In this document: piece by piece, positions 1 to 64,000 of the stretch
How positions within the stretch are numbered: the first letter of the stretch is position 1
How the letters are laid out: every line of letters begins with the position of its first letter
Assembly: GCA_965248265.1 (NCBI GenBank)
Contig: CBDFJF010000001.1
Location: 672,001-736,000, forward strand
Direction of reading: 5' to 3'
From: Candidatus Latescibacterota bacterium
GTDB lineage: Bacteria; Latescibacterota; UBA2968; UBA8231
Length of the DNA: 64,000 nucleotides
Program-made: the position numbers and the translations under genes
Notes under the pieces: model-generated
The model's input: the letters and a program-made list of their open reading frames with translations, nothing else
Database searches by the model: none
What the model was told of the DNA's origin: nothing

Positions 1-537
1 CTCTCTCGCTATCTATGATGCGGGAGACGGCGAAATATAACGCGTATGGGGGACGACCCCGGACTCGTGCGAGAGGTGATTGCACATATCAAGCCTGAAG
101 GAATCACGAATCATCCATCGGGATGGCTTGCGAAAAATGTTCTGAGCGAGTCGTGGGCAGAGAGTGCGAAGCCAGTAGCAATCAGGCTGCCATGGCCTAT
201 CCCCTCGTGGATGGGGTTCTAGACGAATATTGCGCCGTCCTCAAATCGGGGCGACGCTACCCGGGCACTGTCAACTGTCCGGTGCCTTTCATAATGTGTT
301 GAGATCGCTGCGTTGACGGAGATATGACGAGATCTTACCTTGGGATTGCCCTCGTCACTCGCTGCGAGGCTAAACAAAGCGGGCCCCTCTGAGCCGAGCG
401 GAGGTAAAACTTCTCGGCAACACCAAAGGCGAGGAGCAGGTCAGACGCGAGAACCGCGGCGGGCCGATTCCTCGCCTTTTGTTTTTCCAGCAAAGCGAGC
501 ATCAGTCTATCAGTGAGATGCCCGCACCAGTGGCAAC

Positions 538-1887
538 TCACTCCTCTCGTGGCACCATCCGCATTGGCATGAGTACGGCCTTGTGTCGCCGTTCGGCGAC
601 GTCGAAGTGGATCGGAGGGCGATCGTCCTCGAGATGAATCCGTAGTTGATCTCCCGCAACTGCTAGTGCTGCCACGATCGTTTTCAGGAAGTCGTGGTTG
701 ACGCCCACCCGAAAGGTGCCTGCCTCGAGACCGGTTACCTGGATGGGGCAGCCCACCGAGTACGCCCACTCCGGTCCTTCGATATTCAGGACGTGTGATT
801 CCCCTTCGATTTGGGAGAAACCCTGGTCACGGTTGGTGCGAAGCATCAGCTTCTGCTCTTGACTCGACACCACGAGTTCCACGAGGGGATTGTATTGCCA
901 GCCTGGAGCGCTCTCAGCCGGATGTCTCTGTCTCAGATAAGGCTCGACAGCCTCCACGCACGACATTAGGTCCGCGCTCCCGACGACCGCGCAGATCGGA
1001 CCGGGTTCGCCCACCGCCTTCTCATACTGCACGTAGGGACCAGGGATCGCAGGAAAAGTCGCGCTGAAACCATCGGGGGTCTGCAACGTGGCCTTGTCCT
1101 CGTCGAGTATCAACGTGGCTGTCTCCGCCTCTGGGACGGTGTCGGTGCGCAGGGCACCGAGCATCGCCGGGGCCGCCAGCGTCTCCAGGCCGACACTCGA
1201 CCAGTTGAGAAGACGTGAACCATCGGTGGCTATCACCCTTCCTCCGGCGTCTAGACAGACGGCTTGGAGAATGGGGCGATTCGGATCGTCGCTCCGGAAG
1301 CCGGTGACGTGACGCAGGCCGGCCAGATCGGCGGCGTTGAGCTCGAATCTTTGGGTGCAGCTGGATTCCGACATCGCGATAATCTCCTTTTCCAGACGTA
1401 ATCGGGCTTTCTGCAATCGGCTACGGACGGTGTCCGCTCTCAAGTCCAGCAGAACTGCCGTTTGTCGATACGAATAACCCTTGAGGTAGTGGTGGACGAT
1501 CACCTCCCGGTGGGCCCCGCTTAGCCGGCTCAGAGCAGCTCGCACGAGGCCACGGATCTGTTGCTCTTCCGGTTCATCGCGAGGTACAGCCCCAAACCGC
1601 TCGAGCAAGTCCAGCTGCGCGAGACGACGCCGATGCCACATACGGACCTTGTTGTCCGCAATCGAGCAGAGCCAGGCGCCAAAGCTCTCGGGATCGCAAA
1701 GGGTCTCCAACCGCTGAAAGGCAGCTACGAACGCTTCCTGCAGGACATCCTCGGCTGCCTCTCTGGAACCCAGCTTCCGGGTGATTCGAGCCTGGAGCCA
1801 CGGCGTGTGCTCCTCGACGAGCTTGCCAAACGCCGCGGGGTCACCGGCTGCCGCTGCGCTCACAATGCGTTTTTCATTCCGGTTCAT
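538..1887 (-). CDS. ECF sigma-70 factor fused to a C-terminal DNA polymerase III beta (sliding clamp)-like region
   Basis: Sigma2 (AEDVLQEAF, FGAWL) and sigma4 (TVRSRLQKAR) motifs. These are followed by clamp-like motifs DDPNRPIL..V, ATDGSRL, GPYVQYEKAV, GVNHDFL and a terminal VLMPMR. Likely start is ATG 1887 (MNRNEK). Confidence 0.85.
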   Translation of the reverse strand: MNRNEKRIVSAAAAGDPAAFGKLVEEHTPWLQARITRKLGSREAAEDVLQEAFVAAFQRLETLCDPESFGAWLCSIADNKVRMWHRRRLAQLDLLERFGAVPRDEPEEQQIRGLVRAALSRLSGAHREVIVHHYLKGYSYRQTAVLLDLRADTVRSRLQKARLRLEKEIIAMSESSCTQRFELNAADLAGLRHVTGFRSDDPNRPILQAVCLDAGGRVIATDGSRLLNWSSVGLETLAAPAMLGALRTDTVPEAETATLILDEDKATLQTPDGFSATFPAIPGPYVQYEKAVGEPGPICAVVGSADLMSCVEAVEPYLRQRHPAESAPGWQYNPLVELVVSSQEQKLMLRTNRDQGFSQIEGESHVLNIEGPEWAYSVGCPIQVTGLEAGTFRVGVNHDFLKTIVAALAVAGDQLRIHLEDDRPPIHFDVAERRHKAVLMPMRMVPREE

Positions 1888-2013
1888 GATCACTATATAG
1901 TTGCATCTCGGCGGTGGAAGTATCCCAGATGTAAAACCCAAAGCAGCAAACACGCGAGTTTTAGCCTCTCACCCTTCTGGGTGCAAATCCGCGTTACTTA
2001 GTACCGTCTTCCG

Positions 2014-3717
2014 GTGTCTTTCTCAATGGAACCTATGACTGTGCCCGATCAAACAGACGCTTCACTTGCACGCGCCGCCTCAACGGGGGACCTGGTCGCC
2101 TTTGAGCAGCTCATCCGACGGCACCAGGACAACCTCTACAGGCAGGCTATCAGTTATCTCGGCTGTTTCGCAGACTCCCAGGATGCCGTCCAGGACGCTC
2201 TCTGCGGCGCTTTCGAGCGGCTTCCCTCCCTGCGCGATCCGGAAAAAGTGGCATCATGGCTCCGCACGCTCGTGCGCAACCGATGCCTCAATATCCTCCG
2301 GGCTCGCCAACGACGGAACAAGGCCGAGGCCCTGGCTGAGGCGGCCCCTGTTCCTTCACTGAAGGACACGGAACCTGTGGACGAAACGGTGGTTCATCTG
2401 CTTTGCTTGCTGCCGAAAGCGTCTGCAACCGCCTTCCGGTTGCACTACATGGAAGGCCGGACCGTGGACGACATTGCCAGGACGCTGGAGACCACGCCGG
2501 GCAGTGTAAAGCAACGTCTGTATCGAGCGCGACACCAACTTCGACAGGAGGCGATTGATATGGCCACGACTGATGCAGACCGACTGCCCGATGATTTCCC
2601 AGCCCGGGTCATTGCCCACCTGATAGAATCCGGCCGGTGCGATCGGCTCCATATGCGCTACGACGAGGCCAAGGAGCATCTTCACCATGCCCTCGAGATT
2701 CAACCCGATCATCCTGGGGCCCTGCTCGAGTTGGGTCGGACCTACGGCCCCTTCGGATGGCCTGACGATAATCAGTTCGGCGCGCTGGAAAGAGCCGCTC
2801 GCGTTGCCCCGGATTCACTGGAGGTGACCTGTGAGCTGGCCATCGCCTGCCGGCAGCCCGGACGGGAAGACAGGTTGCAAGCTGCACACAATCGCGCCCT
2901 CGATCTGAGTGAGCATCGCCTGGCCAATCGACCCGATGATATCATGGCCCTCAAGATCCGGGCTCGATTGCTCATCCTGGATAAGGCCTTTGGGGAGGCG
3001 GAACACCTACTACGTAGAGCTGTCGAGCTCAGTTCCTCAGATCAGGAGGCTTGCTTCTGGCTGGCCAGGACACTTGATCACCTGGACCGACGCGCTGAGG
3101 CCCAGCCGCTCTACGAACGGCTCTGCGAGAACGGGGAGGGTACTTTTTGGACGGTTTCAGGGCACCGGCAACGCGCCACCCATCTCGCCTTCCGAGGGGG
3201 TGATATCGAACGGGCAGTCGAGCACATGGAAGAGGTCTGGCGCTTAACCAGGTGGCCGAATGAGGCTATGAACCTGATCTACTTCCTCGGGGCTTGCGAA
3301 CGATTCGACCGCATCCTGGAGTTGTATGAGATGGTCCAGCCGGAACGGCACCATCCGCGAGAACATGCCACTGCGGGCGTCGCCTACGCGCACAGAGGCA
3401 GATTTGAAGAGGCGCAGGCGGCCTGGGAGAGGGTTCTGGAAACAACCGGCAAGACACCGATAAGAGCTGAAGCGTCGCTCCACGTCGCCCGATCTTGTTT
3501 CGAGCTGGGTCAGTCAGACAGAGCCGTGGGACCGCTGGAGATTGGCATGGGTCTGGATCTGACGGACCGCGACGCCCTCGCAGGAAAGCCATCGACGCCC
3601 TTTTGGTCCGTGTGGACTCGGTGGCTGGTAGAGTGCCTAGAGGCGCTGGATTCACATGGCGCTCCGGTCATCCCCCTCCTCGACGGGGTACGTCAGCTGG
3701 CAGAACGGCGATCGTAG
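2014..3717 (+). CDS. ECF sigma-70 factor with C-terminal TPR domain
   Basis: DSQDAVQDAL, SWLRTLVRNRC and SVKQRLYRAR motifs, then helical TPR-like repeats (ALEIQPDHPGALLELG, AEHLLRRAVELS). Start may be ATG 2026 or 2035. Confidence 0.85.
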   Translation: MSFSMEPMTVPDQTDASLARAASTGDLVAFEQLIRRHQDNLYRQAISYLGCFADSQDAVQDALCGAFERLPSLRDPEKVASWLRTLVRNRCLNILRARQRRNKAEALAEAAPVPSLKDTEPVDETVVHLLCLLPKASATAFRLHYMEGRTVDDIARTLETTPGSVKQRLYRARHQLRQEAIDMATTDADRLPDDFPARVIAHLIESGRCDRLHMRYDEAKEHLHHALEIQPDHPGALLELGRTYGPFGWPDDNQFGALERAARVAPDSLEVTCELAIACRQPGREDRLQAAHNRALDLSEHRLANRPDDIMALKIRARLLILDKAFGEAEHLLRRAVELSSSDQEACFWLARTLDHLDRRAEAQPLYERLCENGEGTFWTVSGHRQRATHLAFRGGDIERAVEHMEEVWRLTRWPNEAMNLIYFLGACERFDRILELYEMVQPERHHPREHATAGVAYAHRGRFEEAQAAWERVLETTGKTPIRAEASLHVARSCFELGQSDRAVGPLEIGMGLDLTDRDALAGKPSTPFWSVWTRWLVECLEALDSHGAPVIPLLDGVRQLAERRS

Positions 3718-3846
3718 TCCGCCTAGCCTAGTGACCCACGGATAATGAGGACGATTACCGGTGGGGCCAGACAGAGACCGCGCTTCGAACACTTCACTGT
3801 CGGGGTCCGGTGACAGGGAACTCCCGATAACGCCGGTTAAAATGAA

Positions 3847-4137
3847 TCAGCCGTGTGTTCCGCCAAGAAGCCCGTACAACCAGACTAAGACTCCTAATGC
3901 GAGCATGGCTGCCGGCCAGAGCAGGTTCGATCTCTCGCTTGCGAGCTCTCGGAATGTGGCATTCGTAAAGAAGAGGAAGCCGCTTATCGCGATCACAAAT
4001 CCAGGGATGACGAAAAGAGACATGGCCCAGATGCTAAGGAGCAGCTCTCCAATCCCAACTGGCTCGTATCTCAAGAAATGACCTACACCGAGTACGAGAA
4101 GGACCGAGGCGATGCATGCAATCGCTGCAAGTTTCAT
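3847..4137 (-). CDS. small membrane protein (about 3 TM)
   Basis: 96-aa ORF with three hydrophobic stretches. Confidence 0.55.
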   Translation of the reverse strand: MKLAAIACIASVLLVLGVGHFLRYEPVGIGELLLSIWAMSLFVIPGFVIAISGFLFFTNATFRELASERSNLLWPAAMLALGVLVWLYGLLGGTHG

Positions 4138-4354
4138 GGATTACCTTAGCGCAGAGCTTAGATCGATTGTGGATTGGACACCATAGACCAACGATAATGC
4201 CATTTTTAGGGAGTCAACGAATGGCCGAAACATCCATTGAAGCGTCTTTAACGTTCAACGGTATTGGAAATACTGTCGAGCTAGCGTGGGCAGTTTGCCC
4301 AAGGCCAAGCCGCCTCAAGGGGCGCAGCGAAAACCGTTTGTCAGGCGCTGACAG

Positions 4355-4645
4355 CTAATCTCTTCCGAAGAGCCGTTTTGTGATCAATTCGACCGCGTAT
4401 CCGATTCCGCCGCATACACAGAAGATTAAGCCGTGTACAACCATGCCGCCCAAGATCACAACCCAAATGGGCTCTGTGAACATCAGCCCAGGATCTCCTC
4501 CAAAAAGCCCAAGCTTGGTAAGCTTGCCCTGGTTGAACAGAAACCACAACGCGAACAGGAAGAGCGCGACTATTGCTCCGGTGTGGCCGTCGCGTCTTAG
4601 CATACTGGCCTCTCCCGAGAACGAGACAGTGGGCGGCGGCCACAA
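4355..4645 (-). CDS. small membrane protein
   Basis: Two hydrophobic segments; start uncertain. Confidence 0.4.
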   Translation of the reverse strand: MWPPPTVSFSGEASMLRRDGHTGAIVALFLFALWFLFNQGKLTKLGLFGGDPGLMFTEPIWVVILGGMVVHGLIFCVCGGIGYAVELITKRLFGRD

Positions 4646-4818
4646 GGGGCATCCAAATCACCCAATAATACAGAAGCGTTCGAGGTGGGCCTGTTTCTTC
4701 TAAATCCGTTAACCACTAGGACTGAGATCAAATGGACCCTGACATGCGCAACTTCGTCCTCACTAATGGAACACCACATAGGACAGTGTAAAGTAACGAT
4801 AATTCCGATTAAAAGGAG

Positions 4819-5184
4819 TCAGCTGGTGGAACCGCCTCGTTGAAGTTTGACGGAATACTTGGTAACCCAAACGATGGCTGCTCCAATCACCATTAGGACG
4901 ACTCCTGGTGAAGCATCCACCAACTTGCTTTCAAAGTTTCCAATGTTTGCCGTCCACGAAACGGAACCGGTTGCGCCACCGACAGATAAGTAAAGGCCAC
5001 CCAGGATGCAGCCCACACCGACGATCAATCCAGCTATCGAGTAAATCAATTCGTTGCGGAGACCTTTCTTGATGATCTCATCTGAGAATTCGCCAGCCAA
5101 CGGGGACCTCCAAGTGTGATGGGGGACTTCAAGCATAAAGTACGATAATCCGTCAAACCCATAGGAGATGACCTGATGGCACAA
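4819..5184 (-). CDS. hypothetical 2-TM membrane protein
   Basis: Two TM helices flank a Gly-rich loop (KLVDASPGVVLMVIG). The true start is probably further downstream. Confidence 0.55.
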   Translation of the reverse strand: MCHQVISYGFDGLSYFMLEVPHHTWRSPLAGEFSDEIIKKGLRNELIYSIAGLIVGVGCILGGLYLSVGGATGSVSWTANIGNFESKLVDASPGVVLMVIGAAIVWVTKYSVKLQRGGSTS

Positions 5185-5349
5185 GGAGAGTTCACGAAAG
5201 AGGAAGCGGACGAGACGTTGGCGGCGGAGATGTATGGCGGGTTAAGCAAGGCGCGACAGGCTGAGTACTTCGGCCACTTGAGCGACATCGCGCTCTTCAT
5301 CGGTGCCGCAAAGAAGGTGGCACCGGAACCGCCCGTTGAGTCACGATAA
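5176..5349 (+). CDS. small hypothetical protein (57 aa), not in the supplied ORF track
   Basis: AGGAGA Shine-Dalgarno, ATG 5176, MAQGEFTKEEADETLAAEMYGGLSKARQAEYFGHLSDIALFIGAAKKVAPEPPVESR, TAA 5347-5349. Confidence 0.55.
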   Translation: MAQGEFTKEEADETLAAEMYGGLSKARQAEYFGHLSDIALFIGAAKKVAPEPPVESR

Positions 5350-5366
5350 TATCTCTACTGAAGAGT

Positions 5367-5870
5367 CTACTTGTGCGGTTCACACGAGATGTCTTTGCCC
5401 ATGAGCGGAGCTTCGCAACGGATGATCTGGGGGATGGAGACCCTGATCACGGTGATGGCATCGAGCTCCTCGGTTGTACCTGGCGGCCAATCCGGACTAT
5501 GGTCACCAACATGTGTAAAGAAGTAGCTTAGGCGGCTTACCTTGCTCAACCCAGCTGGTTCACCCGTCACCGAGGACACAAATAGTTCGTCTTTGATGAG
5601 CCCGACGAGGTTTCGACAATGACCTTCTGGGTCTTTCTTGACCTCGCCGTAGTCAACTGCCAGGATGACCAGCTTGTCGTTATGCGTGTAACGGACTTTG
5701 GTCTTAACGGAGCTCACAAAGGTGTGCTGTAGATGCTGTTCAACTCGAAGTATGCCCAGATCCCACAGCGAAACAGGCTCATCCATCAACCAGGCGACTG
5801 CGGGCGTATTGGGCTTGGGGTGGGCGTGGACAATACTGGCGGCGATACAAAGCAGGAACACAAGTCGCAT
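5367..5870 (-). CDS. secreted hypothetical protein (paralog of 27015-27629)
   Basis: Signal peptide MRLVFLLCIAASIVHA, GGAG RBS and an LMDEPVSLWDLG motif shared with the paralog. Confidence 0.7.
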   Translation of the reverse strand: MRLVFLLCIAASIVHAHPKPNTPAVAWLMDEPVSLWDLGILRVEQHLQHTFVSSVKTKVRYTHNDKLVILAVDYGEVKKDPEGHCRNLVGLIKDELFVSSVTGEPAGLSKVSRLSYFFTHVGDHSPDWPPGTTEELDAITVIRVSIPQIIRCEAPLMGKDISCEPHK

Positions 5871-6126
5871 AACGGACTCCTCCCATTTGGATACTGAGAA
5901 TATCGGACTCCTACAGTCGCCAAGCGAGTTGACTCACGATAACCCTCGTTAAAAGGAGTCCACCGTCTCTTGTGTGGGGCTGTGGGGTTGCGCCCGCCTT
6001 CCACTTGATACAGGCCGAATCGCGAAATCTGACGACATGGTGACCGTCAGTTGCTCAGGACGATGGTCATGCGGGCCTTGTCATATCGTCCCCATGCTTC
6101 GTACAAAACTGCGAGGTTGTTTGGGC

Positions 6127-6612
6127 TCATTCCCACCATCGCACTTCGCGGCGGCCCCCTGACCTCTTCATTGCCAAAGCCCGCTCGCGAAGCGGCTCGG
6201 CTTCGGCATGCCGTCCCTGAGCCTCGTACACGAGCGCTAACTTCCTCACGCTCAGCTCTAATCGGGGATCCGTCAGATCCAGAGCCTTGTCACGGATTGC
6301 CAATGCTCGTTTGAACAAAGGCTCAGCCTTCTCGTATCTGGCATTCCTCATGTGGCAGTCCGCCATATCACTCAAGATGGTGGCCACTTCGGGATGCTTC
6401 ACACCAAAGGATTCCTCCACGATAGATAAGGCCCGCAAGTGTAGAGCCTCCGCCACCTCGTCCTTGCCCCCATCTAAATGCTGACATGCCTTCGTGTTCA
6501 TCGCCCTTGCCGAACTGAGACTTTCCAGATTGTCCTCGGTGCTACAGGACGAGTAGCATATGCTCAGTATGGCGCAAAGGGTTAGGTCCAAAGTGCTTGG
6601 TCTCATGATCAA
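6127..6612 (-). CDS. TPR (kinesin-light-chain type) lipoprotein
   Basis: HPEVATILSDMA, YEKAEPLFKRALAI and QGRHAEAEPL..RAL repeats; N-terminal hydrophobic segment plus Cys. Confidence 0.8.
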   Translation of the reverse strand: MIMRPSTLDLTLCAILSICYSSCSTEDNLESLSSARAMNTKACQHLDGGKDEVAEALHLRALSIVEESFGVKHPEVATILSDMADCHMRNARYEKAEPLFKRALAIRDKALDLTDPRLELSVRKLALVYEAQGRHAEAEPLRERALAMKRSGGRREVRWWE

Positions 6613-6718
6613 ATCCTGGCTGTGCCTGTTCTGTTCGATGCCAGCGACCCGCGTTGTCTCAATCCGATGGTCATTCTGGATTCAGGCGATCATCTGATCC
6701 TCGGCATGCGTGCTGTAA

Positions 6719-7903
6719 TCAGCACTGCCGCCCAACGGCAGTGCGATCCAAGCGCCACACGTCGCCCGGACTCCACTTAGTCTCAGTGTGGTGAGTGAAG
6801 TCGTGCTTGGTCAGCTCTGCCTGCTCCGCCGAAATGGTTATTGCATTTCCCGCTGCGAGGAATAGCGCATCGTCGTGGACGTGAATGGCGCACGCGTGGC
6901 GCTGGCTCCAGGGTGTGTCCGGGAGCTCCTGCCAATGCTCACCGTCCGCAGAATACCACACGTCGTTGCGATTACCGTCGGTCGCAACCTCATCTGGGTG
7001 GTCCGCTACCCCCCGGTGCCCCCCTAGCACCCAGAGCTTGCCATCCCACGCCGCGGTATCGTGGTACGAGCGCCCTGGCCAGGAAGCCTTCCCCTCGGCC
7101 AGATGACAGGTCCATTCGCGACCGTCTGCCGACGACCACACATCGTTGTGGAAGGTGCGCGTCTTCAGTCTTGGCTGCTGCGCGAAGTCCAATCGCAGTG
7201 AGCTCAACATGATCCCGCCCGCCCCAACGTATCCGCCACCCAGGATCCACATGCGACCGTCGAGAACTGGCACGCCACCATTGGCGCCGGTGATCATACC
7301 CCTGGGGGCCCATGGTGCGTTGTCCGTCACCAGCTCCCAGCTCAGGCCATCCTTTGTCCGCCAGACGTCGTGCAACGTCGGAGGCGCCGGCGGAAAGGGC
7401 TTGCCAGCCTTCAAGTGAGCCGCGAAATCGGTCAGGCCGGCTCCACCGGTCTGACCACCCATGACCCAGATTGACCCGTCGAAGACGGTGACCAACTGGC
7501 TGCCGCGCTCGTGCCAGGGTACCGTCGCCGCGACGAGCTCCCAATTCAGGCCGTCCTTCGACTTCCACACGTCGTCGTCCGTACCGCTCTCGGCCCCGAC
7601 GACCCAGATGTGATCGTCGTGCACGACCCCCCCTTGCATGTGCCTGCTGCTCCACGGCGCAGTGGCCGCCAGCGACCAGCTACCGCCATCATCATCCGAG
7701 CACCACACCTCCGAGCACACGTCCGACTCAAATGAGCCAGCGCCACCCCCGGCGAGGTCGGGCCTGTCGCTTGCGTACTGGTTCCAGCCACCCAGTAAGA
7801 AGAGCTTGCCCTGGAAGGAGACAAGCTGTGCCCCGTCGCGAGGCGACCATGGAACCTCCGAGCTCACACAGCTCCAGCTGAACGCGTCAGTCAGATCATT
7901 CAT
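6719..7903 (-). CDS. Kelch-repeat beta-propeller protein
   Basis: Repeated W.PR...V.DGK.WVLGG...NDVW.S.DG..W units. Confidence 0.85.
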   Translation of the reverse strand: MNDLTDAFSWSCVSSEVPWSPRDGAQLVSFQGKLFLLGGWNQYASDRPDLAGGGAGSFESDVCSEVWCSDDDGGSWSLAATAPWSSRHMQGGVVHDDHIWVVGAESGTDDDVWKSKDGLNWELVAATVPWHERGSQLVTVFDGSIWVMGGQTGGAGLTDFAAHLKAGKPFPPAPPTLHDVWRTKDGLSWELVTDNAPWAPRGMITGANGGVPVLDGRMWILGGGYVGAGGIMLSSLRLDFAQQPRLKTRTFHNDVWSSADGREWTCHLAEGKASWPGRSYHDTAAWDGKLWVLGGHRGVADHPDEVATDGNRNDVWYSADGEHWQELPDTPWSQRHACAIHVHDDALFLAAGNAITISAEQAELTKHDFTHHTETKWSPGDVWRLDRTAVGRQC

Positions 7904-8026
7904 GATAATATGGCCACGATCTTACCGCGCACGTGACGTCCCTCCAATCGTGCCGGCCCTCCGGGATCTGCTCCAGAGAAAATGAATGACGACCACCGAC
8001 ATGTCGATGCTGGGGCGCTCATCGTT

Positions 8027-8217
8027 GTCCTGATCTGATTCCCGCTTGATCGATGGCGATCATCTGTTCGTTGGCCCCTTGCTTCAACGTACCTGTCTGA
8101 TGATGCCCCACGCAACTACAAAATGGCAGTCGGTACCCGTACTTCTACGGGTATCACGGCAGTCGTGAAGATGATATATTGGGCTTCGGATACAGGGGGT
8201 GTCAGCCTCTGGATGCT
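8027..8217 (+). promoter_or_regulatory. conserved upstream region of the Fis-like HTH gene with a palindromic operator candidate
   Basis: Homologous to 52752-52925. Contains the palindrome TACCCGTA-CTTC-TACGGGTA (8134-8153) and a TGATATATT extended -10-like box. Confidence 0.45.
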
Positions 8218-8394
8218 ATGCAGAAAATTAACCGCGAATCAGTCGAGAGAGCGGCAAGGCTCTACAAGACGAACACAGAAGCCAGCCTGGCCCTGGGAAT
8301 GCATCCAACTGCGTTTGGTAGAGCGTGCAGGAAGTATGACATCGAAACACCTGGTGCCAGGAAACTCAGAGTGAGAAAGCGGGCATCGGAGTAG
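8218..8394 (+). CDS. small Fis-like helix-turn-helix protein
   Basis: MQKINRESVERAARLYKTNTEASLALGMHPTAFGRACRKYDIETP; near-identical paralog at 52926. Confidence 0.75.
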   Translation: MQKINRESVERAARLYKTNTEASLALGMHPTAFGRACRKYDIETPGARKLRVRKRASE

Positions 8395-8420
8395 CAGGAC
8401 GATGGACAGTGCCCTAGACA

Positions 8421-8894
8421 GTGAAAATTGAGAGACGCCCAGTGACCGAAGCAACGCTGACAAGAGCAGTACTTGACAGCAACATTTGGGATGAACTCGA
8501 GATGGATGCAGAGGCCCGAGAGCGAACCCAGTCGTTGTGCGATGCTGGCGAGCTTGAGATCTTGGTTCCAGCCACGTTACTGAGGGAACTGAACGACAGT
8601 CCATTCGACGGCGTGCCCACCTGGTTTCCTACAACGATAGTCTCCGATAGCGTCTTCGTTCTTGACCACTCTCGCCTCGATGGTACCGCGCGACTGGGAG
8701 AGGGCGAAATCTTCGCAGCTCATCGAGGCGAATCGCAAAACACAGCGGATGCGATCATTGTCGACGCTGCAGATTCAGATGCTGATGTGTTCGTGTCGGA
8801 GGACAGGCGCGCGCGCTTCCGTTACGAGAGACTTCGCGACCGTGGTCGCGCACTAGACTTTAACCGATTTCGTGCGGAAGTTCTGGGGCTTTGA
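8421..8894 (+). CDS. PIN-domain-like protein
   Basis: N-terminal VLDSN and C-terminal DAII...ADVFVSEDRR acidic motifs typical of the PIN fold. Confidence 0.6.
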   Translation: MKIERRPVTEATLTRAVLDSNIWDELEMDAEARERTQSLCDAGELEILVPATLLRELNDSPFDGVPTWFPTTIVSDSVFVLDHSRLDGTARLGEGEIFAAHRGESQNTADAIIVDAADSDADVFVSEDRRARFRYERLRDRGRALDFNRFRAEVLGL

Positions 8895-9145
8895 GCGGAC
8901 TACGTGCAGCAGCGCGGTTAAGGTTGAAACGACCCGCGGATTTCCAGTCTGCGGGCACAGGATGGGTGTTCCCAGATCGTGTACGCGAATCCGCACATAG
9001 GGCAGAGTAAGCCATGAAGGTGAGGCTCACCTGTACACTCCAGATAGACGCACGCTTTCAAGTCAAGTAATCCGGTCATTGTGATGAAGATGGGGCAACC
9101 GCTGCCGCCAAGTTACCCGTAAGACATTAACTGGTCGCCACTGCT

Positions 9146-9907
9146 CTATTCGAGTCCAGTGGACGTGAAGCGACAGGCGCGGTCGAACGAGATTCGCAGC
9201 CGCGGGGCTGCTTCGTAGGGCCAGGGATCGTGGGACATCGGTATGTAGTGGCTGACGAAACTGTGTCTGAAGGATCCGGGCTCCAAGATCGGGCCGCCGC
9301 GGTGGATGAGGCGGCGGTGGAAGAAAATCAAATCACCTTTCTCAGCTTCCAGCGCAACCTCGGGCATGCCGTTCTGCCTGACAAACTCGTCGAAGACGTC
9401 CTCGTGATCCCGTCCTTGCCAGCGTCCGGGCTTGCCGTTTTCGTCCACTCTGAAGTCCTTCTTGTCGGCCGCCGGCCCTTTGTGCGACCCCACCTGGACC
9501 TGCAAGGTGCCGTTGTCGGCGTTGACGTCAACGAGGGCACTCCAGGCGCCGATGCAACCCGGCAGATGATACTCGTCCTGATGCCAGCGCTGTTCCGTTC
9601 CCTTGAAATTGTACATCCCCTGAATGCATTCAGGTTCTCCTCCCAGAAGCGTGGTCAGCGGCTCCCTGAGGCGCGCGTCGACCATCCACTGAAGGGCGTA
9701 GGGTTCTAGATGGGAGCGATAGATAACGCGCTCCCAATCGTCGGCGTCGCGAGGATCGTAGTGGAGCACCTGTTTTCGGCCGGCCTGCAGGTCAAGCATG
9801 TAGTCGACGAATTCATCACACTCGTCGGCACTCCACGCTCCCCTGACGACGGTATAGCCGTCGCGCCCGAACTCCTCGATGTGTGCCGGCATCAACTGCA
9901 AGGCCAT
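9146..9907 (-). CDS. phytanoyl-CoA dioxygenase (PhyH) family Fe(II)/2OG dioxygenase
   Basis: WHQD, NG.LQVQVGSHK and GDLIFFHRRLIHRG motifs. Confidence 0.9.
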   Translation of the reverse strand: MALQLMPAHIEEFGRDGYTVVRGAWSADECDEFVDYMLDLQAGRKQVLHYDPRDADDWERVIYRSHLEPYALQWMVDARLREPLTTLLGGEPECIQGMYNFKGTEQRWHQDEYHLPGCIGAWSALVDVNADNGTLQVQVGSHKGPAADKKDFRVDENGKPGRWQGRDHEDVFDEFVRQNGMPEVALEAEKGDLIFFHRRLIHRGGPILEPGSFRHSFVSHYIPMSHDPWPYEAAPRLRISFDRACRFTSTGLE

Positions 9908-10260
9908 GGCAATCTTCTCGTTCCTTCTCGTTCGGAACAGTTCGTACAAGAGTATAGGGCAGAGCGTCTGTCAGCAGCGATCCCAGATTTCCCGCACGAG
10001 GGCCATCATCTGTTGCGCCTCGGCCCAGCGACCGGATAGCTCCTTGCCGTCGGGACCGAGTATGGCATACCACATCTCCATGTTGGTGATCTCGAGCTTG
10101 CGCTGTCGGATCTGGGTCACGGTTCTTCGCCTTACGCCACTGTAGATCGCTCAGAAGTAGAGATACAAGTAGAGCGGGTGGCAATCCTCTTCGTTGGCCG
10201 CTCTACCTCCGGCCCCTGGCGACCATCGTTTTGATGGTCCGATGCTCGGTAACGGATGAC

Positions 10261-11055
10261 TCACTCCGCTACGTGTGCTGTCGGACCTGGTGAGTCACCG
10301 CGCAATTGTGCCGCAATCTGTTCGATTCCGCTTCCGTTCAATGCTTCGCGCTTCTGCCGGCCCACCCTGGCCATGAGCTCCGCATCCACGACGATTGGCG
10401 CCCCCTCGCGTACCGCTACGCAAAGCCCATCACTTGGCCGGCAGTCTATTTGATGCTCTGCACCATCGCTCTCGACCGCCAGCTCTGCGTAGAACGTCTC
10501 GTCTCGACAATCCGTGATCCGCAGTTCCGTCGGTTTGGTCTGCATCTGCCTGAGCATATCGGCCATGAAATCGTGCGTCAGGGGCCGTTCGTATGCGATG
10601 TCCTCGATGCCCTGGACAAGGGCGTGCGCTTCTGTGGCTTGGATGAAGATTGGCATCAGATGATCGCCTTGCACTTCTTCGAGCAACACCACAAAACCAG
10701 GCACTTCGTGCTCCCCAAACTTTAGGGTGCGCTCTTGGACATCGCCGATTGACAAGCTCACCCACTCTGGCCTGTCCAATGACTCATCTGGAACGGTGGT
10801 AGCGCTTCGAACGGCTACCTCAAGTTTCTGCCAGTTCTCGAAGCCGTGTTCTTTGGCAATCACCATCTGAGCGTCCAGTAACGAAAACCGCGCACGGAGA
10901 ACCTCCGCATCGGACGCACCAGATAGCTTCGGTAGGACGTCTCTCAGACGCGAAACGGTTCCGTGATCGCCGGACCTGTGGGCTTTCAGAAGGGACTTGG
11001 CCTGCTTCTTGAGCTGCTCAAGATTCGGCCGTGGAGGTAGTGATTGAGAAGACAT
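10261..11055 (-). CDS. bifunctional nuclease (DUF151) domain protein with an N-terminal LP.RPNLEQLKKQAK helical domain
   Basis: MPIFI...EA, RPLTHD, FYAEL, IDCRPSDG and API motifs. The N-terminal LEQLKKQAK...AQ.VIAKEHGF.NW domain is usually seen on ankyrin or glyoxalase proteins. Confidence 0.85.
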   Translation of the reverse strand: MSSQSLPPRPNLEQLKKQAKSLLKAHRSGDHGTVSRLRDVLPKLSGASDAEVLRARFSLLDAQMVIAKEHGFENWQKLEVAVRSATTVPDESLDRPEWVSLSIGDVQERTLKFGEHEVPGFVVLLEEVQGDHLMPIFIQATEAHALVQGIEDIAYERPLTHDFMADMLRQMQTKPTELRITDCRDETFYAELAVESDGAEHQIDCRPSDGLCVAVREGAPIVVDAELMARVGRQKREALNGSGIEQIAAQLRGDSPGPTAHVAE

Positions 11056-11200
11056 ACGACACCCCTTTCCGCAAGCCTGGCGTCCGCGTCAAACAGGCAA
11101 AAAAGGGGTTGATTGATACCGAGGTGGGAGATGGGCTTGGCCCTTTCGCGGACTTGGGGGCTCACTCCCGAGCACTGATACCGAAGATACAGTGCGAGAT
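11056..11200 (-). ncRNA. putative structured cis-regulatory leader RNA (pseudoknot)
   Basis: A minus-strand stem GGGAGUGAGCCC/GGGCCAAGCCCAUCUCCC has a loop GUCCGCG complementary to the downstream CGCGGAC near the RBS. An upstream hairpin carries a cUUCGg loop. Confidence 0.5.
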
Positions 11201-11305
11201 AGGCCATTTCAAGTAGAGAGACCCGGACGGACGCCTGGGCACTTTTTTTCATTGAGATTGTAGCTGAGCGTTATGTACTCCTACGCTCGAGCATTCTATG
11301 GATGA

Positions 11306-13225
11306 GTGCACTCAGCAAGCAACATCATGAGAACTGATCGACAACTCGTAGAGGCGTGCCTGGCTGGGGAGACCCAGGCCTTCGCTGCCCTCGTGGACCG
11401 CTATCGCTATCCGGTGTACGGGCTGTGTGTAGGCTTCACGAAGGATTTCGACGCTGCAGAGGACGCGGCGCAAGAGGCCTTCATCGCATCCTACCTCAAA
11501 CTCGGCAACCTGCATGAGCCGGATGGTTTCGGCCCCTGGGTCAAGCGCATCGCCATCAACCAGTGCAGGATGTGGCGACGACGGCAAAGACGGTTGGTGC
11601 CCCTGACACCGGAGCAGGAAGCTGTGTTGGCCGACCCGGCACGGTCGCCAGAGGATAGCATCATCCGTCGGGAGCAACGGCAGCAGGTCTTGGGGGCTAT
11701 CGCCGGGTTGAGCGAGGCCCAGCAGCAAGCGGTCGTGCTCTTCTACCTGAAGGAGCTGACTCTCCAGCAGATCGCCGACTTCCTCGAAGTGGAACCGCAG
11801 ACGGTGGAGCAGCGGCTCTACCGAGCACGTAGAAAGCTGAAAGAGAGGAGACTGGACATGGTGGCAGCAACGTTGGAAGGCACGCAGTTGCCGGAGGATT
11901 TCACGGACCAAGTCGTAGCCGAAGCGGTATCCAAGGGTGAGCAGTTGCTATCAGAGAAGGACTGGGCAGCGGCAAAAACGATGTTCAGCCGGGTTACAGA
12001 GGCACTGCCCGATCACGCGCAGGCACACCGCGGACTCGGCCTTGCCCTTGATGGCTCAGTCAAAGCGGCCCTGCGGGAACCAAAGGTGTTCGGGAACGGT
12101 GAATTGGTGCAGGAAACCTTTGCTGCACTCGAGCGCGCCTACCATCTGGGTACGGCGGACGATAAAGTCGTCAACGCCTTAAGTGGACTATACCAGAGGT
12201 TCGGACGCCACCGTGAAGGCGGTGAGTTCTTGGAGGCCGAGGCAGCCCGACGAACCGACTGGTACGAGCAGATCCGTCTGCTCGGACGGGCGATCGGGCT
12301 TTTCTACCACGCGTACTACAAGGACGACTCGTCGAACATGGAGAGTTGCGTGCGCTGCCACCGGCGCATGCGCGCGCTGGTTCCGGCGGATATGGAGCCG
12401 CGACGCAAACTGAGCGCCTGGACGCCGGGCGGTATGTCTCTGGCGTACGCGCACATGGGCTTGTCCCAGGAGGTCTTCGACGAGCTGGAGGCACTCCGGG
12501 ATGCCATCGCCGGTGAGTGGTCAGTGTACGACCACTTCTGCTATACCTTGGCTTACAGCAACCAGCATCGCGAGACGAAGCAGTGGGCCGCCTGTGTGGC
12601 CCAGGGGCGTGAGTTCGTAGACTGGGCGAAGGGGATTCCATCGGACGATCGGCGGATGTTCTTGGAGGCCTTGCAGCTCGACGGCAGGACGGACACGCCG
12701 GAGAGACACAAGGTAGGCGAGTGGGTCCGCTGGTGGACGATTCTCTACACCCTCCACGAGATGATCAAGGCCGAGGTCCAGGCTGGCAGCGACACTGGGA
12801 CGACCTTTGCCGATGTCGAGCTGGCGCTCGAACGTCACGAGCAGCATGTGGGGAGCGCCGACGACAACGAGTCAGTTGAGCAGAGCCAGGAACGTCTTGC
12901 CGGCAACTACCTGATCGGTGGCTCAGCGGCGTACGGGTCTGGGCGCTATGCCAAGGCGGTCGAGTGGTTTGAGCGAGCACAGGAGCTGTTGGGCACACTG
13001 GGTGCGGGACCTGAACCGCTGTATGCCGCGGCCTCGCTAGTCAGTCTCGGGGAGGTTGATGCGGCGAAAGACTATCTGCAGAAGATGGACAACCGCCGGA
13101 TCACGATCGGAATTGGGAGGGCGGAGTTCGAGGCCTGCCGCGAGCTCGACGCTGTGCGCAACGACCCCGACATCATCGCCCTAGTGGAGTCATGGAAGCG
13201 GGCAGAGACCCTAGCCGCTTCGTGA
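11306..13225 (+). CDS. ECF sigma-70 factor with C-terminal TPR domain
   Basis: AEDAAQEAF, FGPWVKRIAIN and TVEQRLYRAR motifs, then TPR-like helices. Probable start is ATG 11327 (MRTDRQL). Confidence 0.85.
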   Translation: MHSASNIMRTDRQLVEACLAGETQAFAALVDRYRYPVYGLCVGFTKDFDAAEDAAQEAFIASYLKLGNLHEPDGFGPWVKRIAINQCRMWRRRQRRLVPLTPEQEAVLADPARSPEDSIIRREQRQQVLGAIAGLSEAQQQAVVLFYLKELTLQQIADFLEVEPQTVEQRLYRARRKLKERRLDMVAATLEGTQLPEDFTDQVVAEAVSKGEQLLSEKDWAAAKTMFSRVTEALPDHAQAHRGLGLALDGSVKAALREPKVFGNGELVQETFAALERAYHLGTADDKVVNALSGLYQRFGRHREGGEFLEAEAARRTDWYEQIRLLGRAIGLFYHAYYKDDSSNMESCVRCHRRMRALVPADMEPRRKLSAWTPGGMSLAYAHMGLSQEVFDELEALRDAIAGEWSVYDHFCYTLAYSNQHRETKQWAACVAQGREFVDWAKGIPSDDRRMFLEALQLDGRTDTPERHKVGEWVRWWTILYTLHEMIKAEVQAGSDTGTTFADVELALERHEQHVGSADDNESVEQSQERLAGNYLIGGSAAYGSGRYAKAVEWFERAQELLGTLGAGPEPLYAAASLVSLGEVDAAKDYLQKMDNRRITIGIGRAEFEACRELDAVRNDPDIIALVESWKRAETLAAS

Positions 13226-13266
13226 AGCAAACGTCTATCACCGGAGCGGCCGCGGTCCGCCAGCGA

Positions 13267-13310
13267 GAATCAGTCAAACGTGTGATGCTCGGCGGGAATC
13301 AGAGTGATAT
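13267..13310. repeat. 44-bp palindromic intergenic repeat, copy A
   Basis: GAATCAGTCAAACGTGTGATGCTCGGCGGGAATCAGAGTGATAT; 37/44 identical to 29846-29889. Confidence 0.7.
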
Positions 13311-13672
13311 TACGACGATCTCGAGAGACGCCGCTGTGCTACGTCGAGTCCCTGCAGCATCTCCTCTACCAAGGCTTTGTGGTGTAGGATTATCTGACGG
13401 ACATATTCGAGCTCGTCGGACGATCTCGCGTAGTGCAGCTTGAAGTCAGCCGGGTTCCAGAAACTCACCCAGCGTTCTTCGGCGCTTGTGAAGTAGACTG
13501 GTTCGCCGCTAGCCAGATATCGCGCCGCCATCTCGAATATGTCTCCTGGGTCACCCAGGTCACCAGGAGCCTCATCGACCTCGAGGGCTTCGTTCACTCC
13601 AAGGGACCGCAACCGTTCCAGAAGCTGTTGGGATTCTTCCTCCATGGGCTCGTAGGGATATAGCCGTTCCAT
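13310..13672 (-). CDS. hypothetical acidic protein
   Basis: AGGAG RBS, 120 aa, directly downstream of the recombinase. Confidence 0.65.
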   Translation of the reverse strand: MERLYPYEPMEEESQQLLERLRSLGVNEALEVDEAPGDLGDPGDIFEMAARYLASGEPVYFTSAEERWVSFWNPADFKLHYARSSDELEYVRQIILHHKALVEEMLQGLDVAQRRLSRSS

Positions 13673-13699
13673 GAGTTTTTCTCCTGTCGTGTCGTGTGG

Positions 13700-14638
13700 T
13701 TAGGTGAGAGTACCGGCATCGAGGCTCCTGATCGCCTCCACAAGCTGCTGAGGGCGCGCCTTCGCGTATCTCAGAGCCATCTCCATCGATCTATGTCCCA
13801 TCAGCTCCATGATCCGATCGAGCGGCACACCCCTGTCCCTGAGCCTTGTAGCGAAGGTGTGGCGAAGCTGATGGAGGTGGACGTGCCCGACCTGCGACCT
13901 CATTCCAGCGCTGTGCAGCGACCTCTTAATGTCGCCGAATCGAATCACTGGCTGATCATGCATCGCCAAGGCCGGCTTTAGCTGTGCCAGCAGCGACCAG
14001 ACTCGATCCGTCATCGGGATCACGCGATAGTCCTTGTTCTTCGACTGCCGCACAGTCACCGTACCAGCCTCGAAATCGACATCACGCCAGATCAATCGTT
14101 GGATTTCCGAGCGTCTCATACCCGTGTCGGCTGCCATGATGACCACCTGTCTGGTGCGCTCCGGGCATGCTTCGATCAGCGATTCCAGCTCAGCGTCGCT
14201 GAGGGCGTCTGGTACCGTGCTCTGCTCCTTCAGCATCGTGACTCTGGATGTGGGGTCATCGGTGATGTAGTCCCAATTGCGCGCCGTTTTGAACAACGTT
14301 TTCAACGTCGCCAGGTAGCGGTTGGTTGTGGACGCGGTGACCCCGTCGAGGTTCCGCCGGCGGGTCAGATACCGATCGATCTGGCGGGTGGTGATGGATT
14401 CCAGGGGTAGGTCGCCAAACTCGTCATCCAGCTTCCGGAGCATGCCTGACAGACCTCGCCAGGTGTTGGGGCTCCAGCCGCCGAAATCCGTACGGAATTC
14501 GGCGAGAAACTGGCCGAAGGTGCAGCTCGTATCGCTGTCTGTAGCTGGGTTACACTGCCTATGCCCCTTTGCGGTCGCGGTCGTGGACCGTGCGCGCAAG
14601 TTCAAAGACCTCTGCAGTGTGTCGGTCATCTTGCTCAA
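13700..14638 (-). CDS. tyrosine recombinase/integrase (XerC/D-like), copy 1
   Basis: Catalytic R (TGMRRSE), K (QSKNK), HQLRH, GH and Y (LRYAK) all present. Confidence 0.92.
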   Translation of the reverse strand: MSKMTDTLQRSLNLRARSTTATAKGHRQCNPATDSDTSCTFGQFLAEFRTDFGGWSPNTWRGLSGMLRKLDDEFGDLPLESITTRQIDRYLTRRRNLDGVTASTTNRYLATLKTLFKTARNWDYITDDPTSRVTMLKEQSTVPDALSDAELESLIEACPERTRQVVIMAADTGMRRSEIQRLIWRDVDFEAGTVTVRQSKNKDYRVIPMTDRVWSLLAQLKPALAMHDQPVIRFGDIKRSLHSAGMRSQVGHVHLHQLRHTFATRLRDRGVPLDRIMELMGHRSMEMALRYAKARPQQLVEAIRSLDAGTLT

Positions 14639-15480
14639 CTGCTCAATCCACCTCCCACGGCATCGGTCTTCTCATGGGAGTCGACCCGAGACACATCACC
14701 AAGTCCCTTCCAAAGGACACGCCGCAGCGAGTCGAGTTCGGAGGTAGCCGGCAACGATTCGACTTGCCGGCCATGGGTCACAAAGGGGCCTCCGCATTCG
14801 GCAGGCAGATCGATCTCTATGGACTCGCCTCCTCCCGGCTGGTTGAGATGGACGCGAGCGTCACTGGTAGACCGTATTGGCAGCACAATGCTGGGCTGCA
14901 ATTCGAATGGCTCGAACCAGGCCAGCTGATGCGCCAGTTCGCTCAGCTCCCAACTGTCGAAGCACTGGTCGAGGAGTTCGATTTCGCTTGAGCTGCCATT
15001 CTCGACATTGATACCAGGAAACCCCCGATATGTGCACGTGCGTTTCTCACCACCGCGGGTGAAGTGCAGCAGGATCGTGCCAGAGTCTTTGAGCCCGAGT
15101 GCATACAGCGTGTGGAGCGTTGGAGCATCAGGCAGTTCAGGCTCTGGATAAAAACTCGCCTGAGCGTTCTCGATACCGGACTGAAGATCACTCATCAGCT
15201 CCGCTTCCTTGCGGACAGCTGCCCGGAGGTCGTACAGCTCCTCCGGCGTGCTGGCATTCCGGTACGTCAAGGGGCCCTCGAGCGCTCCCAGCCCTGATTC
15301 GACCTCGTTCTCGAAGTAAACCGGTACTCCTGAAGCCATGAGGTCGGTCACCATTGAGAATACCTCCTCGCGGTCGAGGCACAGCGATAGCTCGAGCTCT
15401 GCCGACTCCACTGGGCCGTTAGCAGCCTTGAGTATCTCGATTGCTGCTTGCTGATCGGGTTCAAGGTAGATGGGTGTCAT
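14635..15480 (-). CDS. winged-HTH domain hypothetical protein
   Basis: GAGGAGG RBS before ATG 15480. The N-terminal GPVESAELE...REEVFSMVTDLMASGVPV region resembles 30844-31191. Its stop overlaps the recombinase start (ATGA). Confidence 0.6.
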   Translation of the reverse strand: MTPIYLEPDQQAAIEILKAANGPVESAELELSLCLDREEVFSMVTDLMASGVPVYFENEVESGLGALEGPLTYRNASTPEELYDLRAAVRKEAELMSDLQSGIENAQASFYPEPELPDAPTLHTLYALGLKDSGTILLHFTRGGEKRTCTYRGFPGINVENGSSSEIELLDQCFDSWELSELAHQLAWFEPFELQPSIVLPIRSTSDARVHLNQPGGGESIEIDLPAECGGPFVTHGRQVESLPATSELDSLRRVLWKGLGDVSRVDSHEKTDAVGGGLSS

Positions 15481-15624
15481 CGCGGGACCTCCTCTGTGGT
15501 TGAGAGCTGGGGCTCTGTAATGCCCGATGTCGCTCGACGGGCGTTCTTGAGGCCCAAAAGTGACTGTGATCTGTCGATCTGATCTCTTCATCAGGGCAGA
15601 TTCAGGGGCACTCGGCTTGAGTGT

Positions 15625-16137
15625 TCAATTGCTGAACGGCAACTTTGTACATCCCACAGACACGCCGAAGACCTCGAATGGATTGTGCCAGTCGTCGTCG
15701 AGGTCGAAGGTTCCTTGGCATTGGTCTCTGGCTCTGCGCTGAAGTCGCTCGAAAGCAGGGTCCTCGGCTCGTGCGACTATGTGCCGATCGCCAAACTTAT
15801 CGTGGCGAGTCAGATACCGAAGAAGCTCGAGGATCTCTGACCGAGTGAAGAGGAAGTCAATTGTGTCTTCGGCGAACATTTTCTCGTCGCCGTCCAACTG
15901 GTCGTACTCTGGGATCAGCAGGCGATACATGTTCACCGTGTGTTTACGTCCAAGTCCGTACCAGATGAGGATCTCGCTCGCCGAGGGTCCAGTGGAAATT
16001 GAGTAGACTCCAAAGAGATCGCTTTTCACTTGATCGATGCTTTCAATGATCCTGAACAGCTTGTACAGAACGACGCAATCAGACCTCCCAGCATATTGGT
16101 GTGCCGGCGCAGCTTCTCCCGACTCGGATGACCTCAT
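15625..16137 (-). CDS. hypothetical protein
   Basis: 170-aa ORF, co-oriented within the module. Confidence 0.5.
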   Translation of the reverse strand: MRSSESGEAAPAHQYAGRSDCVVLYKLFRIIESIDQVKSDLFGVYSISTGPSASEILIWYGLGRKHTVNMYRLLIPEYDQLDGDEKMFAEDTIDFLFTRSEILELLRYLTRHDKFGDRHIVARAEDPAFERLQRRARDQCQGTFDLDDDWHNPFEVFGVSVGCTKLPFSN

Positions 16138-16150
16138 GGCTCAACGAATG

Positions 16151-16588
16151 TCATCGCCTTGCCCCTTTTGAGGCCGAGGTGCCGTTGAGGACTTTCTGGA
16201 ATGCCCCACCTTGCGCTACTGGATCCGCAAGGCTCAACAAGCGCCGAAGCCGACCCTCCGTAAGCAGAGAGATCCGCTCGTCATCGTCGTTAATGCCGAG
16301 GGCCTCCGTTTGGATGTCCTGCGGTAAACCGAGGAGGCGCAGATAATTGGCGATGGTGCTGCGTGGAGTACCGATCAAGCGAGCTAGTTCGGCCTGCGAA
16401 TCGGCCTGTCCAGATTCCAGAAGATCCTGGTAGTGCAGGGCTTGTTTGAGGGCGTTCGAATGTCTCTCTAACTTGAGGCGGCCAGGTTTTCGGTCTTTTC
16501 GACCTATCTGGATGTAGGGAGTGGTTCTCCTATGCCCTTGAAAAACATGAAACTTATCCCACACCAGCCCAAAGTTCGATGAATCCAA
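16151..16588 (-). CDS. ParB/Spo0J C-terminal-like HTH protein, copy 1
   Basis: ALHYQDLLESG..DSQAELARLIGTPRSTIANYLRLL.LP; conserved in three copies; start uncertain. Confidence 0.75.
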   Translation of the reverse strand: MDSSNFGLVWDKFHVFQGHRRTTPYIQIGRKDRKPGRLKLERHSNALKQALHYQDLLESGQADSQAELARLIGTPRSTIANYLRLLGLPQDIQTEALGINDDDERISLLTEGRLRRLLSLADPVAQGGAFQKVLNGTSASKGARR

Positions 16589-16955
16589 CGTTTGGGCTAC
16601 CAGATGTTACGTCTCGCTGAACCCTTGACACATCGTGGTCGAGGAGGGCGAGGCGGATTTGATCGGGGGTCCAGACGAGGTGGTTGATACGGAGGCGCAC
16701 CAGTTCCCTCCGCTCCTCTGGAAGGGCTTCCCGGTAGAGATCACCAAAGGTCGTCAGCGACTCGGTCATGGACTGGGCGCTGACGGCCTTTTCTTTTGCT
16801 GCCTCGATCTCCATGTCCAGGGACAGGATCTCATCATCGAGCTGCTCGGCCTGCTCCTCCAGCTCGTATATTTTTTTGCTGACGGATTTCATGCTCTTAC
16901 GGCGCCCCGCAAGCCCCTCTACGAGGGCGTCGATCTGGTCCTGCGCCCGGCGTCG
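16554..16955 (-). pseudogene. C-terminal remnant of a large serine recombinase (coiled-coil tail)
   Basis: ...QIDALVEGL...KIYELEEQAEQL...PEERRELVRLRINHLVW...GSP. The 5' part is lost at an abrupt junction near 16955. A paralogous stump lies at 32481. Confidence 0.6.
16574..16602 (+). mobile_element. att-like site resembling a tRNA 3' end (junction 1)
   Basis: GTTCGATGAATCCAACGTTTGGGCTACCA, lying inside the 3' end of the serine recombinase remnant. Confidence 0.6.
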
Positions 16956-17775
16956 AATTCAGAGGCAGTACGGCGCGGAAATCATCCCCGTACGCCCTGC
17001 AGGCCTGCCCCAGTTCTCCTTCCACGGCCGTCAACTCGCCAAGCACATCTTGCCGTGTCTGGATTGGGATCCCCCCGTCTTCCGTCGCCTTCCTCAGGGC
17101 TTGGATGTCCTGCACAAGCCGCCTCCGAATCGCCGCCTGAATGGCGAGCTGGCCTGACTGCGCCTCCACGTCCGTGAGACCCGGGCCTGGCAGCGGCTCA
17201 TTCACCCACTCCGGCTCTCCCGCGTAGACCTCGATCTCGTCCACGAAGGTGTACCGCCCCACGGGCCACACAACCAGGCTGACGTAGCGGCCGTGAGTCC
17301 TCAACTGGTCCGTGACAAATCGATGTACCCCATACTCCGTTGGTGAAGGGACTGGGGAGTGTGCCGCGCTCAACCCCACCAGCTCCCCGATCTCATGGAA
17401 TTCCTCGTCTTCACCCGCCGTGAAGACAAAGATCGCCTCCGGCCACTTCACGCTCGCAGTACCGGCCGCCGTATGGAACGAAATACCCCGTATCGGCCTC
17501 ACCGCACCCAGGTCCAGCGTCACGATCACGGGCTTCACTCTGACCCAGCCCACTGTCGACAGCTGTGTCCAGAGACTCTCCTCCGTCTGATCGTACACCC
17601 CATCCGTCAGCTGCGTGACATCAGCCGCGTCCTTGCAATGCCTGTAATTCGGCGCCTGCTCCATCGTGTAGCTCGCCCCCAACGCAATGTTCTCGCTCGG
17701 ACGATCCACCGCCGTGTCCTGCGCCCACACCCGTCCCACTATCAACAACCCTATTGCTGCCAATGTCCGTTTCAT
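16956..17775 (-). pseudogene. secreted discoidin/galactose-binding-like protein, C-terminally truncated
   Basis: Signal peptide and NIALGASY, QLTDG, LDLG, GRYV, FVDEIEVY motifs. The frame runs into recombinase sequence after AVLPLN. Confidence 0.6.
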
Positions 17776-18069
17776 CGCTTGTCTCCCGCTATCTGATCCC
17801 AGGCCTGCTGAGAATCTGCAGGAACGTGACCTGTGACCGTCACGCGTTGCGGAGAAGAGGCATTTCTCCTTGGCCTCTCAACGTAAGCTGCGCCCGGTAG
17901 ATCGAACAGGGCGCGAGGTTGCATGCCGAGTCTCCGCTTGTGATGGGAAATAGGAGCCGTGAAACACGCGCTCGCTTTTCCTATGTTATCGCTCACATCT
18001 CAGGCGATCGTTATCGCCCACATCTCGACGATCACAGGCAGACCTCCATGAGCAAGGACACTACCGTCA

Positions 18070-21000
18070 GTGAAGGATGAAGTCCCCATTGCGCTGTCTC
18101 TGTCCGGTGACGCGCGGATCGAGAGACTGCTCGAAGACGCCGTCGTCATCCCGGCCTTCACCTGCCGGCTGGACGGCTTCACGAACGACACGGTCACCGA
18201 GTACGCGAATGCCTCCGTCATCCGGCCGCCGTCCGTGTGCCGGGCCGGTCTCGTCAGCGAGCTGCGCGACGTCGTCCGCTCCCGCCGGCGGGGCAGGTAC
18301 TACCTCGGGTTCACGATGTACGCCGCCGCCGGCGCCGATGAAGCCGTCGACATCTGGATCGGGCACCGGTGTGTGGCCCGCGCGGCGCTGGCGGACCCCG
18401 ACAACCGCCTGCATCTGTTTTTTGCGCCCGAGAAGTTTGACTTCAAGGGGGGCGAACCGATCCGGTTGGTGACGAATGAGACTCGGGGCCCGTGCAGAAT
18501 CGAGAACGTAGTTCTGCTCGCCAGGAAGCCCCGTGGCGGCGGCGACGGGCTGAAGGTCGTGGCGCCCGCGGTGGATGTCCGCACTGATGGGGAGAGGCCG
18601 GTCGCCTACGTCACCTGGCGGACGAATCGCCCGGCGTCGGGCCGCCTGCGCTGGGGGCTGAAGGGGGCGAAGAAGAAGACGGTGCTCCTGCGGACCGCAT
18701 TGTCGAACCACGAGGTGGTGATCGGCAATCCGGCGGCCGGCGACTATGTGTACGAAGTCGATCTCGCGGACCGCTCGCGACGGCTCGAGGCACAGTATTC
18801 GGGTTCGTTTCGCGTGCGTCCGCCCAGAAAACACTCGGGGATTGAGAAGGGCCGTTTTCCCCTCGAGGTTGCCCAGCGATGTGAGCGCGCCTGGCCGGTG
18901 AGCGTGGGAGTGCCTTTCAAGAGAGGGACGGTCTCGAACATCGGCTCGATTCGCGTCATCGACTCATCGAAACGCGCATTGCCGACCCAGGTGGCGGCGC
19001 AGACCCGTTGGGACGATGGCTCGATCCAGTGGGCGCTCCTCGACTTCGAGAGCGACGGAGTTTCAGACTGTGCGGTCGAATTCGGGAAGTCGGTGCGCAA
19101 CGACACCCCTGGGGGAGTGCGAGTGCGCTCGTCGAGAAGACATGTCGAGGTCGTGACAGGGCCGCTCCAGGTCCGCATTCCGCGCGATCGGACCGTGATC
19201 CCCGGGCTGGTCGAAGTGCTGGAGGACGGCTCCCGCCGCTCGATGGGAGAGGCGACGGCGGTCACCGTCGTCGACGCCGATGGACGCGCCTATCGCAGCG
19301 GCGCGCCCGATTCGGTGACGGTTGAGGCCAGCGGCCCGGTGAGGGCTACCGTCTGCCTGGAGGTAACCCACCGGAGTCGCGGCGGGCGCGCATGCCTCCG
19401 GTCGGTCTTCCGGCTGCATTTCTTTGCCGGCAGCCGCCGCGTCAGGGTCGAGCACACGTTCGTGAACGACGTGTCGGACCGCGATTTCGAGCGGGTCCAG
19501 GCGTTGTCGCTCCGCATCCCCGTCGAGGTCGGCAACGTGCGGACATTGCAGGGCAAGGGCTGGCGGTCGCGAGCTGCCCGTGCGCGCATCGAGCAGCTCG
19601 AGGACGACCGCTTCGATCTCTACGAGGCGAGCGGCGTGCGCACGCGCGTGCAGCGGGTAGGTGGCGGCCGCCGGAGCAACGGGGCTGCATCCGTCACCGG
19701 TGATCGAGAGAGCGTGTCGGTGGCCGTCCGCGACTTCTGGCAGAATTACCCCAAAGCGCTGACTCTGGCGCGGGATTCGATCTTCGTCGAGATCCTCCCG
19801 CCCCTGGATTCGTCCCGCTACCCGCGGGGCGGTGAGCTGGAAGACCGGCTCTACTACTACCTGCTCGATGGGCACTACAAGCTTCGCAAGGGGCTCTCTC
19901 GCACCTCCGAGTTCTGGATTTCCTACGGGCAGGGCGAGGCGGCAGAACTCGCCGCCGCCGTGGCGTCTCCTCCCATCTACCGCGCCCCCCTGTCGCACTT
20001 CAACGACAGCGACGCCTGGACCCGTTTCCCGCCCAAGGACCCGTCTCCGCGACCGGAGTACGAGGAGTGGGTGGCGGCCGCCCGCGACGTCTACGAAAAG
20101 GACAGACAGACTACGCGCGCCTACGGCATGCTCAACTACGGAGACTGGTACGGCGAGGGGACATACAACTGGGGCAACATGGAGTACGACACCCCGCGGT
20201 GTTTCCTGCAGGAGTTCATCCGCGGCGGTGACGTGTCGTTCTTCCGCTGGGCCGATGAAGCGGCCAGCCACCTCGTCGACGTCGACACGTGCCACGCCGA
20301 TGGCGGTCCGATCCCGAAGCATTCACAGTACCTGCATTGCGTCGGTCACGTCGGCGGGTACTACCCCGAAGGGTACCGGTCAGCGATGTTCTCGACGCTG
20401 ACGATGCCGTCGCACACCTGGGTCGAAGGCCTGTTCCTCCACTCCCTGCTGACCGGCGACCGCAGAATCCGCGACAGCGCTATCGCCGTCTCCGAAGCCC
20501 TGGTCGGCGACATGGTCAACGACTACGACTTCACCAACTGCCGCGAATGCGGCTGGCACCTCATCCACCTGTCCGCCGCCTACCGGGCCACCGGGCGGCG
20601 CGTCTTCCTGAACGGCGCCCGCATCATCGTCGATCGCGTGCTCGAGCGGCAGCGCTCGTCAGGCGGCTGGGACCGGCTGATGGTGCCCGGCCACTGCCAC
20701 TGCGATCCGCCCCGGCACACCGGCAACGCGGGCTTCATGGTCGGCGTCCTGATGGTCGGGCTCAAGCGCTTTCACGAGGCCACCGGAGACGCCAGAGTGA
20801 GCGGCGCGATCGTCAGGGCAGCCGACTATTGCATCGAAGCCATGTGGGTGCCGGAAAGCCGCGCCTTCCGATACACGTGCTGCCCGTCGTCCTACGTGCA
20901 CCCTGCCGACATGGGAATGCTCAAAGGGATCGCCGCGGCGTACCAGTTCACCGGCGCAGAGCGTTTCAAGCAAATCCTGCTCGCCGGCGTGGAGACGGCG

Positions 21001-21105
21001 ATCGGCGGCAGGCGACCGCGGCCTCACCGGGGCGCGGGCAAGAGCATCTGCATGCCGATGCGCGGCGCCCTGCAGGTGATCGCTTCGCTGCCGGACGAGA
21101 CGTGA
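18070..21105 (+). CDS. exo-rhamnogalacturonan lyase-like (PcRGLX/YetA family) protein
   Basis: WPVSVGVPF, RWDDGSIQWALLDF, VRDFWQNYPK and YGMLNYGDW..WGNMEYD motifs; (alpha/alpha)-barrel-like C-terminus. Confidence 0.7.
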   Translation: MKDEVPIALSLSGDARIERLLEDAVVIPAFTCRLDGFTNDTVTEYANASVIRPPSVCRAGLVSELRDVVRSRRRGRYYLGFTMYAAAGADEAVDIWIGHRCVARAALADPDNRLHLFFAPEKFDFKGGEPIRLVTNETRGPCRIENVVLLARKPRGGGDGLKVVAPAVDVRTDGERPVAYVTWRTNRPASGRLRWGLKGAKKKTVLLRTALSNHEVVIGNPAAGDYVYEVDLADRSRRLEAQYSGSFRVRPPRKHSGIEKGRFPLEVAQRCERAWPVSVGVPFKRGTVSNIGSIRVIDSSKRALPTQVAAQTRWDDGSIQWALLDFESDGVSDCAVEFGKSVRNDTPGGVRVRSSRRHVEVVTGPLQVRIPRDRTVIPGLVEVLEDGSRRSMGEATAVTVVDADGRAYRSGAPDSVTVEASGPVRATVCLEVTHRSRGGRACLRSVFRLHFFAGSRRVRVEHTFVNDVSDRDFERVQALSLRIPVEVGNVRTLQGKGWRSRAARARIEQLEDDRFDLYEASGVRTRVQRVGGGRRSNGAASVTGDRESVSVAVRDFWQNYPKALTLARDSIFVEILPPLDSSRYPRGGELEDRLYYYLLDGHYKLRKGLSRTSEFWISYGQGEAAELAAAVASPPIYRAPLSHFNDSDAWTRFPPKDPSPRPEYEEWVAAARDVYEKDRQTTRAYGMLNYGDWYGEGTYNWGNMEYDTPRCFLQEFIRGGDVSFFRWADEAASHLVDVDTCHADGGPIPKHSQYLHCVGHVGGYYPEGYRSAMFSTLTMPSHTWVEGLFLHSLLTGDRRIRDSAIAVSEALVGDMVNDYDFTNCRECGWHLIHLSAAYRATGRRVFLNGARIIVDRVLERQRSSGGWDRLMVPGHCHCDPPRHTGNAGFMVGVLMVGLKRFHEATGDARVSGAIVRAADYCIEAMWVPESRAFRYTCCPSSYVHPADMGMLKGIAAAYQFTGAERFKQILLAGVETAIGGRRPRPHRGAGKSICMPMRGALQVIASLPDET

Positions 21106-21112
21106 CTGCGAG

Positions 21113-22321
21113 ATGAAGAAAATAGCCGCCATCATCACCGTCTTCTTCCGCGGCTCCCATGCCGACGTCATCGTCCCGAAGTTCGTGCTCGGCTTTCCCA
21201 CGGACGAGGGACTGCTCGCGCCCCGGGTCGAGGTCGTCTCCCTCTACATCGACCAGTTCCCCGAAAGGGACGTCGGCAGAGCATTCGCAGCCGAGCACGA
21301 CATCCCCATCTACCATAGCATCTCCGCGGCCCTCAAACGCGGTGGCGGCGAGCTGGATGTCGACGGCGTCCTCCTGATCGGCGAGCACGGCGATTACGCC
21401 TGGAACGAGAAACAGCAGCAGCTCTTCCCGCGCCGCTATTTCATGGAGCAGATCTGCGGCGTCATGGCCACGAGCGGCCGCGCGGTGCCCGTGTTCAACG
21501 ACAAGCACCTCTCTTACAACTGGCACGACGCCCGCTGGATGTACGACCGGGCGCGGGCCCTGGAAGCGCCCTTCATGGCCGGATCATCGCTGCCCGTGGC
21601 CTGGCGTAACCCGTGGCTGGAGCACGAGATGGACACGGAGCTGGAAGAGGCCATCGCCATCGGCTTCTCCGGGTTGGACATCTACGGCTTCCACACGCTC
21701 GAGGTGCTCCAATGCATGGTGGAACGCCGGCGCGGCGGTGAAACCGGAGTGCGCGCGGTGACCTGCCTCGAAGGGGATGCCGTCTGGCACGCCGCGGAGG
21801 AGGGCGTCTGGTCCCGCGAGCTGGGCGAGGCCGCGTGCGCCGCCATCGTTTCCAAACCCTCAGGCTCGATGGAAGAGCACTGCGACCATCCGGCGCTGTT
21901 CTCCGTCGAATACCGCGATCGCTTCAGGGGATCCGTGCTGATGCTGAACGGGTATGTAACCGATCTGGCCTACGCCTGCCGCGAGGCGGACGGCGAGATC
22001 TCCGCGACGGAGTTCCATTGTCAGGGCCACGGTCCGGGGGGACCGCACGCCCACTTCAGCTATCTCGGACTCAACATCGAGGAGATGTTCCTCAGCGGCA
22101 CCGCTGGCTATCCCGTGGAGCGCACGCTGTTGACCAGCGGCGTGCTCGAGGCGGCCCTGACGTCTCGTCACGAGGGCTACCGGCGAATTCAGACGGACTG
22201 GCTCGACGTCGAGTACCGCTCGCACGAGCGCCTGCGCTGGCGTCCGACGGCGCCTCGCCCGGGCGGAGCTTGTCTCGACGCGTGGCCGCCGACACGCAGC
22301 TTGGAGAAGGAGCAGGCATGA
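21113..22321 (+). CDS. conserved hypothetical protein, Gfo/Idh/MocA oxidoreductase-like
   Basis: VDGVLLIGEHGDY, PVFNDKHL, MAGSSLP and YGFHTLE motifs; operonic with its neighbours. Confidence 0.75.
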   Translation: MKKIAAIITVFFRGSHADVIVPKFVLGFPTDEGLLAPRVEVVSLYIDQFPERDVGRAFAAEHDIPIYHSISAALKRGGGELDVDGVLLIGEHGDYAWNEKQQQLFPRRYFMEQICGVMATSGRAVPVFNDKHLSYNWHDARWMYDRARALEAPFMAGSSLPVAWRNPWLEHEMDTELEEAIAIGFSGLDIYGFHTLEVLQCMVERRRGGETGVRAVTCLEGDAVWHAAEEGVWSRELGEAACAAIVSKPSGSMEEHCDHPALFSVEYRDRFRGSVLMLNGYVTDLAYACREADGEISATEFHCQGHGPGGPHAHFSYLGLNIEEMFLSGTAGYPVERTLLTSGVLEAALTSRHEGYRRIQTDWLDVEYRSHERLRWRPTAPRPGGACLDAWPPTRSLEKEQA

Positions 22322-23655
22322 GCGACAACAAGATCGTCCTGGTCGGCGGCGGCAGTTGCGGCTGGATCCCGAAGATCGTCAAGGACATGATGCTGACCGA
22401 GTCCATCGCTGACTCGCGCTTCGTCCTCTACGACATCGACAGAAAGGCGGCCGAGCTCGTCGCCGCGGTCCTGGAGAAGCTCAATGGGAGCTTGAAGACG
22501 GGAGCGACCTTCGTCCCGACGGACGACAGGCAGGCGGCTTTCGAGGGCGCCGACTACTTCGTCATCACCATCTCGACCGGCGGCCTGGACGCCATGGCCC
22601 ACGACCTGGCGATACCGGAGGAGTACGGCATCTACCACACCGTCGGCGACACTTCTGGACCGGGAGGATGGGCCCGCACCGTGCGCAACTTCAGCGTCTT
22701 CGAGTCGCTCGCGGAGGATTTCAACACCTACGCCAGTGGCGCGGTTGTGCTCAATTATACGAACCCCCTGACCACACTCACGGATGTCCTCTCACGACTG
22801 TGCCACGGTCCCGTCCTCGGACTGTGCCACGGTCTCTTCGAGAACATCCACAAGCTCATGGACATCTACGGGATCGAGGAGGAAGAGGAAATCGCCGTCA
22901 GCTACGGTGGCCTCAACCACTTCTTCTGGATCACCGAGGCCCGCACCAGAGACATCGACATCTTCACCGACCTGCGGGACAGGGTCGCTGAGGAAGGGCT
23001 CACGAGCATCCTCGAGCAGGCGGCTCAGAGAACCGGCAAACCGGCAGAGCCCCGCGAGCTGGCGACGGCGCTCTTCAACGAGACCGGGGCCGTCCCGTAT
23101 TTTGGTGATCGGCACACCTGCGAATTCTTCCCCTGCTACATCACCAGTCCCGAGGCGATGGAGCGGTACAAACTGGTGCGGACGACGGTCGACGAACGCC
23201 GGAAGGGCCTCCGTGAACGGCGGGAGAGGTTAGTAGAATTGACCGACGGCGAGATCCCGGACGAATACTTCGTGCGCAGCCGCGAGACGGCCGCCGACAT
23301 CATATCCGCCCACGCCACCGGCGGCGTCTTCATCGACGTCGGCAACGTCCCCAACCAGGGCCAGATCGCCAACCTCCCCGCCGGCACCATCGTCGAGACC
23401 GCCGTGCGCGTGGACCGGAACGGGTTTTCGCCGATCTGCTTTGGGCCCTTGCCCGACTCCGTGCTCCCGGCCGTCGAGCCGTATGCCCACCTGTTCGGCC
23501 AGGTGATCGAGGCCTGTTTCCGCAAGGACCGGAAGATGGCGTTGCAGGCATTGCGGATGGATCCTGTGTGCTCCCACCTCACCGGCGACCGCGTCGTCGA
23601 GCTGGGCGAGCGCCTTCTGAAAGCGCATGAGGCCTTCGTGCCGGCACTCAGATGA
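22318..23655 (+). CDS. glycoside hydrolase family 4 (NAD-dependent alpha-glucosidase/galactosidase)
   Basis: KIVLVGGGS, GDTSGPGG, LNYTNP, GLCHG and GLNHFFW motifs; ATGA overlap with the upstream gene. Confidence 0.92.
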   Translation: MSDNKIVLVGGGSCGWIPKIVKDMMLTESIADSRFVLYDIDRKAAELVAAVLEKLNGSLKTGATFVPTDDRQAAFEGADYFVITISTGGLDAMAHDLAIPEEYGIYHTVGDTSGPGGWARTVRNFSVFESLAEDFNTYASGAVVLNYTNPLTTLTDVLSRLCHGPVLGLCHGLFENIHKLMDIYGIEEEEEIAVSYGGLNHFFWITEARTRDIDIFTDLRDRVAEEGLTSILEQAAQRTGKPAEPRELATALFNETGAVPYFGDRHTCEFFPCYITSPEAMERYKLVRTTVDERRKGLRERRERLVELTDGEIPDEYFVRSRETAADIISAHATGGVFIDVGNVPNQGQIANLPAGTIVETAVRVDRNGFSPICFGPLPDSVLPAVEPYAHLFGQVIEACFRKDRKMALQALRMDPVCSHLTGDRVVELGERLLKAHEAFVPALR

Positions 23656-23944
23656 AGGCAGCGAGCGCGGGCGCACGACTGATGGCCGCTGAGATGTCCT
23701 CGAAGGAGTCGCCGGCCGGCGGAGGCGGCGCTACATCGCTTTGAAGTATGCGGCGCGGCCGACCACCGACGCACACGTTGAGTCCTTGAGGATGTGGTCT
23801 CCGAGCGTGTTCAGGCCCGAGGCGGTGCTCTTGAACAGCGATCGGCCGCGCATTCGGGGTCTGGTGGCAGATCTCGTGGAGCTGGGAAGAACGGATTAGC
23901 ACTCGCGGCCCCCGCAACGCGAATGGCAGCCGCTCGCCGACCAT

Positions 23945-25983
23945 GTTGAGTAGCCGGGGCTAGTCACCTAGCCCCAGCCCTCACCAGAGCCCAGCGAGCA
24001 GATTTCCCGCACTGGGCTCCTCCGTTAACACGTCTCGCGGTTAAGAAAACCAGATCGATACGACAATTCGAGGTTGCGGTAGCGGATACTGCCGAAGTAA
24101 GCCTCGATAGTATCTCGCCCATGTGAGGCGCGATCGCTGGCTACGGCGATTGAGCCACTTGTACCACGCCATCACTGCTGCGGATGTGAATAGGCTTACG
24201 CTGCGCCCATTCCCACTAATACCGAAGTAGTTGATGTGGCCCCGGATGCGTCGTACGAGGTCAGCGTGTTGCTCGGGGATCGGCCAATGGCGGTGTCGAC
24301 GACAGAGTCGATATAGCGCCTGTACTGATCGCCTGAGCCGATCACGCCGCGTCTTGCTCGTCAGCACCCATCGCCCCGTCCGGGCCCGTTGCCAATACCA
24401 CGTGAAGCCCAGAAAGTCGAAGGTACCTGGCCCCTTGCCCTTGATCTGCGCCTGTGATGGCCGCTCAAAAGGGATGAGCCGGGTCTTGTCCGGCTGCAGG
24501 GTCAGTCCGTATTTGTTCAGCCGCTTGCTCAGCACTTCCATCACCCGCTCTGCATCCTCCGGCAGTTCGAAACCAATGATGAAATCATCGGCGTATCGGA
24601 CCAACGTTGCTCTACGACGCAACCGCGGTCTGATCTCGACTTCAAACCACTCATCAAGGACATGATGCAGGTAAAGGTTGCCAAGCAGCGGCGACAAACA
24701 GGAGCCCTGTGCGGTGCCACGGTCCGGCGTCGAAAATTCCGCACCGTCCAGCACCCCAACGTGCAAGCACTTCCCTACGAGTCGGGTGATCGACCCATCG
24801 GGAATCCGCTCCTGGAGAAACTCCATCAGCTTGGATCGATCCAAACTGTCGAAGTAGGATTGGATATCCGCCTCCAGAATGACCTTCGCCTCCCCGTTCA
24901 TCACCACCCGATTCAACACCTTCAGGGCGTCATGGGCACTCCGTCCCGGCCGGAAGCCATATGAGCAGTCACGAAAATCCTGCTCGTAGACCGCCGCCAA
25001 CACCTCGCGTAACGCTTCCTGGACAATCTTGTCCTCGAAGCACGAGATGCCGATGGGACGGGTCTTCTTACCCTTACCGTCCTTGGGGATGTGGACTCTG
25101 CGAATGGGCTGGTGGCGCCACCGCTTACTGCGAAGCCGCTGGTGCAGATCCTGCAGATTGCTCTCCAGATCCTGCCCATACTGCTCCTTGGTCACGCCAT
25201 CCACCCCCACTGCGGCGCTCGGCTTTTGATGGTCGAACGCCCTCCGCAGCGCATCTACATCGATCAGGTGTGCGAGCGAGTGAAACTTGGCCTGCGGCTC
25301 TCGTCTCGCTCTTTCCGCTACTTCCAAAAGTCCCGGTGACATGGACTCCGAAGTCAATGCATCGGTCATGGTGCCCTCCTGAAGTTCGTATCAACACGGA
25401 CCGCCTTGGCTCCGCCGGGTCCGGTGCCAACCGTTCCCCGACTTCACAGCTACTACACGGTCCTCCGACTCCCTTACTCCGTCGGCCGCCGCTCCGGTTC
25501 CCCTCGCAAGCGACCTACCACGGTGCCCACGCTTGTTCTTGTTCGGCCACGCATGCGTGTGCTGACGCGCGGCGCGTCGGAGACTTCATCACCGGCTCTC
25601 CCGATCACCGGAATCTCCCGTGGAGAGACAAGGGCCTCCCAGGTTGCTGGATCATCCTCTGCGAGCGTGCCCTGGTCGTATCACACCCCGCCGGGGTGTC
25701 ATCGCCTCGCCCAATAGCGCCGACAACACTGCTGCCTTCAGGTACAACGGCACCCTCGGCTATCCCGGAACGTTCTGCATTTCAGGGCCGCCAATCGCAC
25801 GGCCCGCTCGCTCGCTGCCCTACTGCTTCGCCCGTCCCGTTACCGGGACGCACGCAAGGGCTCGCTTCTGGCCTGCTGGGCTCAGCTCTAGCCAGGCGGG
25901 CTTTGCACCCGCGGGACGACTAACCGTATTTCAAGAAGTATCACCTCCTTCTATTCCAACAGACCAGCCTAGCCTGGTCGCAT
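23945..25983 (-). mobile_element. group II intron, copy 1 (2,039 bp)
   Basis: Domain V GAGCCCAGTGCGGGAAATCTGCTCGCTGGGCTC, domain VI with bulged A, 3' end CTACTCAAC, 5' end ATGCGACC and an RT ORF. Confidence 0.93.
24041..25369 (-). CDS. ltrA: group II intron reverse transcriptase/maturase (no endonuclease domain)
   Basis: GVDGVT, IPK, R.IGI, SYGFRPGR, GT.QG, YADD and FDFLGF motifs plus X domain; ends without an HNH domain. Confidence 0.95.
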   Translation of the reverse strand: MTDALTSESMSPGLLEVAERARREPQAKFHSLAHLIDVDALRRAFDHQKPSAAVGVDGVTKEQYGQDLESNLQDLHQRLRSKRWRHQPIRRVHIPKDGKGKKTRPIGISCFEDKIVQEALREVLAAVYEQDFRDCSYGFRPGRSAHDALKVLNRVVMNGEAKVILEADIQSYFDSLDRSKLMEFLQERIPDGSITRLVGKCLHVGVLDGAEFSTPDRGTAQGSCLSPLLGNLYLHHVLDEWFEVEIRPRLRRRATLVRYADDFIIGFELPEDAERVMEVLSKRLNKYGLTLQPDKTRLIPFERPSQAQIKGKGPGTFDFLGFTWYWQRARTGRWVLTSKTRRDRLRRSVQALYRLCRRHRHWPIPEQHADLVRRIRGHINYFGISGNGRSVSLFTSAAVMAWYKWLNRRSQRSRLTWARYYRGLLRQYPLPQPRIVVSIWFS

Positions 25984-26213
25984 CCGTTGTAGCAGTGCGA
26001 TAACCGGTCGCGCATTGGCCGTCACCATTGCGAAGATGCGACGCAGAATCAGCCAATGTCAGCCAAGTTGACACAGGGCCAGCGTCCGGGATTCCTTAAT
26101 AGGAGCTACGAATCAAGCTCTGAGAGCACGCCATGGCGTTCTTGGCGCCCTGGTCGGAATGAGGCAGCACCAACATGGACTTCTGAAATGTTCAGTTTTG
26201 ATGGGCGGGAGAT

Positions 26214-26735
26214 ATGACGACAGGCGGACTCGTCATCCGCGCGTTTGCGCCTCACGATTGGGTTGCGCTCTGCGAGTTGTACGAACCGGCTGCTAGGAGC
26301 GAAATGGCGTTGTCGGGTACTGACCCCCGAGCCTTCAGACCGTTGCCGGAGGAGGAGGACCTGGAGGAGTTCCAGCGCCTCAATACAGCGATGGTTGCTT
26401 GGATTGATGACCGGATAGTCGGATTCGTTGCGTGGCGAGATCGTGGAGAGTGGCGCGGGGGCGGCTACCTGTCCTGGCTCTACGTCGATCCGCCATACCA
26501 CCGAAGTGGCATTGGGGATCGCCTGATGGCGGAGGCGATGGCTGCGCTCGGGGAGCAGGCGTGGACACTGACCAAGCTGGGAAACGTCCCGGCAATTAAC
26601 CTCTACCAGAAACACGGGATGCGGATCGTAAGATCTCGACCATCAGATACTTTGGGCTGTCCCCACATTGAGCTCCGGCTCGCCTTGCCGACTAGTCGGA
26701 AGTTTGACCCTGACGTGCCAAATTTCGGCGCGTGA
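26214..26735 (+). CDS. GNAT family acetyltransferase
   Basis: LYVDPPYHRSGIGDRLM and N..AINLYQKHG motifs. Confidence 0.85.
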   Translation: MTTGGLVIRAFAPHDWVALCELYEPAARSEMALSGTDPRAFRPLPEEEDLEEFQRLNTAMVAWIDDRIVGFVAWRDRGEWRGGGYLSWLYVDPPYHRSGIGDRLMAEAMAALGEQAWTLTKLGNVPAINLYQKHGMRIVRSRPSDTLGCPHIELRLALPTSRKFDPDVPNFGA

Positions 26736-27014
26736 TGTCGCGAGTCGAACAATTCGACCCAGGTCTATGATCGATTTACCCGTCGACGCCGCCATTCAGC
26801 CAGTCAATACCATGCGTCGCTGACGCTGCGTCCTAAGCAAGTAGATGCGCTTCGTAGCTTCGTCAGGCTGTAGCGGCACCTACGTGCACGTCGGATTTCC
26901 AGTGTGATTACCGGATCCGCGAGGAAGCGATACGAATGATTCTTGCCTTGTACCGGGTAGCCCCAAGGGCTGGTGATTGCGAGGCTACTTAGGTGGAATG
27001 AAAGGAGAGTTTTC

Positions 27015-27629
27015 ATGAGGTGGTTGATTTTCATAGTGGCTTTTTCAGCATCATCGGCTTTTGCCGAGTCAGACGACTCAATGGGGCACTTGATGAACCA
27101 GCCGATGGCGGTGTGGGATTCTGGCATGGATCAACTAGGTGAATTCTTGGAGCAGCAAAAGACCCTGATCGTCCCCCACACGCCTGATGGCCATCTCGAG
27201 ATCCTTGATGAGTTTGATGAGGGATATCCCCACACAGTCTGGAGTGTCGTCCGCGTGGGCTACCGGTCGGATGAGAACCGCATCGGGATTTCGTATATGC
27301 TGGTATCCGAGTCACCATTCCCGTTGGAGCTGGCAAAAGTTGCGGTTAGGACAGTAGTCGACGGTGCGAAGGCCTTTTTGAGTGTCAGGTCAGACGGTGG
27401 TGCGGTGGTTCTGCCAGGGAGATTTCGGCGCAGAGTGGCGGAGTTCTTCGAGATTCACGCCGCCGACAATCCCAGCCTGACCGGGGAATTGGTTGAGGCC
27501 TTTGACCAGATGACTACCATTCACGTCACTTTCTTGCATCCAGACCGACGATCTATCATCCTCGAAGCTCAGTCGCCCCTACTCGGTACCGATATCCACT
27601 GGCTGGAAATCCCTGAAAAACAGAGCTGA
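27015..27629 (+). CDS. secreted hypothetical protein (paralog of 5367-5870)
   Basis: AAGGAG RBS, signal peptide MRWLIFIVAFSASSAFA, LMNQPMAVWDSG motif and C-terminal SPLLG.DI. Confidence 0.7.
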   Translation: MRWLIFIVAFSASSAFAESDDSMGHLMNQPMAVWDSGMDQLGEFLEQQKTLIVPHTPDGHLEILDEFDEGYPHTVWSVVRVGYRSDENRIGISYMLVSESPFPLELAKVAVRTVVDGAKAFLSVRSDGGAVVLPGRFRRRVAEFFEIHAADNPSLTGELVEAFDQMTTIHVTFLHPDRRSIILEAQSPLLGTDIHWLEIPEKQS

Positions 27630-27801
27630 GTCAATATTCTTTGACAGCCCTTGAGAGCCAGAGGTTGTCCACGGTAATCAGATTGGAAGAGCGATTACCG
27701 CCATATTGGGTCGAAAGACGCCGTAGCCACAGATATCTGGGGATTGAAGGCATCCCGTTGAAACAGGAACGGCACGCCGATGTCTGCGCGACGAATTCGC
27801 T

Positions 27802-28260
27802 TTGATCAGGAGCAGCATGATGAGTGACCAGAACCAGCATTTTCACTACCGCAAAATACCCCAGATGGGAGAAGAGGCCCTCGGCGATTGGCTCTACCCC
27901 AATGCCCTTTACGGCGGCGGCTGTTGCGCCGGTGACCGAGCCTGCATCCAAATAGAGGGAAAGACCGAAGACTCTCTGGAACTGGTGAGCACGTTCTATT
28001 GGCGCAAATGCGGTTTTGACGGCGAACCCAAGGAAGCGACGTCCACCTGCGCCCTGGAAGGGAACAGACCCTGGTTCATGTTCCGGGCTCCTTACGAAAC
28101 CGCCGGTGGCGCGCAGGTTCGGGTCATCACCCACATCACCTCGGAGCGCTCGATCACTGTCGTTGCCATGCCCAGCGCCGAAGAGGGTTGGGTTCACCTA
28201 GATATCACCCGCGTCCCACACCAGAGCACATGGTGGAACGATCCTGACCCTGAGAGCTGA
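27802..28260 (+). CDS. hypothetical protein
   Basis: AGGAG RBS before ATG near 27818; followed by a terminator. Confidence 0.55.
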   Translation: MIRSSMMSDQNQHFHYRKIPQMGEEALGDWLYPNALYGGGCCAGDRACIQIEGKTEDSLELVSTFYWRKCGFDGEPKEATSTCALEGNRPWFMFRAPYETAGGAQVRVITHITSERSITVVAMPSAEEGWVHLDITRVPHQSTWWNDPDPES

Positions 28261-28275
28261 AATCGCCCGAAGTAG

Positions 28276-28312
28276 AAACCCTCCCGGATCGTAGTGCTCC
28301 GGGAGGGTTTTT
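28276..28312 (+). terminator. rho-independent terminator
   Basis: AAACCCTCCCGGA-loop-TCCGGGAGGGTTTTT. Confidence 0.8.
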
Positions 28313-28512
28313 CCTGGCGGCAGGACCTCTCATACCGGTAATCGGTTTGATGGTCCGACGGTCACTTCCCTCGCGCCGGTTGCGTTGGCCGAAGGATTCG
28401 GCCGCCAGCGGCTTGGTGGTGGAGCTCGGTGCAGCGCGGCTCTTCAGCGTTCCAACCGGGTTGCAGTACGGCGATCCGCACCGGCCAAGCCTGACGAGGT
28501 AGTGGAGGAGTG

Positions 28513-29343
28513 CTAATCACCCACACCTTTCGCTTTCAGCTTGCGGCTCTGTCTCTCACACAGCTTCTCCATTTCATGATAGTGATGGATCGAGTCATCC
28601 AGGCTCGCGTACACCTCGGCACCTGACCGAGCGTACTCGAGGGACACCTCTGCTTCGCCTAGCTGCTCAGAGAGCACGGACAGGCAGTAATATGCGTTCC
28701 CCAAAGGGCTGCCCCTCAGCTCCGGAATTAGCTCCTCGAGGGCCGTCACCTTGGCCGTCGTCTCAATCTCCGTGTCGAAGTAGATCGACTCCACAGGACG
28801 ATCGCCGTACGACATGCCCCAACTGCTGTGAAGCCGTCCATATTCGTAAGGATGCAGCGCGATGGCCGCTGCACGCCAGATCGCGACTCGCTCTGCCGGG
28901 TTCCGCGCACGCTTGATCTCATCCGGCATTAGGTACCCTTGGCGAACGAGAGGATGGGTCCATCCCCGCGCCCAGAAGGTGAATACGAACCCCGGCCTCG
29001 ACGTCGCGTCTTTCACTTCCATGGCGATGAATCGCCGGTTCGGCGCCTCGAGCAGCGCGGTGATCTGTTTTTCGACCAAGTCTCTCTTGCCAGCGCGAGT
29101 GGCGAGCCAGAGAATGGAGACCTCGAGGCCTGCTTCGTATTGCACCTGCAACGAATCCACCGCGAGGCGTCCACGCATGGCGAGGAAACCGTCGAGCGCC
29201 TCCTCGTGTCGCTTCTGCTCGTCGCTCAGGGACTGGATTTCCTCCAGTGCCATGGTGAACTCCGGCAGTGGGAGCTTCCGGGTGGTGGCGCATGCCGACA
29301 GACACGTCGACACCGCACAGAAGAGGGCGAGCAGCGTCTTCAT
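28513..29343 (-). CDS. putative lipoprotein with helical repeats
   Basis: GGAGG RBS and LSAC lipobox. Confidence 0.7.
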   Translation of the reverse strand: MKTLLALFCAVSTCLSACATTRKLPLPEFTMALEEIQSLSDEQKRHEEALDGFLAMRGRLAVDSLQVQYEAGLEVSILWLATRAGKRDLVEKQITALLEAPNRRFIAMEVKDATSRPGFVFTFWARGWTHPLVRQGYLMPDEIKRARNPAERVAIWRAAAIALHPYEYGRLHSSWGMSYGDRPVESIYFDTEIETTAKVTALEELIPELRGSPLGNAYYCLSVLSEQLGEAEVSLEYARSGAEVYASLDDSIHHYHEMEKLCERQSRKLKAKGVGD

Positions 29344-29845
29344 GGTTTCCCTCCATCCGAGAGCCTATCGCTTAAGCAGCGTCGAGCTCTACCCCTTGAT
29401 GAATGGTCGCTGACGATGAGGATGCCGTCGCCGTACACGCAGAGGTCATGGGCTCGTTGAGGCAGGTTTTGGGTGCCGCAGGTTGTTCCGCGATGGCAAG
29501 GAGCGGGGCCAGGCATCAAAATGAGTTGTTTCGAGGTTGGTCTCCGCCCCTCCATATTTGCATCACAGTAAAGATTCCTCCTTGCGAACACACCCATTTT
29601 GTGGTGCATGCCTCCCGGCCAACGCCGGTCCAAATATGGAGGAAGGACGGCAAAAGGCGCCATGGACGTGACACCGCTGTAGCAAGGAGTACAAGCTCTG
29701 CAAAGCCCGCTCTGGACGCTCGATGCGTGGAGACGCACCACCACGCGGGGGCCGTCCTCTCGCAGCAGATTATCAGCGGCGGACTGACGAGCGGCAACGG
29801 CGAAGCTAGTCCATCGCCGCCTATTCCCGGGTTTTCCCGCGGTGG

Positions 29846-29889
29846 GAATCAGTCAAACGTGCGATGCCCGACGGGTATCTCCGTGATAT
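29846..29889. repeat. 44-bp palindromic intergenic repeat, copy B
   Basis: GAATCAGTCAAACGTGCGATGCCCGACGGGTATCTCCGTGATAT. Confidence 0.7.
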
Positions 29890-29908
29890 GGTGATGGTCG
29901 TCGGCCTC

Positions 29909-30661
29909 TCACCGACCAGATTCCGCTGCCAACTTCACCATGCCCATGAGCTCGTCACGCACAGACCGCTTGTCTTGGAGTCGGGACTCGATGATTTGGA
30001 ACTGCGGGGGGAAATCCGACCGCACAACCTCGTGGACATCCGCCTCTCCCTTGATTCGTATGCCCTCGACGGACAGTTGCTCGGGGGGGACGCGTTCCAC
30101 ACAGATGAGTAGCTCCAGATACCCCTGATTCATCAGGAGCTGATCGTGGCGGATCTCGCGATTCACGTCGAACGAGAGGCTGGTCTGCCAGTAGGCACCC
30201 GAACAGGTCGGCTCGATCACCGTCTCATAGTAGCGCCTGCGCTCAACTGAATCGAGGTAACCAGCTTCAGATGGGCAATACACCCAATCGGAGAACTGAT
30301 TGCAGCATACCCACGTCCGGTCCGTGATGTCCTTGGTAGCCCTGATACCAAGAAACACCTGAGTGACGGTGCCACCTGGCAGTGGGGTAGTGCTGCCATG
30401 TCGCCGACGGTTGAGATATCCGAAGATGCAACGTCGTGGATCGACCCAATCGGGAATGCTCGGAGGACGATGCCGTACGTGAGCATCGTAGATCGTGTGA
30501 TGCTGATCCTCTGGATCCTGCGTGTGGCCCGCTACCAATCCCTCCTGGTAAATGCTGGGCAGCGCCTCCGGGTTGGCTCCGTGGTACAAGAGATTGGTGT
30601 CTTCGAAGTCGGGGAACAGCCAGTTCATCTGCTCCCACTCCATGATGCCAATTCGTCGCAT
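29909..30661 (-). CDS. hypothetical protein with ADP-ribosyltransferase/Tpt1-like motifs
   Basis: N-terminal LYHGA..E.L.SI.QEGL and late E.LI...VPPEQL motifs. Confidence 0.55.
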   Translation of the reverse strand: MRRIGIMEWEQMNWLFPDFEDTNLLYHGANPEALPSIYQEGLVAGHTQDPEDQHHTIYDAHVRHRPPSIPDWVDPRRCIFGYLNRRRHGSTTPLPGGTVTQVFLGIRATKDITDRTWVCCNQFSDWVYCPSEAGYLDSVERRRYYETVIEPTCSGAYWQTSLSFDVNREIRHDQLLMNQGYLELLICVERVPPEQLSVEGIRIKGEADVHEVVRSDFPPQFQIIESRLQDKRSVRDELMGMVKLAAESGR

Positions 30662-30769
30662 TCGAACAGCTCCGAAACCGGTGAAGGTCTGGCGACCCGT
30701 GCAGGCCCACGCCTTAGGAAACAGTGCAGCGTGAACCTCGTCAAGATTGGCTGCAAGACCGATAAGCGC

Positions 30770-30808
30770 GAATCAGTCGAATATCCGATGCTCGCCGAGC
30801 ATCGGAGT
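30770..30808. repeat. palindromic intergenic repeat, copy C
   Basis: GAATCAGTCGAATA-TCCGATGCTCG-C-CGAGCATCGGA-GT; 30/39 identical to copy A. Confidence 0.6.
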
Positions 30809-30843
30809 CTTGCAATGACGTCTGTCGAAGTCGGTCCCGCCTC

Positions 30844-31191
30844 TCAGTTGTCGCGCTCTGCCCGCAGTCGCTGTCCTGTTTGCTTCAATGCCTGTCCCTC
30901 AACAATGAACAAGTGAGCTTGTTGACGCAGATACTCCTGTGTGTCAGCGAGATCTTCTCCGTCCTGGGCATACCAGAATCCGCTTCCCACAGTGCACACC
31001 GGGTGTTTCTCGTCCCAGAGTCTCTCGACAATTGCCCAAACCTGCTCCCATTCCAACTCGCATTGATTCCCGAGATAGTCGGAAGAAACCGGTGACGATC
31101 GTGTCCGAATTGTTATCAACCCCAAAATCGCGTCCTTGGAACGCGCCAGTTCAGGCGACCATTCGGGAATATGCTCTGGCATCCACTCCAT
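30844..31191 (-). CDS. small winged-HTH protein
   Basis: PVSSDYL...EQVWAIVERL..EKHPVCT.GSGFWYA...EDL pattern; GAGGAGG RBS. Confidence 0.6.
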   Translation of the reverse strand: MEWMPEHIPEWSPELARSKDAILGLITIRTRSSPVSSDYLGNQCELEWEQVWAIVERLWDEKHPVCTVGSGFWYAQDGEDLADTQEYLRQQAHLFIVEGQALKQTGQRLRAERDN

Positions 31192-31262
31192 TCGATTCCT
31201 CCTCGTTCAGTTATGAATCACTCTCGTTACCTGTAGCAATATCATGAGACGAACTCGACCTT

Positions 31263-32087
31263 TCAGTTCAGCGACTGAATGGCGTCTACAAGCTGCTGAG
31301 GGCGTGCCTTCGCGTATCTGAGCACCATGGAAAAGGATTTGTGCCCCATTAATTCCATGATCCGGTCGAGCGGCACACCGCGATCTCTGAGCCTCGAGGC
31401 GAATGTGTGACGAAGCTGGTGCGTGTGGACGTGACCCACGTTCGCCCGCAGACCAGCGCTATGTAACGACCTCTTGATATCCCCGAATGCGATGACAAGC
31501 TGCGCGGGCTGCGTCAGTGCTGGCTCCAGTGTCATCAAAAGCGACCGGACTCGATCCGTCATCGGGATCACCCTGTAATCTTTGTTCTTCGACTGCCGCA
31601 CCGTCACGGTCCCGACCTCGAAATCCACATCGCGCCAGGCCAACCGCTGTAGCTCGGACCGCCTCATTCCTGTATCCGCCGCCAGAATCACTACGTGACG
31701 GGTGCGCTCAGGGCACTCAGCGATCAGGGCATCGAGCTCACTGTCACTCAGGGCTTCAGGCACACGACTCTGTTCCTTGAGCATCGTGAGCCTTGAAGCA
31801 GGACTCTCGGAGATGTAGTCCCAGTTGCAGGCGGTCTTGAACAGCGTCTTCAGCGTCGCCAGATAACGGTTCGTAGTGGCTATCGTGACGCCATCGACAT
31901 TCCGTCGGCGAGTTAGATACCGCTCAATCTGGCGGGTGGTGATGGATTCGAGGGGTTGGTCGCCGAACTCCTCATCCAGCTTACTGAGCATCCCGGACAG
32001 ACCGCGCCATGTATTAGGGCTCCAACCACCGAAATCGGTGCGAAATTCCGTGAGGAATTGGCCGAAAGTGCGATCCTGGCTGTTCAT
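31263..32087 (-). CDS. tyrosine recombinase/integrase, copy 2
   Basis: Highly similar to 13700-14638 with R-K-HxxR-H-Y intact; ATG 32087 overlaps the HTH stop (TGATG). Confidence 0.92.
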   Translation of the reverse strand: MNSQDRTFGQFLTEFRTDFGGWSPNTWRGLSGMLSKLDEEFGDQPLESITTRQIERYLTRRRNVDGVTIATTNRYLATLKTLFKTACNWDYISESPASRLTMLKEQSRVPEALSDSELDALIAECPERTRHVVILAADTGMRRSELQRLAWRDVDFEVGTVTVRQSKNKDYRVIPMTDRVRSLLMTLEPALTQPAQLVIAFGDIKRSLHSAGLRANVGHVHTHQLRHTFASRLRDRGVPLDRIMELMGHKSFSMVLRYAKARPQQLVDAIQSLN

Positions 32088-32518
32088 CAGGACCTCTGGG
32101 CCCATGCGGGGTCTACGAGAACCCGCAAGGCGCGCCGCTGTTCAGTTGGCTCCTTCATGCCCAGGAGGTGACGCAGGCGGGCCTCTGTCAGGCGCGACAC
32201 CCGTTCGTCTTCGTCGGGGATCTGAAGGGCTTCGGCCCTTACTTCCTCGTCAATCTCAAGGAGTCGCAGATAGGCAGCGATCGTGGACCGAGGAGTGTCG
32301 ATCAGGCGGGCTAACTCTACCTGGGAATCAGCCTGTCCCGAGTCCAGAAGATCCTGGTAGTGTAGGGCTTGTTTGAGGGCGTTCGAATGTCTCTCGAACT
32401 TGAGGCGGCCAGGTTTTCGGTCTTTTCGGCCGATCTGTATGTAGGGTCTATTTTGCCTATGCCCTTGAAAAACATGAAACTTATCCCATACCAGCCCAAA
32501 GTTCGATGAATCCAACAC
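32087..32518 (-). CDS. ParB/Spo0J C-terminal-like HTH protein, copy 2
   Basis: Near-identical N-terminal half to 16151-16588. Confidence 0.75.
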   Translation of the reverse strand: MLDSSNFGLVWDKFHVFQGHRQNRPYIQIGRKDRKPGRLKFERHSNALKQALHYQDLLDSGQADSQVELARLIDTPRSTIAAYLRLLEIDEEVRAEALQIPDEDERVSRLTEARLRHLLGMKEPTEQRRALRVLVDPAWAQRS

Positions 32519-32819
32519 TTGGGCTACCAGTTAACGTGTCTCGCTGAACCTTTGACACGGCCATAGGGTCGTCAAAGAGGGCGAGGCGTATTGGGGTGGG
32601 ATTCCAGACGAGGTGGTTGATCCGGAGCCTGAGTAGCTCCTGACGCTCCTCTGGGATGGCTGCCTGATATATCTCCCGGAAGGTCGTGAGCGAGGATCCC
32701 AGCGATTCGGCGCTCACGACCTTTTTCTTTGTCTGGTCGATCTGGAGATCCAGTTCCAGGATCTCATCATCCAGCTGCTCACGCTGTTCCTCCAGCTCGA
32801 CAATTTTCTGCCCGATGGA
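32481..32819 (-). pseudogene. C-terminal remnant of a large serine recombinase, copy 2
   Basis: SIGQKIVELEEQREQLDDEIL...PEERQELLRLRINHLVW...GSPSVGFIELWAGMG; cut at about 32820. Confidence 0.6.
32501..32529 (+). mobile_element. att-like site resembling a tRNA 3' end (junction 2)
   Basis: GTTCGATGAATCCAACACTTGGGCTACCA. Confidence 0.6.
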
Positions 32820-32821
32820 TT

Positions 32822-33168
32822 AAGACGAGGGTCTCGAAGCATTGCCATCGCCACCTGGATACGACGACGTCCGGCCAATAGCGATCAACAACAACGGCGA
32901 CATCCTGTTCATGGCACGGAAAATACCGGAAGGAGAGCCGACGACCATATCGGTCAAATTCACCGGCTTCTTCCTGCTTGGCGACGAATTGTCCGAACTG
33001 CCGCAGTTGGAGGGCGCAGACCTCACACACTATTCGAGCATCAACGACAAGGGATACCTCGTCGGCAGGGCTATGTACCATGTGTTCGATGCTGATGGAG
33101 AGGTTGTCAGCAGATCCGCAAAGGCTTTCGTGGCGGTACCCACAGACACGGGTCCAAGCGGAGAGTGA
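32822..33168 (+). pseudogene. C-terminal fragment of an extracellular HAF-repeat-like protein
   Basis: AINNNGDI, SINDKGYLVG and KAF repeats; no start, begins at the junction. Confidence 0.5.
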
Positions 33169-33289
33169 ACGTGGGTCCGTGCCCATCGTTTGCCCACTCC
33201 GAAGGTCGCTTTCAATCCACTTGCCACTGTCCCGTTCACTTCTCAGATTCGCTGTCACACCGGCCCAACACTTTGGTAAGGAGGGCAAA

Positions 33290-33949
33290 ATGAGACGAGT
33301 TGCCTGTCTTGCATTTACCATGTGTGCGTTCTCTTGCCATGGCGAGAAACCCGAGACCGTACTCACAGTTGTTGAACACCACGAGCCGGATCGAGTTGTG
33401 GATACAGAACTGGGAACCTTGACGCTTGCGGATCAATCTTGGGGTTTCCAGAAGCATATCGAGGACGATGGGCAGCCTTTGGAGGTGTTCTACCGAGCCG
33501 AGGTGTCTATCGAACTTGACGAGAAGGCGGAGGGATTTGAGGTGGTCGTTCCCTATGAGATTTCTGTCCAAACCTCCTCGAGGGCACAGCAGAATTCGGA
33601 AACCAAGTCCCAGGGGGCGAGCCTTGAACCCGATGCTCCGCCTCGTGGTCTTGCATTAACGAACGCTACCTCGTTTCGGGATTCTCTCTCGCGAAACCCT
33701 CTGTGGCGCGGAATACCTCGTTTCAGCCCAAGGACGGGGCCGGGAGGCATGTCCGGAGGCATGGGCTTCGGGTCCCGAAGGGTGATCCTTAAGCTCGACG
33801 CGCCATGGGCTGAGGCGAGAACGACGATAGAGTTTGCAGGGTCGGTCAGTGATCCTGCGTTAGCTACGTTGCTTGATTCCCTCTCGATCGATTTTCACGA
33901 GCCCCTCTTGTTCCCTGCAGGAACCACGAACTGGGCTCGCAGCCAATAG
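33290..33949 (+). CDS. putative lipoprotein
   Basis: AAGGAGG RBS and MRRVACLAFTMCAFSC signal. Confidence 0.65.
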   Translation: MRRVACLAFTMCAFSCHGEKPETVLTVVEHHEPDRVVDTELGTLTLADQSWGFQKHIEDDGQPLEVFYRAEVSIELDEKAEGFEVVVPYEISVQTSSRAQQNSETKSQGASLEPDAPPRGLALTNATSFRDSLSRNPLWRGIPRFSPRTGPGGMSGGMGFGSRRVILKLDAPWAEARTTIEFAGSVSDPALATLLDSLSIDFHEPLLFPAGTTNWARSQ

Positions 33950-34034
33950 CATGCTCCCCCACGCCGCCTTTCACATCCGGCTAGGGGAGACACCCCGCCC
34001 GTCGTTCAGGTAATGCGATGACCGGGAATGGGCC

Positions 34035-34553
34035 ATGAACAGGTCGCAGCTGGCTGCACAGATCAGCGCCCGGTCCCGCCTGAACGGCGACTTCCTCCTT
34101 CGTTCCGGCGCTCGAGCCACCGAGTACTTCGACAAATACCTCTTCGAGTCGGAACCAACAATACTGCGGTGCATAGCCCAGCATATGACCAAGCTGGTGC
34201 CACCAGAGACAGACGTCCTCGCTGGCTTGGAGTTGGGAGGTGTGCCGATTGCGACAATGCTGAGCCAGGAAACCGGCCTGCCAGCCTACTTCGTGCGCAA
34301 GAGGGAGAAGCAGTATGGCACATGCCGTCTGGCTGAAGGTGGCGAAATCAAGGATCGTTCCGTGCTCGTGGTGGAGGACGTTGTGACCTCTGGCGGACAG
34401 ATCGTGTTGTCCGTCCATGACATGCGCGGTTTAGGGGCCATCGTTGATACCGCGATCTGCGTCATAGACAGGGAGAGCGGCGGAGTTGACACCCTCGCTG
34501 CTGAGGGAGTAAGTCTCACTTCCCTCTTCTCCATGAGCGAGTTACCTGCCTGA
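34035..34553 (+). CDS. pyrE: orotate phosphoribosyltransferase
   Basis: GDFLLRSG, YFDKY, RK..K.YGT and VVEDVVTSGG PRPP motif. Confidence 0.9.
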   Translation: MNRSQLAAQISARSRLNGDFLLRSGARATEYFDKYLFESEPTILRCIAQHMTKLVPPETDVLAGLELGGVPIATMLSQETGLPAYFVRKREKQYGTCRLAEGGEIKDRSVLVVEDVVTSGGQIVLSVHDMRGLGAIVDTAICVIDRESGGVDTLAAEGVSLTSLFSMSELPA

Positions 34554-34587
34554 GACTAACAAATTCACAACTAGCTGAGGAATCCCG

Positions 34588-35079
34588 ATGGCTAGAAATC
34601 GTGTACCATTCGACGTTACTCGACTGACCAAGAAGGTTACGAACTGTTTCATTTGCGATTTTCTAGCGGGAAGTCCCCGTTACCCACATCACATCGTCGC
34701 TGAAACCGACTATGCCGTCGCCTTCCTGAATAGGTTTCCGACGCTCTTTGGGTATGTGTTAGTGGCACCCAAGGACCACCGCGAGCAGGTCACCGGTGAT
34801 TTCACAGAGGAGGAGTACGTCGAGCTGCAACGTTTCATCTTCCAGGTCGCCGAAGCCATGAGGCGATTGCTTCACCCAGAGCGTATCTATTTATTGAGTC
34901 TGGGCAGCCAGCAAAGAAACTCGCACGTTCATTGGCACATTGCGCCACTGCCAGAGGGCGTTCCTCTCGAAGAGCAACAATACCATGCGCTAATGCACGA
35001 AAATGGTATCGTGGAGACTACTCCGGAAGAAATGGCCCAATTAGCGGAAGACCTTCGGGATGCCCTCGAGAAAGCGTGA
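34588..35079 (+). CDS. HIT family hydrolase
   Basis: CFIC, LVAPKDH and HVHWH motifs. Confidence 0.88.
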   Translation: MARNRVPFDVTRLTKKVTNCFICDFLAGSPRYPHHIVAETDYAVAFLNRFPTLFGYVLVAPKDHREQVTGDFTEEEYVELQRFIFQVAEAMRRLLHPERIYLLSLGSQQRNSHVHWHIAPLPEGVPLEEQQYHALMHENGIVETTPEEMAQLAEDLRDALEKA

Positions 35080-35148
35080 ACGGGAGGTCAGATTTTGCGG
35101 GTCGTCTCTCATGTCCCTGAATAGAGACAGTGAATGGAGACAGATTGA

Positions 35149-36123
35149 ATGATCAACGCAGTTCTGGTCAATCACAACACATCCGCCTTTGCTGAGCTTA
35201 CAGCACGGTCGTTCTACGCCATGCACGGAAAACGGGAGGATGTCCGATTCACGATCATGGACAACAGTTCGCAGGACGGGACAGCTGAGCTGGAGGCGTA
35301 TGCCAAACCCGCTGGCATCGAGTTCAGGCAGAGTGGCTTTGTTGCCTCGGAACAGCAGGAAAATTCACACGGAGAGGTACTCCGACAGTTCGTCATGGAG
35401 AACCCGGAGTGCGACTACTATCTCCTGCTCGATGCGGATCTGTGTTTTATCATGCCGGACACCGTAGACACACTCGTCAACGAAATCACTGATTGCGATG
35501 ATGTCTGGGCGATTCATGCAAGATCCCGGCGAAGCACGACACATCTCTTCAAACCTCGACAACCTCGAAGGCAGGATTTGAGCGAGTACCGAAGCCAGAA
35601 GATGGTGGACCGAAGGACGATATATCTCCATTTGCTCCAGCCCAAGCTGGAGACTGAGCCATCGGGAAGACGGGTCGTACCACCCAAAATCAATTACGAC
35701 GAGCTCGACGACCAGCCGGTGAAAACCGTGGTAGGTAGCGTCAAGCCACGCTGCGAGCCATGTTGCACACTGGTACGCAACACAGCCGTGTTTCGGCGAG
35801 TCGCCGACCGCATCGGCTTCAGTCGTGCCTGGATACTCGAAAACGCCATCGAAGGTGCGGGTTGCTACGATACGATGGACTTGATGACGGCGGTGATGAC
35901 AACTCATGAGCAGGTGTACCTGGAGTCGTCCATCGGAGTGCTGCATTTCTGGCAGGTCTCCTACCACCTCGACACTCCCCAAATGAACACGAAGCGTGAC
36001 CAATGCCGACAGCTGCTGGAGCAATACCGTCGCAATGAGATCCCTGATTTCGATGGAGATGACTGGATGACACCTGAGTACGTGGAGTGGGTGGAACGCC
36101 GTGAGGGGCCTAAGCGCTGGTGA
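35149..36123 (+). CDS. glycosyltransferase family 2-like protein
   Basis: VNHNT, MDNSSQDG and LLLDAD (DxD) motifs. Confidence 0.6.
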   Translation: MINAVLVNHNTSAFAELTARSFYAMHGKREDVRFTIMDNSSQDGTAELEAYAKPAGIEFRQSGFVASEQQENSHGEVLRQFVMENPECDYYLLLDADLCFIMPDTVDTLVNEITDCDDVWAIHARSRRSTTHLFKPRQPRRQDLSEYRSQKMVDRRTIYLHLLQPKLETEPSGRRVVPPKINYDELDDQPVKTVVGSVKPRCEPCCTLVRNTAVFRRVADRIGFSRAWILENAIEGAGCYDTMDLMTAVMTTHEQVYLESSIGVLHFWQVSYHLDTPQMNTKRDQCRQLLEQYRRNEIPDFDGDDWMTPEYVEWVERREGPKRW

Positions 36124-36181
36124 AGAGCTTTTCAGAGGCCATAACGGTCCCACGGATTCACAAACTGATGGGCGTCGGTTC

Positions 36182-36595
36182 ATGAAAACCATATACCGGT
36201 GTGATAAGGATGTCCCCCACGACGATCTCATTCAGTTCTACCGCGAGAGCGATTACAACCAGTGGTGGTCAGAGCGGAACGTCCGAGCATGCCTCGCCTA
36301 CTCGTATCTGTTTCTCACAGCTTGGGCAGACGATCGCCTGGTAGGCACTCTCGTTGTCAACTCAGATGAGGTGAACTTCGCCTTCAATGATGAGATCGTG
36401 GTCCATCCTGAATGCAGAGGTCGCGGAATCGGGTCGGCGCTTCTTCAACAAGCGCTTGAACAGATCAAAAAGCTCCATGTGGACTTCGTCCAATTGATTC
36501 CGATTCCTGGCAGAGAGGCGTTCTTTGCCCGCTCGGGCTTCAAAGTGATTCCAGATCACAAAGTCATGGAGCTCCCGGGACCGAAGCTGACCTAA
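36182..36595 (+). CDS. GNAT family acetyltransferase
   Basis: VVHPECRGRGIGSALL and FF..SGF motifs. Confidence 0.85.
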   Translation: MKTIYRCDKDVPHDDLIQFYRESDYNQWWSERNVRACLAYSYLFLTAWADDRLVGTLVVNSDEVNFAFNDEIVVHPECRGRGIGSALLQQALEQIKKLHVDFVQLIPIPGREAFFARSGFKVIPDHKVMELPGPKLT

Positions 36596-36641
36596 TGTCG
36601 CGCTGCGGGTAGACAAGACGCACGCGCTTGAGTCATCACAC

Positions 36642-37235
36642 ATGAGCAAACCCAGACCATACGTCGTAGGCATCAGCTCGGTGTCGGGGGGCGGCAAGAC
36701 TACTATCGCGAAGGAGCTGTGCCGCGACCTACCTAACTCAGTCGGCCTGTTCTTTGATGACTTTGACGATACGACCGTGCATCCAGACGATTTCTATCAA
36801 TGGGTCGTTGACGGTGGCGATTACAACGCCTGGCAGACTCCCGGAATTGTTAAACAACTCGAGGTATTCAAGAGCGACCGAGAGCATGATTATGTCGTTT
36901 TCGATGCCCCTCTTGGGCGAGCGCACGAAGCAACTGGTCGATTCATCGACCTGATGGTGTACATCGACACTCCTTTAGACGTCGCCATGGCTCGTCGGCT
37001 GCTCCGCGATTATCAACCCGAGGGTGCCGACAGCCCAGAGCGACTCATAAGTGGCCTGAGAGATGACCTGTCTCATTATCTCGAAAAAGCGAGGTTGCCC
37101 TATCTGGAGATGGCGACGGGGGTCAAACCGAGGTGCGACATAGTCCTGGACGGCACCTTGGATCCGAAGGCATTGGTCGCCAAGATCGTCGACGCACTTC
37201 CCAGCGACCGCAGAACAACCGATGAGTCCGAATAA
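36642..37235 (+). CDS. uridine kinase-like P-loop protein
   Basis: GISSVSGGGKTT Walker A and YIDTPLDVAMARR motifs. Confidence 0.8.
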   Translation: MSKPRPYVVGISSVSGGGKTTIAKELCRDLPNSVGLFFDDFDDTTVHPDDFYQWVVDGGDYNAWQTPGIVKQLEVFKSDREHDYVVFDAPLGRAHEATGRFIDLMVYIDTPLDVAMARRLLRDYQPEGADSPERLISGLRDDLSHYLEKARLPYLEMATGVKPRCDIVLDGTLDPKALVAKIVDALPSDRRTTDESE

Positions 37236-37277
37236 CGTCTGCACCCGGGTTCCCAATCCAATGACGGTGCCGCCACT

Positions 37278-38264
37278 TTGAGCCCCATTCCGGACAGCAA
37301 GAGGATTACCGCCAGCTCTATGGAAGCCTTCGACGCAACCGTGGTCGCTCAGGAGTTTGGTCTCGGCCAGCCACAAACTTGCAACGAGATCGGCGAGGAT
37401 GGTCGTGGAATCATGTCCATGACAACGACGGCTGAGGCCTACGTAATAAAGCCGACGCAGAATCCAGACTGGCTCACGTTGTACTCTGCCGTTGAGCAGA
37501 CGTTGAATACCGCCGGCGTCAGGCAGGCTCGTCTGTATTGCCGTCCTAGCGGTGACTTACTCTCGGACTCTGGACACGCCGTGTATGAACTGCTTCCCGG
37601 AGAGCCCACCGACCAGCTCAATCCCACGCAACTCCGCTCGACTATGCACTACCTGACCAAGTACAATGAGGCCCTTGCCTCGATCGCGGTCCCCCGATGG
37701 CTGCTTGCACTGGACGACCCCTGGCAGAGGGCGGCATCTCCGGAGTTCCTCGTTGAGGAGCTTCCCGCGAAGTTGGACGCCTTGGATCTCCCTCCTCAAG
37801 CTCAACGTTCCGCCAGTGACTGCTTGGATTTCCTGGCAACCCATCGTACCTCTATCGAACGCCCAAAAAAGCAGTTAATCCATGGAGACATCGGCCCCGA
37901 CAACATTCTCTTCGACGGCGACGAGATCGTTGCGGTCATCGACTTCACTCCCCAGCTGGGCTCTGAGCTGTACTCGCTGTGCCAGTTCTTCTATTGGCAT
38001 TCTGTGTTCCCCTGGGATTCTGACATCAATCTGGATCAGATTAGCGACTCGCTGGGAATCTATGAGCAAGAGAGCTCGTCCATTAGCGTGGATGAGGAGA
38101 CGCTGAAAGCGACGATGGTGCTGGCAGCAGCGTTCCGCCTTTTCGGTCCGACGATGGCTATGGAGGAAAAGCTCGTAGCATACCCTGAGGCTGCAATTGT
38201 GAAGAGAGCTGACCTGCTTGCTCAAGTTCTCTCTGCGTCTTTTGCTCCCGCAATCCCCAGCTGA
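37278..38264 (+). CDS. aminoglycoside/homoserine kinase-type phosphotransferase
   Basis: IHGDIGPDNILF and VIDF motifs. Confidence 0.85.
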   Translation: MSPIPDSKRITASSMEAFDATVVAQEFGLGQPQTCNEIGEDGRGIMSMTTTAEAYVIKPTQNPDWLTLYSAVEQTLNTAGVRQARLYCRPSGDLLSDSGHAVYELLPGEPTDQLNPTQLRSTMHYLTKYNEALASIAVPRWLLALDDPWQRAASPEFLVEELPAKLDALDLPPQAQRSASDCLDFLATHRTSIERPKKQLIHGDIGPDNILFDGDEIVAVIDFTPQLGSELYSLCQFFYWHSVFPWDSDINLDQISDSLGIYEQESSSISVDEETLKATMVLAAAFRLFGPTMAMEEKLVAYPEAAIVKRADLLAQVLSASFAPAIPS

Positions 38265-38485
38265 TACTCCATGCCGACAATTCGCGATGTCCGTCAGACA
38301 CAGAGTCCGATGACCGCCCTATCCGCCGGCTCGCCCGTTCCGCCAAACGATACCCGTGGAAAGCCGGGGCTTTGTTTCGTCTCCGAGCCTGATTACTTTG
38401 AAATAGAACCGCGACTTGCTACCGATATTATATATGTAGCCCCTTTCCGAACACGCATTCTCCCGCCGTATGAGGAACGACTCTC

Positions 38486-39529
38486 ATGGCTCAGTATGAA
38501 GACCGCAACGAAGACGGCCAGGACGAGGACGAAGAGGCCGGAATCCCAGCCATGCAGAAGATCGCCATTCTCTTCGTCGCTCTCGGGCAGGAGACCGCCG
38601 GTGAGGTGATGAAGTTCCTCACGGACTACGAGATCGAGGAGATCACTCAGTCCGTCGCCAATCTGAAGAACGTCAGCGTAGAGCAGCAGGACAGGGTGAT
38701 GGAGGAGTTCGAGCAGCACCTCCTCGCCGGAGAATGGGTGAGCACGGGGGGAATGGACTTCGCGCGCGGTGCGCTGGAACGTGCGGTGGGACCGCGCAAG
38801 GCACAGGAGATTCTGGATCGGGTCGCCAGCACCACCACCTCGGGTTTCTACATGCTCAAGAACGTCGCTCCTGAGCAGATAGCCCCCTTCATTTCCCACG
38901 AGCATCCGCAGACTATCGCCCTGATTCTCTCGCAGCTCGATCCGGCGCAGGGCGCCGGCATTCTTAGCAACCTGCCGGAGCGCATGCAGTCAGACGTGGC
39001 CTACCGCATCGCCACCATGGAGAACATCACACCGGCCATCCTCAAGGAGATCGAGGAGGCACTTGAAGCCTCGCTGCGCGACATCCTGGGCGGCAACCAG
39101 GATGTGGGTGGTCCCGGAGTGGTCGCCGACATGCTCAACCTGACCGGTTCGTCGGTGGAGAAGAACGTGCTGGACCAGATGGACGCCCAGGATCCCGAGG
39201 TGGCCGAGGCCGTGCGCAACCTCATGTTCACCTTCGCCGACATCTCCAAACTGACGGACCGTGAGTTGCAGGTACTGCTGCGGGAGGTGGATCAGAAGGA
39301 TCTCGTCGTCGCGCTCAAGGCGGCCGAGGAAGAGCTGAAGGACAAGATCCTCGGCAACATGTCCGAGCGTGTGCGCACGTTCATTACGGAGGAAATGGAA
39401 TTTCTCGGTCCGATGCGCCTCAGCGAGGTAGAGGAAGTTCAACTGCGCATCGTCCAACAGGTGCGGCAGCTCGAGGAGCAGGGCCAGGTGACGATCGTAC
39501 GCGGCGACGCTGACGACTCCTTCGTGTAG
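38486..39529 (+). CDS. fliG: flagellar motor switch protein FliG
   Basis: KIAILFVALG, GG.DFA, EHPQTIAL, GG, MFTF.D, NMSER and GP.RL.EVEE.Q motifs. Confidence 0.9.
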   Translation: MAQYEDRNEDGQDEDEEAGIPAMQKIAILFVALGQETAGEVMKFLTDYEIEEITQSVANLKNVSVEQQDRVMEEFEQHLLAGEWVSTGGMDFARGALERAVGPRKAQEILDRVASTTTSGFYMLKNVAPEQIAPFISHEHPQTIALILSQLDPAQGAGILSNLPERMQSDVAYRIATMENITPAILKEIEEALEASLRDILGGNQDVGGPGVVADMLNLTGSSVEKNVLDQMDAQDPEVAEAVRNLMFTFADISKLTDRELQVLLREVDQKDLVVALKAAEEELKDKILGNMSERVRTFITEEMEFLGPMRLSEVEEVQLRIVQQVRQLEEQGQVTIVRGDADDSFV

Positions 39530-39897
39530 CAGACCTGGCGCGGCACAGTCGATCAAATCAGACTCGAAAGATCGGATAGGAATAGGCAGCCAGCGCGTAC
39601 GACCTGGATCGGGTGCACCTCACGTTGAGCTTCTCTCCATAACTTCCTGCACGCATATAGCCGAGATCCAGATCTCGTGAGGAGATCCTCAACTTCTGAC
39701 TGGCGATCTTGGCATGCCCATCGGAGACAGAATGCGATGGGCGGGAGTGTAGGCCAGCTCTCCTGCAAGCCGCCCAGACCATGGCCAAGAGGACCTCTGA
39801 CTGTCGCCGCAGTCCGGAGGCCCTTTCCGGCACCAGCACGGGGACGATGGCTGGTTTTTGGTAGGAGAGCCCACCTCTGCGAGGGTGGGCGCCAATG

Positions 39898-41481
39898 TCA
39901 TTTTTCCATCAATCGGTAACGATCTACCTCACTACCCTGGGCATGCCAGATTTCGTTCGCTGTTCCGGGGGCAAAATCAAATCCTTCCAAATGCATCACT
40001 GGTTCGGCGATGTGCCAAACGCGCCTGGGATGTCGCCGTTGGTCGGTAAGTTTGTCAGGGATATCAAACTCGAAGAGACCATCCATGCTGCCAAACGTGT
40101 GAATCGAGTAGAGCTTTCGCCCAACGATCCGGATTCCCTGAGAGAAGTGCATTGCCTCTGGATATCGGAACACGCCATCGCGTTCGATCTTGTCGCCATC
40201 GATCCGATAACGATGGATGCCCAGATCGCTAAGGTCGCCGACCCAAACGTTGTCGCCATCGAAGCAAACAGGATCGATCCATGTGACGTCTTGCGTGATG
40301 TCCCAGGTGTTGACGACAATCAGATCGCTGGCGCGAATCTTGGCGATGATCGAGCGGTTCAGCTTCGGATCGTGCTTGCCGTTCTCTGGGCCCTGCAAAA
40401 GCCCTGCCCACAGGAAGCCGTCGTGATAGTCGATCGCGCCGATGTGGTTCACACCTTCGATGTGAATCTCCTTTTCTTCGAGCAAGTTCCATTTGTTGTC
40501 GTAGCGGAAAATCGAGCGCGCGGTGCTGGTGAAATAGTGCTTGTCGGTAAGAGCCATCCCTTGCTGAGCGGCGCCGTTGGCAAGTATGTGTTGCTCGAGC
40601 AAGACGGATTGCGGCCTTTCGAGGCCTAGCTGCTTCAATCGTGAGCGATAGGTCGGCTTCAATCGCGGAATGCTTTGTTTATCTGCAACCTTCAACATCG
40701 CGGCGACTCGATCGACCAGAGGGAACTCGACTCCCGCCTCGAACAGCGTGTTCACTTTGCCGGCTTCGTTCGCGCAACAGTAGTTGATGCGGATTCGATG
40801 CTGTTTGAGAACCGTCGAATGAGCCGGGTCGACCGACTTGGCACCGAGTAGTTGAATGAATTCCGCTTTCATGTCGATTGTTTCGTTGACATACTGCAGC
40901 GTGTTCGCCTGCCGTTCCAAATTGCAGATCATGACCCGGGGCTCAACACGCTTGGCGGCGCGAGCGGCAACGGTTCCGCACGCCAGAAACGCTTGATGCA
41001 ATCGATCATTGGCCATAATGCTCTTGGCGACTTCTGCAGCCAACTTCGCCTCGCCCTTGAGATGCACGTTGAGCCACACGTTGTCCGGCATGACCGCGAG
41101 CGCTTCATCGAACGTGGGAATGCGCTCACCCTGGAACTGGTCATCCTTCCACCCACCGGCATCCAGCTTCTTCAGCTCTTCCAAAGTCAATTGCGAGACC
41201 GCCCCTTCCCCGTTTGTCGTGCGGTCGACGGTCGCGTCGTGCATCAGCACCAGCTTGCCGTCTTTGCTCATCGCGACATTAAGCTCGATCATCTGTGCGC
41301 CCAGGCGAATTGCCTCATGGAACGCGGCAAGCGTGTTTTCCGGGTGAGTGTCGCTCGCGCCGCGATGGGCGCAGATACCGCGCGTTGGCATCTCGATCTC
41401 ACCTGATGCGCTTCGCCCCTGCATTATCGCCGCGGTGATTATTGCGAGAAGAATCGCAGGTGTTTGATGTGACTGTTTCAT
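39898..41481 (-). CDS. secreted glycerophosphodiester phosphodiesterase with C-terminal beta-propeller-like domain
   Basis: Signal peptide; AHRG, PENTLAAF, HD.TVDRTT and RIPT..E motifs; beta-rich C-terminal half. Confidence 0.85.
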   Translation of the reverse strand: MKQSHQTPAILLAIITAAIMQGRSASGEIEMPTRGICAHRGASDTHPENTLAAFHEAIRLGAQMIELNVAMSKDGKLVLMHDATVDRTTNGEGAVSQLTLEELKKLDAGGWKDDQFQGERIPTFDEALAVMPDNVWLNVHLKGEAKLAAEVAKSIMANDRLHQAFLACGTVAARAAKRVEPRVMICNLERQANTLQYVNETIDMKAEFIQLLGAKSVDPAHSTVLKQHRIRINYCCANEAGKVNTLFEAGVEFPLVDRVAAMLKVADKQSIPRLKPTYRSRLKQLGLERPQSVLLEQHILANGAAQQGMALTDKHYFTSTARSIFRYDNKWNLLEEKEIHIEGVNHIGAIDYHDGFLWAGLLQGPENGKHDPKLNRSIIAKIRASDLIVVNTWDITQDVTWIDPVCFDGDNVWVGDLSDLGIHRYRIDGDKIERDGVFRYPEAMHFSQGIRIVGRKLYSIHTFGSMDGLFEFDIPDKLTDQRRHPRRVWHIAEPVMHLEGFDFAPGTANEIWHAQGSEVDRYRLMEK

Positions 41482-41560
41482 ATCGAATTGACAATCTAAA
41501 TCAGCTGGCCTTAGTTGCCCACCTCCACTGGCGACAACCGCCAAATCTAGGAGGCACCAC

Positions 41561-42595
41561 ATGGCCCAGGTCCCATGGTTTCGCGAGATCGAGCTGTACA
41601 CCTTCGGGTTCGGTGGCTACGACACCTACCGCATACCTGCCCTGGTCACCACCACCTCGGGCTCCCTGCTCGCCTTCTGCGAGGGCCGCCGCGACGGCCC
41701 CGCCGACGACGGCAAAATCGACATCGTCCTCCGGCGCAGCACCGACGCCGGCGCCACCTGGGACGAACAACGCGTCGTCCAGGCCGATGGCGAGGAGACC
41801 ACCGGCAACCCCTGCCCCTTCGTCGACGTCGAGACCGGCGCCGTCTGGCTTTCGTACTGCCGCAACAGCGACCGCGTCTTCCTGACCAGAAGCGACGACG
41901 ACGGCCTCACTTGGTCTTCTCCCGAAGAGATCACGACGCTGGGGGCCAAAGCACCCGAGTGGACATGGTACGCCACCGGTCCCGGCCACGGTATTCAGCT
42001 CTCTACCGGCCGCCTGCTGATACCGTGCGACCACGGCATCGGCAGCCGCCAGGAGGCCCCCTACTCTTACTCGCACGCCCTTTACAGCGACGACCACGGC
42101 CGCAGCTGGCAGTACAGCGAGGAACTCCCCTACGGCAGCAATGAATGCCAGGTGGTCGAAGCACAGGGCGGCAAAGTGTACATGACCTCCCGCAACCCGG
42201 TGGCCGGCGGCCGCACCGAAGCCTGGAGCAGCGACGGAGGCCACAGCTGGTCCGAGCTCGTCGTCCGACACGACCTCCCCGACCCGGTCTGCCAGGCCAG
42301 CATCGTCCGTCTTACCGACGCGGACAGCGGCGATCGAAATCGGATCCTGTTCTGCAATCCGGCCAACGCCTCTCGCGATAACATGACCATCCGACTGAGC
42401 TATGACGAATGCCAGACCTGGCAGGTCTCCAAGCGCCTGTACCTGGGCCCCTCCGAATACTCCGACCTCGCGATCGCCGGGGATATGACCATCTGTTGCT
42501 CGTACGAGCGAAGTAGCGACGAGTATTACGAGAGCATCCGCCTGGCCCAGTTCAACCTCGAGTGGCTTACCGACGGCGCCGATTCATTGGGGTAG
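41561..42595 (+). CDS. sialidase (GH33) family protein
   Basis: YRIP motif and Asp-boxes (STDAGATW, SDDDGLTW, SDDHGRSW, SSDGGHSW). Confidence 0.92.
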   Translation: MAQVPWFREIELYTFGFGGYDTYRIPALVTTTSGSLLAFCEGRRDGPADDGKIDIVLRRSTDAGATWDEQRVVQADGEETTGNPCPFVDVETGAVWLSYCRNSDRVFLTRSDDDGLTWSSPEEITTLGAKAPEWTWYATGPGHGIQLSTGRLLIPCDHGIGSRQEAPYSYSHALYSDDHGRSWQYSEELPYGSNECQVVEAQGGKVYMTSRNPVAGGRTEAWSSDGGHSWSELVVRHDLPDPVCQASIVRLTDADSGDRNRILFCNPANASRDNMTIRLSYDECQTWQVSKRLYLGPSEYSDLAIAGDMTICCSYERSSDEYYESIRLAQFNLEWLTDGADSLG

Positions 42596-42730
42596 CTGTT
42601 TGGCCGCCTGGACGACGCTCTCGACAAGAACGTATTCGTTGGGCCCGTAGCAATGGTAGAGCATGCCGGGCCCGAACGGGGGGATGCAGGGAATGCCGGC
42701 CAACAGCTGAAAGGACGTCGCGTCGGTGGC
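42584..42730 (-). pseudogene. C-terminal fragment of an M20 (ArgE/DapE) peptidase
   Basis: TDA.SF...GIP.I..FGPG......PNEYV. Confidence 0.55.
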
Positions 42731-42734
42731 CACC

Positions 42735-43035
42735 GGAAACGTCGACAGCTCCGGCACCTGGCAGTGCAGCCTACAGTGCGTCAAAGGCAGCGCTAAGCAC
42801 CTTGAGTCTAACGATGGCCCGCGAGCGGACAACCACAAGCATCCTCGTAAACGCCATGAGCCCTGGTTTTCTCCAAACGGATATGAACCCACATGGCACC
42901 CAACCGCCGAGCGCTGCAGTGCCGACGGCCATCGAGCTCGCCACACAGCCTGATCACGGTCCGAGCGGACGATTCTACCGCTTTCAAGAAGAGGTCACCG
43001 TGATCCCTGCGTCGTCGAGGTCGTGGACGAAGTAG
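42735..43035 (+). pseudogene. C-terminal fragment of an SDR oxidoreductase
   Basis: AYSASKAAL, VNAMSPG..QTDM and GPSGRF motifs; the Rossmann N-terminus is absent. Confidence 0.65.
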
Positions 43036-43482
43036 CGTCAGCAGCGCGTCGTGGTTGTCCGTCGGCGACAGAAACTGATGGTCATCTCTCTTGTGCCTGT
43101 TTTAGAACGCCTCGATCTTGGTGGGAAGCGGCCCGATTGGAGGATCGACATGAATCGTTTACGCGCCATAGGGCTGCGAAATCAATCTGTTCACGCAGGT
43201 GATATTACAATGCTGGAACTGCTCGAACGAGCACGGCGTGTAACCCGTTCGTGAGCATAGTCCTCGCCCAACTCCCTCCTGCGCCACGGCGGGGGCGTTG
43301 CCGTCCGTCAGGTCCTATGTCTGATGGGCGGTCGAAATGATGGTTTCGTCTACGGTCGGAACTTTGTGTCCGAACCAACGTCAATTCAGCGAGCCACATG
43401 ATCCTACACTCTGATTGGCTGACACCTTCCTTTTGGCCCAAGAGTTCCCCACACATATGCCTACCAAGCCTGGCGCTGATAG

Positions 43483-44865
43483 TTGACCCCGCATACACAT
43501 TGGGTTGAGCTGATTACGGCAGAATCGGCCGAATCGCGCTTTGTGCGTCATCGTCGGCTTATACGCTTTCCGCAACTTACCATGCCGCTCATCGCTGCCT
43601 ATACACCCGCTCACTGGCGAGTCACCCACACTGACGAGATAGTGCAGCGTGTCCGTTTCGACAGGCCCTTCTCACTGGTCGCCATAACGGCTAACACCGC
43701 AGCCGCTCCACATGCTTATGCCCTGGCAGCCGAATACCATGCCAGAGGCATTCCCGTCGTGATTGGAGGGCCACATGCGACGCTGATGCCGGAAGAGGCA
43801 ACCCAACATGCTGATGCTGTCGTTGTCGGAGAGGGAGAGCTTGTATGGCCCAGCCTGCTCCGTGATTGTGAACTGGGGCAGCTGTCATCGGTATACCGAT
43901 CTGAGGACCTGCCTGATCTGAGGAGTATGCCGGCACCCCGCTGGGATTTGATCAAGGGGCGCGTATACGGAAAAGGAGTCACCATCGCGACGAGGGGATG
44001 TCCGTTCGACTGCGACTACTGCTCAATTCCGGCCATGTATCAACGCCGCATGCGCTACCGACCAGTCAACGAGGTCGTGGATGAAGTTCGCCGCATGCCC
44101 GGCCGGGCACTGGTCTTGTGGGACGACAACATCGGCGCCAACCGCAAATACGCCAAAGAACTCTTCGAGGCACTCGCGCCACTAAACAGATGGTGGACCA
44201 GCCAGGCTACCCACGACGTCGCATTCGACGACGAATTCCTCACTCTAGCAGCCAGGAGCGGATGCAAAGCCCTGTTCCTCGGCCTCGAATCCACCTCCCA
44301 GGAGAGTCTGAACGCTGCCAACAAGCGTCACAACAAAGTTTCCGTCTACGAGGACGTAGTGCATAGATTCCACGAACACCGAATTGCGATTCAGGCAGGA
44401 ACAGTCTTTGGATTCGATCACGACGAGCGATCCATTTTCCGGAACACGGTGGATTTTTTCCGCGACATCGCCATCGACTCAGCGACCATCGGCATCCTGG
44501 TCCCCTACCCCAACACACCTCTGTTCCAGCGCCTCGAATCAGAGGGGCGCATCCTGACGCGGGATTGGTCGAAATACGACGGAAAGAAGCATGTAGTCTT
44601 CAAACCTGCCCGGATGTCTGCGGAAGAGTTGCGCATGGGCACGGAGTGGGCAGCTCGCCAATTCTATTCAGTCGGCTCAATTGCTGAGCGCATGTGGAAA
44701 TCGAGGACAGGCCTCTGGTGGAATATTGCCCGTAACGCTGGATACCACTTGGCTCTTCGCAATTTCGGTAGCGTGGGTTATGACCCGGCCGCAGCGAAGA
44801 GATGGAGCAACCAGACCGACAGATCAGGACGAAACAATCTGCCTGGGACGCCGGTTGACCTTTGA
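43483..44865 (+). CDS. B12-binding radical SAM protein
   Basis: VVIGGPHAT, GEGE, RGCPFDCDYC and GLES motifs. Confidence 0.92.
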   Translation: MTPHTHWVELITAESAESRFVRHRRLIRFPQLTMPLIAAYTPAHWRVTHTDEIVQRVRFDRPFSLVAITANTAAAPHAYALAAEYHARGIPVVIGGPHATLMPEEATQHADAVVVGEGELVWPSLLRDCELGQLSSVYRSEDLPDLRSMPAPRWDLIKGRVYGKGVTIATRGCPFDCDYCSIPAMYQRRMRYRPVNEVVDEVRRMPGRALVLWDDNIGANRKYAKELFEALAPLNRWWTSQATHDVAFDDEFLTLAARSGCKALFLGLESTSQESLNAANKRHNKVSVYEDVVHRFHEHRIAIQAGTVFGFDHDERSIFRNTVDFFRDIAIDSATIGILVPYPNTPLFQRLESEGRILTRDWSKYDGKKHVVFKPARMSAEELRMGTEWAARQFYSVGSIAERMWKSRTGLWWNIARNAGYHLALRNFGSVGYDPAAAKRWSNQTDRSGRNNLPGTPVDL

Positions 44866-45019
44866 GCAGCTCAGGAATATCACGGATACGGAAGATATCC
44901 CTGGTGGGGCTGACGCAGATTCAGGCAGGGTTGCAGAGTGCGTCGTGAAGCCAGCAGCGATTGGCTCATTGTTGCTGCGTCATAGCGACCATCACCTCCA
45001 TACTCCGAGGCGCGCATCC

Positions 45020-45442
45020 TTAGCTGATCACTCGACTGTACAGCACAGCGCTCTCGTCTGGCCCATAGAAGTCCTTTAGGATCGCATCCACCAGGAACCC
45101 GCTGGCGTCGTAGAAACCGCGTCCTTCCTGATTCCTCTCTTCGCAGAGTAGGTATACTCGCCATAGGCGGTAACCCAGATTCAGACCGGTGATATAGGAC
45201 TTCATGTCCGCAAGGCCGGCTTCCCAGAGCATCGTTCCCAAGCCCTTGCGGCGATCCATCGTATTGTAGATTGCCATCTCCTTGATCTCGGCTGTAGCCG
45301 ACCAACGGCTGGCTAGTCTCCAGACTAACTCACCACGAATACTGTTCTCAGCATCCAGTAGACGGACAGCCCTTTGACCCTCGATATAGTCAGCGTTATC
45401 GGCTGGCTCATGCTCTCTCATATGCACAATATCGATTTTCAT
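45020..45442 (-). CDS. GNAT family acetyltransferase
   Basis: RRKGLGT.L, N..GR.FY..SGF and FYG motifs. Confidence 0.8.
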   Translation of the reverse strand: MKIDIVHMREHEPADNADYIEGQRAVRLLDAENSIRGELVWRLASRWSATAEIKEMAIYNTMDRRKGLGTMLWEAGLADMKSYITGLNLGYRLWRVYLLCEERNQEGRGFYDASGFLVDAILKDFYGPDESAVLYSRVIS

Positions 45443-45767
45443 TGCTCGCCCTCGTATGGTTTGTCTGATGTAACGGACAGCAATCGCTGCTTGCGGAGTG
45501 GCGTTAAGCGCCTGGTGACTCCCGCCTGCACGCACGTCATCCCCTCAGACTATTGACTCAAATCGGTCGAAGAGCTCAGAAACTGTCGTCGTGCGCTGCC
45601 CGACCTCGAGATACTCGAACACTTTTGTTCGCACGAGCATGCCGACGACGTCAGCCTTCTCGGCGTCGCCGAGGAAACCACCATGCTCACGATAGCCGGC
45701 AAGAAATGACTGAAAGAGCGTTACATATCGGCCGTCGTTGGCCCCAAGCCTGCTTCATCCATGTCGA

Positions 45768-46125
45768 TCAGTGAGAACGACGTCCCGTCGGCCAACGTGT
45801 TCGCGCGCAACACAGGTCACCGTGAATAACGCTCCACCGCATCCGGCTTCTCCACTCGAGATCTCGCTCGCGATCGAGCAATCTCATCACTTTCGAAATA
45901 TCCTCCGACGAGAACAGACCAGAATCCCTGACATGCTGACGGAATTCCGCCTCCCGATTGAAGCCGGGTATGATGAAATCTTTGATGTACAGCGACTTGT
46001 TCAGCAGATGGGTATCGACTTCAAGGCCGGCCACGTGCAGTTTAGCCACCAACGTACCGGTGCGGTATGCTGTATCCCTCACATTGCGGTTCCACATGTG
46101 TTTCGCCAGTCTTTATGCATTTCAG
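45768..46125 (-). pseudogene. internal fragment of a phosphotransferase
   Basis: G.LVAKLH and VIHGDL motifs; truncated at both ends. Confidence 0.45.
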
Positions 46126-46167
46126 TTTAAATCACGACCAACCTGCTTGACGGAGTGCCACAGACCG

Positions 46168-47097
46168 ATGCAACATGGACAGACCACCAAACAGCTCGCG
46201 AAGAAGATCGCGGAAATGGATTATGCGCCATACACCCCGGAGGAGGTGCGCCAGCGGATGGGAATTTCTACGATGTCGCTGATGGCCGACAGCGATCCGA
46301 ACCTGGGGGTCGATGAGCAGGCATTACGTCGTGCGGTCGAGGTAGGAGCGTGCAAGATCGAGATCGGTGCCGACTACGGCCCAAGTCATTTTCCTTACCA
46401 TGACCCGGCAGCCATCAGGGAGCTGAAAAAGCTATATAAAGATTGTGGCGCAGAAATTTATTCTATCCACTCGCCGTACGGTCACGATCCGCTTCAGTGG
46501 GACCTGGAAGATTGCAAACGACTTATCGAAACGATGGCTGCCGTCGGCGCCAAGGTATTGCTGTTGCACTGCCTTGTCTGGGGCAAGAAGCAGTGGGGGC
46601 CGGCGGTAGAGGTGATGAACCACCTTGTGCGATTGTGTCGGCCGCACGACATCTGGCTTTCCATCGAGACGGATCTGGACATGACGCACGACGCCAATTT
46701 CGCCGATTGGTTTGAGTTCCCGCAAGTAGGTATCTGCTGTGATACCGGACACACGGGCGCGTTTTTCGGCGGGTTAAACATTCTGGAGATGCGATACAAT
46801 GCCCTGCGCTGCATGACAACGTCGGTCGGCAAACTGAACCATTTACACCTGTCGGACGTCTCGGTGGAGCCGCGTGCCCGTCCCCATGCGACCCAAGAGC
46901 TGAGGCCACGCCGCGACCACTGGCCTCCGGGTCAGGGCTCAAGCCACTGGCAGGGGTTTATGCTACCCATCAAGGCCATGAATTATCCTGGCGCATTTAT
47001 CTTTGAAATCTGGACAGAAGACCCGCAGCGCTTTGAAAAACTGGCGACATTCCCGGAACGCCTGGCTGTTGGAGAGCTTGGCAAGTATGAAGCGTAA
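46168..47097 (+). CDS. sugar phosphate isomerase/epimerase (xylose isomerase-like TIM barrel)
   Basis: SIHSP, SIET, DTGH, HLHLSD, H.PPG.G and YPG..IFEI motifs. Confidence 0.82.
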   Translation: MQHGQTTKQLAKKIAEMDYAPYTPEEVRQRMGISTMSLMADSDPNLGVDEQALRRAVEVGACKIEIGADYGPSHFPYHDPAAIRELKKLYKDCGAEIYSIHSPYGHDPLQWDLEDCKRLIETMAAVGAKVLLLHCLVWGKKQWGPAVEVMNHLVRLCRPHDIWLSIETDLDMTHDANFADWFEFPQVGICCDTGHTGAFFGGLNILEMRYNALRCMTTSVGKLNHLHLSDVSVEPRARPHATQELRPRRDHWPPGQGSSHWQGFMLPIKAMNYPGAFIFEIWTEDPQRFEKLATFPERLAVGELGKYEA

Positions 47098-47265
47098 TTT
47101 GCGGATGGGCATTGTCTTCTTCCTGTCATGGCGCTTCCGATGTTATGAGTGATCCGGTAAGATGGTCTCATCTCATCGGTGCATTATCCAGGTACCGCAC
47201 TGGCCGACTAGAAGCAAGCCCTTGTCAAGCGGGCAAGACTTAATCTGGAAAAATCCGGAGAAAGG

Positions 47266-48798
47266 ATGGGGACCATTCCGACAGCAAGTCTCTACAACTG
47301 GGCGATGAACGAGCAGTCGTTTCGACGGGGTACCCAGACGCTGCGCGGATCACACGACATTATCTCGACCGAGCCGGTGCAGGTTGGACACGACCGTCAG
47401 TTGCTCATGGACTTCCATGTCGTGGAGGACCTAAACAACGCTCGTCGCAGGGTGCACCCACCAGCCAGGCACCCAGAAAATCCCGTCATCACCATGGAAG
47501 CCCTGGAGGGCAAGGCCATGCCCTATGGCGGAACGGTCTTGCAGGACGGCGACACGGGCAGGTTGCGCATGTGGCTGAGCCTTGGGGATCTTCGCCAGAC
47601 CGGGGCCGCTCAGTACGGGTGTTGCTGCGAATCCGATGACGGACTTCTGTGGCATGCAGCCGACCAGGAGCCCAGCAGTCGCAGAGGCGTCAAAGCCGAT
47701 GCTGCCGCACTGGACAGCACCCGCACGACGCCGGGGTCGGTCCTGCTCTTGCCAGAGCGCATGCATGATCGAGGCCGGTATGGAATGTGCTATGCGAACT
47801 ACCTGACGAAAGAGCAGATTCCCCATCCGGAGACGATGCACCACATGCGGTACTTCACCGCCTTCAGCGAGGACGGTATCCACTGGACCGATGCGCCGGA
47901 AAATCCCGTCTGGGTCGGCCGCAACGACGGCACCAACTCCATAGTCTACAACGCAGAACGCGATGTATTCATGATCTACCGTCGGTCCACCATTAATGCA
48001 GGAGAAATCCGGCGGATCGCTTATTCAGAGAGCCGCGACCTGATCTCGTGGACCCAGCCGGTCACTGTGATCACGCGGGACGAGCTGGACCCTCTGTTTC
48101 TATACGCCATGCCTGTTTCGTATTATCACGGTGTCTATCTGGGCTTCCTGTACCGGTTGGACTGGCACCCCGACTACGAGCAGAATCGAATGCTGGACAA
48201 TGGCAAGGACTTCAAGATGGACACCGAACTGGTCTGGAGCCGAGATGGCGTAAATTGGCAGCGCCACTTGCAGCGACCGGCGTTCCTGCCGCTGTCTTCC
48301 CCGAGCATGGGGGCGTACGACTGGGCGTTTGCTACGGGCATGAACAACATCATCGAGAGGGACGATGAAATTTTAATCTACTACGGTGGGCGCGAGTATC
48401 TGCACAAGCCCGGCGCACGGATCGACGAAGACCCGTTGCGCAGTCACATCTGCTTGGCCACGCTGCGGCGCGACCGGTTCGTCTCGGTCGGCACCAGGCC
48501 TGACGGTGGATACATGCTCACCCGGCCGCTGGCCTATCCCGGCGGGAGGCTGCACATCAATGCCGAGACCGCCCCTGATGGGTTTATACGCGTCGCGGTG
48601 CGAGAAGCTCGCGGCGTCCGAGATGGCGAGTGGCCCGAAGACTGGCGATTTGACAAGTCAGTACCATTCTCCGGAGATAGCATTGACCACACTATGGCTT
48701 GGCAAGGCGACAATACACTCGAAGCCTTCCCCGACAAGATGCTGCGTCTGCACTTCTGGATAGAAAACGCAGACTTGTATTCCTTCTGGTTTGAGTGA
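47266..48798 (+). CDS. five-bladed beta-propeller glycosidase-like protein (GH32/GH130-like)
   Basis: ESDDGL.W, SEDGIHW, SRDLISW, SRDGVNW and LRRDRF motifs; C-terminal beta domain (ADLYSF). Confidence 0.7.
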   Translation: MGTIPTASLYNWAMNEQSFRRGTQTLRGSHDIISTEPVQVGHDRQLLMDFHVVEDLNNARRRVHPPARHPENPVITMEALEGKAMPYGGTVLQDGDTGRLRMWLSLGDLRQTGAAQYGCCCESDDGLLWHAADQEPSSRRGVKADAAALDSTRTTPGSVLLLPERMHDRGRYGMCYANYLTKEQIPHPETMHHMRYFTAFSEDGIHWTDAPENPVWVGRNDGTNSIVYNAERDVFMIYRRSTINAGEIRRIAYSESRDLISWTQPVTVITRDELDPLFLYAMPVSYYHGVYLGFLYRLDWHPDYEQNRMLDNGKDFKMDTELVWSRDGVNWQRHLQRPAFLPLSSPSMGAYDWAFATGMNNIIERDDEILIYYGGREYLHKPGARIDEDPLRSHICLATLRRDRFVSVGTRPDGGYMLTRPLAYPGGRLHINAETAPDGFIRVAVREARGVRDGEWPEDWRFDKSVPFSGDSIDHTMAWQGDNTLEAFPDKMLRLHFWIENADLYSFWFE

Positions 48799-48819
48799 TA
48801 CAAGCGGCTACATATCACC

Positions 48820-48982
48820 CGGGTTCCCTGGGCCAAGCTGCTCGCCCGTGTGTTCGAGATCGATTTCGCCGCCTGACTAGCCCACCCTCGCGTGATCTGA
48901 ACGGATCGATGCGTTCGAAGGGGCCATTCCGAGGTCGAAATCGACACGAAAACCGATACCGTCAATAAACTTGCCTATCCCC
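48820..48982 (+). mobile_element. IS91/ISCR-like rolling-circle transposase 3' remnant
   Basis: Encodes WAKLLARVFEID and ends in ...CTTGCCTATCCC, resembling an oriIS end. Confidence 0.45.
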
Positions 48983-48985
48983 AAA

Positions 48986-50620
48986 TCAGAAAACGAACAC
49001 CTCCAACTCCTCCATGTATGGCGGCTGGGGCTTGGCGGTCAAATGTCCGGCGGTAATGCCCAGTTCGTTCGTGAACCGCAGCGGCGGGCAGTCGGCGAGT
49101 GCCAGTTCGAACCACGTCGCCGGCGGATCGCTGTCGGGCCGGTGGTCGCGCCGCACCCGGTCCGGCGGCACCTCCTGTCCGTTGATGTCCAGCGAGATCT
49201 CGTCGCCCGGATCGATGAAGAAGACCTGAAACCGCATCTTCCCGTCCAGTCGTTCGCCATCGCGGCCATCGGCCATGCGGAAGCTGTACACCTGCCGCGA
49301 CCCGATACGATCGGGGCCGAACGTGAGGATCTGGCAGTTCGTGTTCCCGGTGGGGCCGTGATACTGGCGATTGACCGCGTAGTTGCGCCAGGGCGTTTCG
49401 ACCCACTTCCACATCGGCAGAAAATGATAGTGCCGCGGGCCGGCGAGCGCCGACTGCGGGCTACTGACCGCATTCATCCAGCTCAGCATCCGGGCCCGGT
49501 GCTCGGGGCCGGACCACTTGCTGCTGTCGGTCATGTTGCAGCAGGTGTTCCAGAATGACACGCCCTCGGCGCCCCCGGCGTAGGCGTTCAGGGCCGCGGC
49601 CCGGGCTTCGGCGTCGGTGTTGAGCAGGCCGTGGTAGTTGTCCATGGTGATGGCCAGGCCCCGTTCTCGGCCGACCAGAGAGGGCTTGCCCTGCCAGACG
49701 CCGCCGATCATGTCGCCCATCTGTGCTAACAGCGAACAGTTCGTCGCCTTCGTGAAAGATGCGAAAGGCTCCATCGCGATCTGGGGGTCGCTGTAGTTGT
49801 AGTCGCTGACCGCCAGGTAGTCCGCCCAACCGCGTTCGACCCAGGTTTGCGGTTCGAGACCGGCGTCGCGGCACTCGGTCAACGTAGAGGGCACGCGCAC
49901 GCCCAGTGTCAGATGTTCGCGACCTTGGGTTCGGGCGGCCTGATTAAGGATCGCTCTCACTTCACCTACGAACTCGGTCATGATCGGCGCCTTTTGCGGC
50001 GCTTCTTCCCGCACGAAATGCTTGCCCCAGCGGATAAAGTTGAGTTCGATGCCGTCGACCTCCTTCCGGTTGGCCAACTCACGGAGAATCGCCAGCCGGT
50101 GCTGCCGCACCTCGGGAAAGGAGTAGTCCAGCGCGGTCTCCTCGACGCCATCCGGAAGCGTGTCGCTGCGCCGGATGACCCACTCGGGATGATCGATGGT
50201 GATCTGCGGGCAGAAGGCGTCCGCGGGATCGATCTTGACCACATGTGTGTCGCCCATGCGCATTTCGGCGAGGAACTCGACACCGTGCTCATGCACGTAG
50301 TCGGCGAACACGGTCAGTGAATCGCTGCCGCTCTGCTCGAGCCTGCGAATGGTCGTGGCGATGTGGCGCATATGCGGGACACCAATATCCTCGAGGTTGG
50401 CGAACCTGCGCCCGACGGTCTCACCGGCCTCACTGAGGCAGAACATGATGTCCGGTTCGGCCACCGAGAGCGCGAAGCTGTCGAGGCGGATGTGGTCGAA
50501 CACACGATCCAGATATCCCCGCAGGCGTTCGACCGGGTCGCCGCTGGCGCCCATGCCGATGGCGCCACCGTCATCGTTGAAAATGACCCTGTGCCGTTTT
50601 TTCACGGATGGCTCCGTCAT
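48986..50620 (-). CDS. glycoside hydrolase-like (GHL10-type) TIM-barrel protein
   Basis: IFNDDG, HPEW, LDYS.PEVR, DGIEL.F.R and GV...N motifs. Confidence 0.7.
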   Translation of the reverse strand: MTEPSVKKRHRVIFNDDGGAIGMGASGDPVERLRGYLDRVFDHIRLDSFALSVAEPDIMFCLSEAGETVGRRFANLEDIGVPHMRHIATTIRRLEQSGSDSLTVFADYVHEHGVEFLAEMRMGDTHVVKIDPADAFCPQITIDHPEWVIRRSDTLPDGVEETALDYSFPEVRQHRLAILRELANRKEVDGIELNFIRWGKHFVREEAPQKAPIMTEFVGEVRAILNQAARTQGREHLTLGVRVPSTLTECRDAGLEPQTWVERGWADYLAVSDYNYSDPQIAMEPFASFTKATNCSLLAQMGDMIGGVWQGKPSLVGRERGLAITMDNYHGLLNTDAEARAAALNAYAGGAEGVSFWNTCCNMTDSSKWSGPEHRARMLSWMNAVSSPQSALAGPRHYHFLPMWKWVETPWRNYAVNRQYHGPTGNTNCQILTFGPDRIGSRQVYSFRMADGRDGERLDGKMRFQVFFIDPGDEISLDINGQEVPPDRVRRDHRPDSDPPATWFELALADCPPLRFTNELGITAGHLTAKPQPPYMEELEVFVF

Positions 50621-50973
50621 GATCCTCGCCTTTCATGCTCACTGCGCCGCAGCAAACCCCCATGTCCCGAACCGGTGGAACTCCACGCCGTAGTCGAATC
50701 CCGAGCCTCTCATCCGGCATCTCCGTCGAGGGTGGGCTCAAACCCTTGAGGGAATTGCACCGCTCGAAAGACCGTGCCCGCTGGCTTGTGGCCTGCGGCG
50801 GCGGACGCCAGAGCCATCAGGATTGCGGTGCGGATGCGTATAGTTGTCATAAGCGAATTCCATCAGTGCGGGGAAACCCGATCATCGGTTGCTCAGTCTG
50901 ACGTTCACCGATTCTGCCATGTCCGACGACTTCGACAAGGCGGTTGTCACAACCGGCCCGATTGGCGGGCGGA

Positions 50974-52800
50974 TCACTTCTCCGCTATCAGTTTCACTGG
51001 CTTCCAGATACCACCGCCCCAGGTGCCGTAGTCCACGACCCGGACGGCTATCATATTCTTCGTCTCGGACCGTAGGCGGCCGGTCGCCTCGATGAGGAAT
51101 CGCCGCTGCCAGGGATCGCCCGCGGTATAGGCCCACCCATCCATATTGTGTTGTCCGGCGAGTTCACCGTTGATGTACACTTCGGCGCCATGAGCGACAG
51201 CGCCGAAGGCGAGGTACACTCTCTTGCCCTCCGGAATCATCGGCGAACGAAACTCCTGACGGTACCATCCGTACCCGTCATAGAGGCGATAACCGTGGTT
51301 GTCCCAGGGCAGGTCGCTGGTGATCCAGAACCAGTCGCGCTCGTCCACCTGCCCCCTGAACCACTCTTCCCTTACCCCCTGGTTCAGCGGGTCGATGCGG
51401 AATCGCCACAGATTCGACAGCTCTGTCAGCTCCCGATACTGATCCCACAGATCGCCGAACGTCTCCTCCTCCTCGTACCCTACCTGCCGGTCGTAGCCGT
51501 GTACCGGCCAGCCCAGTTTGCGCGGCGGCTTGGCACTGCCCGGTTTCGGCGCGGCGTGCGCATCGAGATTGCGCAGCACTGGAGCATCGGGATGTGGCAG
51601 GCGGACCCTCGCCAGCGCTTCGTGATAGGCCGGGGGAACCAGGATGCCCGGTTTCGACCCCATTTTCCACCAGTAACACTTCTGTGCATACAGCCAGACG
51701 TACTCGTCGGTGTGTTTCAGGGCATGATGCAGGGCATATTCGAATTCCTCGGGTGTGTAGTAGTTGCTGCTGACGTCTTCGGTGAATGGCATACTGCCGT
51801 ACGGACCAAAGAAAAAGGAGAATGCCGCGCGAAAATGGTCATCGTACTTCGCGGCTGCGCGACTGTGTTGGCGGGATTCCTCCTTCATCGCGCGGAGCGC
51901 GGTGGCGTAAGTCACCGGATATCGATAGCCGTAGGCCACCTCATGGCCGTCGATGATTCGTGCCTTCCCCTTGGATTCTGAGAGCAACCCGTCGAAGAAA
52001 GCGGATATCAGCGCATAGCGGACAGCCGGGTCACCGGGTGGTCTTACATGGCTGGGGCCATGCAGCGAAAGGAAGTGGATGTCAGGATAGACCGTATTGA
52101 TGGCCCGCATGATCTGTGCGCCTCTCAGGAAAGCCTGGTCGGCGTACTGCCTGGGAGTCTTGCTCTCGTGCTGCAGGCGTTCATAGGTCCACAGATACTT
52201 TCCGTAGTACACCTCGTCGTCGAACATGACACCGACGAGTCCGGCTCGTTTGCAGAAATCGGCGATTACTCGCCAATTGTGCACGACCGCGTCGAACTCG
52301 GGATCGAACCAATCTGGCACGGCCACCTCCGGATCACCAGTGGTCAGATAGGTGTACAGGAAGTTGTGCTTGTACCGCGTCGGCTTGGCCGCCCGCAGAT
52401 CGGCGATGAACGGCTCGAAGTCCTCGATGCGAAGCCGGTCGCCGCGGAAGGGCCGGCCGAGCCGGATCCTCTTGCCGTCTCTCTCGATGCTCGGGGGATA
52501 GAACGCGACGCCGTCCACGGGCACGCGCTGCTCCATCTCGGCCACGTCCTTGGCAAACGTCTCGACCCGGGCGAAATTGCTGCCGCCCGCCATGATGAGC
52601 TTCTTCTCAGGCCCGATCGGCTGGGCCGTGACCCCGGCCGCAGCGATCAGTAGAACGAGAGCGATCGAACCAGAAACGATCCGTGCTCTGGGGGGTTGTT
52701 TCCTGACGGTGATTCTTCCAGTCATTTCTCTCTGTCCTTGCGAACTGCGGAGTCCTGATCTGATTCCCTCTTGGTCGGTCTTCTTCGACCCTGCCTTCAA
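50974..52800 (-). CDS. secreted protein with C-terminal GH2-type sugar-binding domain
   Basis: Signal-like segment; WRFRIDP, YDGYGWYR, L.FGAV, YING and GGIWKPV motifs; start probably near 52725. Confidence 0.75.
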   Translation of the reverse strand: MKAGSKKTDQEGIRSGLRSSQGQREMTGRITVRKQPPRARIVSGSIALVLLIAAAGVTAQPIGPEKKLIMAGGSNFARVETFAKDVAEMEQRVPVDGVAFYPPSIERDGKRIRLGRPFRGDRLRIEDFEPFIADLRAAKPTRYKHNFLYTYLTTGDPEVAVPDWFDPEFDAVVHNWRVIADFCKRAGLVGVMFDDEVYYGKYLWTYERLQHESKTPRQYADQAFLRGAQIMRAINTVYPDIHFLSLHGPSHVRPPGDPAVRYALISAFFDGLLSESKGKARIIDGHEVAYGYRYPVTYATALRAMKEESRQHSRAAAKYDDHFRAAFSFFFGPYGSMPFTEDVSSNYYTPEEFEYALHHALKHTDEYVWLYAQKCYWWKMGSKPGILVPPAYHEALARVRLPHPDAPVLRNLDAHAAPKPGSAKPPRKLGWPVHGYDRQVGYEEEETFGDLWDQYRELTELSNLWRFRIDPLNQGVREEWFRGQVDERDWFWITSDLPWDNHGYRLYDGYGWYRQEFRSPMIPEGKRVYLAFGAVAHGAEVYINGELAGQHNMDGWAYTAGDPWQRRFLIEATGRLRSETKNMIAVRVVDYGTWGGGIWKPVKLIAEK

Positions 52801-52925
52801 CGTACCTCTCTGACAATGCCTTACGCAACAACAAATGGGCCTCAGCCCGTACTTCTACGGATGTCACAGCGGCCACGAACATGATATATTGGGCTGAAAT
52901 GCGGATGGTTTCAGCCTTTGATTCT

Positions 52926-53094
52926 ATGCAGAGAATTGACCGCGAATCAGTTGAAAGAGCAGCGAGGCTCTACAAGACGAACATAGAGGCCAGCCAGGCC
53001 TTGGGGATGCATCCAACTGCATTTGGCAGAGCGTGCAGGAAGTATGGGATCGAAACGCCTGGTGCGAGGAAGATCAGATTGCGAAAGCGGGCAT
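52926..53094 (+). CDS. small Fis-like HTH protein, 3' end interrupted by the group II intron
   Basis: Paralog of 8218-8394; its last codons are displaced to about 55134-55142. Confidence 0.75.
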
Positions 53095-55133
53095 GTTGAG
53101 TAGCCGGGGCTAGTCACCTAGCCCCAGCCCTCACCAGAGCCCAGCGAGCAGATTTCCCGCACTGGGCTCCTCCGTTAACACGTCTCGCGGTTAAGAAAAC
53201 CAGATCGATACGACAATTCGAGGTTGCGGTAGCGGATACTGCCGAAGTAAGCCTCGATAGTATCTCGCCCATGTGAGGCGCGATCGCTGGCTACGGCGAT
53301 TGAGCCACTTGTACCACGCCATCACTGCTGCGGATGTGAATAGGCTTACGCTGCGCCCATTCCCACTAATACCGAAGTAGTTGATGTGGCCCCGGATGCG
53401 TCGTACGAGGTCAGCGTGTTGCTCGGGGATCGGCCAATGGCGGTGTCGACGACAGAGTCGATATAGCGCCTGTACTGATCGCCTGAGCCGATCACGCCGC
53501 GTCTTGCTCGTCAGCACCCATCGCCCCGTCCGGGCCCGTTGCCAATACCACGTGAAGCCCAGAAAGTCGAAGGTACCTGGCCCCTTGCCCTTGATCTGCG
53601 CCTGTGATGGCCGCTCAAAAGGGATGAGCCGGGTCTTGTCCGGCTGCAGGGTCAGTCCGTATTTGTTCAGCCGCTTGCTCAGCACTTCCATCACCCGCTC
53701 TGCATCCTCCGGCAGTTCGAAACCAATGATGAAATCATCGGCGTATCGGACCAACGTTGCTCTACGACGCAACCGCGGTCTGATCTCGACTTCAAACCAC
53801 TCATCAAGGACATGATGCAGGTAAAGGTTGCCAAGCAGCGGCGACAAACAGGAGCCCTGTGCGGTGCCACGGTCCGGCGTCGAAAATTCCGCACCGTCCA
53901 GCACCCCAACGTGCAAGCACTTCCCTACGAGTCGGGTGATCGACCCATCGGGAATCCGCTCCTGGAGAAACTCCATCAGCTTGGATCGATCCAAACTGTC
54001 GAAGTAGGATTGGATATCCGCCTCCAGAATGACCTTCGCCTCCCCGTTCATCACCACCCGATTCAACACCTTCAGGGCGTCATGGGCACTCCGTCCCGGC
54101 CGGAAGCCATATGAGCAGTCACGAAAATCCTGCTCGTAGACCGCCGCCAACACCTCGCGTAACGCTTCCTGGACAATCTTGTCCTCGAAGCACGAGATGC
54201 CGATGGGACGGGTCTTCTTACCCTTACCGTCCTTGGGGATGTGGACTCTGCGAATGGGCTGGTGGCGCCACCGCTTACTGCGAAGCCGCTGGTGCAGATC
54301 CTGCAGATTGCTCTCCAGATCCTGCCCATACTGCTCCTTGGTCACGCCATCCACCCCCACTGCGGCGCTCGGCTTTTGATGGTCGAACGCCCTCCGCAGC
54401 GCATCTACATCGATCAGGTGTGCGAGCGAGTGAAACTTGGCCTGCGGCTCTCGTCTCGCTCTTTCCGCTACTTCCAAAAGTCCCGGTGACATGGACTCCG
54501 AAGTCAATGCATCGGTCATGGTGCCCTCCTGAAGTTCGTATCAACACGGACCGCCTTGGCTCCGCCGGGTCCGGTGCCAACCGTTCCCCGACTTCACAGC
54601 TACTACACGGTCCTCCGACTCCCTTACTCCGTCGGCCGCCGCTCCGGTTCCCCTCGCAAGCGACCTACCACGGTGCCCACGCTTGTTCTTGTTCGGCCAC
54701 GCATGCGTGTGCTGACGCGCGGCGCGTCGGAGACTTCATCACCGGCTCTCCCGATCACCGGAATCTCCCGTGGAGAGACAAGGGCCTCCCAGGTTGCTGG
54801 ATCATCCTCTGCGAGCGTGCCCTGGTCGTATCACACCCCGCCGGGGTGTCATCGCCTCGCCCAATAGCGCCGACAACACTGCTGCCTTCAGGTACAACGG
54901 CACCCTCGGCTATCCCGGAACGTTCTGCATTTCAGGGCCGCCAATCGCACGGCCCGCTCGCTCGCTGCCCTACTGCTTCGCCCGTCCCGTTACCGGGACG
55001 CACGCAAGGGCTCGCTTCTGGCCTGCTGGGCTCAGCTCTAGCCAGGCGGGCTTTGCACCCGCGGGACGACTAACCGTATTTCAAGAAGTATCACCTCCTT
55101 CTATTCCAACAGACCAGCCTAGCCTGGTCGCAT
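53095..55133 (-). mobile_element. group II intron, copy 2 (apparently identical to copy 1)
   Basis: Same length and ends, offset 29,150 bp; ORF translations identical. Confidence 0.93.
53191..54519 (-). CDS. ltrA: group II intron reverse transcriptase/maturase
   Basis: Identical 442-aa protein with YADD. Confidence 0.95.
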   Translation of the reverse strand: MTDALTSESMSPGLLEVAERARREPQAKFHSLAHLIDVDALRRAFDHQKPSAAVGVDGVTKEQYGQDLESNLQDLHQRLRSKRWRHQPIRRVHIPKDGKGKKTRPIGISCFEDKIVQEALREVLAAVYEQDFRDCSYGFRPGRSAHDALKVLNRVVMNGEAKVILEADIQSYFDSLDRSKLMEFLQERIPDGSITRLVGKCLHVGVLDGAEFSTPDRGTAQGSCLSPLLGNLYLHHVLDEWFEVEIRPRLRRRATLVRYADDFIIGFELPEDAERVMEVLSKRLNKYGLTLQPDKTRLIPFERPSQAQIKGKGPGTFDFLGFTWYWQRARTGRWVLTSKTRRDRLRRSVQALYRLCRRHRHWPIPEQHADLVRRIRGHINYFGISGNGRSVSLFTSAAVMAWYKWLNRRSQRSRLTWARYYRGLLRQYPLPQPRIVVSIWFS

Positions 55134-55287
55134 CCGTTGTAGCAGGACGACGGTCGACAACAGTGGCAAGCTATCAATGGTCAGGTTTCTCGTACCAATA
55201 GGATAGTGCTAAGAAGTATTCGCCTGCGTAACCGGATATCATGACACACAATTCCGCTCATGATTTTCTTATGTGGATTAGAGTCCG

Positions 55288-56025
55288 GTGACAAGCAAAT
55301 TCTTGACAGCAAAGTGGCGTCTCTTGACGATGCTGAACTTTCCGATTGACCGGGAAGTCCTAATTCCTCACGCACCACGGGGGACAGAGGTTGACGCCTG
55401 GAACGGGACAGCATTCGTAAGCCTGGTGGGTTTCCGCTTTTCGGATACCCGCGTCAAGGGTCTCCCTATTCCATTTCATCGAAACTTCGATGAAATCAAT
55501 CTGCGCTTCTACGTACGTTATCGAGGTTCCGAGGGCTGGCGTCGGGGCGTAGTGTTTGTTCGGGAGGTAGTTCCGCGGCCTGCAATTGCCCTTATGGCGC
55601 GATGGATGTACAACGAGAACTACGTCGCCTGCCCCACCCGCTCCGAGATCCAGGAGCCAACCGTCGATCGAACGGGGTCCGCGGAGTACAAGTGGAAATA
55701 CCGCGGCGACTGGCTGACCATCGGCGCGGAATACCGTGGAGAGTCGGCGTTTCCAGCAGCCGGATCGGAAGAGGAATTCATTACAGAGCACTACTGGGGG
55801 TATTCCTCGCAACGTGATGGAAGCTCGGTGGAGTATCGTGTTGAGCATCCACAGTGGCGAGTGTGGTCAGCGACAGCCGTGTCGTTCAATGGGGACATCT
55901 CTAGCTTCTGCGGTGCCGAGTTTGCAGCATCGCTTGGTACGAAGCCTAGTTCAGTATTCGTTGCGGATGGATCACCCATCGTCGTTAGGCATGGGGCTCG
56001 GCTTGGCGATGGGGACACCACATAG
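55288..56025 (+). CDS. YqjF/DUF2071 family protein
   Basis: FLTA.WR.L, VSLVGF.F, NF.EINLRFYV, FITEHYWGY and Y.VEHP.W motifs. Confidence 0.85.
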   Translation: MTSKFLTAKWRLLTMLNFPIDREVLIPHAPRGTEVDAWNGTAFVSLVGFRFSDTRVKGLPIPFHRNFDEINLRFYVRYRGSEGWRRGVVFVREVVPRPAIALMARWMYNENYVACPTRSEIQEPTVDRTGSAEYKWKYRGDWLTIGAEYRGESAFPAAGSEEEFITEHYWGYSSQRDGSSVEYRVEHPQWRVWSATAVSFNGDISSFCGAEFAASLGTKPSSVFVADGSPIVVRHGARLGDGDTT

Positions 56026-56163
56026 CACAGTTTGAAGCCTTGTCGGTTCGATCGCCTTACTCATGAGCAACAAATTTTCCAAGTGCGCATGGATAGTGTC
56101 AACCGCGGGCCGTGAACTCCGGGGACGATTGCTCTCGGCAGCAGGCAGCCAAACAAGGTCATA

Positions 56164-58437
56164 ATGGTGCTTTATCGGTCCTATGCGTCTTGGACGGCCG
56201 GGATGATGGGGGACGAGTATTGGCGTCTGGCGTGTACCGCGAAATTTGCTGCGGAGAGGCTGCCGCTGTATAAAGGTTCTGGATCCGGCGGGCAAAATCG
56301 AATCCCGGCTAAAACCATGAATGAAAAACGGACCATCATTCAAGAGAGAAAAATAGTGACCAGATTACTTCCACGACGAAGCCATATTGAGGCAGCATTA
56401 ATGCCATTATTCCTGGTTGCCTTTATTCAATCTGCATCACCTTCGTGGGCAGCCCCTGTCTTTTTCGCCGACGCCAACCTGAAAACAGCGGTTGAGAACC
56501 GCCTGGGGGTCACGGATCCGGAGCCAACCGACATGCTGGCTTTGACCTCTTTGTCCGCGAACTCTAGTGGCATCATGGATTTGACGGGTCTGGAAGCGGC
56601 AACGAATCTCACCGTTCTGTCGTTGTCGAATAATCAGATCAGTGATGTTTCCGCCCTGTCGGGCCTCTCTGCTTTGCTTGATCTCAGACTGGCGAAAAAC
56701 CAGATCGGTGACATCTCCGCGCTGACTGGCCTGGCCAACCTGGGCCTGTTGCTCGTTAATGACAACCAGATCAGCAGTGTTCCCTCGTTGTCTGCTTTGA
56801 CCAGCCTGAACTTTCTGTCGCTCAACAATAACCAAGTGCCTGATATTACCGGGCTTTCGGGATTAATCAGTCTGCGAACATTGCTCCTCGCAAATAACCA
56901 GATCAGCGATATATCAACGTTGTCAGGCCTGACGACTTTGGTCACCCTCTACCTCACTTCAAATCAGATCGGTGACGTTTCCGCCCTCTCGGGCCTCTCT
57001 GCTTTGCTTGATCTCAGACTGGGGAAGAACCAGATCAGTGACATCTCCGCGCTGGCTGGCCTGACCAACCTGGGCCTGTTGCTCGTTAATGACAACCAGA
57101 TCAGCAGTGTTCCCTCGTTGTCTGCTTTGAGCAGCCTGAACTTTCTGTCGCTCAACAATAACCAAGTGCCTGATATTACCGGGCTTTCGGGATTAATCAG
57201 TCTGCGAACATTGCTCCTCGCAAATAACCAGATCAGCGATATATCAACGTTGTCAGGCCTGACGACTTTGGTCACCCTCTACCTCACTTCAAATCAGATC
57301 AGTGATGTTTCCGCCCTCTCGGGCCACTCTGCCTTGCTTGATCTCAGACTTCAGAGTAATCCTTTGGGCATCTTGGCCTACTGCAGAGATCTACCCACTA
57401 TCGAAGGCAATAATCCTGGCATCTTCCTGCTCGTTGACCTTAATCCATTTTCGTCGTGCAATACCGCACCGACCGCTGCTGCCGGAGTGGATCAGACCGT
57501 GGAGTGCGTATTTTCTACGGGCACATCGGTAACGTTGAATGGCACCGGATCGAGTGATCCGGATGAGGATCCTCTGACCTTCTCGTGGTCGGCCCCGGGG
57601 ATCACCTTCGACGATCCGTTGAGCGCCACTCCCACAGCGGCCTTCCCCCTGGGGATGACGACGGTCACACTGATAGTTACCGATCCCAGCGACGAAAGCG
57701 ACACCGACCAGGTTGTGATCACGGTCGAGGACACCACCCCGCCGACCGTGTCGGTCACGGCCAGTCCGGAGTCCCTGTGGCCGCCCAACCACAAGTACAA
57801 GGGGATCACACTGACGGTCTCGGTCAGCGATGCCTGCGACGCCTCGCCCGTGGTTTCGGCCACGGTCATCAGCAGCGAAGCCGACGATGCCAACGGCAAG
57901 GGCGATGGGAAGAGCACCGGCGACATCAAGGTGACGACGGCCGCTGGGGCCATTTTGCTCAGTTCCAACACCGCCCCGGAGGTCGCTTTTGACCCGGTGA
58001 ACGACCAGCTCGAGCTGCGGGCGGAACGGAGCGGCAGCGGCGATGGGCGCGTCTACACCGTCACAGTGACGGCCGCGGATGGGTCGGGCAAAACCGCGTC
58101 GAGCACGGCGACGGTGGCGGTCGCCCACGATCAGGGAACTGCCAAAGTTGTTGCGGCGAACCTGGACTTCGATACGGCGAACTATCCCAACCCCTTTAAC
58201 CCGTCCACGACCATCCGCTACAGCCTGCCCGAGGCGGCCACTGTACGGTTGACCATCTACAGTGTCCTGGGACAGCAGGTGCGGGAACTGGTCGATGCCG
58301 TGCAGGGAGCAGGCGTGTACCAGGTGGCATGGGATGGTCGAGATCGTGCCGGACAGTCCCTGGCCCCAGGAGTGTACCTGTACAGGCTCGAAGCCGGGCA
58401 GCAGGTGATGGTGCGGAAGATGGTCTTGGCCAAGTAG
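56164..58437 (+). CDS. secreted internalin-like LRR + PKD + FlgD-Ig C-terminal domain protein
   Basis: 22-aa LRRs (NQISDIS.LSGL..L..L.L), PKD (AG.DQ, SSDPD.D.LTF.W) and NYPNPFNPST..WDG.D..G...GVY; real start probably near 56355-56401. Confidence 0.9.
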   Translation: MVLYRSYASWTAGMMGDEYWRLACTAKFAAERLPLYKGSGSGGQNRIPAKTMNEKRTIIQERKIVTRLLPRRSHIEAALMPLFLVAFIQSASPSWAAPVFFADANLKTAVENRLGVTDPEPTDMLALTSLSANSSGIMDLTGLEAATNLTVLSLSNNQISDVSALSGLSALLDLRLAKNQIGDISALTGLANLGLLLVNDNQISSVPSLSALTSLNFLSLNNNQVPDITGLSGLISLRTLLLANNQISDISTLSGLTTLVTLYLTSNQIGDVSALSGLSALLDLRLGKNQISDISALAGLTNLGLLLVNDNQISSVPSLSALSSLNFLSLNNNQVPDITGLSGLISLRTLLLANNQISDISTLSGLTTLVTLYLTSNQISDVSALSGHSALLDLRLQSNPLGILAYCRDLPTIEGNNPGIFLLVDLNPFSSCNTAPTAAAGVDQTVECVFSTGTSVTLNGTGSSDPDEDPLTFSWSAPGITFDDPLSATPTAAFPLGMTTVTLIVTDPSDESDTDQVVITVEDTTPPTVSVTASPESLWPPNHKYKGITLTVSVSDACDASPVVSATVISSEADDANGKGDGKSTGDIKVTTAAGAILLSSNTAPEVAFDPVNDQLELRAERSGSGDGRVYTVTVTAADGSGKTASSTATVAVAHDQGTAKVVAANLDFDTANYPNPFNPSTTIRYSLPEAATVRLTIYSVLGQQVRELVDAVQGAGVYQVAWDGRDRAGQSLAPGVYLYRLEAGQQVMVRKMVLAK
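56632..57350 (+). repeat. 330-bp internal tandem duplication (5 LRRs), about 2.2 units
   Basis: Units start at 56632, 56962 and 57292 with near-identical DNA. Confidence 0.85.
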
Positions 58438-58479
58438 GTGACTGCAGAAAATCCCAATCGCAACAGCAGCTGCCACAGC

Positions 58480-58765
58480 GAACTTGGAAACTTTATCTCA
58501 TAGGGGTAGACGTTTTAGTCGTATCCCTTGCGGAATAGATGCCGCCCGAGACAGATACCGACTCCGCGTACACGTTCCGTTTCGTGACCGTTGTCAGCGA
58601 GATTCGGTTGATCCCACAACGTTTCCCCTCCAGAGGACGATCTTACCCAGGGGCCTTCGCCATGTGTCAGGCTTTGCCGACCTCGGACTACTATGCCCCT
58701 TCTGACTTCCTGACCCCCGTTTTCGACTCCCTCGCTATTACGCTTGTCGGTCGGTACTTCCGTCC
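58480..58765 (-). mobile_element. fragment of a second, different group II intron
   Basis: Minus strand GGAAGTCAGAAGGGGCATAGTAGTCCGAGG...GGCGAAGG, matching the domain II/III pattern in the intact intron; no ORF or domain V. Confidence 0.5.
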
Positions 58766-59018
58766 ATGGAAGAGCGGTCTACAAGGGAAAACAGCGACGG
58801 CTCTGACTGGCCCCGAGCGACCGGGAATCGTTGTGATATAATGATGGTCACCCGCCTACCTCTTCAAGGTATGGGAGAATGCATTTCGGGGGGAAGTCTT
58901 TCCCACGATGGAGATGCTCATCGACGAATCGTTGCAAATGCTGCAACGCTAAGGCCAAATCTTCTCTACTGATTATCCTAAGAAGCCACGGCGTCTGCCA
59001 GGGGGTCTGCAAGATCGA

Positions 59019-59345
59019 TTACCCGGTGTGTGGGCCCACTCCCTTTATCACAACGTCCACGTACAGATGCGCGTCTGTGATGTAGTCCCAATTGCGCGCC
59101 GTTTTGAACAGCGTTTTCAACGTCGCCAGGTAGCGGTTGGTTGTGGACACGGTGACCCCGTCGAGATTCCGACGTCGGGTCAGATACCGATCTATCTGGC
59201 GGGTAGTGATGGACTCCAAGGGCTGGTCGCCAAATTCCTCATCGAGCTTCCGGAGCATTCCGGACAGACCGCGCCACGTATTGGGACTCCAACCGCCGAA
59301 ATCCGTGCGAAACTCCCCGAGGAATTGGCCGAAGGTAGGGTTCAT
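59019..59345 (-). pseudogene. tyrosine recombinase, copy 3, truncated before the catalytic domain
   Basis: Matches copies 1 and 2 up to WDYITD (about 59072), then unrelated sequence. Confidence 0.85.
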
Positions 59346-59757
59346 GATCCTCCTCCAGCTTTAATCAAGCGTTTGAAGCCCTGTTTCTGTGCTCGCTTGT
59401 CTTTGCCGACGAGCGCCCGAAGACGAGGTTCGGTGATAACTCCAAGGAGCTCATCTGAGTCGTCCAGGTGCAGAGCGAAGTCTTGGATTTCATCGTCGAG
59501 TCTGAGCAGCCTCAGATAGGCCGAGATCGTCGTATGCGGAGTATCAGGCAAGCGAGCTTACCCTGAGAATCAGCCTGTCCCGAGTCCAGAAGATCCTGGT
59601 AGTGCAGGGCTTGTTTGAGGGCGTTCGAATGCCTCTCGAACTTGAGGCGGCCAGGTTTTCGGTCTTTTCGGCCGATCTGGATATAGGGAGTGTTTCGCTT
59701 ATGCCCTTGAAAAACATGGAACTTATCCCACACGATCCCATGGTTAGTTGAATCCAA
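59342..59757 (-). pseudogene. ParB-like HTH protein, copy 3, frameshifted
   Basis: Two frames (59512-59772 and 59342-59551) each match half of copies 1 and 2; short deletion near 59545. Confidence 0.75.
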
Positions 59758-59771
59758 CGTACGGGCTACCA
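59750..59771 (+). mobile_element. attR-like tRNA 3'-end fragment (probably tRNA-Glu)
   Basis: GAATCCaaCGTACGGGCTACCA equals T-loop/T-stem/acceptor/CCA with a 2-nt insertion; followed by a terminator. Confidence 0.65.
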
Positions 59772-59777
59772 ATACTG

Positions 59778-59812
59778 AGGGGGATCTGAGTTTTAGAGCT
59801 CAGATCCCCTTT
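59778..59812 (+). terminator. rho-independent terminator hairpin
   Basis: AGGGGGATCTGAGTT-TTAG-AGCTCAGATCCCCTTT. Confidence 0.75.
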
Positions 59813-59881
59813 GTCGTTCGGTTCAGCAGGCTCGCTTCCTGGGTTGCCACCGGGGTTCCCATAAGGTATACTTTCTATACC

Positions 59882-60142
59882 ATGCAATTCGAGTACGACC
59901 AGCGCAAGAGTGCGGCCAACAGGGAAAAGCACGGTGTCGATTTTTCAGAGGCCGAGGCGCTTTGGGACGATCCGGATCTGCTGGAAATCCCTGCACGGAC
60001 CACGGACGAAGCCAGATTCTTGGTAGTGGGCCGCATTACTGGCGTTCACTGGTCTGCGGTCATTACCTACCGGACAGATCGTGTTCGGATCATCTCTGTG
60101 CGTCGATCGCGAGAGGAGGAGATTGCCATTTATGAAAGCTGA
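59882..60142 (+). CDS. brnT: BrnT family toxin
   Basis: FEYD..KS..N..KHG.DF, E.RF and RIISVRR motifs. Confidence 0.9.
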   Translation: MQFEYDQRKSAANREKHGVDFSEAEALWDDPDLLEIPARTTDEARFLVVGRITGVHWSAVITYRTDRVRIISVRRSREEEIAIYES

Positions 60143-60359
60143 AACCTTCGATCGGAAGTTCGAAAGCGGTTTGGACATCACGGAGTATCTCGAACTCAAG
60201 GGCCTCCGTCGGCCCGGTCACGAACAGAAGCGGGTGAACGTCGATTTCCCTATCTGGATGATCCAGTCTCTCGACAGGGAAGCGGGACGACTCGGAGTAC
60301 CACGCCAGTCTCTCATCAAGGTGCTGGTGGCAGAACATCTCGACAAGCAAGGCGGGTGA
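60132..60359 (+). CDS. brnA: BrnA/CopG family antitoxin
   Basis: FD.KFE.G.DI and KRVNVDFP.WMI..LD.EA.RLGV.RQSLIK motifs; overlaps the toxin. Confidence 0.88.
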   Translation: MKAETFDRKFESGLDITEYLELKGLRRPGHEQKRVNVDFPIWMIQSLDREAGRLGVPRQSLIKVLVAEHLDKQGG

Positions 60360-60571
60360 CTCACGCTTGCCGTCTATGAAACCGAACCCAGCGTAGCCGA
60401 GATGCCCTTCGGACCGATGGTCGGAACACACCATGCGTTGCTCGGCCCAGAAACTGACCTAACTGATTGAAGAACAGCGAGATGGCCTTCGAATCGATCT
60501 GATTCGGGGGCCCTATGTTCAGTGTGGGGCCGCCAGCAGGAATCCCGCGTAACCTTGTTGTGTCTAGAACG

Positions 60572-61154
60572 AGGAAGTACAAGAGCCCTTTTTCGTGATC
60601 TTCGAGTCCGGACGTGAGTAATTGGCACCGTTGGTGGGTAGGATCGGATACATCAAGTGGCCGGCACTCGGTAGGCCCGTGCATGCCAGTTGCGCCATCA
60701 ATATGAACGGATTGGACACCGGGTCCATGTCGTGCTGAGAGGGTGGAACAATCAGAGATCCAGCTCCTCCCGTGGGCCTGCCCCCGTCAGGGGTGACAGG
60801 CGATGTTACCGTGGTCCACAGCAGCTCGAACTGCATGTGCGGCTGGCTGGGTGCCGGGTGTGATGGGCAGGTGGTTTTAGGACATGTGAGCTGGTCAACT
60901 GAGGCTTTTGTGCCGATTTCGACCTCGGAACGGCCCTTCCGGGCGCACCGAACCGTTCGACATAGATGGCGAGACGAATCGGACGCCGGTTCCGCAGGCG
61001 AGCCGCGTTGACATCAAGCCCATCAAACACCCCGAGTGAGGCCAAGAGACTGTCACGCGATACTACATCCTGTGATGTGTCTGATCCTACTCACCAGGGT
61101 GCCAATTGCTCGCACAGACTCGTGGATCACGAAAAAAGGGCCCTTGTACTTCCT
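60572..61154. mobile_element. MITE-like element with about 83-bp imperfect terminal inverted repeats
   Basis: 60572-60655 is the imperfect reverse complement of 61073-61154 (AGGAAGTACAAG.GCCCTTTTT..GTGATC); no transposase or clear TSD. Confidence 0.5.
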
Positions 61155-61518
61155 ACACATGGCCGCCGATTTTTCCACCGGCGCGGCGCTCTTCCTGTTC
61201 TTTCTCATCGTCCTGCTGCTCAACCCCCTCGCCAGGCTGTTGACCGGCTCCAGCTTGCGCCCGGGCGAGTTGGCGACGGTCTATATCATGATGATCGTCG
61301 CCTGCGCGATCCCCTCCTGGGGTTTCGCAATGAATTTGATTCCGTTGATGGCGGGTTTCTTTTACTACGCCACCCCGGAGAACAACTGGTCACAGCTGAT
61401 TCACCCCCATTTGCCCGAGTGGATGGTGGTCAAAGAACCCAATGCCATATGGAATCTCTTCGAGGGGGCAGGCCGCGAGGATTCCGTCGCGTACTCCCTA
61501 TATTTCTCAAGGTTATAA
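61155..61518 (+). pseudogene. internal fragment of a polytopic membrane protein (DUF6785-like)
   Basis: GAALFLFFL...EL.TVYIMM.VA.AIP...YYATPENNW...P.LP.W; truncated at both ends. Confidence 0.55.
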
Positions 61519-61551
61519 CCTGAGACCTTGGATCAATCCTCTGGAGATCAT

Positions 61552-63459
61552 ATGACCGATACGACATATGGTACTGTCATTTATAAGAATATCATGGTAC
61601 CCATGCGGGATGGTGTGCGGCTTGCCACTGATATCTACAGGCCATCACATGATGGAGAGGTCGTGTCGGACCCGCTACCCGTGATTTTGTGCCGGACGCC
61701 TTACGTTAAAGATAGCACACGGTATGTGGAGATCGCCGACTATTTCGTGCCATACGGGTATGTTGTCGTCCTTCAGGACTTAAGAGGGCGCGGGTATTCG
61801 GAAGGCACTGGACAATACCATCATGTCGTCAACGAAGCCGACGGTCCGGATGGTTATGATACGGTCGAATGGATTGCCGCTCAGCCCTGGTCTGACGGTA
61901 AGATCGGTACGGTAGGCAGTTCATTCGCGGCGGTGGTGCAAGTCCGTCTGGCGTTGGAACGGCCACCGCACCTGACGGCAATCTGGCCGGATGTTACGCC
62001 AACAAACAGCTATCATCATCAGGCCAGAGAAGGTGGTGCCATGGGACTGCATATGTTCTGGGCGTTGTTTCTGCATGCCCAGGATGCACAGGAGATAAGA
62101 GACGATCCGGCGGCACAGCAGGTGATCTGGGATGGTCTGCGGGATCTTCGTGCCTGGTTGCGAAATACACCATTCGAATCGGGCAAGACGCCGTTGGCCG
62201 TCGTCCCCAATCTGGAAAACATCCTGATGGACTACTATACCCGCGGTTGTTACGACGGCTTCTGGGCGCAAGTGGCCAACGACTTTGAACGGTACTTCCA
62301 CCGGCATGCAGACATACCCGGTACATTCTCAGGTGGCTGGTTCGATCCGTTTGCGCCTGCCATGACCGGTTATTTCGTGGCCATGCATGCGCAAAACGAA
62401 ACACCGCAGCGACTGATCATGGGACCATGGACGCACACAGGCATGCGCGGTGATGCCACGTATCAGAGCGATGTGGAATTCGGCCCGGATAGCGTCTGGG
62501 GCGCGCAGTACTACTTCCACGAACAACAACGATATTTCGACCGATGGCTAAAAGGACAACCCACGGGCGTAGACGATGAGCCGCCGGTACGTATCTTCGT
62601 GATGGGCGGCGGCAGCGGCTGTAAAACCACAGCAGGGAAACTGGATCACGGCGGCAAGTGGCGTGCAGAACATGAATGGCCTCTGGCACGCACACAAAAT
62701 ACCACACTTTACTTTCATGGTAATGGAGATTTGAACGCGACCATACCCGTTGAAGATGCCCCATCGCTCGAATATACATACGACTCGAAACACCCTGTGC
62801 CGACCATCGGCGGCAGCTTGGCCGGTATGATGGAACTAACAGCCGAAGATGCCGGCCCGGACCCCTTGTGGCGGCGCTATCTACACCCGCTGACCCGATT
62901 GCGGGAAATCGTGACCAGTGGTCCTGCACATCAATGCGAAGCGCCCGAGGTCTATGGCGCTCAGCCCCCCTACCCGCTTCTTGCGGACCGTGACGATGTG
63001 CTGGTCTTCCAGACACAACCACTGCCTGAAGCGGTTGAAACAACCGGTGTGTGTATCGTTGAACTCTGGATATCGTCCTCAGCGCCGGATACCGATTTTA
63101 CCGCCAAACTGATTGACGTACATCCCTCCAATGAAGACTATCCGGACGGCTACCACATGAACCTGGTGGACTCTATCATCCGCACCCGGTATCGAGACAG
63201 TTGGGAACATGAGGTCTTCATGGAACAGGCGCAGATCTACAAAGTTCGGATTCAGCTACCACCAACCAGCAACTTGTTCGAATCCGGTCACCGTATTCGA
63301 GTAGACATCTCAAGCAGTAACTTTCCGCGATTTGATTTAAACCCCAACACTGGTGAGCCGATGGGCCGCCATACCGGCATGGTCAAAGCAAATAATACGG
63401 TGTATGCGGATAAGCACCGACCGTCTCATATAATTCTGCCGATCATTCCGAGAGATTGA
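61552..63459 (+). CDS. CocE/NonD family hydrolase
   Basis: PMRDGVRLATDIY, RTPY, QDLRGR..SEG, GSSF, GW.D, GPWTH and SSSNFPRF motifs. Confidence 0.93.
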   Translation: MTDTTYGTVIYKNIMVPMRDGVRLATDIYRPSHDGEVVSDPLPVILCRTPYVKDSTRYVEIADYFVPYGYVVVLQDLRGRGYSEGTGQYHHVVNEADGPDGYDTVEWIAAQPWSDGKIGTVGSSFAAVVQVRLALERPPHLTAIWPDVTPTNSYHHQAREGGAMGLHMFWALFLHAQDAQEIRDDPAAQQVIWDGLRDLRAWLRNTPFESGKTPLAVVPNLENILMDYYTRGCYDGFWAQVANDFERYFHRHADIPGTFSGGWFDPFAPAMTGYFVAMHAQNETPQRLIMGPWTHTGMRGDATYQSDVEFGPDSVWGAQYYFHEQQRYFDRWLKGQPTGVDDEPPVRIFVMGGGSGCKTTAGKLDHGGKWRAEHEWPLARTQNTTLYFHGNGDLNATIPVEDAPSLEYTYDSKHPVPTIGGSLAGMMELTAEDAGPDPLWRRYLHPLTRLREIVTSGPAHQCEAPEVYGAQPPYPLLADRDDVLVFQTQPLPEAVETTGVCIVELWISSSAPDTDFTAKLIDVHPSNEDYPDGYHMNLVDSIIRTRYRDSWEHEVFMEQAQIYKVRIQLPPTSNLFESGHRIRVDISSSNFPRFDLNPNTGEPMGRHTGMVKANNTVYADKHRPSHIILPIIPRD

Positions 63460-63465
63460 CTCTCA

Positions 63466-64000
63466 GTGCGCGTCGTCGATCTTCGATCGGACTTAGTTGC
63501 CCGACCAACTCAGGCCATGGTTGATGCGATGCTGCGTGCCGCTAAGCAGCCTTGCGGCTTCGGGCTACGCGAAGACACGATCGTTTCTGACCTCGAAAAT
63601 CGCGCGGCAGAAGTCATCGGTAAGGAGGACGCCCTTTTTGTGCCGACTTGCACGATGGCCAACCAAATTGCCCTCCATATTCATTGTAGACCAGGTGAGT
63701 TGTTCGTAACGGAAGCCAACGCTCACGTGGTGACGTCGGAGTCGGCTGCCACCGCCGCGCTGACCGGCGCCATGCCGAAGATGATCCCAGCCCAGGGCGG
63801 CACGCTTGACCTAGACGCGTTGCGTGATTCCCTCCGACACAGCGATGCACAGCGCCCGCGCCCCGCCGCAGTCGTCCAGGAAAACACGCACGTGCGTTCC
63901 GGAGGCCGTGTCGTGCCCTCGGCACACATGACGGCTGTTTACGACGTGGCCAGCAGTCAGGAGGTACCGGTTCACCTTGACGGCGCGCGGATCTTCAATG
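63466..64000 (+). CDS. ltaE: low-specificity threonine aldolase family PLP enzyme (partial, runs off the window)
   Basis: VDLRSD, P...M..AM, ED, GKEDALFVPT.TMANQIA, ENTH..GG and HLDGARIFN motifs; missing from the ORF track because no stop lies inside the window. Confidence 0.85.
   Translation, partial: MRVVDLRSDLVARPTQAMVDAMLRAAKQPCGFGLREDTIVSDLENRAAEVIGKEDALFVPTCTMANQIALHIHCRPGELFVTEANAHVVTSESAATAALTGAMPKMIPAQGGTLDLDALRDSLRHSDAQRPRPAAVVQENTHVRSGGRVVPSAHMTAVYDVASSQEVPVHLDGARIFN

Follow-up and report, generated by a model that had tools for sequence, protein, structure and literature searches.

An ECF sigma factor family whose C-terminal extension is homologous to beta-clamp domains II and III

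In the window, which is the whole stretch of 64,000 nucleotides analysed from a Candidatus Latescibacterota bacterium, we found a gene for an ECF sigma factor that carries, behind a complete sigma core, a C-terminal extension homologous to domains II and III of the beta sliding clamp (DnaN). This sigma-clamp fusion is a conserved family. With a rough probability of 0.6, we consider the protein to be an ECF sigma factor of the one-component type, regulated by its own clamp-derived tail, whose pocket reads a short peptide motif. The features concerned are the following:

538..1887, minus strand: whole gene, 449 amino acids plus stop, ECF sigma factor with a clamp-derived C-terminal extension (ORF and translation; kept full-length in 26 loci of named MAGs)
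1624..1821, minus strand: sigma-2 domain, residues 23–88 (Pfam Sigma70_r2, PF04542; E 1.2e-12, 47.9 bits against a cut-off of 24)
1603..1617, minus strand: QLDLL, residues 91–95, start of the sigma2-sigma4 linker, fitting the definition of a clamp-binding motif
1393..1548, minus strand: sigma-4 domain, residues 114–165 (Pfam Sigma70_r4_2, PF08281; E 2.2e-11, 43.6 bits against a cut-off of 25.7)
1009..1356, minus strand: clamp domain-II-like half, about residues 178–293, with ATDGSRL and PGPYVQYEKAV (profile, and alignment with E. coli DnaN and the genome's own DnaN)
556..1008, minus strand: clamp domain-III-like half, about residues 294–444 (profile and alignment)
559..576, minus strand: VLMPMR, residues 438–443, the C-terminal pocket strand, equivalent to E. 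coli V360-R365 (alignment)
1900..1925, minus strand: promoter-like bipartite motif GGATAC-N15/16-GCAAC, ending 12–13 nt before the ATG (conserved, putative promoter)

The 449-aa translation of the ORF has no internal stop. All five strings cited by the original prediction, which had been made from the sequence alone, lie in this protein in the order claimed: DDPNRPILQAV at residues 200–210, ATDGSRL at 220–226, IPGPYVQYEKAV at 282–293, GVNHDFLKTIV at 395–405 and VLMPMR at 438–443. The ATG at 1887 is the start codon, not the GTG at 1953, because the conserved promoter-like motif sits between both. Met172, at the junction of sigma core and extension, is conserved and has AAGGAG just before it; an internal translation start was considered there.

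The fusion also occurs elsewhere, as the original prediction would have it. It is present in 64 of the 168 genomes of the phylum, all of one class, with open frames of 422–510 aa, and about 35 homologues share the architecture. Among 84 distant representatives (50% identity), 43 possess both the sigma and the clamp part. The distant fused members with a name are P0052 (Handelsmanbacteria) and P0149 (labelled Gemmatimonadota). The sigma parts of distant members match the family sigma HMM at 1e-21 to 1e-58, and therefore core and extension evolve together. We also examined 14 clamp-only representatives (261–324 aa): five share their 90% cluster with fused members of 362 to 466 aa, six come from contigs no longer than 1437 nt, and the remaining three are P0096, P0050 and P0066. 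One locus from Poribacteria (L042) was rejected as a clamp fusion, being an ECF-WD40 protein.

An artefact of assembly or gene calling, by which a sigma gene had been fused with a clamp fragment, found no supporting point, and its probability is practically nil. This reading is already refuted by the identical open frame in the 64 genomes, many of which are single-contig assemblies, and by a 1260-nt short-read contig that spans 400–1651 with 0 differences and bridges the sigma4/clamp junction, where the sequence is itself conserved. The three read-derived runs compared are contigs of one sample, and the short-read contig is not independent support because the source sample is its probable origin.

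Residues 1–175 are a complete ECF (group 4) sigma core. In addition to the two Pfam domains, TIGR02937 recognises the fusion protein with 83 bits against a cut-off of 42.9; sigma-2 ends at residue 88, sigma-4 starts at residue 114, and Pfam finds no further sigma domain. Another 275 aa come after residue 175, above the 50 aa that mark an extension.

In sequence searches, the clamp match of these residues needed a family profile, single-sequence searches being insufficient. The C-terminal 275 aa alone gave no clamp match in Pfam at E up to 1, nothing clamp-like among PDB sequences (only two antibody chains at E 0.25), and against NCBIfam only an archaeal PCNA model at E 0.1, far below its cut-off. 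The fusion protein as a whole is below every clamp threshold of Pfam and NCBIfam (TIGR00663, PF02767/PF02768). A 16-row family profile of the extension, by contrast, matches the bacterial beta clamps of the PDB at E 8.8e-20. Its positions 5–145 align with E. coli beta 124–273 (domain II), and its positions 210–274 correspond approximately to clamp residues 306–366, the end of domain III, in the clamps whose alignments were given. Foldseek searches with two AlphaFold models returned beta sliding clamps exclusively, with best E of 2.3e-14 and 2.9e-14 over about 280 aligned columns. The clamp fold that the original prediction had expected of the C-terminal part was recovered from predicted structures, and the Pfam match it had expected was not, since Pfam gave nothing significant on the extension alone.

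Moreover, family member P0146 passes the Pfam cut-off of DNA_pol3_beta_3 (PF02768) with 28.7 bits against 27, and in the ESM Atlas clusters named "putative DNA polymerase III subunit beta" were hit at 0.84, under the lead level of 0.9. In the alignment with E. coli DnaN, the predicted motifs fall on the very E. coli strings named for them; their equivalence and the architecture of an ECF sigma factor with clamp domains II and III both stand. The domain-III-like half also carries family-specific insertions, EPYL..RHP....GW.Y.P and W374. Residues 176–449 are homologous to beta-clamp (DnaN) domains II–III, and this homology is far beyond chance. A separate, genuine dnaN lies elsewhere in the genome, as the sole match of a genome search with TIGR00663.

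Judged by its sequence, the extension is not a clamp and has lost the requirements for a ring on DNA. First, domain I is absent: only domains II and III align, in the profile as well as with E. coli DnaN. Second, the head-to-tail dimer interface of the clamp consists of Ile78 and Phe106 with Ile272 and Leu273, as given in a section of a review (PMC11139829); Ile272/Leu273 are replaced by Pro316/Tyr317 in the fusion protein, and position 272 is Pro in 20 of 40 family rows. Third, the second channel helix of domain II is 6 residues shorter, with no helix predicted there, and the would-be channel helices are neutral to acidic. Their charges in the fusion protein are 0, -2, -3 and 0, the first domain-III helix having a net charge of -3 compared with +1 in E. 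coli, and the family mean charge is -1.75 and -1.93 for two of them. The two-domain module might nevertheless trimerise like PCNA or gp45, or join the host clamp, and so carry the sigma factor along DNA as a sliding activator. The PCNA monomer is likewise two-domain, and the NCBIfam match to archaeal PCNA, weak as it is, points the same way; with domain I and the hydrophobic interface pair gone, one channel helix shortened and the channel lining neutral to acidic, we regard such a ring as very improbable.

The peptide pocket, which in clamps binds clamp-binding motifs (CBM), is selectively kept as judged by residue conservation, and it is the best-conserved part of the extension. For the 18 pocket residues (CBM pocket, subsites I and II) listed in a section of the same review (PMC11139829), the commonest residue of the family is that of E. 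coli at 15 of 18 positions, compared with 38 of 215 other aligned positions, which agrees with the retained pocket of the original prediction. The window protein itself is identical to E. coli at 12 of the 18 and at 33 of the 215. Entropy is lower in the pocket columns (one-sided Mann-Whitney p 4.6e-6, with columns and sequences not independent of each other). Of 40 family rows, 38 retain Met362 and 39 retain Pro363, both among the most conserved columns, and the extension ends a few residues past the MPMR strand, as in DnaN. Substitutions in the fusion protein are Pro242 to Val, Val247 to Ala and His175 to Ser; the genome's own DnaN likewise has Val and Ser at two of these positions.

This conservation may be partly structural, as the pocket residues partly line the C-terminal strand of the fold. 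If the pocket were vestigial, the clamp fold would be a mere scaffold, for stability, oligomerisation or as a docking platform of the sigma domains, and the motifs would persist for fold integrity. MPMR does form the final beta strand, several pocket positions vary within the family (among 40 rows, H 14, R 9 and S 4 at His175, and P 22 and V 17 at Pro242), and AlphaFold places no peptide in the pocket. However, conservation is concentrated on the pocket residues in the proportions given above, and the interface and the channel helices, which are also structurally important, were free to change, so that we find a vestigial pocket unlikely.

A candidate ligand lies in the protein itself. The clamp-binding motif is defined as Q-aliphatic-x-[L/M]-[F/L] in a section of the review (PMC11139829). 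The linker column of the Gln in QLDLL holds Gln in 41 of 44 family members, and in just 1 of 13 other sigma ORFs of the same genome. The strict motif is not universal, occurring in the linker of 13 of the 44 members, and the loose form Q-phi-x-phi occurs in 39. QLDLL is followed by acidic residues, and natural clamp ligands also have acidic residues after their clamp-binding motif. The sigma2-sigma4 linker is the piece that must thread into RNA polymerase. Both AlphaFold models draw residues 66–99 as one helix, with pLDDT of about 51–64 over residues 91–100, and QLDLL docked in extended form is seen in neither.

One specific possibility, which we hold doubtful, is autoinhibition by a pseudo-ligand: QLDLL of the linker would be held in the protein's own clamp-remnant pocket and lock the sigma factor shut, and free CBM-bearing proteins or peptides would compete and release the linker. 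Such competitors would be, for example, polymerases or repair factors off the replisome clamp, or clamp-targeting compounds. The term "decoy" pocket in the original prediction presumes a ligand in trans; a ligand in the same protein, the linker QLDLL, is equally open.

The AlphaFold model built from a 44-row alignment (pLDDT 90.8, pTM 0.74) predicts a defined mutual arrangement of the domains. In predicted docking of the core (residues 1–175) with the extension (residues 176–449), ipSAE was 0.52 against 0.01 for the best control, a weak score, without contacts: of 80 solved complexes 58 attain the docking mark, as do 2 of 110 mismatched pairs, and those attaining it at 0.60 or less are 7 of the 80 solved complexes and both mismatches. 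Contact agreement between the docking runs was at least 87%, and partner pLDDT at least 78.

In the reading that we favour, the fusion protein would be a cytoplasmic one-component ECF sigma factor, and its C-terminal extension, probably descended from beta sliding clamp domains II–III, would stand in for an anti-sigma factor by packing on the sigma2/sigma4 core. The pocket of the extension would read a short linear Q-hydrophobic-x-hydrophobic motif, and its occupancy would decide whether the sigma core and linker can engage RNA polymerase. The ligand could be its own linker or a clamp-binding motif in some other protein.

No anti-sigma gene was found adjoining, which agrees with the one-component regulator of the original prediction. 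The neighbours scanned with Pfam, in the genome itself and at related loci, are a subset of the ORFs, several of them without a Pfam match, and no anti-sigma family was found among them; they include ECF-TPR proteins, enoyl-CoA hydratase, creatininase, HAD, GNAT, LolA-like, MFS and YoeB/YefM proteins. An unrecognised anti-sigma factor may be present among the neighbouring ORFs. At 28 related loci, the fusion gene is never flanked by any of the neighbour genes seen in this genome. Some neighbours are conserved within clades, namely genes of metabolism, transport or toxin-antitoxin systems; these are not shared between clades, and the gene context offers no clue to function. The motif GGATAC-N15/16-GCAAC, on the other side, stands in the same place at 26 of 28 related loci, two truncated copies included. 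A genome-wide regulon search with GG[AG]TAC-N15/16-GCAAC gave 10 copies, compared with 16 in a shuffled genome; no second site was found in the flanks of the related loci, and among the genome copies only the gene's own site looks real.

The protein might also be an adaptor and not a switch. Its pocket would then tether CBM-bearing proteins (polymerases, mismatch-repair or replication-control proteins) to the RNA polymerase holoenzyme, or the sigma factor to them, and would link transcription to repair or replication, while sigma activity itself would not be under its control. Pocket conservation resembles that of a functional clamp, and a sigma-like protein of phage T4 works with a sliding clamp, as stated in part of one paper (PMC2988020). 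Nothing among the tested neighbours points to repair or replication genes, and the co-evolution of core and linker with the extension better fits an intramolecular interaction, so we take the adaptor to be rather unlikely.

ECF sigma factors with fused extensions are the one-component systems of the sigma family, and to our knowledge few extension types have been studied so far (SnoaL-like, TPR, Cys-rich). C-terminal extensions of ECF sigma factors go together with a lack of anti-sigma factors, according to a section of PMC7826278. Like ECF41, ECF56 and ECF294 (SnoaL-like), ECF42 (TPR) and ECF238 (Cys-rich), our protein has a sigma2-sigma4 core and then an extension of more than 50 aa, and it shares with these groups a group-specific linker motif, the co-evolution of core and extension type and, among the ORFs scanned, the lack of an anti-sigma neighbour, as described in sections of PMC7826278 and PMC8999054. 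Unlike the SnoaL-like, TPR and Cys-rich ones, the extension here consists of two clamp-derived domains and bears a peptide pocket. The terms "clamp", "DnaN" and "polymerase III" have 0 occurrences in the main texts, supplements aside, of two ECF classification papers, and no description of a sigma-clamp fusion of this type was found in the literature searched.

With DnaN (TIGR00663; PF00712, PF02767, PF02768) the extension has in common the domain II–III fold, sequence homology and the kept pocket residues; unlike DnaN, it has neither domain I nor a ring interface, its channel is degenerate, and it is joined to a sigma factor. MerR-DnaN fusions, which the original prediction names as known, do exist: protein P0123 consists of MerR with DNA_pol3_beta_2/_3 and matches the extension at E 9.2e-4. 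It likewise has a DNA-binding transcription module followed by the same two clamp domains. Unlike the fusion here, that module is a MerR helix-turn-helix and not a sigma factor, and the Pfam models fit the clamp part of P0123 better. A literature search for "MerR" together with "DnaN-like" gave 0 papers. In T4 late transcription, gp55 and gp33 act with the gp45 sliding clamp and are joined to it via clamp-binding peptides. There as here a sigma-family protein is functionally linked to a sliding-clamp fold. The T4 clamp, however, is a protein of its own that is loaded as a ring and moves along DNA, whereas the clamp remnant here is covalently fused and no canonical ring is possible.

The clamp-derived ECF tail suggests that a sigma factor can be switched in a manner not yet described. 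If the linker were indeed held in the pocket and released by competitors, the sigma factor would make transcription responsive to the state of the clamp interaction network. With an intact pocket for short linear motifs, a clamp-derived tail would give the extended ECFs a peptide-reading input, would show a second life of the beta-clamp pocket outside replication, and would offer a compact, testable system for the gating of the sigma linker. Moreover, the same two-domain module on a MerR regulator suggests that clamp-derived sensor domains recur in the control of bacterial transcription, a theme that has gone unstudied.

The fusion gene and the elements around it are arranged as follows (positions in the window unless stated otherwise):

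538..1887, minus strand: ECF sigma-clamp fusion gene, 449 codons in one uninterrupted frame
1900-1925, minus strand: promoter-like motif GGATAC-N15/16-GCAAC, its GCAAC lying 12-13 nt upstream of the ATG
2014..3717, plus strand: divergent neighbour, an ECF sigma factor with TPR extension (Pfam)
ending at 85: downstream neighbour, an ECF sigma factor with TPR extension (Pfam)
-14850..13225 (G000:C1:657150-685225, contig 1 of the window's own genome): sigma-ORF cluster, with members at 2014..3717 (plus) and 11306..13225 (plus)

Residues 23-88 match Sigma70_r2 and residues 114-165 match Sigma70_r4_2, both well over the Pfam cut-off, and the protein scores 83 bits (cut-off 42.9) with TIGR02937, the general ECF model of NCBIfam. 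The five clamp-like strings quoted in the original prediction all fall within the C-terminal 275 residues and follow the stated order. We take the ATG at 1887 as the translation start because the conserved promoter-like motif fills 1900-1925, which rules out the longer frame from the GTG at 1953. A 1260-nt short-read contig spans 400-1651 with 0 differences to the window and therefore bridges the sigma4/extension junction; the runs behind it represent one sample, probably the source of the window, and give no independent proof. At this junction (1354..1395, minus strand, residues 165-178), Met172 is invariant in 33 close relatives and common in distant ones, AAGGAG stands 9 nt upstream of its codon in the window's gene, and several truncated records begin exactly there according to the gene callers. 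An internal start at Met172, yielding a free clamp module, is conceivable.

The extension (residues 176-449) is homologous to domains II-III of the beta clamp, as had been proposed. In single-sequence searches the extension alone had no significant match in Pfam and no clamp among its PDB sequence matches. One family member, P0146, exceeds Pfam's own cut-off for DNA_pol3_beta_3. An extension-only profile of 16 rows found bacterial beta sliding clamps in the PDB with an E-value of 8.8e-20; its positions 5-145 align with E. coli beta 124-273, and positions 210-274 with about residues 306-366, the end of domain III, in the clamps with printed alignments. Moreover, AlphaFold models were built from 33 close relatives (pLDDT 78, pTM 0.58) and 44 diverse relatives (pLDDT 90.8, pTM 0.74), and among the Foldseek matches listed against the PDB both had beta clamps only (best E-values 2.3e-14 and 2.9e-14, about 280 aligned columns, 13-19% identity). 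A genuine three-domain dnaN is present elsewhere in the genome (257.5 bits against TIGR00663).

We then built an alignment of 40 extensions of the family, together with E. coli DnaN, the DnaN of the genome itself and two DnaN-like matches. The pocket that binds clamp-binding motif (CBM) peptides is described as subsite I (R152, L155, T172, G174, H175, R176, L177, P242, R246, V247, V360, M362) and subsite II (H175, N320, Y323, V344, M362, P363, M364, R365) (PMC11139829). At 15 of 18 pocket positions, and at 38 of 215 other aligned positions, the residue most frequent in the family is the one found in E. coli; the window's protein is identical to E. coli at 12/18 and 33/215, respectively. Entropy is also lower in the pocket columns (one-sided Mann-Whitney p 4.6e-6, with related columns and sequences). 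The claim that this pocket is preserved is thus borne out at the level of residues, which are selectively conserved. Beside these counts, a vestigial pocket on a mere scaffold seems unlikely to us. We also consider it improbable that the extension serves to tether proteins of replication or repair.

The features of a ring have been lost. Domain I is missing, and the conserved hydrophobic interface pair Ile272/Leu273 (PMC11139829) is replaced by Pro316/Tyr317 in the window's protein, and 20 of the 40 family rows have Pro at position 272. In domain II the second channel helix has shrunk by six residues and is not predicted to be helical, and the helices that would face DNA have net charges of 0, -2, -3 and 0. 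With domain I, interface pair, channel helix and DNA-facing charge all altered in this way, a ring on DNA is very improbable. Family-specific insertions in domain III with conserved residues (EP[FY]L..RHP, GW.Y.P, W374) sit on the surface that is the dimer interface of a real clamp. Judged from its residues, the extension is not a clamp but what remains of one, with the peptide pocket as its speciality.

ECF sigma factors with extensions are described as lacking an anti-sigma factor and as having an extension type that tracks core phylogeny; in ECF41 the extension inhibits through contact with a motif in the sigma2-sigma4 linker (PMC7826278; PMC8999054). The fusion family resembles them in three respects: no anti-sigma family was found among the neighbours scanned with Pfam in the own genome and related loci, the sigma parts of distant fused members match the family sigma HMM (1e-21 to 1e-58), and the linker start bears a signature of its own. 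Of 44 diverse members, 41 have Gln91 there and 39 have the pattern Q-hydrophobic-x-hydrophobic, for which the background is 0.7% per position; among the genome's 13 other sigma ORFs, just 1 has Gln in this column. In the window's protein and its close clade the signature is QL[DN]LL, which fits the published motif Q-aliphatic-x-[L/M]-[F/L] and is followed by acidic residues, as in natural clamp ligands (PMC11139829). Docking of the core (residues 1-175) against the extension gave an ipSAE of 0.52 against 0.01 for the best control, a weak support, as values of at most 0.60 occurred in 7 of 80 solved complexes and in both of the mismatched pairs that passed (2 of 110); between the runs, 87% or more of the contacts coincide, with partner pLDDT of at least 78. 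From the three ECF counterparts, the fit of the signature to the clamp-binding motif and the docking, we infer with a probability of about 0.6 that the extension would be a regulator built into the sigma factor, its peptide pocket still live. That the linker motif itself is held in the protein's own pocket is doubtful, because the strict motif occurs in only 13 of 44 members, the pattern of distant members runs on with amphipathic-helix spacing (for example QLRLEEMI and QIRFEQLL), and residues 66-99 form one helix in both AlphaFold models, with modest confidence over 91-100. Neither model shows the linker in the pocket.

Searched by word index, the extension had 41 matches, about 35 of which are 414-469 aa proteins with sigma Pfam domains, 52-62% identical in the extension. 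HMMER, run exhaustively over 1.84 billion representatives, yielded 84 matches at E up to 1e-3. By two family HMMs, 43 have both sigma and clamp parts (31 of at least 400 aa), 40 are clamp-only (16 being fragments below 200 aa), and one is a spurious ankyrin protein. No firm stand-alone form is seen among the 14 clamp-only representatives checked (261-324 aa), since five share a 90% cluster with fused members and six are on contigs of at most 1437 nt; three are left without either explanation. Species-representative genomes contain 26 full-length and two truncated loci, 23 of the 28 titled Latescibacterota and five Gemmatimonadota. In the window's phylum, 64 of 168 genomes encode the extension, each of them once and within an open frame of 422-510 aa: 30/76, 1/3, 18/22 and 15/31 in the four families of the window's class and 0/36 in other classes. 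One distant member is from Handelsmanbacteria. The fusion thus recurs in other genomes, and an artefact is extremely improbable. Two complete genomes have a shortened gene with about 60-80 clamp residues left (L023:6001-6693, 268 aa, P0039; L024:6001-6702, 278 aa, P0042) and with the upstream motif still present, a sign that in some lineages the gene may be decaying or exist as a shortened variant.

None of the window's neighbour genes recurs beside the fusion gene in related loci, and the neighbours conserved at clade level are metabolic, transport or toxin-antitoxin genes. The upstream motif is kept in 26 of 28 loci, against a protein identity of just about 60%. Its form resembles a bipartite promoter whose leader is very short, and the gene is perhaps autoregulated through it; further copies do not exceed chance (10 in the genome, 16 in a shuffled one). 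The genome has five sigma ORFs in which sigma-4 is followed by 100 aa or more, and all of them fall in one stretch of about 28 kb (three ECF-TPR by Pfam, the clamp fusion and a 401-aa ORF); they are five of the 14 ORFs that match the family sigma HMM. A YoeB/YefM toxin-antitoxin pair is directly upstream of the gene in four loci (L002:5307-5880, minus strand; L019; L024; L028). About 4 kb past the window's left end lies a Y2-type transposase fragment (PF04986, 215 aa; L056:7555-8199, minus strand, or G000:C1:667555-668199). In two loci of a GC-rich clade, a 700-735-aa ORF with no match in Pfam lies on the same strand and stops 3 to about 100 nt short of the gene start (L013:3785-5992, plus strand; L020), overlapping the promoter-like motif in L013; it could represent either a partner gene of an operon or an over-called frame.

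The nearest other relatives of the sigma core have different extensions, one group (P0150-P0152, P0154, P0160) a bifunctional-nuclease domain (PF02577) and the other (P0158, P0161) an ATP-synthase alpha/beta-type nucleotide-binding domain (PF00006), as assigned on P0154 and P0158. The clamp module itself also precedes a SEC-C zinc motif in P0086 and perhaps follows a zinc ribbon in P0066 (weak match, E 0.003). Public names of family members, where any, are only "sigma factor" or "hypothetical protein". Our literature searches found no description of an ECF sigma-sliding clamp/DnaN or MerR-DnaN-like fusion, and "clamp" and "polymerase III" do not occur in the main texts of two papers classifying ECFs or of a non-canonical ECF review. 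The fusion is therefore an ECF sigma factor with a probably regulatory extension whose clamp-derived type appears undescribed in the literature searched. MerR-DnaN fusions, which the original prediction had mentioned, do exist: in the HMMER match P0123 the module stands behind a MerR helix-turn-helix, and the same two-domain clamp module is thus found on two kinds of transcription regulator.

Follow-up and report, generated by a model that had tools for sequence, protein, structure and literature searches.

Palindromic sites beside compact Xer-like tyrosine recombinases as candidate recombination sites for the gain and loss of cargo genes in a marine Latescibacterota bacterium

The window (the whole 64,000-nt stretch analyzed, from the 7.32 Mb genome of a marine bacterium of the Candidatus Latescibacterota; genome GC 59.5%) contains two tyrosine recombinase genes, Rec1 and Rec2, the remains of a third, and several copies of a short palindromic site. 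In window coordinates, the features are:

8005–8029 (+): relic of a type-2 half-site, from a half-site pattern search; no recombinase beside it
13262–13325 (+): site A, type 1; nhmmer E 1.9e-16
13310–13672 (–): 120-aa ORF in the slot between site A and Rec1; no family match; stop codon inside the right flank of site A
13700–14638 (–): Rec1, Xer-like tyrosine recombinase; PF00589 E 2.5e-27
14635–16892 (–): upstream genes of the Rec1 module: 318-aa and 170-aa ORFs (no family), a ParB-HTH gene (16151–16588) and a 112-aa ORF
29841–29904 (+): site B, type 1, distal site of the B–C pair; nhmmer E 2.7e-15
29909–30661 (–): 250-aa cargo gene bracketed by B and C; without a family in Pfam, NCBIfam, PADLOC or PHROGs
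30713–30818 (+): site C, type 2, including left flank L2; nhmmer E 1.9e-15
30844–31191 (–): variable slot between site C and Rec2, with a 115-aa ORF that may be non-coding (GC3 0.58); no family
31263–32105 (–): Rec2, Xer-like tyrosine recombinase, 280 aa; PF00589 E 2e-29
32087–32821 (–): ParB-HTH gene (32087–32518; PF17762 E 2.7e-08) and an upstream stretch homologous to the Rec1 module (78.7% over 564 nt)
58821–58854 (+): P1, partial site with a type-2-like right arm and a type-1 right flank; nhmmer E 0.0065
59070–59771 (–): decayed third module, with a truncated recombinase and a ParB-HTH remnant; E 5.9e-51, 87% identity

We found the sites where the original prediction had placed them, A at 13267, B at 29846 and C at 30770, all on the plus strand and with the reported similarity of A to B (37/44, or 84.1% over 44 nt); A and C are 77.3% identical over 44 nt. 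Each copy had been described as lying at the stop of a minus-strand gene, and this also held: A abuts the stop of 13310–13672(–), B ends 19 bp before that of 29909–30661(–), and C ends 35 bp before 30844–31191(–), whose coding status is doubtful. The slot ORFs at A and C are unrelated to each other. There is exactly one ORF between B and C, as had been noted, and both ORFs that had been called tyrosine recombinases belong to that family. In the truncated recombinase (59070–59342), only query residues 11–101 were matched.

With up to 3 mismatches allowed, a 22-nt degenerate pattern picked out exactly A, B and C in the window (0 of 100 shuffles reached 3) and gave 10 matches in the genome versus 0 in a reversed control. 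A genome scan with nhmmer returned 9 full copies (E ≤ 3.7e-11), which together with 3 relics amount to 12 places. Five of these, all co-oriented, fall within 51 kb, a clustering matched by 2 of 200,000 random placements. The genome encodes four intact recombinase paralogs and a truncated one, of the Xer-like tyrosine type and 270–310 aa long, and at all five loci a site lies 40–450 bp past the point where the gene stops or is truncated; in modules I and J, the coordinates put the recombinase stop only about 40–60 bp from the site. With 12 places in 7.3 Mb, the motif is therefore tied to the recombinase, as had been proposed, and is no genome-wide repeat.

The conserved stretch spans about –5 to +58, which gives a site of about 60 bp instead of the 44 bp assumed earlier. 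Similarity among copies is about 76–92%; between I and J, the stretch from site to recombinase (+48 to +141) fails to align, unlike the sites themselves. The sites are conserved by selection, keeping this similarity even though the recombinase paralogs have diverged to dS 0.9–2.0. Three weaker matches had also been listed. One, at 8005–8029, is a real relic, although direct rather than inverted: the half-site pattern has four matches in the genome, namely the three recombinase-proximal type-2 sites and 8005–8029, versus 0 in the reversed-genome control. The others, at 10238 and 38266, gave no nhmmer match at E ≤ 10 and look like chance.

The palindrome is flanked by extra conserved parts, GAATCAGTC on the left and either R1 or R2 on the right, and two flank types could be distinguished. 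Type 1 has the left motif GAATCAGTC, an imperfect, degenerate palindrome and the right flank GTGATAT..CGATGG, which is conserved in eight copies. In type 2 the palindrome is perfect (GATGCTC and GAGCATC around 3 bases, with arms that can be lengthened to 11 bp each), and GTCTTGCAA follows as the right flank. Type 2 comprises the recombinase-proximal sites C, I and J, and the distal sites are the type-1 sites B and F plus the hybrid K; the exception is Rec1, which is adjoined by the type-1 site A. A left flank, L2 (30713–30769 at C), is common to C, I and K and absent from J; C and I are 75.7% identical over 103 nt (–57 to +44).

These sites form three pairs with a common layout (distal site, cargo, proximal site, recombinase), always as direct repeats: B–C (924 bp), F–J (3,022 bp) and K–I (about 6,250 bp, on contig C2). 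The cargo is unrelated between loci. In B–C it is one gene without a known family, which in the atlas only looks DUF3841-like, a lead; in F–J, a Ser/Thr kinase between two genes of unknown function; in K–I, a TetR regulator, an MFS transporter and a PAS histidine kinase. All seven cargo ORFs of at least 200 aa are co-oriented with the recombinase, and the cargo looks foreign (GC 53.6% and 54.9% vs 59.5% for the genome). There is never more than one bracketed segment per recombinase.

Three sites, K, P1 and P2, are mosaics that switch flank type at one point, the GT just after the palindrome. K is 81.8% identical to I over 99 nt (–61 to +34) and carries type-2-specific bases to +35 and type-1-specific ones from +40; over +37 to +58, it agrees with B at 19 of 22 positions, versus 6–11 of 22 with C, I and J. 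In P1 and P2, an I/J-type right arm is joined to a type-1 flank at that GT, too. Such single-junction mosaics imply past crossovers inside the site, and the case consists of three hybrids, two of them degraded. The reciprocal hybrid (type-1 left part with type-2 right flank), although predicted, was found in 0 cases.

The position of the sites at the 3′ ends of minus-strand genes could also suggest a regulatory operator, a transcript-end structure or a small RNA, and no recombination site. Site C is indeed the perfect 11-bp inverted repeat described earlier, 11+11 around one central base, and folds into a hairpin of 10 bp with a loop of 3 nt; the transition-type stem mispairs, all four of them G–T on the site strand, would let a hairpin of RNA or ssDNA stay paired on that strand. 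However, the z scores of ssDNA folding against shuffles were –2.16 for C, –0.78 for A and –0.21 for B, meaning that the folding of type-1 sites does not exceed that of shuffled sequence and that the earlier view, in which most substitutions preserve the dyad, is weak. Moreover, the better-folding strand is antisense to the adjacent genes, 28000–31300 matched no Rfam family at E ≤ 1, and 29300–31400 held 0 terminator-like and 1 promoter-like site, not above shuffles. As this explanation would also leave the mosaics and the strict recombinase link unaccounted for, we consider it very improbable.

The recombinases have a compact architecture, a core-binding plus a catalytic domain without an arm-binding domain, and the catalytic R, K, HxxR, H and Y are invariant in 9 of 9 aligned sequences. 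The longest Rec1 ORF is 312 aa, with the conserved part beginning near a TFGQFL motif. Rec2 is 80–83% identical in amino acids to three other paralogs; recombinase pairs gave dS 0.92–1.97 and dN/dS 0.07–0.14, and four intact paralogs are under purifying selection within one genome. The best model was NCBIfam XerA_Arch, at 121–125 bits across paralogs (Rec1 120.9, Rec2 122.4) vs a cut-off of 220, and the best PDB match of Rec2 was a XerA structure, 4a8e; scores were 94–99 bits for XerC (cut-off 335) and 84–94 for XerD (cut-off 330), so that the proteins fall under every Xer cut-off. Between modules, only the recombinases are in common.

A role in chromosome dimer resolution, as in Xer/dif, fits poorly: besides scoring below the Xer cut-offs, the system occupies 12 places and not one per replicon at the terminus (the skew switch of C2 is near 3.5 Mb, and its sites are at 1.15, 3.03–3.04 and 3.93 Mb). 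A related possibility is that the recombinase, its adjacent site and ParB-HTH are what is left in the chromosome of plasmid maintenance systems for multimer resolution and partition (compare Cre/loxP, ResD/rfsF and XerS/difSL), the distal copies being decaying duplicates and the cargo not being mobilized by them. Single-recombinase Xer systems characteristically have the gene and its site in one module (PMC5357621), and by that measure all five loci, with the gene adjacent to the site, would qualify. A ParB-HTH gene accompanies three of the five modules, and the perfect palindromes are proximal, the degenerate ones distal. Conservation of the type-1 right flank in eight copies, however, means that it is not a product of decay, and the three mosaics share one junction; the purifying selection on four paralogs and the location of the sites away from the GC-skew switch also speak against resolution, as do other genes of this genome that are better housekeeping Xer candidates (267 and 188 bits vs 78–87 bits). 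We thus deem resolution improbable. Like XerS/difSL, XerH/difH and archaeal XerA/dif, the system has a compact enzyme, a gene–site module and inverted arms around a short center; unlike single-recombinase Xer systems, it has 4–5 copies per genome, extra conserved flanking parts and second sites that bracket cargo.

Recombinases outside this genome lend no comparative support. Identity reached at most 59% in 60 relatives and, own paralogs of this genome aside, at most 49% in 76 family genomes; no recombinase was found at E ≤ 1e-80 in 168 genomes of the phylum. Near-full-length matches in metagenome contigs were at most 33% identical, and the best values were 32% for plasmids and 34% for viral contigs. 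No site occurred at the 11 loci scanned from relatives.

The cargo gene of the B–C segment is present at about 96–98% identity in metagenome runs X5 and X6. A 1,036-nt X5 contig matches 29844–30295 with 17 differences, followed by 583 nt unlike the window; it carries the bracketed gene and site B at about 96% identity and leaves the window sequence 2 bp before the site. Judged from this contig, site B evidently stands in a different left context in another organism. X5 depth was 0–0.98 over 26571–29825. An X6 contig matches 30567–30814 and diverges thereafter. A contig from the likely source sample covers 28280–31841 unbroken, and no excision product, circle or deletion joint at the sites was present among the joints listed from metagenome contigs (not reads).

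The most probable explanation, to which we assign a probability of roughly 0.55, is that a lineage-specific clade of compact Xer-like tyrosine recombinases recombines DNA at these sites and that segments are inserted or lost beside the recombinase gene. Of the proposal that cognate sites serve to add or excise cargo, the addition and loss of cargo draws on the site–recombinase link, variable cargo in three places, the mosaics and the X5 contig, but the circle or deletion joint expected from it did not appear in contigs. By comparison of sequences, we could establish the anatomy of the sites, their tie to the recombinase, their conservation by selection, a single junction position in the mosaics, the variability of the cargo and the different left context in another organism. 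We infer that this recombinase is the agent, and likewise the exact cleavage points; the substrate may be double-stranded, and the reaction may still take place today.

Each recombinase gene has a site just past its 3′ end, usually of type 2, and other copies, mostly of type 1, lie 0.9–6.2 kb off in the same orientation, with the cargo in between transcribed away from the recombinase. In the proposed mechanism, the recombinase would pair two sites, and strand exchange would probably occur at or beside the GT after the palindrome. The central 7 bp differ within pairs (3/7 mismatches for B/C, 2/7 for F/J and 1/7 for K/I), so that classical exchange across the palindrome center would be hindered. 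With direct repeats, the cargo would leave as a circle with a hybrid site, and the reaction run backward would bring such a circle in at the site next to the recombinase. The order K–cargo–I–recombinase matches the predicted insertion product, in which the distal site combines the left part of the proximal site with a type-1 right flank.

The original prediction had called the system integron-like, but it is not an integron. As already pointed out there, the sites lack attC RYYYAAC/GTTRRRY ends and the recombinases have no evident IntI insertion (none in the nine-sequence alignment). Their TIGR02249 scores were 71–76 bits vs a cut-off of 265 (Rec2 75.9, with a two-stretch match in three of the four paralogs), no integron integrase exceeded that cut-off in the whole genome, the hairpins are weak (see the z scores of A and B), and the cargo is often multi-gene. 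Like integrons, the system has a recombinase gene with a distinct proximal site of one type (C, I and J, Rec1 and site A excepted), then co-oriented cargo ending in a site of the other type; the cargo varies among loci, and the mosaics have the form that integration of a circle at the proximal site should give. Unlike in integrons, the recombinase is co-oriented with the cargo and the distal sites show no significant folding, and in place of arrays of short promoterless cassettes, mostly with a single ORF and each closed by its own site, a recombinase has one segment at most, 0.9–6.2 kb long, with up to three or more genes and their own regulator (two of the three segments hold three or more genes, TetR regulator included).

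The main rival is tandem accretion of small integrative elements, in which the recombinase would be part of the mobile unit, with no fixed landing pad, and the recombinase-less segments would be decayed CIME-like elements; accretion and CIMEs are established concepts (PMC5704250). Accretion fits the mobile-looking recombinase modules about as well. In the window, A, C and P1 all have a recombinase as direct neighbor with a ParB-HTH gene behind it, the three sets sharing one orientation, and the B–C, F–J and K–I segments, bounded by direct repeats, contain no recombinase. The modules occupy five different loci with unrelated right-hand neighbors. In X5, 17750–19050 and 21484–23708 are represented at 98–99.8% identity and depth is 0.03–0.36 over 14202–16154, so that the Rec1 module is almost without cover in a close relative. 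Site A begins 42 bp past the stop of an ECF-sigma/TPR gene (11306–13225(+)), and the left flank of F holds a relic of that gene end (76.8% over 138 nt), as in 3′-end insertion.

On the other hand, no site was found past the recombinase end of modules I and J, and nothing site-like occurs at 16888 or 32821, where module homology ends on the Rec1 side and reaches its right limit on the Rec2 side, respectively. B after A, and P1 after C, are the next sites in that orientation and could act as far ends, but A–B (16.6 kb) and C–P1 (28 kb) enclose genes of the ordinary chromosomal kind, FliG and glycoside hydrolases among them. Searches of part of the ORFs against Pfam, NCBIfam and PHROGs detected no relaxase, transfer or replication genes. 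Like the CIMEs of the ICESt1/ICESt3 type, the segments are delimited by direct repeats, with or without an integrase, an integrase lies next to an att site, and a gene 3′ end is a possible target (PMC5704250); unlike them, they have no transfer or mobilization genes that we found, and no far-end site was found for two modules. Most ICE and phage integrases have an arm-binding domain (PMC8138268), unlike the recombinase here. On balance, tandem accretion seems rather unlikely to us.

Other mobile systems offer partial parallels. A RIT element, with three adjacent tyrosine recombinase genes, was rejected, as the 318-aa and 170-aa ORFs by Rec1 have no recombinase domain. The pdif modules of Acinetobacter plasmids have flanking sites in inverted orientation. 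They also use host XerC/XerD and 28-bp dif-like sites, unlike the present system, with its dedicated recombinase gene by the site and its direct repeats. The likeness is that Xer-type sites bound gene modules, whose movement by site-specific recombination has been proposed (PMC12907356 and PMC7399989). The Pseudomonas “integron-like elements” that insert in rulB similarly have a Xer-like integrase at one conserved end and variable cargo including tetR, with no attI/attC, but they comprise three recombinase genes (385–535 aa) and whole many-kb insertions into a single target gene; repeated internal sites bracketing cargo, as present here, are not described in the available part of that source (PMC4542609).

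Recombination sites beside the recombinase genes, the preferred reading, may tentatively be taken further, to a possible landing-pad-and-cassette system independent of IntI. In such a system, a compact Xer-like recombinase and its proximal site, just past the recombinase stop codon, would capture circles bearing a partner site, the cargo would be read outward from the recombinase side and could be released again, and several pads per genome would exchange site halves.

Sequence inspection bore out the three co-oriented copies, A, B and C, that had been described in the window. A 22-nt degenerate pattern matched the window at these copies only, a count of three that was reached in 0 of 100 shuffles. 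Across the whole genome (7.32 Mb, 59.5% GC, two contigs, here C1, which holds the window at 672001-736000, and C2) it matched 10 places with up to 3 mismatches, versus 0 in a reversed control. Two of the ten, G and H, were discarded, because conservation was absent outside the pattern itself. The genome-wide profile scan proposed with the original prediction, run with a profile built from eight copies, returned nine full copies at E ≤ 3.7e-11, together with two right-half relics, P1 and P2. A half-site pattern gave 4 genome matches (the three recombinase-proximal sites and one more relic) and 0 in the control.

Site copies and relics in the genome (full copies, P1 and P2 from the profile; last entry from the half-site pattern)
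Window 13267, + strand: site A, full copy
Window 29846, + strand: site B, full copy
Window 30770, + strand: site C, full copy
C1:177616: site E, full copy
C2:1145214: site D, full copy
C2:3927119: site F, full copy
C2:3930141: site J, full copy
C2:3034457, minus strand: site I, full copy
C2:3040706, minus strand: site K, full copy
Window 58821: P1, right-half relic
C1:995832: P2, right-half relic
Window 8005-8029: relic

Five of the 12 sites, all co-oriented, fall within a 51-kb span of the window, a clustering matched by 2 of 200,000 random placements. A REP, a terminator or a known RNA was ruled out by the pattern counts, by an Rfam search that gave no match at the sites, and by a consensus promoter/terminator scan in which nothing rose above chance; with the 22-nt pattern at those ten places, the motif is not spread genome-wide like a REP or terminator. 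That the sites are regulatory elements unrelated to recombination is, in our judgement, very improbable.

The palindromic nature of the repeat, first described as a 44-bp site, was confirmed, but its length was not: the unit is ~60 bp, conserved from about -5 to +58 when counted from the first G of the left motif, GAATCAGTC. This motif plus a few further bases is present in every copy and is followed by a palindrome (GATGCTC, 3 bases, GAGCATC), by GT, and then by one of two right flanks. C, D, I and J carry a perfect palindrome, A, B, F and K an imperfect one, and the stem of E has an additional base. After the GT, the type-1 flank (A, B, D, E, F) reads GATAT..CGATGG; the type-2 flank (C, I, J) reads CTTGCAA, and extends the palindrome up to 11 bp per arm. 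Matches elsewhere to a motif of the type-1 flank alone (22, vs 2 in the control) proved mostly chance when inspected.

On the left, C, I and K have in common a flank of ~57 bp, termed L2 (C-I, 75.7% over 103 nt; I-K, 81.8% over 99 nt; these are gapped blastn values, as the flank has indels), and A and F share ~89 bp of another. At A this second flank is made of the last 7 codons and the 42-bp trailer of an ECF-sigma/TPR gene, and F retains a relic of that gene end. The gene in the window (11306-13225, +) encodes 639 aa, an ECF-type sigma factor (regions 2 and 4) fused to a long TPR-containing C-terminal part. In single-strand folding, A and B did not surpass shuffled sequence (z -0.78 and -0.21), and C gave a z of -2.16. 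The stem has four transition-type mispairs, every one of them G-T when read on the site strand; the hint at a single-strand fold of that strand is weak, since at least two of them are probably co-inherited.

Two full copies, D and E, are orphan sites. Site D (L109:3059-4512, an extracted locus near C2:1145214) has on one side a uxuA-like gene truncated at its 5' end and on the other the 3' fragment of a second gene; an AT-rich stretch separates the two, and these surroundings are the scar of an old rearrangement. The truncated uxuA-like gene (open frame of 187 aa) has no displaced half, as 8 of 8 other N-terminal matches in the genome keep their own C-terminal half, and the result is uninformative on mechanism. 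Left of site E (L110:2187-3247, near C1:177616) lies a transposase split into two ORFs with HTH_32 and DDE_3 domains, a pair typical of IS630-type elements.

The genome encodes four intact paralogs and one truncated copy of this tyrosine recombinase (80-83% protein identity), and a site was found past the 3' end of every one of the five. From the coordinates, the stop-to-site gap is ~40-60 bp at I and J and ~375-445 bp at A and C, and at P1 ~215 bp separate the truncation point from the site. The spacer is variable, with unrelated filler ORFs at A and C and no alignment in the I-J pair. Pairwise dS among paralogs is 0.92-1.97 and dN/dS 0.07-0.14, which argues that the recombinases are old copies held by selection; that the sites are still 76-92% identical against that divergence implies selection on them as well.

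The enzyme has core-binding and catalytic domains only, and its catalytic R, K, HxxR, H and Y are unchanged across 9 of 9 aligned sequences. The best model was archaeal XerA (121-125 bits, cut-off 220), followed by XerC and XerD, all of them under cut-off, and the closest solved structure was the XerA-like 4a8e. The integron integrase model gave 71-76 bits (cut-off 265), and three of the four paralogs matched it in two stretches; no integron integrase scored above cut-off anywhere in the genome, and the nine-sequence alignment contained no IntI insertion, as had been thought from the sequence. Other Xer genes of the genome, better candidates for the housekeeping role, were stronger on the XerD model (267 and 188 bits, vs 78-87 bits for this clade). 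An Xer-like gene at C2:3483404-3484222 (XerD model, 114.7 bits) lies at the C2 GC-skew switch, at ~3.5 Mb, and could belong to the true terminus dimer-resolution system.

The layout distal site, cargo, proximal type-2 site, recombinase occurs three times. B and C do bracket one gene, as had been claimed: the 924-bp segment carries a 250-aa gene of no known family, whose product is DUF3841-like in the atlas alone (a lead only). The F-J segment (3,022 bp, 53.6% GC) holds a Ser/Thr kinase of 286 aa between two unknown ORFs; the kinase (L107:4426-5286, a C2 locus) matches PADLOC PD-T4-6 models at E 4e-36, and this low-GC segment may be anti-phage defence cargo. K-I (~6,250 bp, 54.9% GC) encodes TetR, an MFS transporter and a PAS histidine kinase and also has small ORFs. 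Each of the 7 cargo ORFs of at least 200 aa runs in the same direction as the recombinase, the sole component common to the modules.

Upstream of the recombinase, modules A, C and P1 have a ParB-HTH gene; in the J module its place is taken by a serine resolvase gene and an HTH gene. A 112-aa ORF on the upstream side of the ParB-HTH gene (window 16554-16892, -) is kept in both the module of Rec1 (the recombinase beside A) and that of Rec2 (beside C); it weakly matches the C-terminal part of the large phage integrase family phrog_95 (E 3.9e-06). The nearby 292-aa ORF at 16897-17775 (-) belongs to no family and has paralogs in more than 15 copies (68-90% nucleotide identity), mainly at C2 1.76-1.95 Mb. 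A 153-bp non-coding repeat, 94% identical in its only two genome copies (window 28206-28358 and, reversed, C2:3044283-3044435), lies 1.5-3.6 kb past the distal site (B or K) and ends like a terminator, with a strong GC hairpin and then a T run; it may represent a small RNA gene or mark where an element ends. The window also carries a group II intron twice on the minus strand (23945-25904 and 53095-55054), with identical Rfam scores (RF02005, 99.3 bits; RF00029, 46.3 bits) and a 442-aa ORF in each copy (24041-25369 and 53191-54519), presumably an active retroelement.

Three sites are mosaic. K joins the L2 flank and a type-2 left core, as in I and C, to a type-1 right flank: at +37 to +58 it agrees with B at 19 of 22 positions, vs 6-11 of 22 with C, I and J, and column by column its bases are type-2-specific out to +35 and type-1-specific from +40. 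In P1 and P2 the right-arm variant ATCGTTGT, found otherwise in I, J and the 8005 relic only, gives way to the type-1 flank at the same GT, as does the right-arm variant of C in K. Homologous recombination works poorly on about 40 bp at 80% identity, so that three mosaics with one switch position leave little room for any explanation but site-specific exchange at that position.

Our main reading, to which we assign a probability of roughly 0.55, is that of a lineage-specific recombinase-site system that would insert and remove DNA segments beside the recombinase gene, with strand exchange predicted at or beside the GT that follows the palindrome. If a type-1 and a type-2 site recombined to excise a segment, a K-type site would end up on the circle, and the K-cargo-I order matches the prediction for such a circle inserting at a type-2 site. 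Against this reading, paired sites disagree in the central 7 bp of the palindrome (at 3, 2 and 1 of 7 positions), the reciprocal hybrid was never found, A is a type-1 site and yet adjoins a recombinase, and no reaction product was observed. We also considered K (-) and J (+) on C2 as reciprocal products of one inversion and dropped the idea, as the J core is fully type-2; the GC-skew switch (~3.50 Mb) lies near the K/J midpoint (3.485 Mb), so skew is no test of inversion.

Contigs from four sequencing runs, at low depth, were aligned on 12900-32400, with 'unlike' set at <85% identity. The proposed B-C circle joint did not appear among the 15 joints listed, and in the likely source sample (two runs) B-C sat inside one unbroken contig, 28280-31841. 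In X5, a seawater metagenome, a 1,036-nt contig matched 29844-30295 with 17 differences, its remaining 583 nt being off the window; judging by the minus-strand numbering in record 1 of run X1, these would lie left of 29844, i.e., 2 bp before site B. X5 had a depth of 0-0.98 over 26571-29825 and of 0.03-0.36 over 14202-16154, and contained 17750-19050 and 21484-23708 at 98-99.8% identity. A 305-nt contig of another run, X6, matched 30567-30814 and diverged at +45 of site C. A close relative thus has the bracketed gene and its sites but other DNA beyond, with the Rec1 module almost without cover; at this low depth, the stretches of the window that X5 and X6 leave uncovered serve as a hint only.

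The sparse cover of the Rec1 module in X5 would also suit the main rival reading, a tandem accretion of small integrative elements, each with its own recombinase, the bracketed segments being decayed elements resembling cis-mobilizable elements (CIMEs). Three site-recombinase-ParB modules do stand in tandem in the window, and F keeps its relic gene end. Against accretion, no far-end site was found for two of the modules, no site-like sequence was found where module homology stops, the would-be elements contain chromosomal genes, and transfer genes were not found among the ORFs scanned; we consider accretion possible but unlikely. It overlaps with the main reading, because an integrase lying next to a CIME is able to mobilise it in cis, as described in part of PMC5704250.

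No close recombinase was found in 60 relatives (at most 59% identity) or in 76 family genomes (at most 49%, the source genome's own paralogs apart), and none in 168 phylum genomes at E ≤ 1e-80. Near-full-length matches on metagenome contigs reached at most 33%, plasmids gave at most 32% and viral contigs at most 34%, and the site pattern had 2 stray matches in the genome collection. At 11 relatives' loci the recombinases (36-59% identical) are longer proteins, probably of a different subfamily; nhmmer detected no site there (best E 1.9), and a perfect inverted repeat of at least 8 bp lay downstream at 1 of the 11. A large protein database holds proteins 82-88% identical to the recombinase (P0001, P0003, P0004, P0006, P0008, P0009). 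To date, a single genome lineage accounts for the whole clade.

The integron-like capture system of the original prediction is upheld as regards variable bracketed cargo and mosaic crossovers, but not as an integron proper: the recombinase has neither the IntI insertion nor the score, the sites lack attC ends, as was already seen and is clear from their sequences, and the type-1 sites fold like shuffles. Unlike in an integron, the recombinase is co-oriented with its cargo, two of the three segments are multi-gene, and there is one segment per recombinase. A chromosome dif system was ruled out by the many copies and their positions off the skew switch, and a recombinase trio was likewise ruled out for this system. 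In behaviour, the system comes closest to an integron or to an integrase that captures CIMEs; the enzyme is nearest to single-recombinase Xer systems, in which, according to passages of PMC5357621, gene and site form one module, as they do here. Simple tyrosine recombinases that lack an arm-binding domain are at work in dimer resolution, in integrons and in small non-conjugative elements, as set out in part of PMC8138268. Plasmid-type resolution modules with decaying additional sites appear improbable to us. A full-text search of one literature library for Xer-type or integron-like cassette systems returned none with this architecture, which is no proof of absence from print; the systems returned were pdif modules, the rulB-inserting 'integron-like elements' (passages of PMC4542609) and classical integrons.

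The sites have a clean anatomy, and the mosaics among them are a good natural record of exchange; any present activity is putative, as is the direction in which genes would flow. If the sites merely mark old accretion scars, they represent ordinary though tidy genome plasticity in a little-studied marine lineage. If the recombinase truly inserts and excises segments, genes could be captured in integron-like fashion by a second route, with a plain Xer-type enzyme and apparently double-stranded sites, and annotators' search targets would widen past IntI and attC. The cargo includes a Ser/Thr kinase of a defence-associated family (F-J) and a set of TetR, transporter and sensor kinase (K-I), and the compact recombinase-site pair, with its natural site variants and four paralogs, would lend itself to the study of site specificity.

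Follow-up and report, generated by a model that had tools for sequence, protein, structure and literature searches.

An uncultured marine Latescibacterota bacterium (genome G000) carries an 85-kb tandem array of three island-like segments, A (42,064 nt), B (15,927 nt) and C (27,242 nt), most of which lies within the 64,000-nt stretch of DNA analysed here (the window) [Table 1]. Each island opens with a truncated gene (stub) for a large serine recombinase (LSR) and closes with genes for a ParB-type HTH protein and an Xer-like tyrosine recombinase (Y-rec). Motif counting and Pfam searches confirmed the three copies of this end module that an earlier sequence-only reading had described next to a short repeated core, the third of them being decayed. 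An ARAGORN search of the whole genome located a tRNA-Glu(CTC) gene 25.5 kb upstream of the window, as anticipated by that reading, which had called for a plus-strand tRNA, probably Glu; its 3' end (...CGTACGGGCTACCA) is the same as core 3 over 14 nt.

The core, GGGCTACCA, is found on the plus strand at 16594, 32521 and 59763 and once on the minus strand at 30334, giving four matches against 0.33 expected, a count reached in none of 100 shuffles. The minus-strand copy is without the arm sequence common to the cores and was taken as a chance match. A T-loop-like GAATCC precedes each of the three cores, and a 300-nt direct repeat, present in three copies (86% and 74% identity to the reference), ends at them; no significant dyad symmetry was found around the cores. 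Judged by the tandem-array criterion of Islander (an intact tRNA gene followed by same-orientation 3' fragments, one per island), the locus has the intact tRNA-Glu(CTC) and three matching fragments of 9 nt, extending to 14 nt at core 3. The hairpin that follows core 3, proposed earlier to be a terminator, has a stem of 14-16 bp and then a T-rich tail; 0 of 200 shuffles were as good, and a simple terminator scan made no call there. By eye, a terminator hairpin stands directly 3' of tRNA-Glu(CTC) in 19 of 30 family loci, so that the hairpin behind core 3 is the native terminator, displaced to the distal end of the array. Similar hairpins also occur behind the attR ends of G019 and G008.

The ParB-type protein consists of the DNA-binding domain alone, with HTH_ParB covering residues 45-135 and PDB matches covering just the DNA-binding part of ParB/Noc. 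It was not assigned to the ParB/Spo0J/Noc partition proteins, as only its HTH matches and the parB_part score is 29.5 bits (cut-off 58.45). The two open reading frames that separate the ParB-HTH and Y-rec genes of island A have no family match and no paralogue in the genome.

Table 1. Features of the array. Positions are those of the window unless prefixed by C1.
Feature	Position	Strand	Remarks
tRNA-Glu(CTC)	C1:646463-646538 (window -25537..-25462)	+	Start of island A, outside window
LSR stub, island A, 215 aa	C1:646498-647145	-	Follows tRNA; Zn_ribbon_recom
Y-rec, island A, 312 aa	13700..14638	-	Phage_integrase 96 bits; XerA/XerC-like, below cut-offs
Two ORFs without known family, 318 aa and 170 aa	14635..16137	-	Island A only, between ParB-HTH and Y-rec
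ParB-type HTH, island A right end, 145 aa	16151..16588	-	HTH_ParB 43.8 bits; start 5 nt from core 1
~200-nt block beside each core	16399..16602; about 32326-32529; about 59570-59771		85-97% identical among three copies
Core 1 (GGGCTACCA)	16594..16602	+	Internal attP-like junction, island A / island B
LSR C-terminal stub, island B, 112 aa	16554..16892	-	HMM positions 415-539 of 553
Group II intron, island B	23942..25995	-	RT 319.9 bits; Rfam RF02005, RF00029
Y-rec, island B, 280 aa	31263..32105	-	82% aa identity to copy A; start overlaps ParB stop by 19 nt
ParB-type HTH, island B right end, 143 aa	32087..32518	-	HTH_ParB; 70% aa identity to copy A
Core 2	32521..32529	+	Internal attP-like junction, islands B / C
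LSR C-terminal stub, island C, about 92-100 aa	32484..32819	-	HMM positions 437-539 of 553
Group II intron, island C, identical copy	53092-55145		RF02005, RF00029
Y-rec N-terminal fragment, island C, 108 aa	59019..59345	-	Catalytic domain lost
ParB-type HTH, island C right end, frameshifted	59345..59799	-	Two frames, 59515-59799 and 59345-59557
Core 3 (attR)	59758..59771	+	14 nt identical to tRNA-Glu(CTC) 3' end; distal array end
Hairpin, displaced native tRNA terminator	59777..59812	+	dG -26.8, z -3.84

Serine recombinase genes in the array and at tRNA ends of relatives

A serine recombinase gene convergent with the tRNA had been predicted behind it and is indeed there. This tRNA-side stub matches Zn_ribbon_recom at 25.6 bits (cut-off 25.3), the match being confined to the second half of the domain. 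Behind cores 1 and 2, the stumps, to which Pfam gave no match, likewise proved to be serine-recombinase tails: they align with the C-terminus of full-length LSRs, of which they retain only the region C-terminal to Zn_ribbon_recom, and share 66% (after core 1) and 57% (after core 2) amino acid identity with the tRNA-side stub. The reading frame of stub B spans core 1 and overlaps the start of the ParB-HTH gene by 35 nt, and that of stub C spans core 2. The resolvase catalytic domain is missing from all three copies, whose HMM matches start only at positions 325, 415 and 437, and no N-terminal domain of this LSR clade was found anywhere in the G000 genome. Immobilisation through loss of the integrase 5' end, initially proposed for islands B and C, extends to island A, and with all three LSR genes truncated the array would be fixed.

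Full-length LSRs of relatives (Latescibacterota MAGs) measure 541-562 aa; the YARVST motif was found in the LSRs of relatives, and Resolvase (114-132 bits), Recombinase and Zn_ribbon_recom were present in all four full-length proteins tested. In 11 of 12 loci, the LSR gene has a convergent tRNA at its 3' end. In a second set of 17 loci, overlapping the first in genomes, a tRNA was found less than 300 nt away in 14, and within about 60 nt in 13 of those 14. The targets are of six kinds (Glu-CTC, Gln-CTG, Gln-TTG, Met, Asn and Arg), and the LSR reading frame spans the crossover point in each of the seven genes or stubs examined. G021 carries an LSR gene with equal match scores and an identical P' arm both at tRNA-Glu and, on another contig, at tRNA-Met, the two junctions having just GCTACCA in common left of the joint.

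Among the relatives, G048a is an intact 25-kb island whose attL consists of tRNA-Gln(TTG) and P', and whose attR consists of the ParB-side arm, GGGCAACCA and a terminator. At the empty sites of G051 and G087, tRNA-Gln(TTG) is followed by the same terminator as in the G048a attR; the attR of G043:C10 and the attB of G087 have the core and about 70 nt to its right in common, with one base different. Comparison of a relative's occupied and empty sites places the crossover within the final 9 bases of the tRNA gene. Empty sites, for which the sequence-only reading had suggested a search, come from other genera or from a relative's tRNA-Gln; none turned up in a genome of the same species. Both G048a and a second intact island, G048b, carry an LSR, RadC, a Rad52-like protein, defence cargo and a ParB-HTH.

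Origin of the array and choice of integrase

We consider it probable that the 85-kb tandem array consists of three decayed integrative islands of an LSR-integrase family at the 3' end of tRNA-Glu(CTC). In such elements, the LSR gene would lie at the tRNA-proximal end, convergent with the tRNA, its reading frame running across the crossover core (GGGCTACCA, the last 9 tRNA bases), and the distal end would be formed by a ParB-type HTH gene starting a few bases from the core, followed in the G000 lineage by the Xer-like Y-rec. The islands would have arrived one after another; deletions may then have cut every LSR gene to a stub, leaving an array that is no longer self-mobile, and gene conversion or homologous exchange among the three copies may have made the ~200 nt beside each core uniform. 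The LSR, rather than the Y-rec, is the likely integrase, since LSRs or their stubs abut tRNAs in relatives, intact islands combine an LSR with a ParB-HTH, and the crossover falls in the final 9 bases of the tRNA gene in an occupied/empty pair.

Classic hallmarks of tyrosine integrases are tandem accretion and an identity block of 9-20 nt where the tRNA gene ends. Such features are present here, with 9-14 nt of identity, and every island has a tyrosine recombinase gene or fragment 0.5-2.9 kb from its core; these observations count against the LSR, as do the lack of a full-length LSR of this clade in G000 and the origin of the empty sites in other genera or a relative's tRNA-Gln. The available portion of the Islander paper (PMC4383910) says that tyrosine integrases alone were known to target tRNA genes. 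It is nevertheless unlikely that the Y-rec is the integrase and the LSR stubs are remnants of a different element family at the same site: across genera it is the LSR tail that adjoins tRNAs, and a close Y-rec adjoins the ParB-HTH gene only in G000 and in G019, which belongs to another genus, among the five genomes searched and the 10 stretches examined. No tyrosine recombinase was found among the 20 ORFs scanned in G048a and G048b, so that the dual-recombinase backbone proposed from the window does not hold for the family at large, whose intact islands are built of LSR and ParB-HTH. The Y-rec itself is short (280-312 aa) and Xer-like, belongs to the Phage_integrase family (96-103 bits, cut-off 27.1) and has no arm-binding domain detectable with Pfam or NCBIfam; it falls outside the XerC, XerD and XerA equivalogs of NCBIfam (XerA 121-122 bits, cut-off 220; XerC 96-99 bits, cut-off 335). 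Paralogues about 80% identical to it, one of them beside a small resolvase, lie elsewhere in the genome with neither ParB, LSR stub nor core. The Y-rec looks like a lineage-specific add-on rather than part of the backbone.

Canonical large serine integrases are described as recombining attP with attB only and should not use attL or attR, which counts against entry of the second and third elements at an occupied site through the LSR. This rule would favour a division of labour in which the LSR made the first insertion and the Y-rec with the ParB-HTH added elements at the occupied site or resolved circular multimers. The two genes form an operon-like pair, overlapping in island B, and a 55-nt hairpin-like repeat that stands 3' of the full-length Y-rec copies is a candidate Y-rec site; several LSR stubs per genome are also found, however, in relatives devoid of the Y-rec, and we hold joint action to be improbable. 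That the array reflects in-place segmental duplication or an assembly error is very unlikely. The high identity of the blocks beside the cores and the ending of short-read contigs at the core repeats would fit such an origin, but a contig of run X16 spans core 2 and the LSR stubs are cut at different points. Outside the blocks, the remaining ParB sequence retains 47-67% nucleotide identity, the copies being as far apart as those from other genera, and the cargo of A, B and C is unrelated apart from introns; the divergent ParB 3' halves and unrelated cargo favour separate arrivals over duplication in situ.

More speculatively, and in our view doubtfully, the array may belong to a phylum-wide element family in which an LSR came to occupy tRNA 3' ends, a niche that usually belongs to tyrosine integrases. 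The att site would lie in the last codons of the LSR, directly upstream of the ParB-HTH gene (sometimes accompanied by an Xer-like recombinase gene), such that integration would re-tail the integrase and separate the downstream operon from its promoter, creating a switch that reports the integrated versus the circular state. Given the resemblance of the element-side arm to the end of the tRNA, attR might serve as a new attB and allow serial accretion by a serine integrase.

Comparison with known integrative elements

The SCC/SCCmec elements of staphylococci are inserted by the Ccr LSR at the very 3' end of a conserved housekeeping gene, which is kept intact; they build up into composite tandem arrays in which core sequences recur, and many of them have decayed. 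The present array resembles them in its insertion at the 3' end of a conserved gene, its tandem arrangement and its decay. In NCBIfam, the full-length relative matches CcrB (188 bits) and CcrC (162 bits) best; both scores lie far below the cut-off of 900, the target is a tRNA rather than rlmH, and the protein was not classified as CcrA, CcrB or CcrC. Unlike SCC, the elements described here have a single recombinase gene instead of a ccrAB pair, placed at the element edge and reading across the att site, and reside in an uncultured marine phylum. The relatives' LSRs have the same domain architecture as the phage-type LSRs TP901-1, A118/LI and SPbeta SprA, which are known to target protein-coding genes or intergenic sites. 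The closest solved structures are the TP901-1 catalytic domain (E 6.7e-20), A118 (E 5e-7) and SprA/YokA (E 2e-6); in contrast to those phages, no phage genes were found in the array or in the two intact relatives scanned.

Serine recombinases acting at tRNA genes are rare in the literature, but known. Integration of this kind was termed 'rare' by Ghinet et al. 2011 in the accessible part of that paper (PMC3218068), and examples include Mycobacterium AICEs (serine recombinases, tRNA-Leu) and phage phiRSM1 (resolvase-like Int, tRNA-Ser 3' end) (PMC3218068; PMC4471427). Hosts and element types are different: AICEs are conjugative actinomycete elements and phiRSM1 is a filamentous phage whose serine recombinase is small, and the portions available of these reports describe neither tandem arrays nor a ParB-HTH end module. 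The array also shares with tyrosine-integrase arrays (Islander/TIGER; ICE/CIME accretion) an intact tRNA, islands that each end in a direct copy of its 3' end, and a native downstream sequence that has been pushed to the distal end of the array. The available part of the Islander paper counts 125 tandems of at least two islands and 4 of at least three (PMC4383910). Islander further expects a tyrosine integrase in each island; islands A and B have full-length Xer-like genes and island C a fragment, all LSRs being stubs. The present case differs from tyrosine-integrase arrays in that the tRNA-linked enzyme across relatives is a serine recombinase and the Xer-like Y-rec is not conserved in the family. 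Island finders that accept tyrosine integrases alone at tRNAs would credit the array to the Xer-like recombinase.

tRNA 3' ends of six kinds would thus be natural targets of a whole LSR clade in an uncultured phylum. The att sites of an intact relative are directly readable from genomes, and the practical interest of tRNA-targeting LSRs stems from the brevity and strong conservation of their targets, which no cell lacks.

Cargo and group II introns

The islands contain ordinary metabolic and regulatory genes only, among them ECF sigma factors, glycan enzymes and FliG paralogues, at a GC content equal to that of the flanks; searches of the islands yielded no genes for replication, transfer or phage functions. 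Together with the lack of dyad symmetry around the cores, these results count against the reading of the array as integrative islands. The array would amount to a fixed 85-kb store of accessory genes. Both intron copies in the window are assigned to group II by TIGR04416 (319.9 bits, cut-off 300), RF02005 (99.3 bits) and RF00029 (46.3 bits), and two further copies are present in island A, upstream of the window. We note that the array is a preferred home of group II introns.

Remnants of a large serine recombinase behind tRNA-Glu(CTC)

ARAGORN detected no tRNA within the window, which spans C1:672001-736000, and, on the whole genome (7.32 Mb, two contigs), placed a plus-strand tRNA-Glu(CTC) gene 25.5 kb upstream of it, whose last 14 bases are matched by core 3. 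The sequence-only reading had predicted a plus-strand tRNA upstream, probably Glu, followed by a convergent serine recombinase; both are present, the latter as a 215-aa ORF that encodes the second half of the zinc-ribbon domain of a large serine recombinase (LSR) and runs antisense through the final 41 nt of the tRNA gene. On the minus strand to the right of cores 1 and 2, frames of 112 and ~92 residues are 66% and 57% identical to the C-terminus of this ORF and also align with full-length LSRs of relatives, so that the proposed recombinase stumps at these positions are indeed LSR tails. A group II intron lies upstream of the 215-aa stub, and the LSR sequence does not continue in that direction. 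A profile of full-length relatives searched against the six-frame ORFs of the genome returned the three stubs, one small resolvase and, on the other contig, one distant full-length LSR; because nothing else was found, the catalytic part of the LSR is, judged by this profile, lost in islands A, B and C (42,064, 15,927 and 27,242 nt, respectively), and the array fully decayed in this genome. The earlier proposal of integrase loss thus stands for B and C, where stubs alone are left, and has to be extended to A. A 43-residue fragment resembling the LSR stub (58% aa identity) ~1 kb downstream of a tRNA-Gln(TTG) gene probably marks where a further island of this family once stood.

The core GGGCTACCA occurs three times on the plus strand of the window and once on the minus strand (four matches against 0.33 expected; none of 100 shuffles reached four). 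Each plus-strand core ends a copy of a 300-nt direct repeat, two copies being 86% and 74% identical to the reference, and has to its left, on the minus strand, a gene for a ParB-type HTH protein and then a tyrosine recombinase gene. The threefold module recognized earlier is therefore real, its third copy being decayed: the third ParB gene is divided between two frames, and the tyrosine recombinase, full-length in copies 1 and 2, is reduced to an N-terminal fragment. Copy 1 contains two ORFs of no known family between the two genes. The similarity extends ~290 nt to the right of cores 1 and 2; it ends after core 3, where the terminator that had been suggested is borne out by a strong hairpin with a T-rich tail (dG -26.8 kcal/mol, z -3.84), a structure absent from the list of a simple terminator scan. 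A dyad seen by eye at cores 1 and 2 (GTTC-N16-core-N16-GAAC) lacks significance: the 10-12 of 24 matches reached at the best centres were equalled by 211, 488 and 496 of 500 shuffles. The minus-strand copy of GGGCTACCA was rejected as an inverted spare att site since its arms bear no similarity to those of the cores.

Coordinates of features in and around the array (C1 and C2, contigs of the genome under study; L numbers, extracted stretches of genomes)
Feature	Location	Remark
tRNA-Glu(CTC)	C1:646463-646538	plus strand
Cores 1, 2 and 3	window 16594, 32521, 59763	plus strand
Minus-strand GGGCTACCA	window 30334	
Group II introns, window pair	window 23942-25995, 53092-55145	100% identical across 2054 nt
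Group II introns, island A pair	C1:647279-649328, C1:655011-657060	upstream of window; 99.8% identical to each other
55-nt repeat, window	13256-13310, 29835-29889, 30759-30813	
55-nt repeat, other contig	C2:3927035-3927167, C2:3930144-3930190, C2:3034413-3034513	
55-nt repeat, loci without tyrosine recombinase gene	C2:1145209, C1:177611	
Tyrosine recombinase paralogue with resolvase	C2:3930247-3932318 (L050:9247-11318)	
LSR stub-like fragment	C1:987944-988072	
tRNA-Gln(TTG)	C1:986832-986906	
FliG-like gene	window 38486-39529	island C
ECF sigma factor	L002:3150-4355	island A
tRNA-Gln(CTG) of G043:C2	L086:681-754 (L086/L095)	
Two attR-like joints, G048:C1	L025:3150-3810	right end of island at tRNA-Gln(CTG)
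Span partly covered by X1 contigs	window 17750-23708	island B glycan enzyme genes

The LSR family and its site in tRNA genes of relatives

Among related Latescibacterota MAGs, the 215-aa stub found a match in 21 of 61 genomes, the one under study included; a locus search with the stub alone gave no match, and the loci were obtained by a genome search and an alignment query. Open frames of 550-577 aa are present in four of the 21 matching genomes. Four LSR genes (541-562 aa from the first start codon; one each in G021 and G045, two in G048) were extracted, all with Resolvase, Recombinase and Zn_ribbon_recom domains. In NCBIfam the LSR comes closest to CcrB and CcrC, with scores far under cut-off, and among solved structures to TP901-1, A118 and SprA. 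In a first set of 12 loci, 11 have a convergent tRNA next to the C-terminal end of the matched region, the twelfth ending at a contig end; in a second set of 17 loci, such a tRNA lies within 300 nt in 14, and within ~60 nt in 13 of those. The two sets share several genomes and are not independent. The targets comprise Glu(CTC), Gln(CTG), Gln(TTG), Met, Asn and Arg(CCT). Stubs predominate, 12 of the 17 loci matching the last 49-135 residues only, the region to which the search pattern is confined, so that shorter remnants would escape it. In all seven genes or stubs examined the reading frame crosses the junction into the tRNA or the ParB side. A comparison of the window flanks with five relatives revealed no shared synteny besides the tRNA.

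The attL, attR and attB sequences of tRNA-Gln(TTG) in the genus of G048 place the exchange in the final 9 bases of the tRNA, in agreement with the 9-base core of the window. At the 25-kb island G048a, attL consists of the tRNA and the element arm, and attR of the ParB-side arm, GGGCAACCA and a terminator; in G051 and G087 tRNA-Gln(TTG) directly abuts this same terminator. Between the attR of G043:C10 and the attB of G087, the core and ~70 nt to its right are shared, with one base different. In an attR of G019, GGGCTACCA is flanked immediately by non-tRNA bases on its left and by a terminator on its right. Equal-score matches in G021 with an identical element-side arm are found at tRNA-Glu on one contig and tRNA-Met on another, and the left arms of these two junctions have only GCTACCA in common. 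G043:C2 was considered as a naive empty site with the crossover 11 nt downstream of the tRNA; this was rejected because the tRNA-Gln(TTG) att sequences show the 11 nt to be element-derived. These 11 bases, which precede the terminator of a tRNA-Gln(CTG) gene, match the arm start at 10 of 11 positions and are accompanied by no other island sequence, and look like the minimal scar of a lost whole element.

An empty site had been anticipated in relatives. With the tRNA as query, a census of 30 family loci of tRNA-Glu(CTC), in which hairpins were judged by eye, found a terminator hairpin after CCA in 19 (17 of them within ~10 nt, the other two at a distance of 27-45 nt), an LSR gene or stub in five (G000, the genome under study, and G005, G008, G019 and G021) and other sequence in three, the last three loci being too short. 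The exact core-3 junction, sought as an empty site in a close relative, was absent from the metagenome and genome contig databases, and a tRNA-plus-hairpin pattern that proved too strict matched in none of the 61 family genomes.

At the right end of the G048:C1 island, two attR-like joints 544 nt apart carry the same 57-nt terminator, native to tRNA-Gln(TTG) in related genomes, and upstream of the ParB gene there is an in-frame fusion to a short peptide resembling the LSR tail. These features suggest that flanking DNA was moved by the element between tRNA-Gln(TTG) and tRNA-Gln(CTG) sites.

Which recombinase integrates

The serine and tyrosine recombinases had been read as a dual backbone, a view that the relatives do not sustain. 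A ParB-HTH gene marks the distal end in G000 (three times), G019, G021:C3, G008, G048a and G048b, and among the five genomes and ten extracted stretches searched, a close relative of the tyrosine recombinase was found beside it only in G000 and G019. The intact islands G048a and G048b encode the LSR, RadC, a Rad52-like protein, defence cargo (AbiC-like, ThsB-TIR) and ParB-HTH, and no tyrosine recombinase in the 20 ORFs scanned, a set that covers the small ORFs in part; a weak tblastn match in G048a was false, falling in the RadC gene. The tyrosine recombinase itself is Xer-like, scoring under every equivalog cut-off, and has two more copies on the other contig (~80% identical) that lack ParB and core, one of them beside a small resolvase. 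Given its rarity near ParB, its absence from the scanned ORFs of the intact islands, its Xer-like nature and its copies elsewhere, we have good confidence that the LSR is the integrase of the array, and the tyrosine recombinase would be a lineage-specific addition. The original proposal of accretion at a tRNA is supported, with corrections in three points; the favoured reading is tandem accretion of islands at a tRNA gene in Latescibacterota with a serine integrase in place of a tyrosine integrase.

According to Ghinet et al. 2011, eight Mycobacterium AICE serine recombinases act at one tRNA-Leu gene (PMC3218068), and integration of this kind at tRNA genes is rare, phage phiRSM1 being the sole earlier case (PMC3218068; PMC4471427). 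Serine integrases at tRNA genes are not addressed in the TIGER/Islander announcement (PMC12424338) or in passages of PMC12884075, PMC10484663 and PMC10865867; the supplementary tables of TIGER, Islander and Integrase-On-Demand may list such cases.

One of the tyrosine recombinase paralogues (~80% aa identity) lies directly downstream of a small resolvase gene (Resolvase and HTH domains, 195 aa) and an XRE-type HTH gene, and represents a second, different pairing of serine and tyrosine recombinases in this genome. Just 3' of every full-length copy of the tyrosine recombinase gene there is a 55-nt repeat with an internal imperfect hairpin, also found at two loci that lack the gene, which might be a terminator, a small RNA or a recombinase site.

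Proposed formation, coverage in public reads and cargo of the array

The LSR stubs are cut at different points and the cargo of the three islands is unrelated except for introns, both of which argue that the islands would have arrived separately and then decayed. Island C, with the shortest stub, a frameshifted ParB gene and a shortened tyrosine recombinase, is probably the oldest, in which case new elements entered on the tRNA side. The three ParB genes are 85-97% identical across ~200 nt beside the core and 47-67% identical further in, where they are no closer than copies of other genera. Identity across genera in the 200-nt block is only 58-63%. A universal sequence constraint would not account for this pattern, which agrees with homogenization in place by gene conversion or homologous exchange between tandem copies. 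Canonical serine integrases are not known to use attL or attR. Re-use of the occupied site could have come about through a resemblance of the element-side arm to the tRNA end that would let attR serve as attB; alternatively, specificity may be relaxed in a Ccr-like manner, or insertion may have been homologous, via the shared block.

Public reads were consulted as Logan contigs only. All 30 bins are covered by runs X15 and X16, which derive from one sample, probably the source. Core 2 is bridged by one contig of X16; none of the listed contigs bridges core 1, and none of the listed joints, a list short of 20 joints, skips island B. One joint runs backwards, from 32821 to 16915, with an insert of 26 other letters, and probably stems from a paralogous locus. 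The listed contigs gave no evidence of circular junctions or excision. In runs X1 and X3, which belong to other studies, coverage is limited to parts of the island B cargo, and the uncovered parts carry no weight. The X1 contigs come from a seawater metagenome, and their two longest listed pieces show 5 differences from the window over 2225 nt and 26 over 1301 nt. Independent samples thus contain this organism or one closely related to it.

The GC content of the array equals that of its flanks. Its cargo includes ECF sigma/TPR proteins, glycoside hydrolases, acetyltransferases, kinases, a FliG paralogue, a radical-SAM enzyme and an LRR protein, and no replication, transfer or phage genes were found in it. 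Four of the six full-length group II intron copies reside in the 85-kb array, which makes up 1.2% of the genome; the island A pair is 89.6% identical to the window pair, and one of its members lies ~130 nt upstream of the island A LSR stub. The FliG-like gene of island C belongs to a set of six paralogues in the genome, among which two are 92-97% identical, an unusual expansion of this flagellar switch protein, and one ECF sigma factor of island A has a FliM-like C-terminal region.
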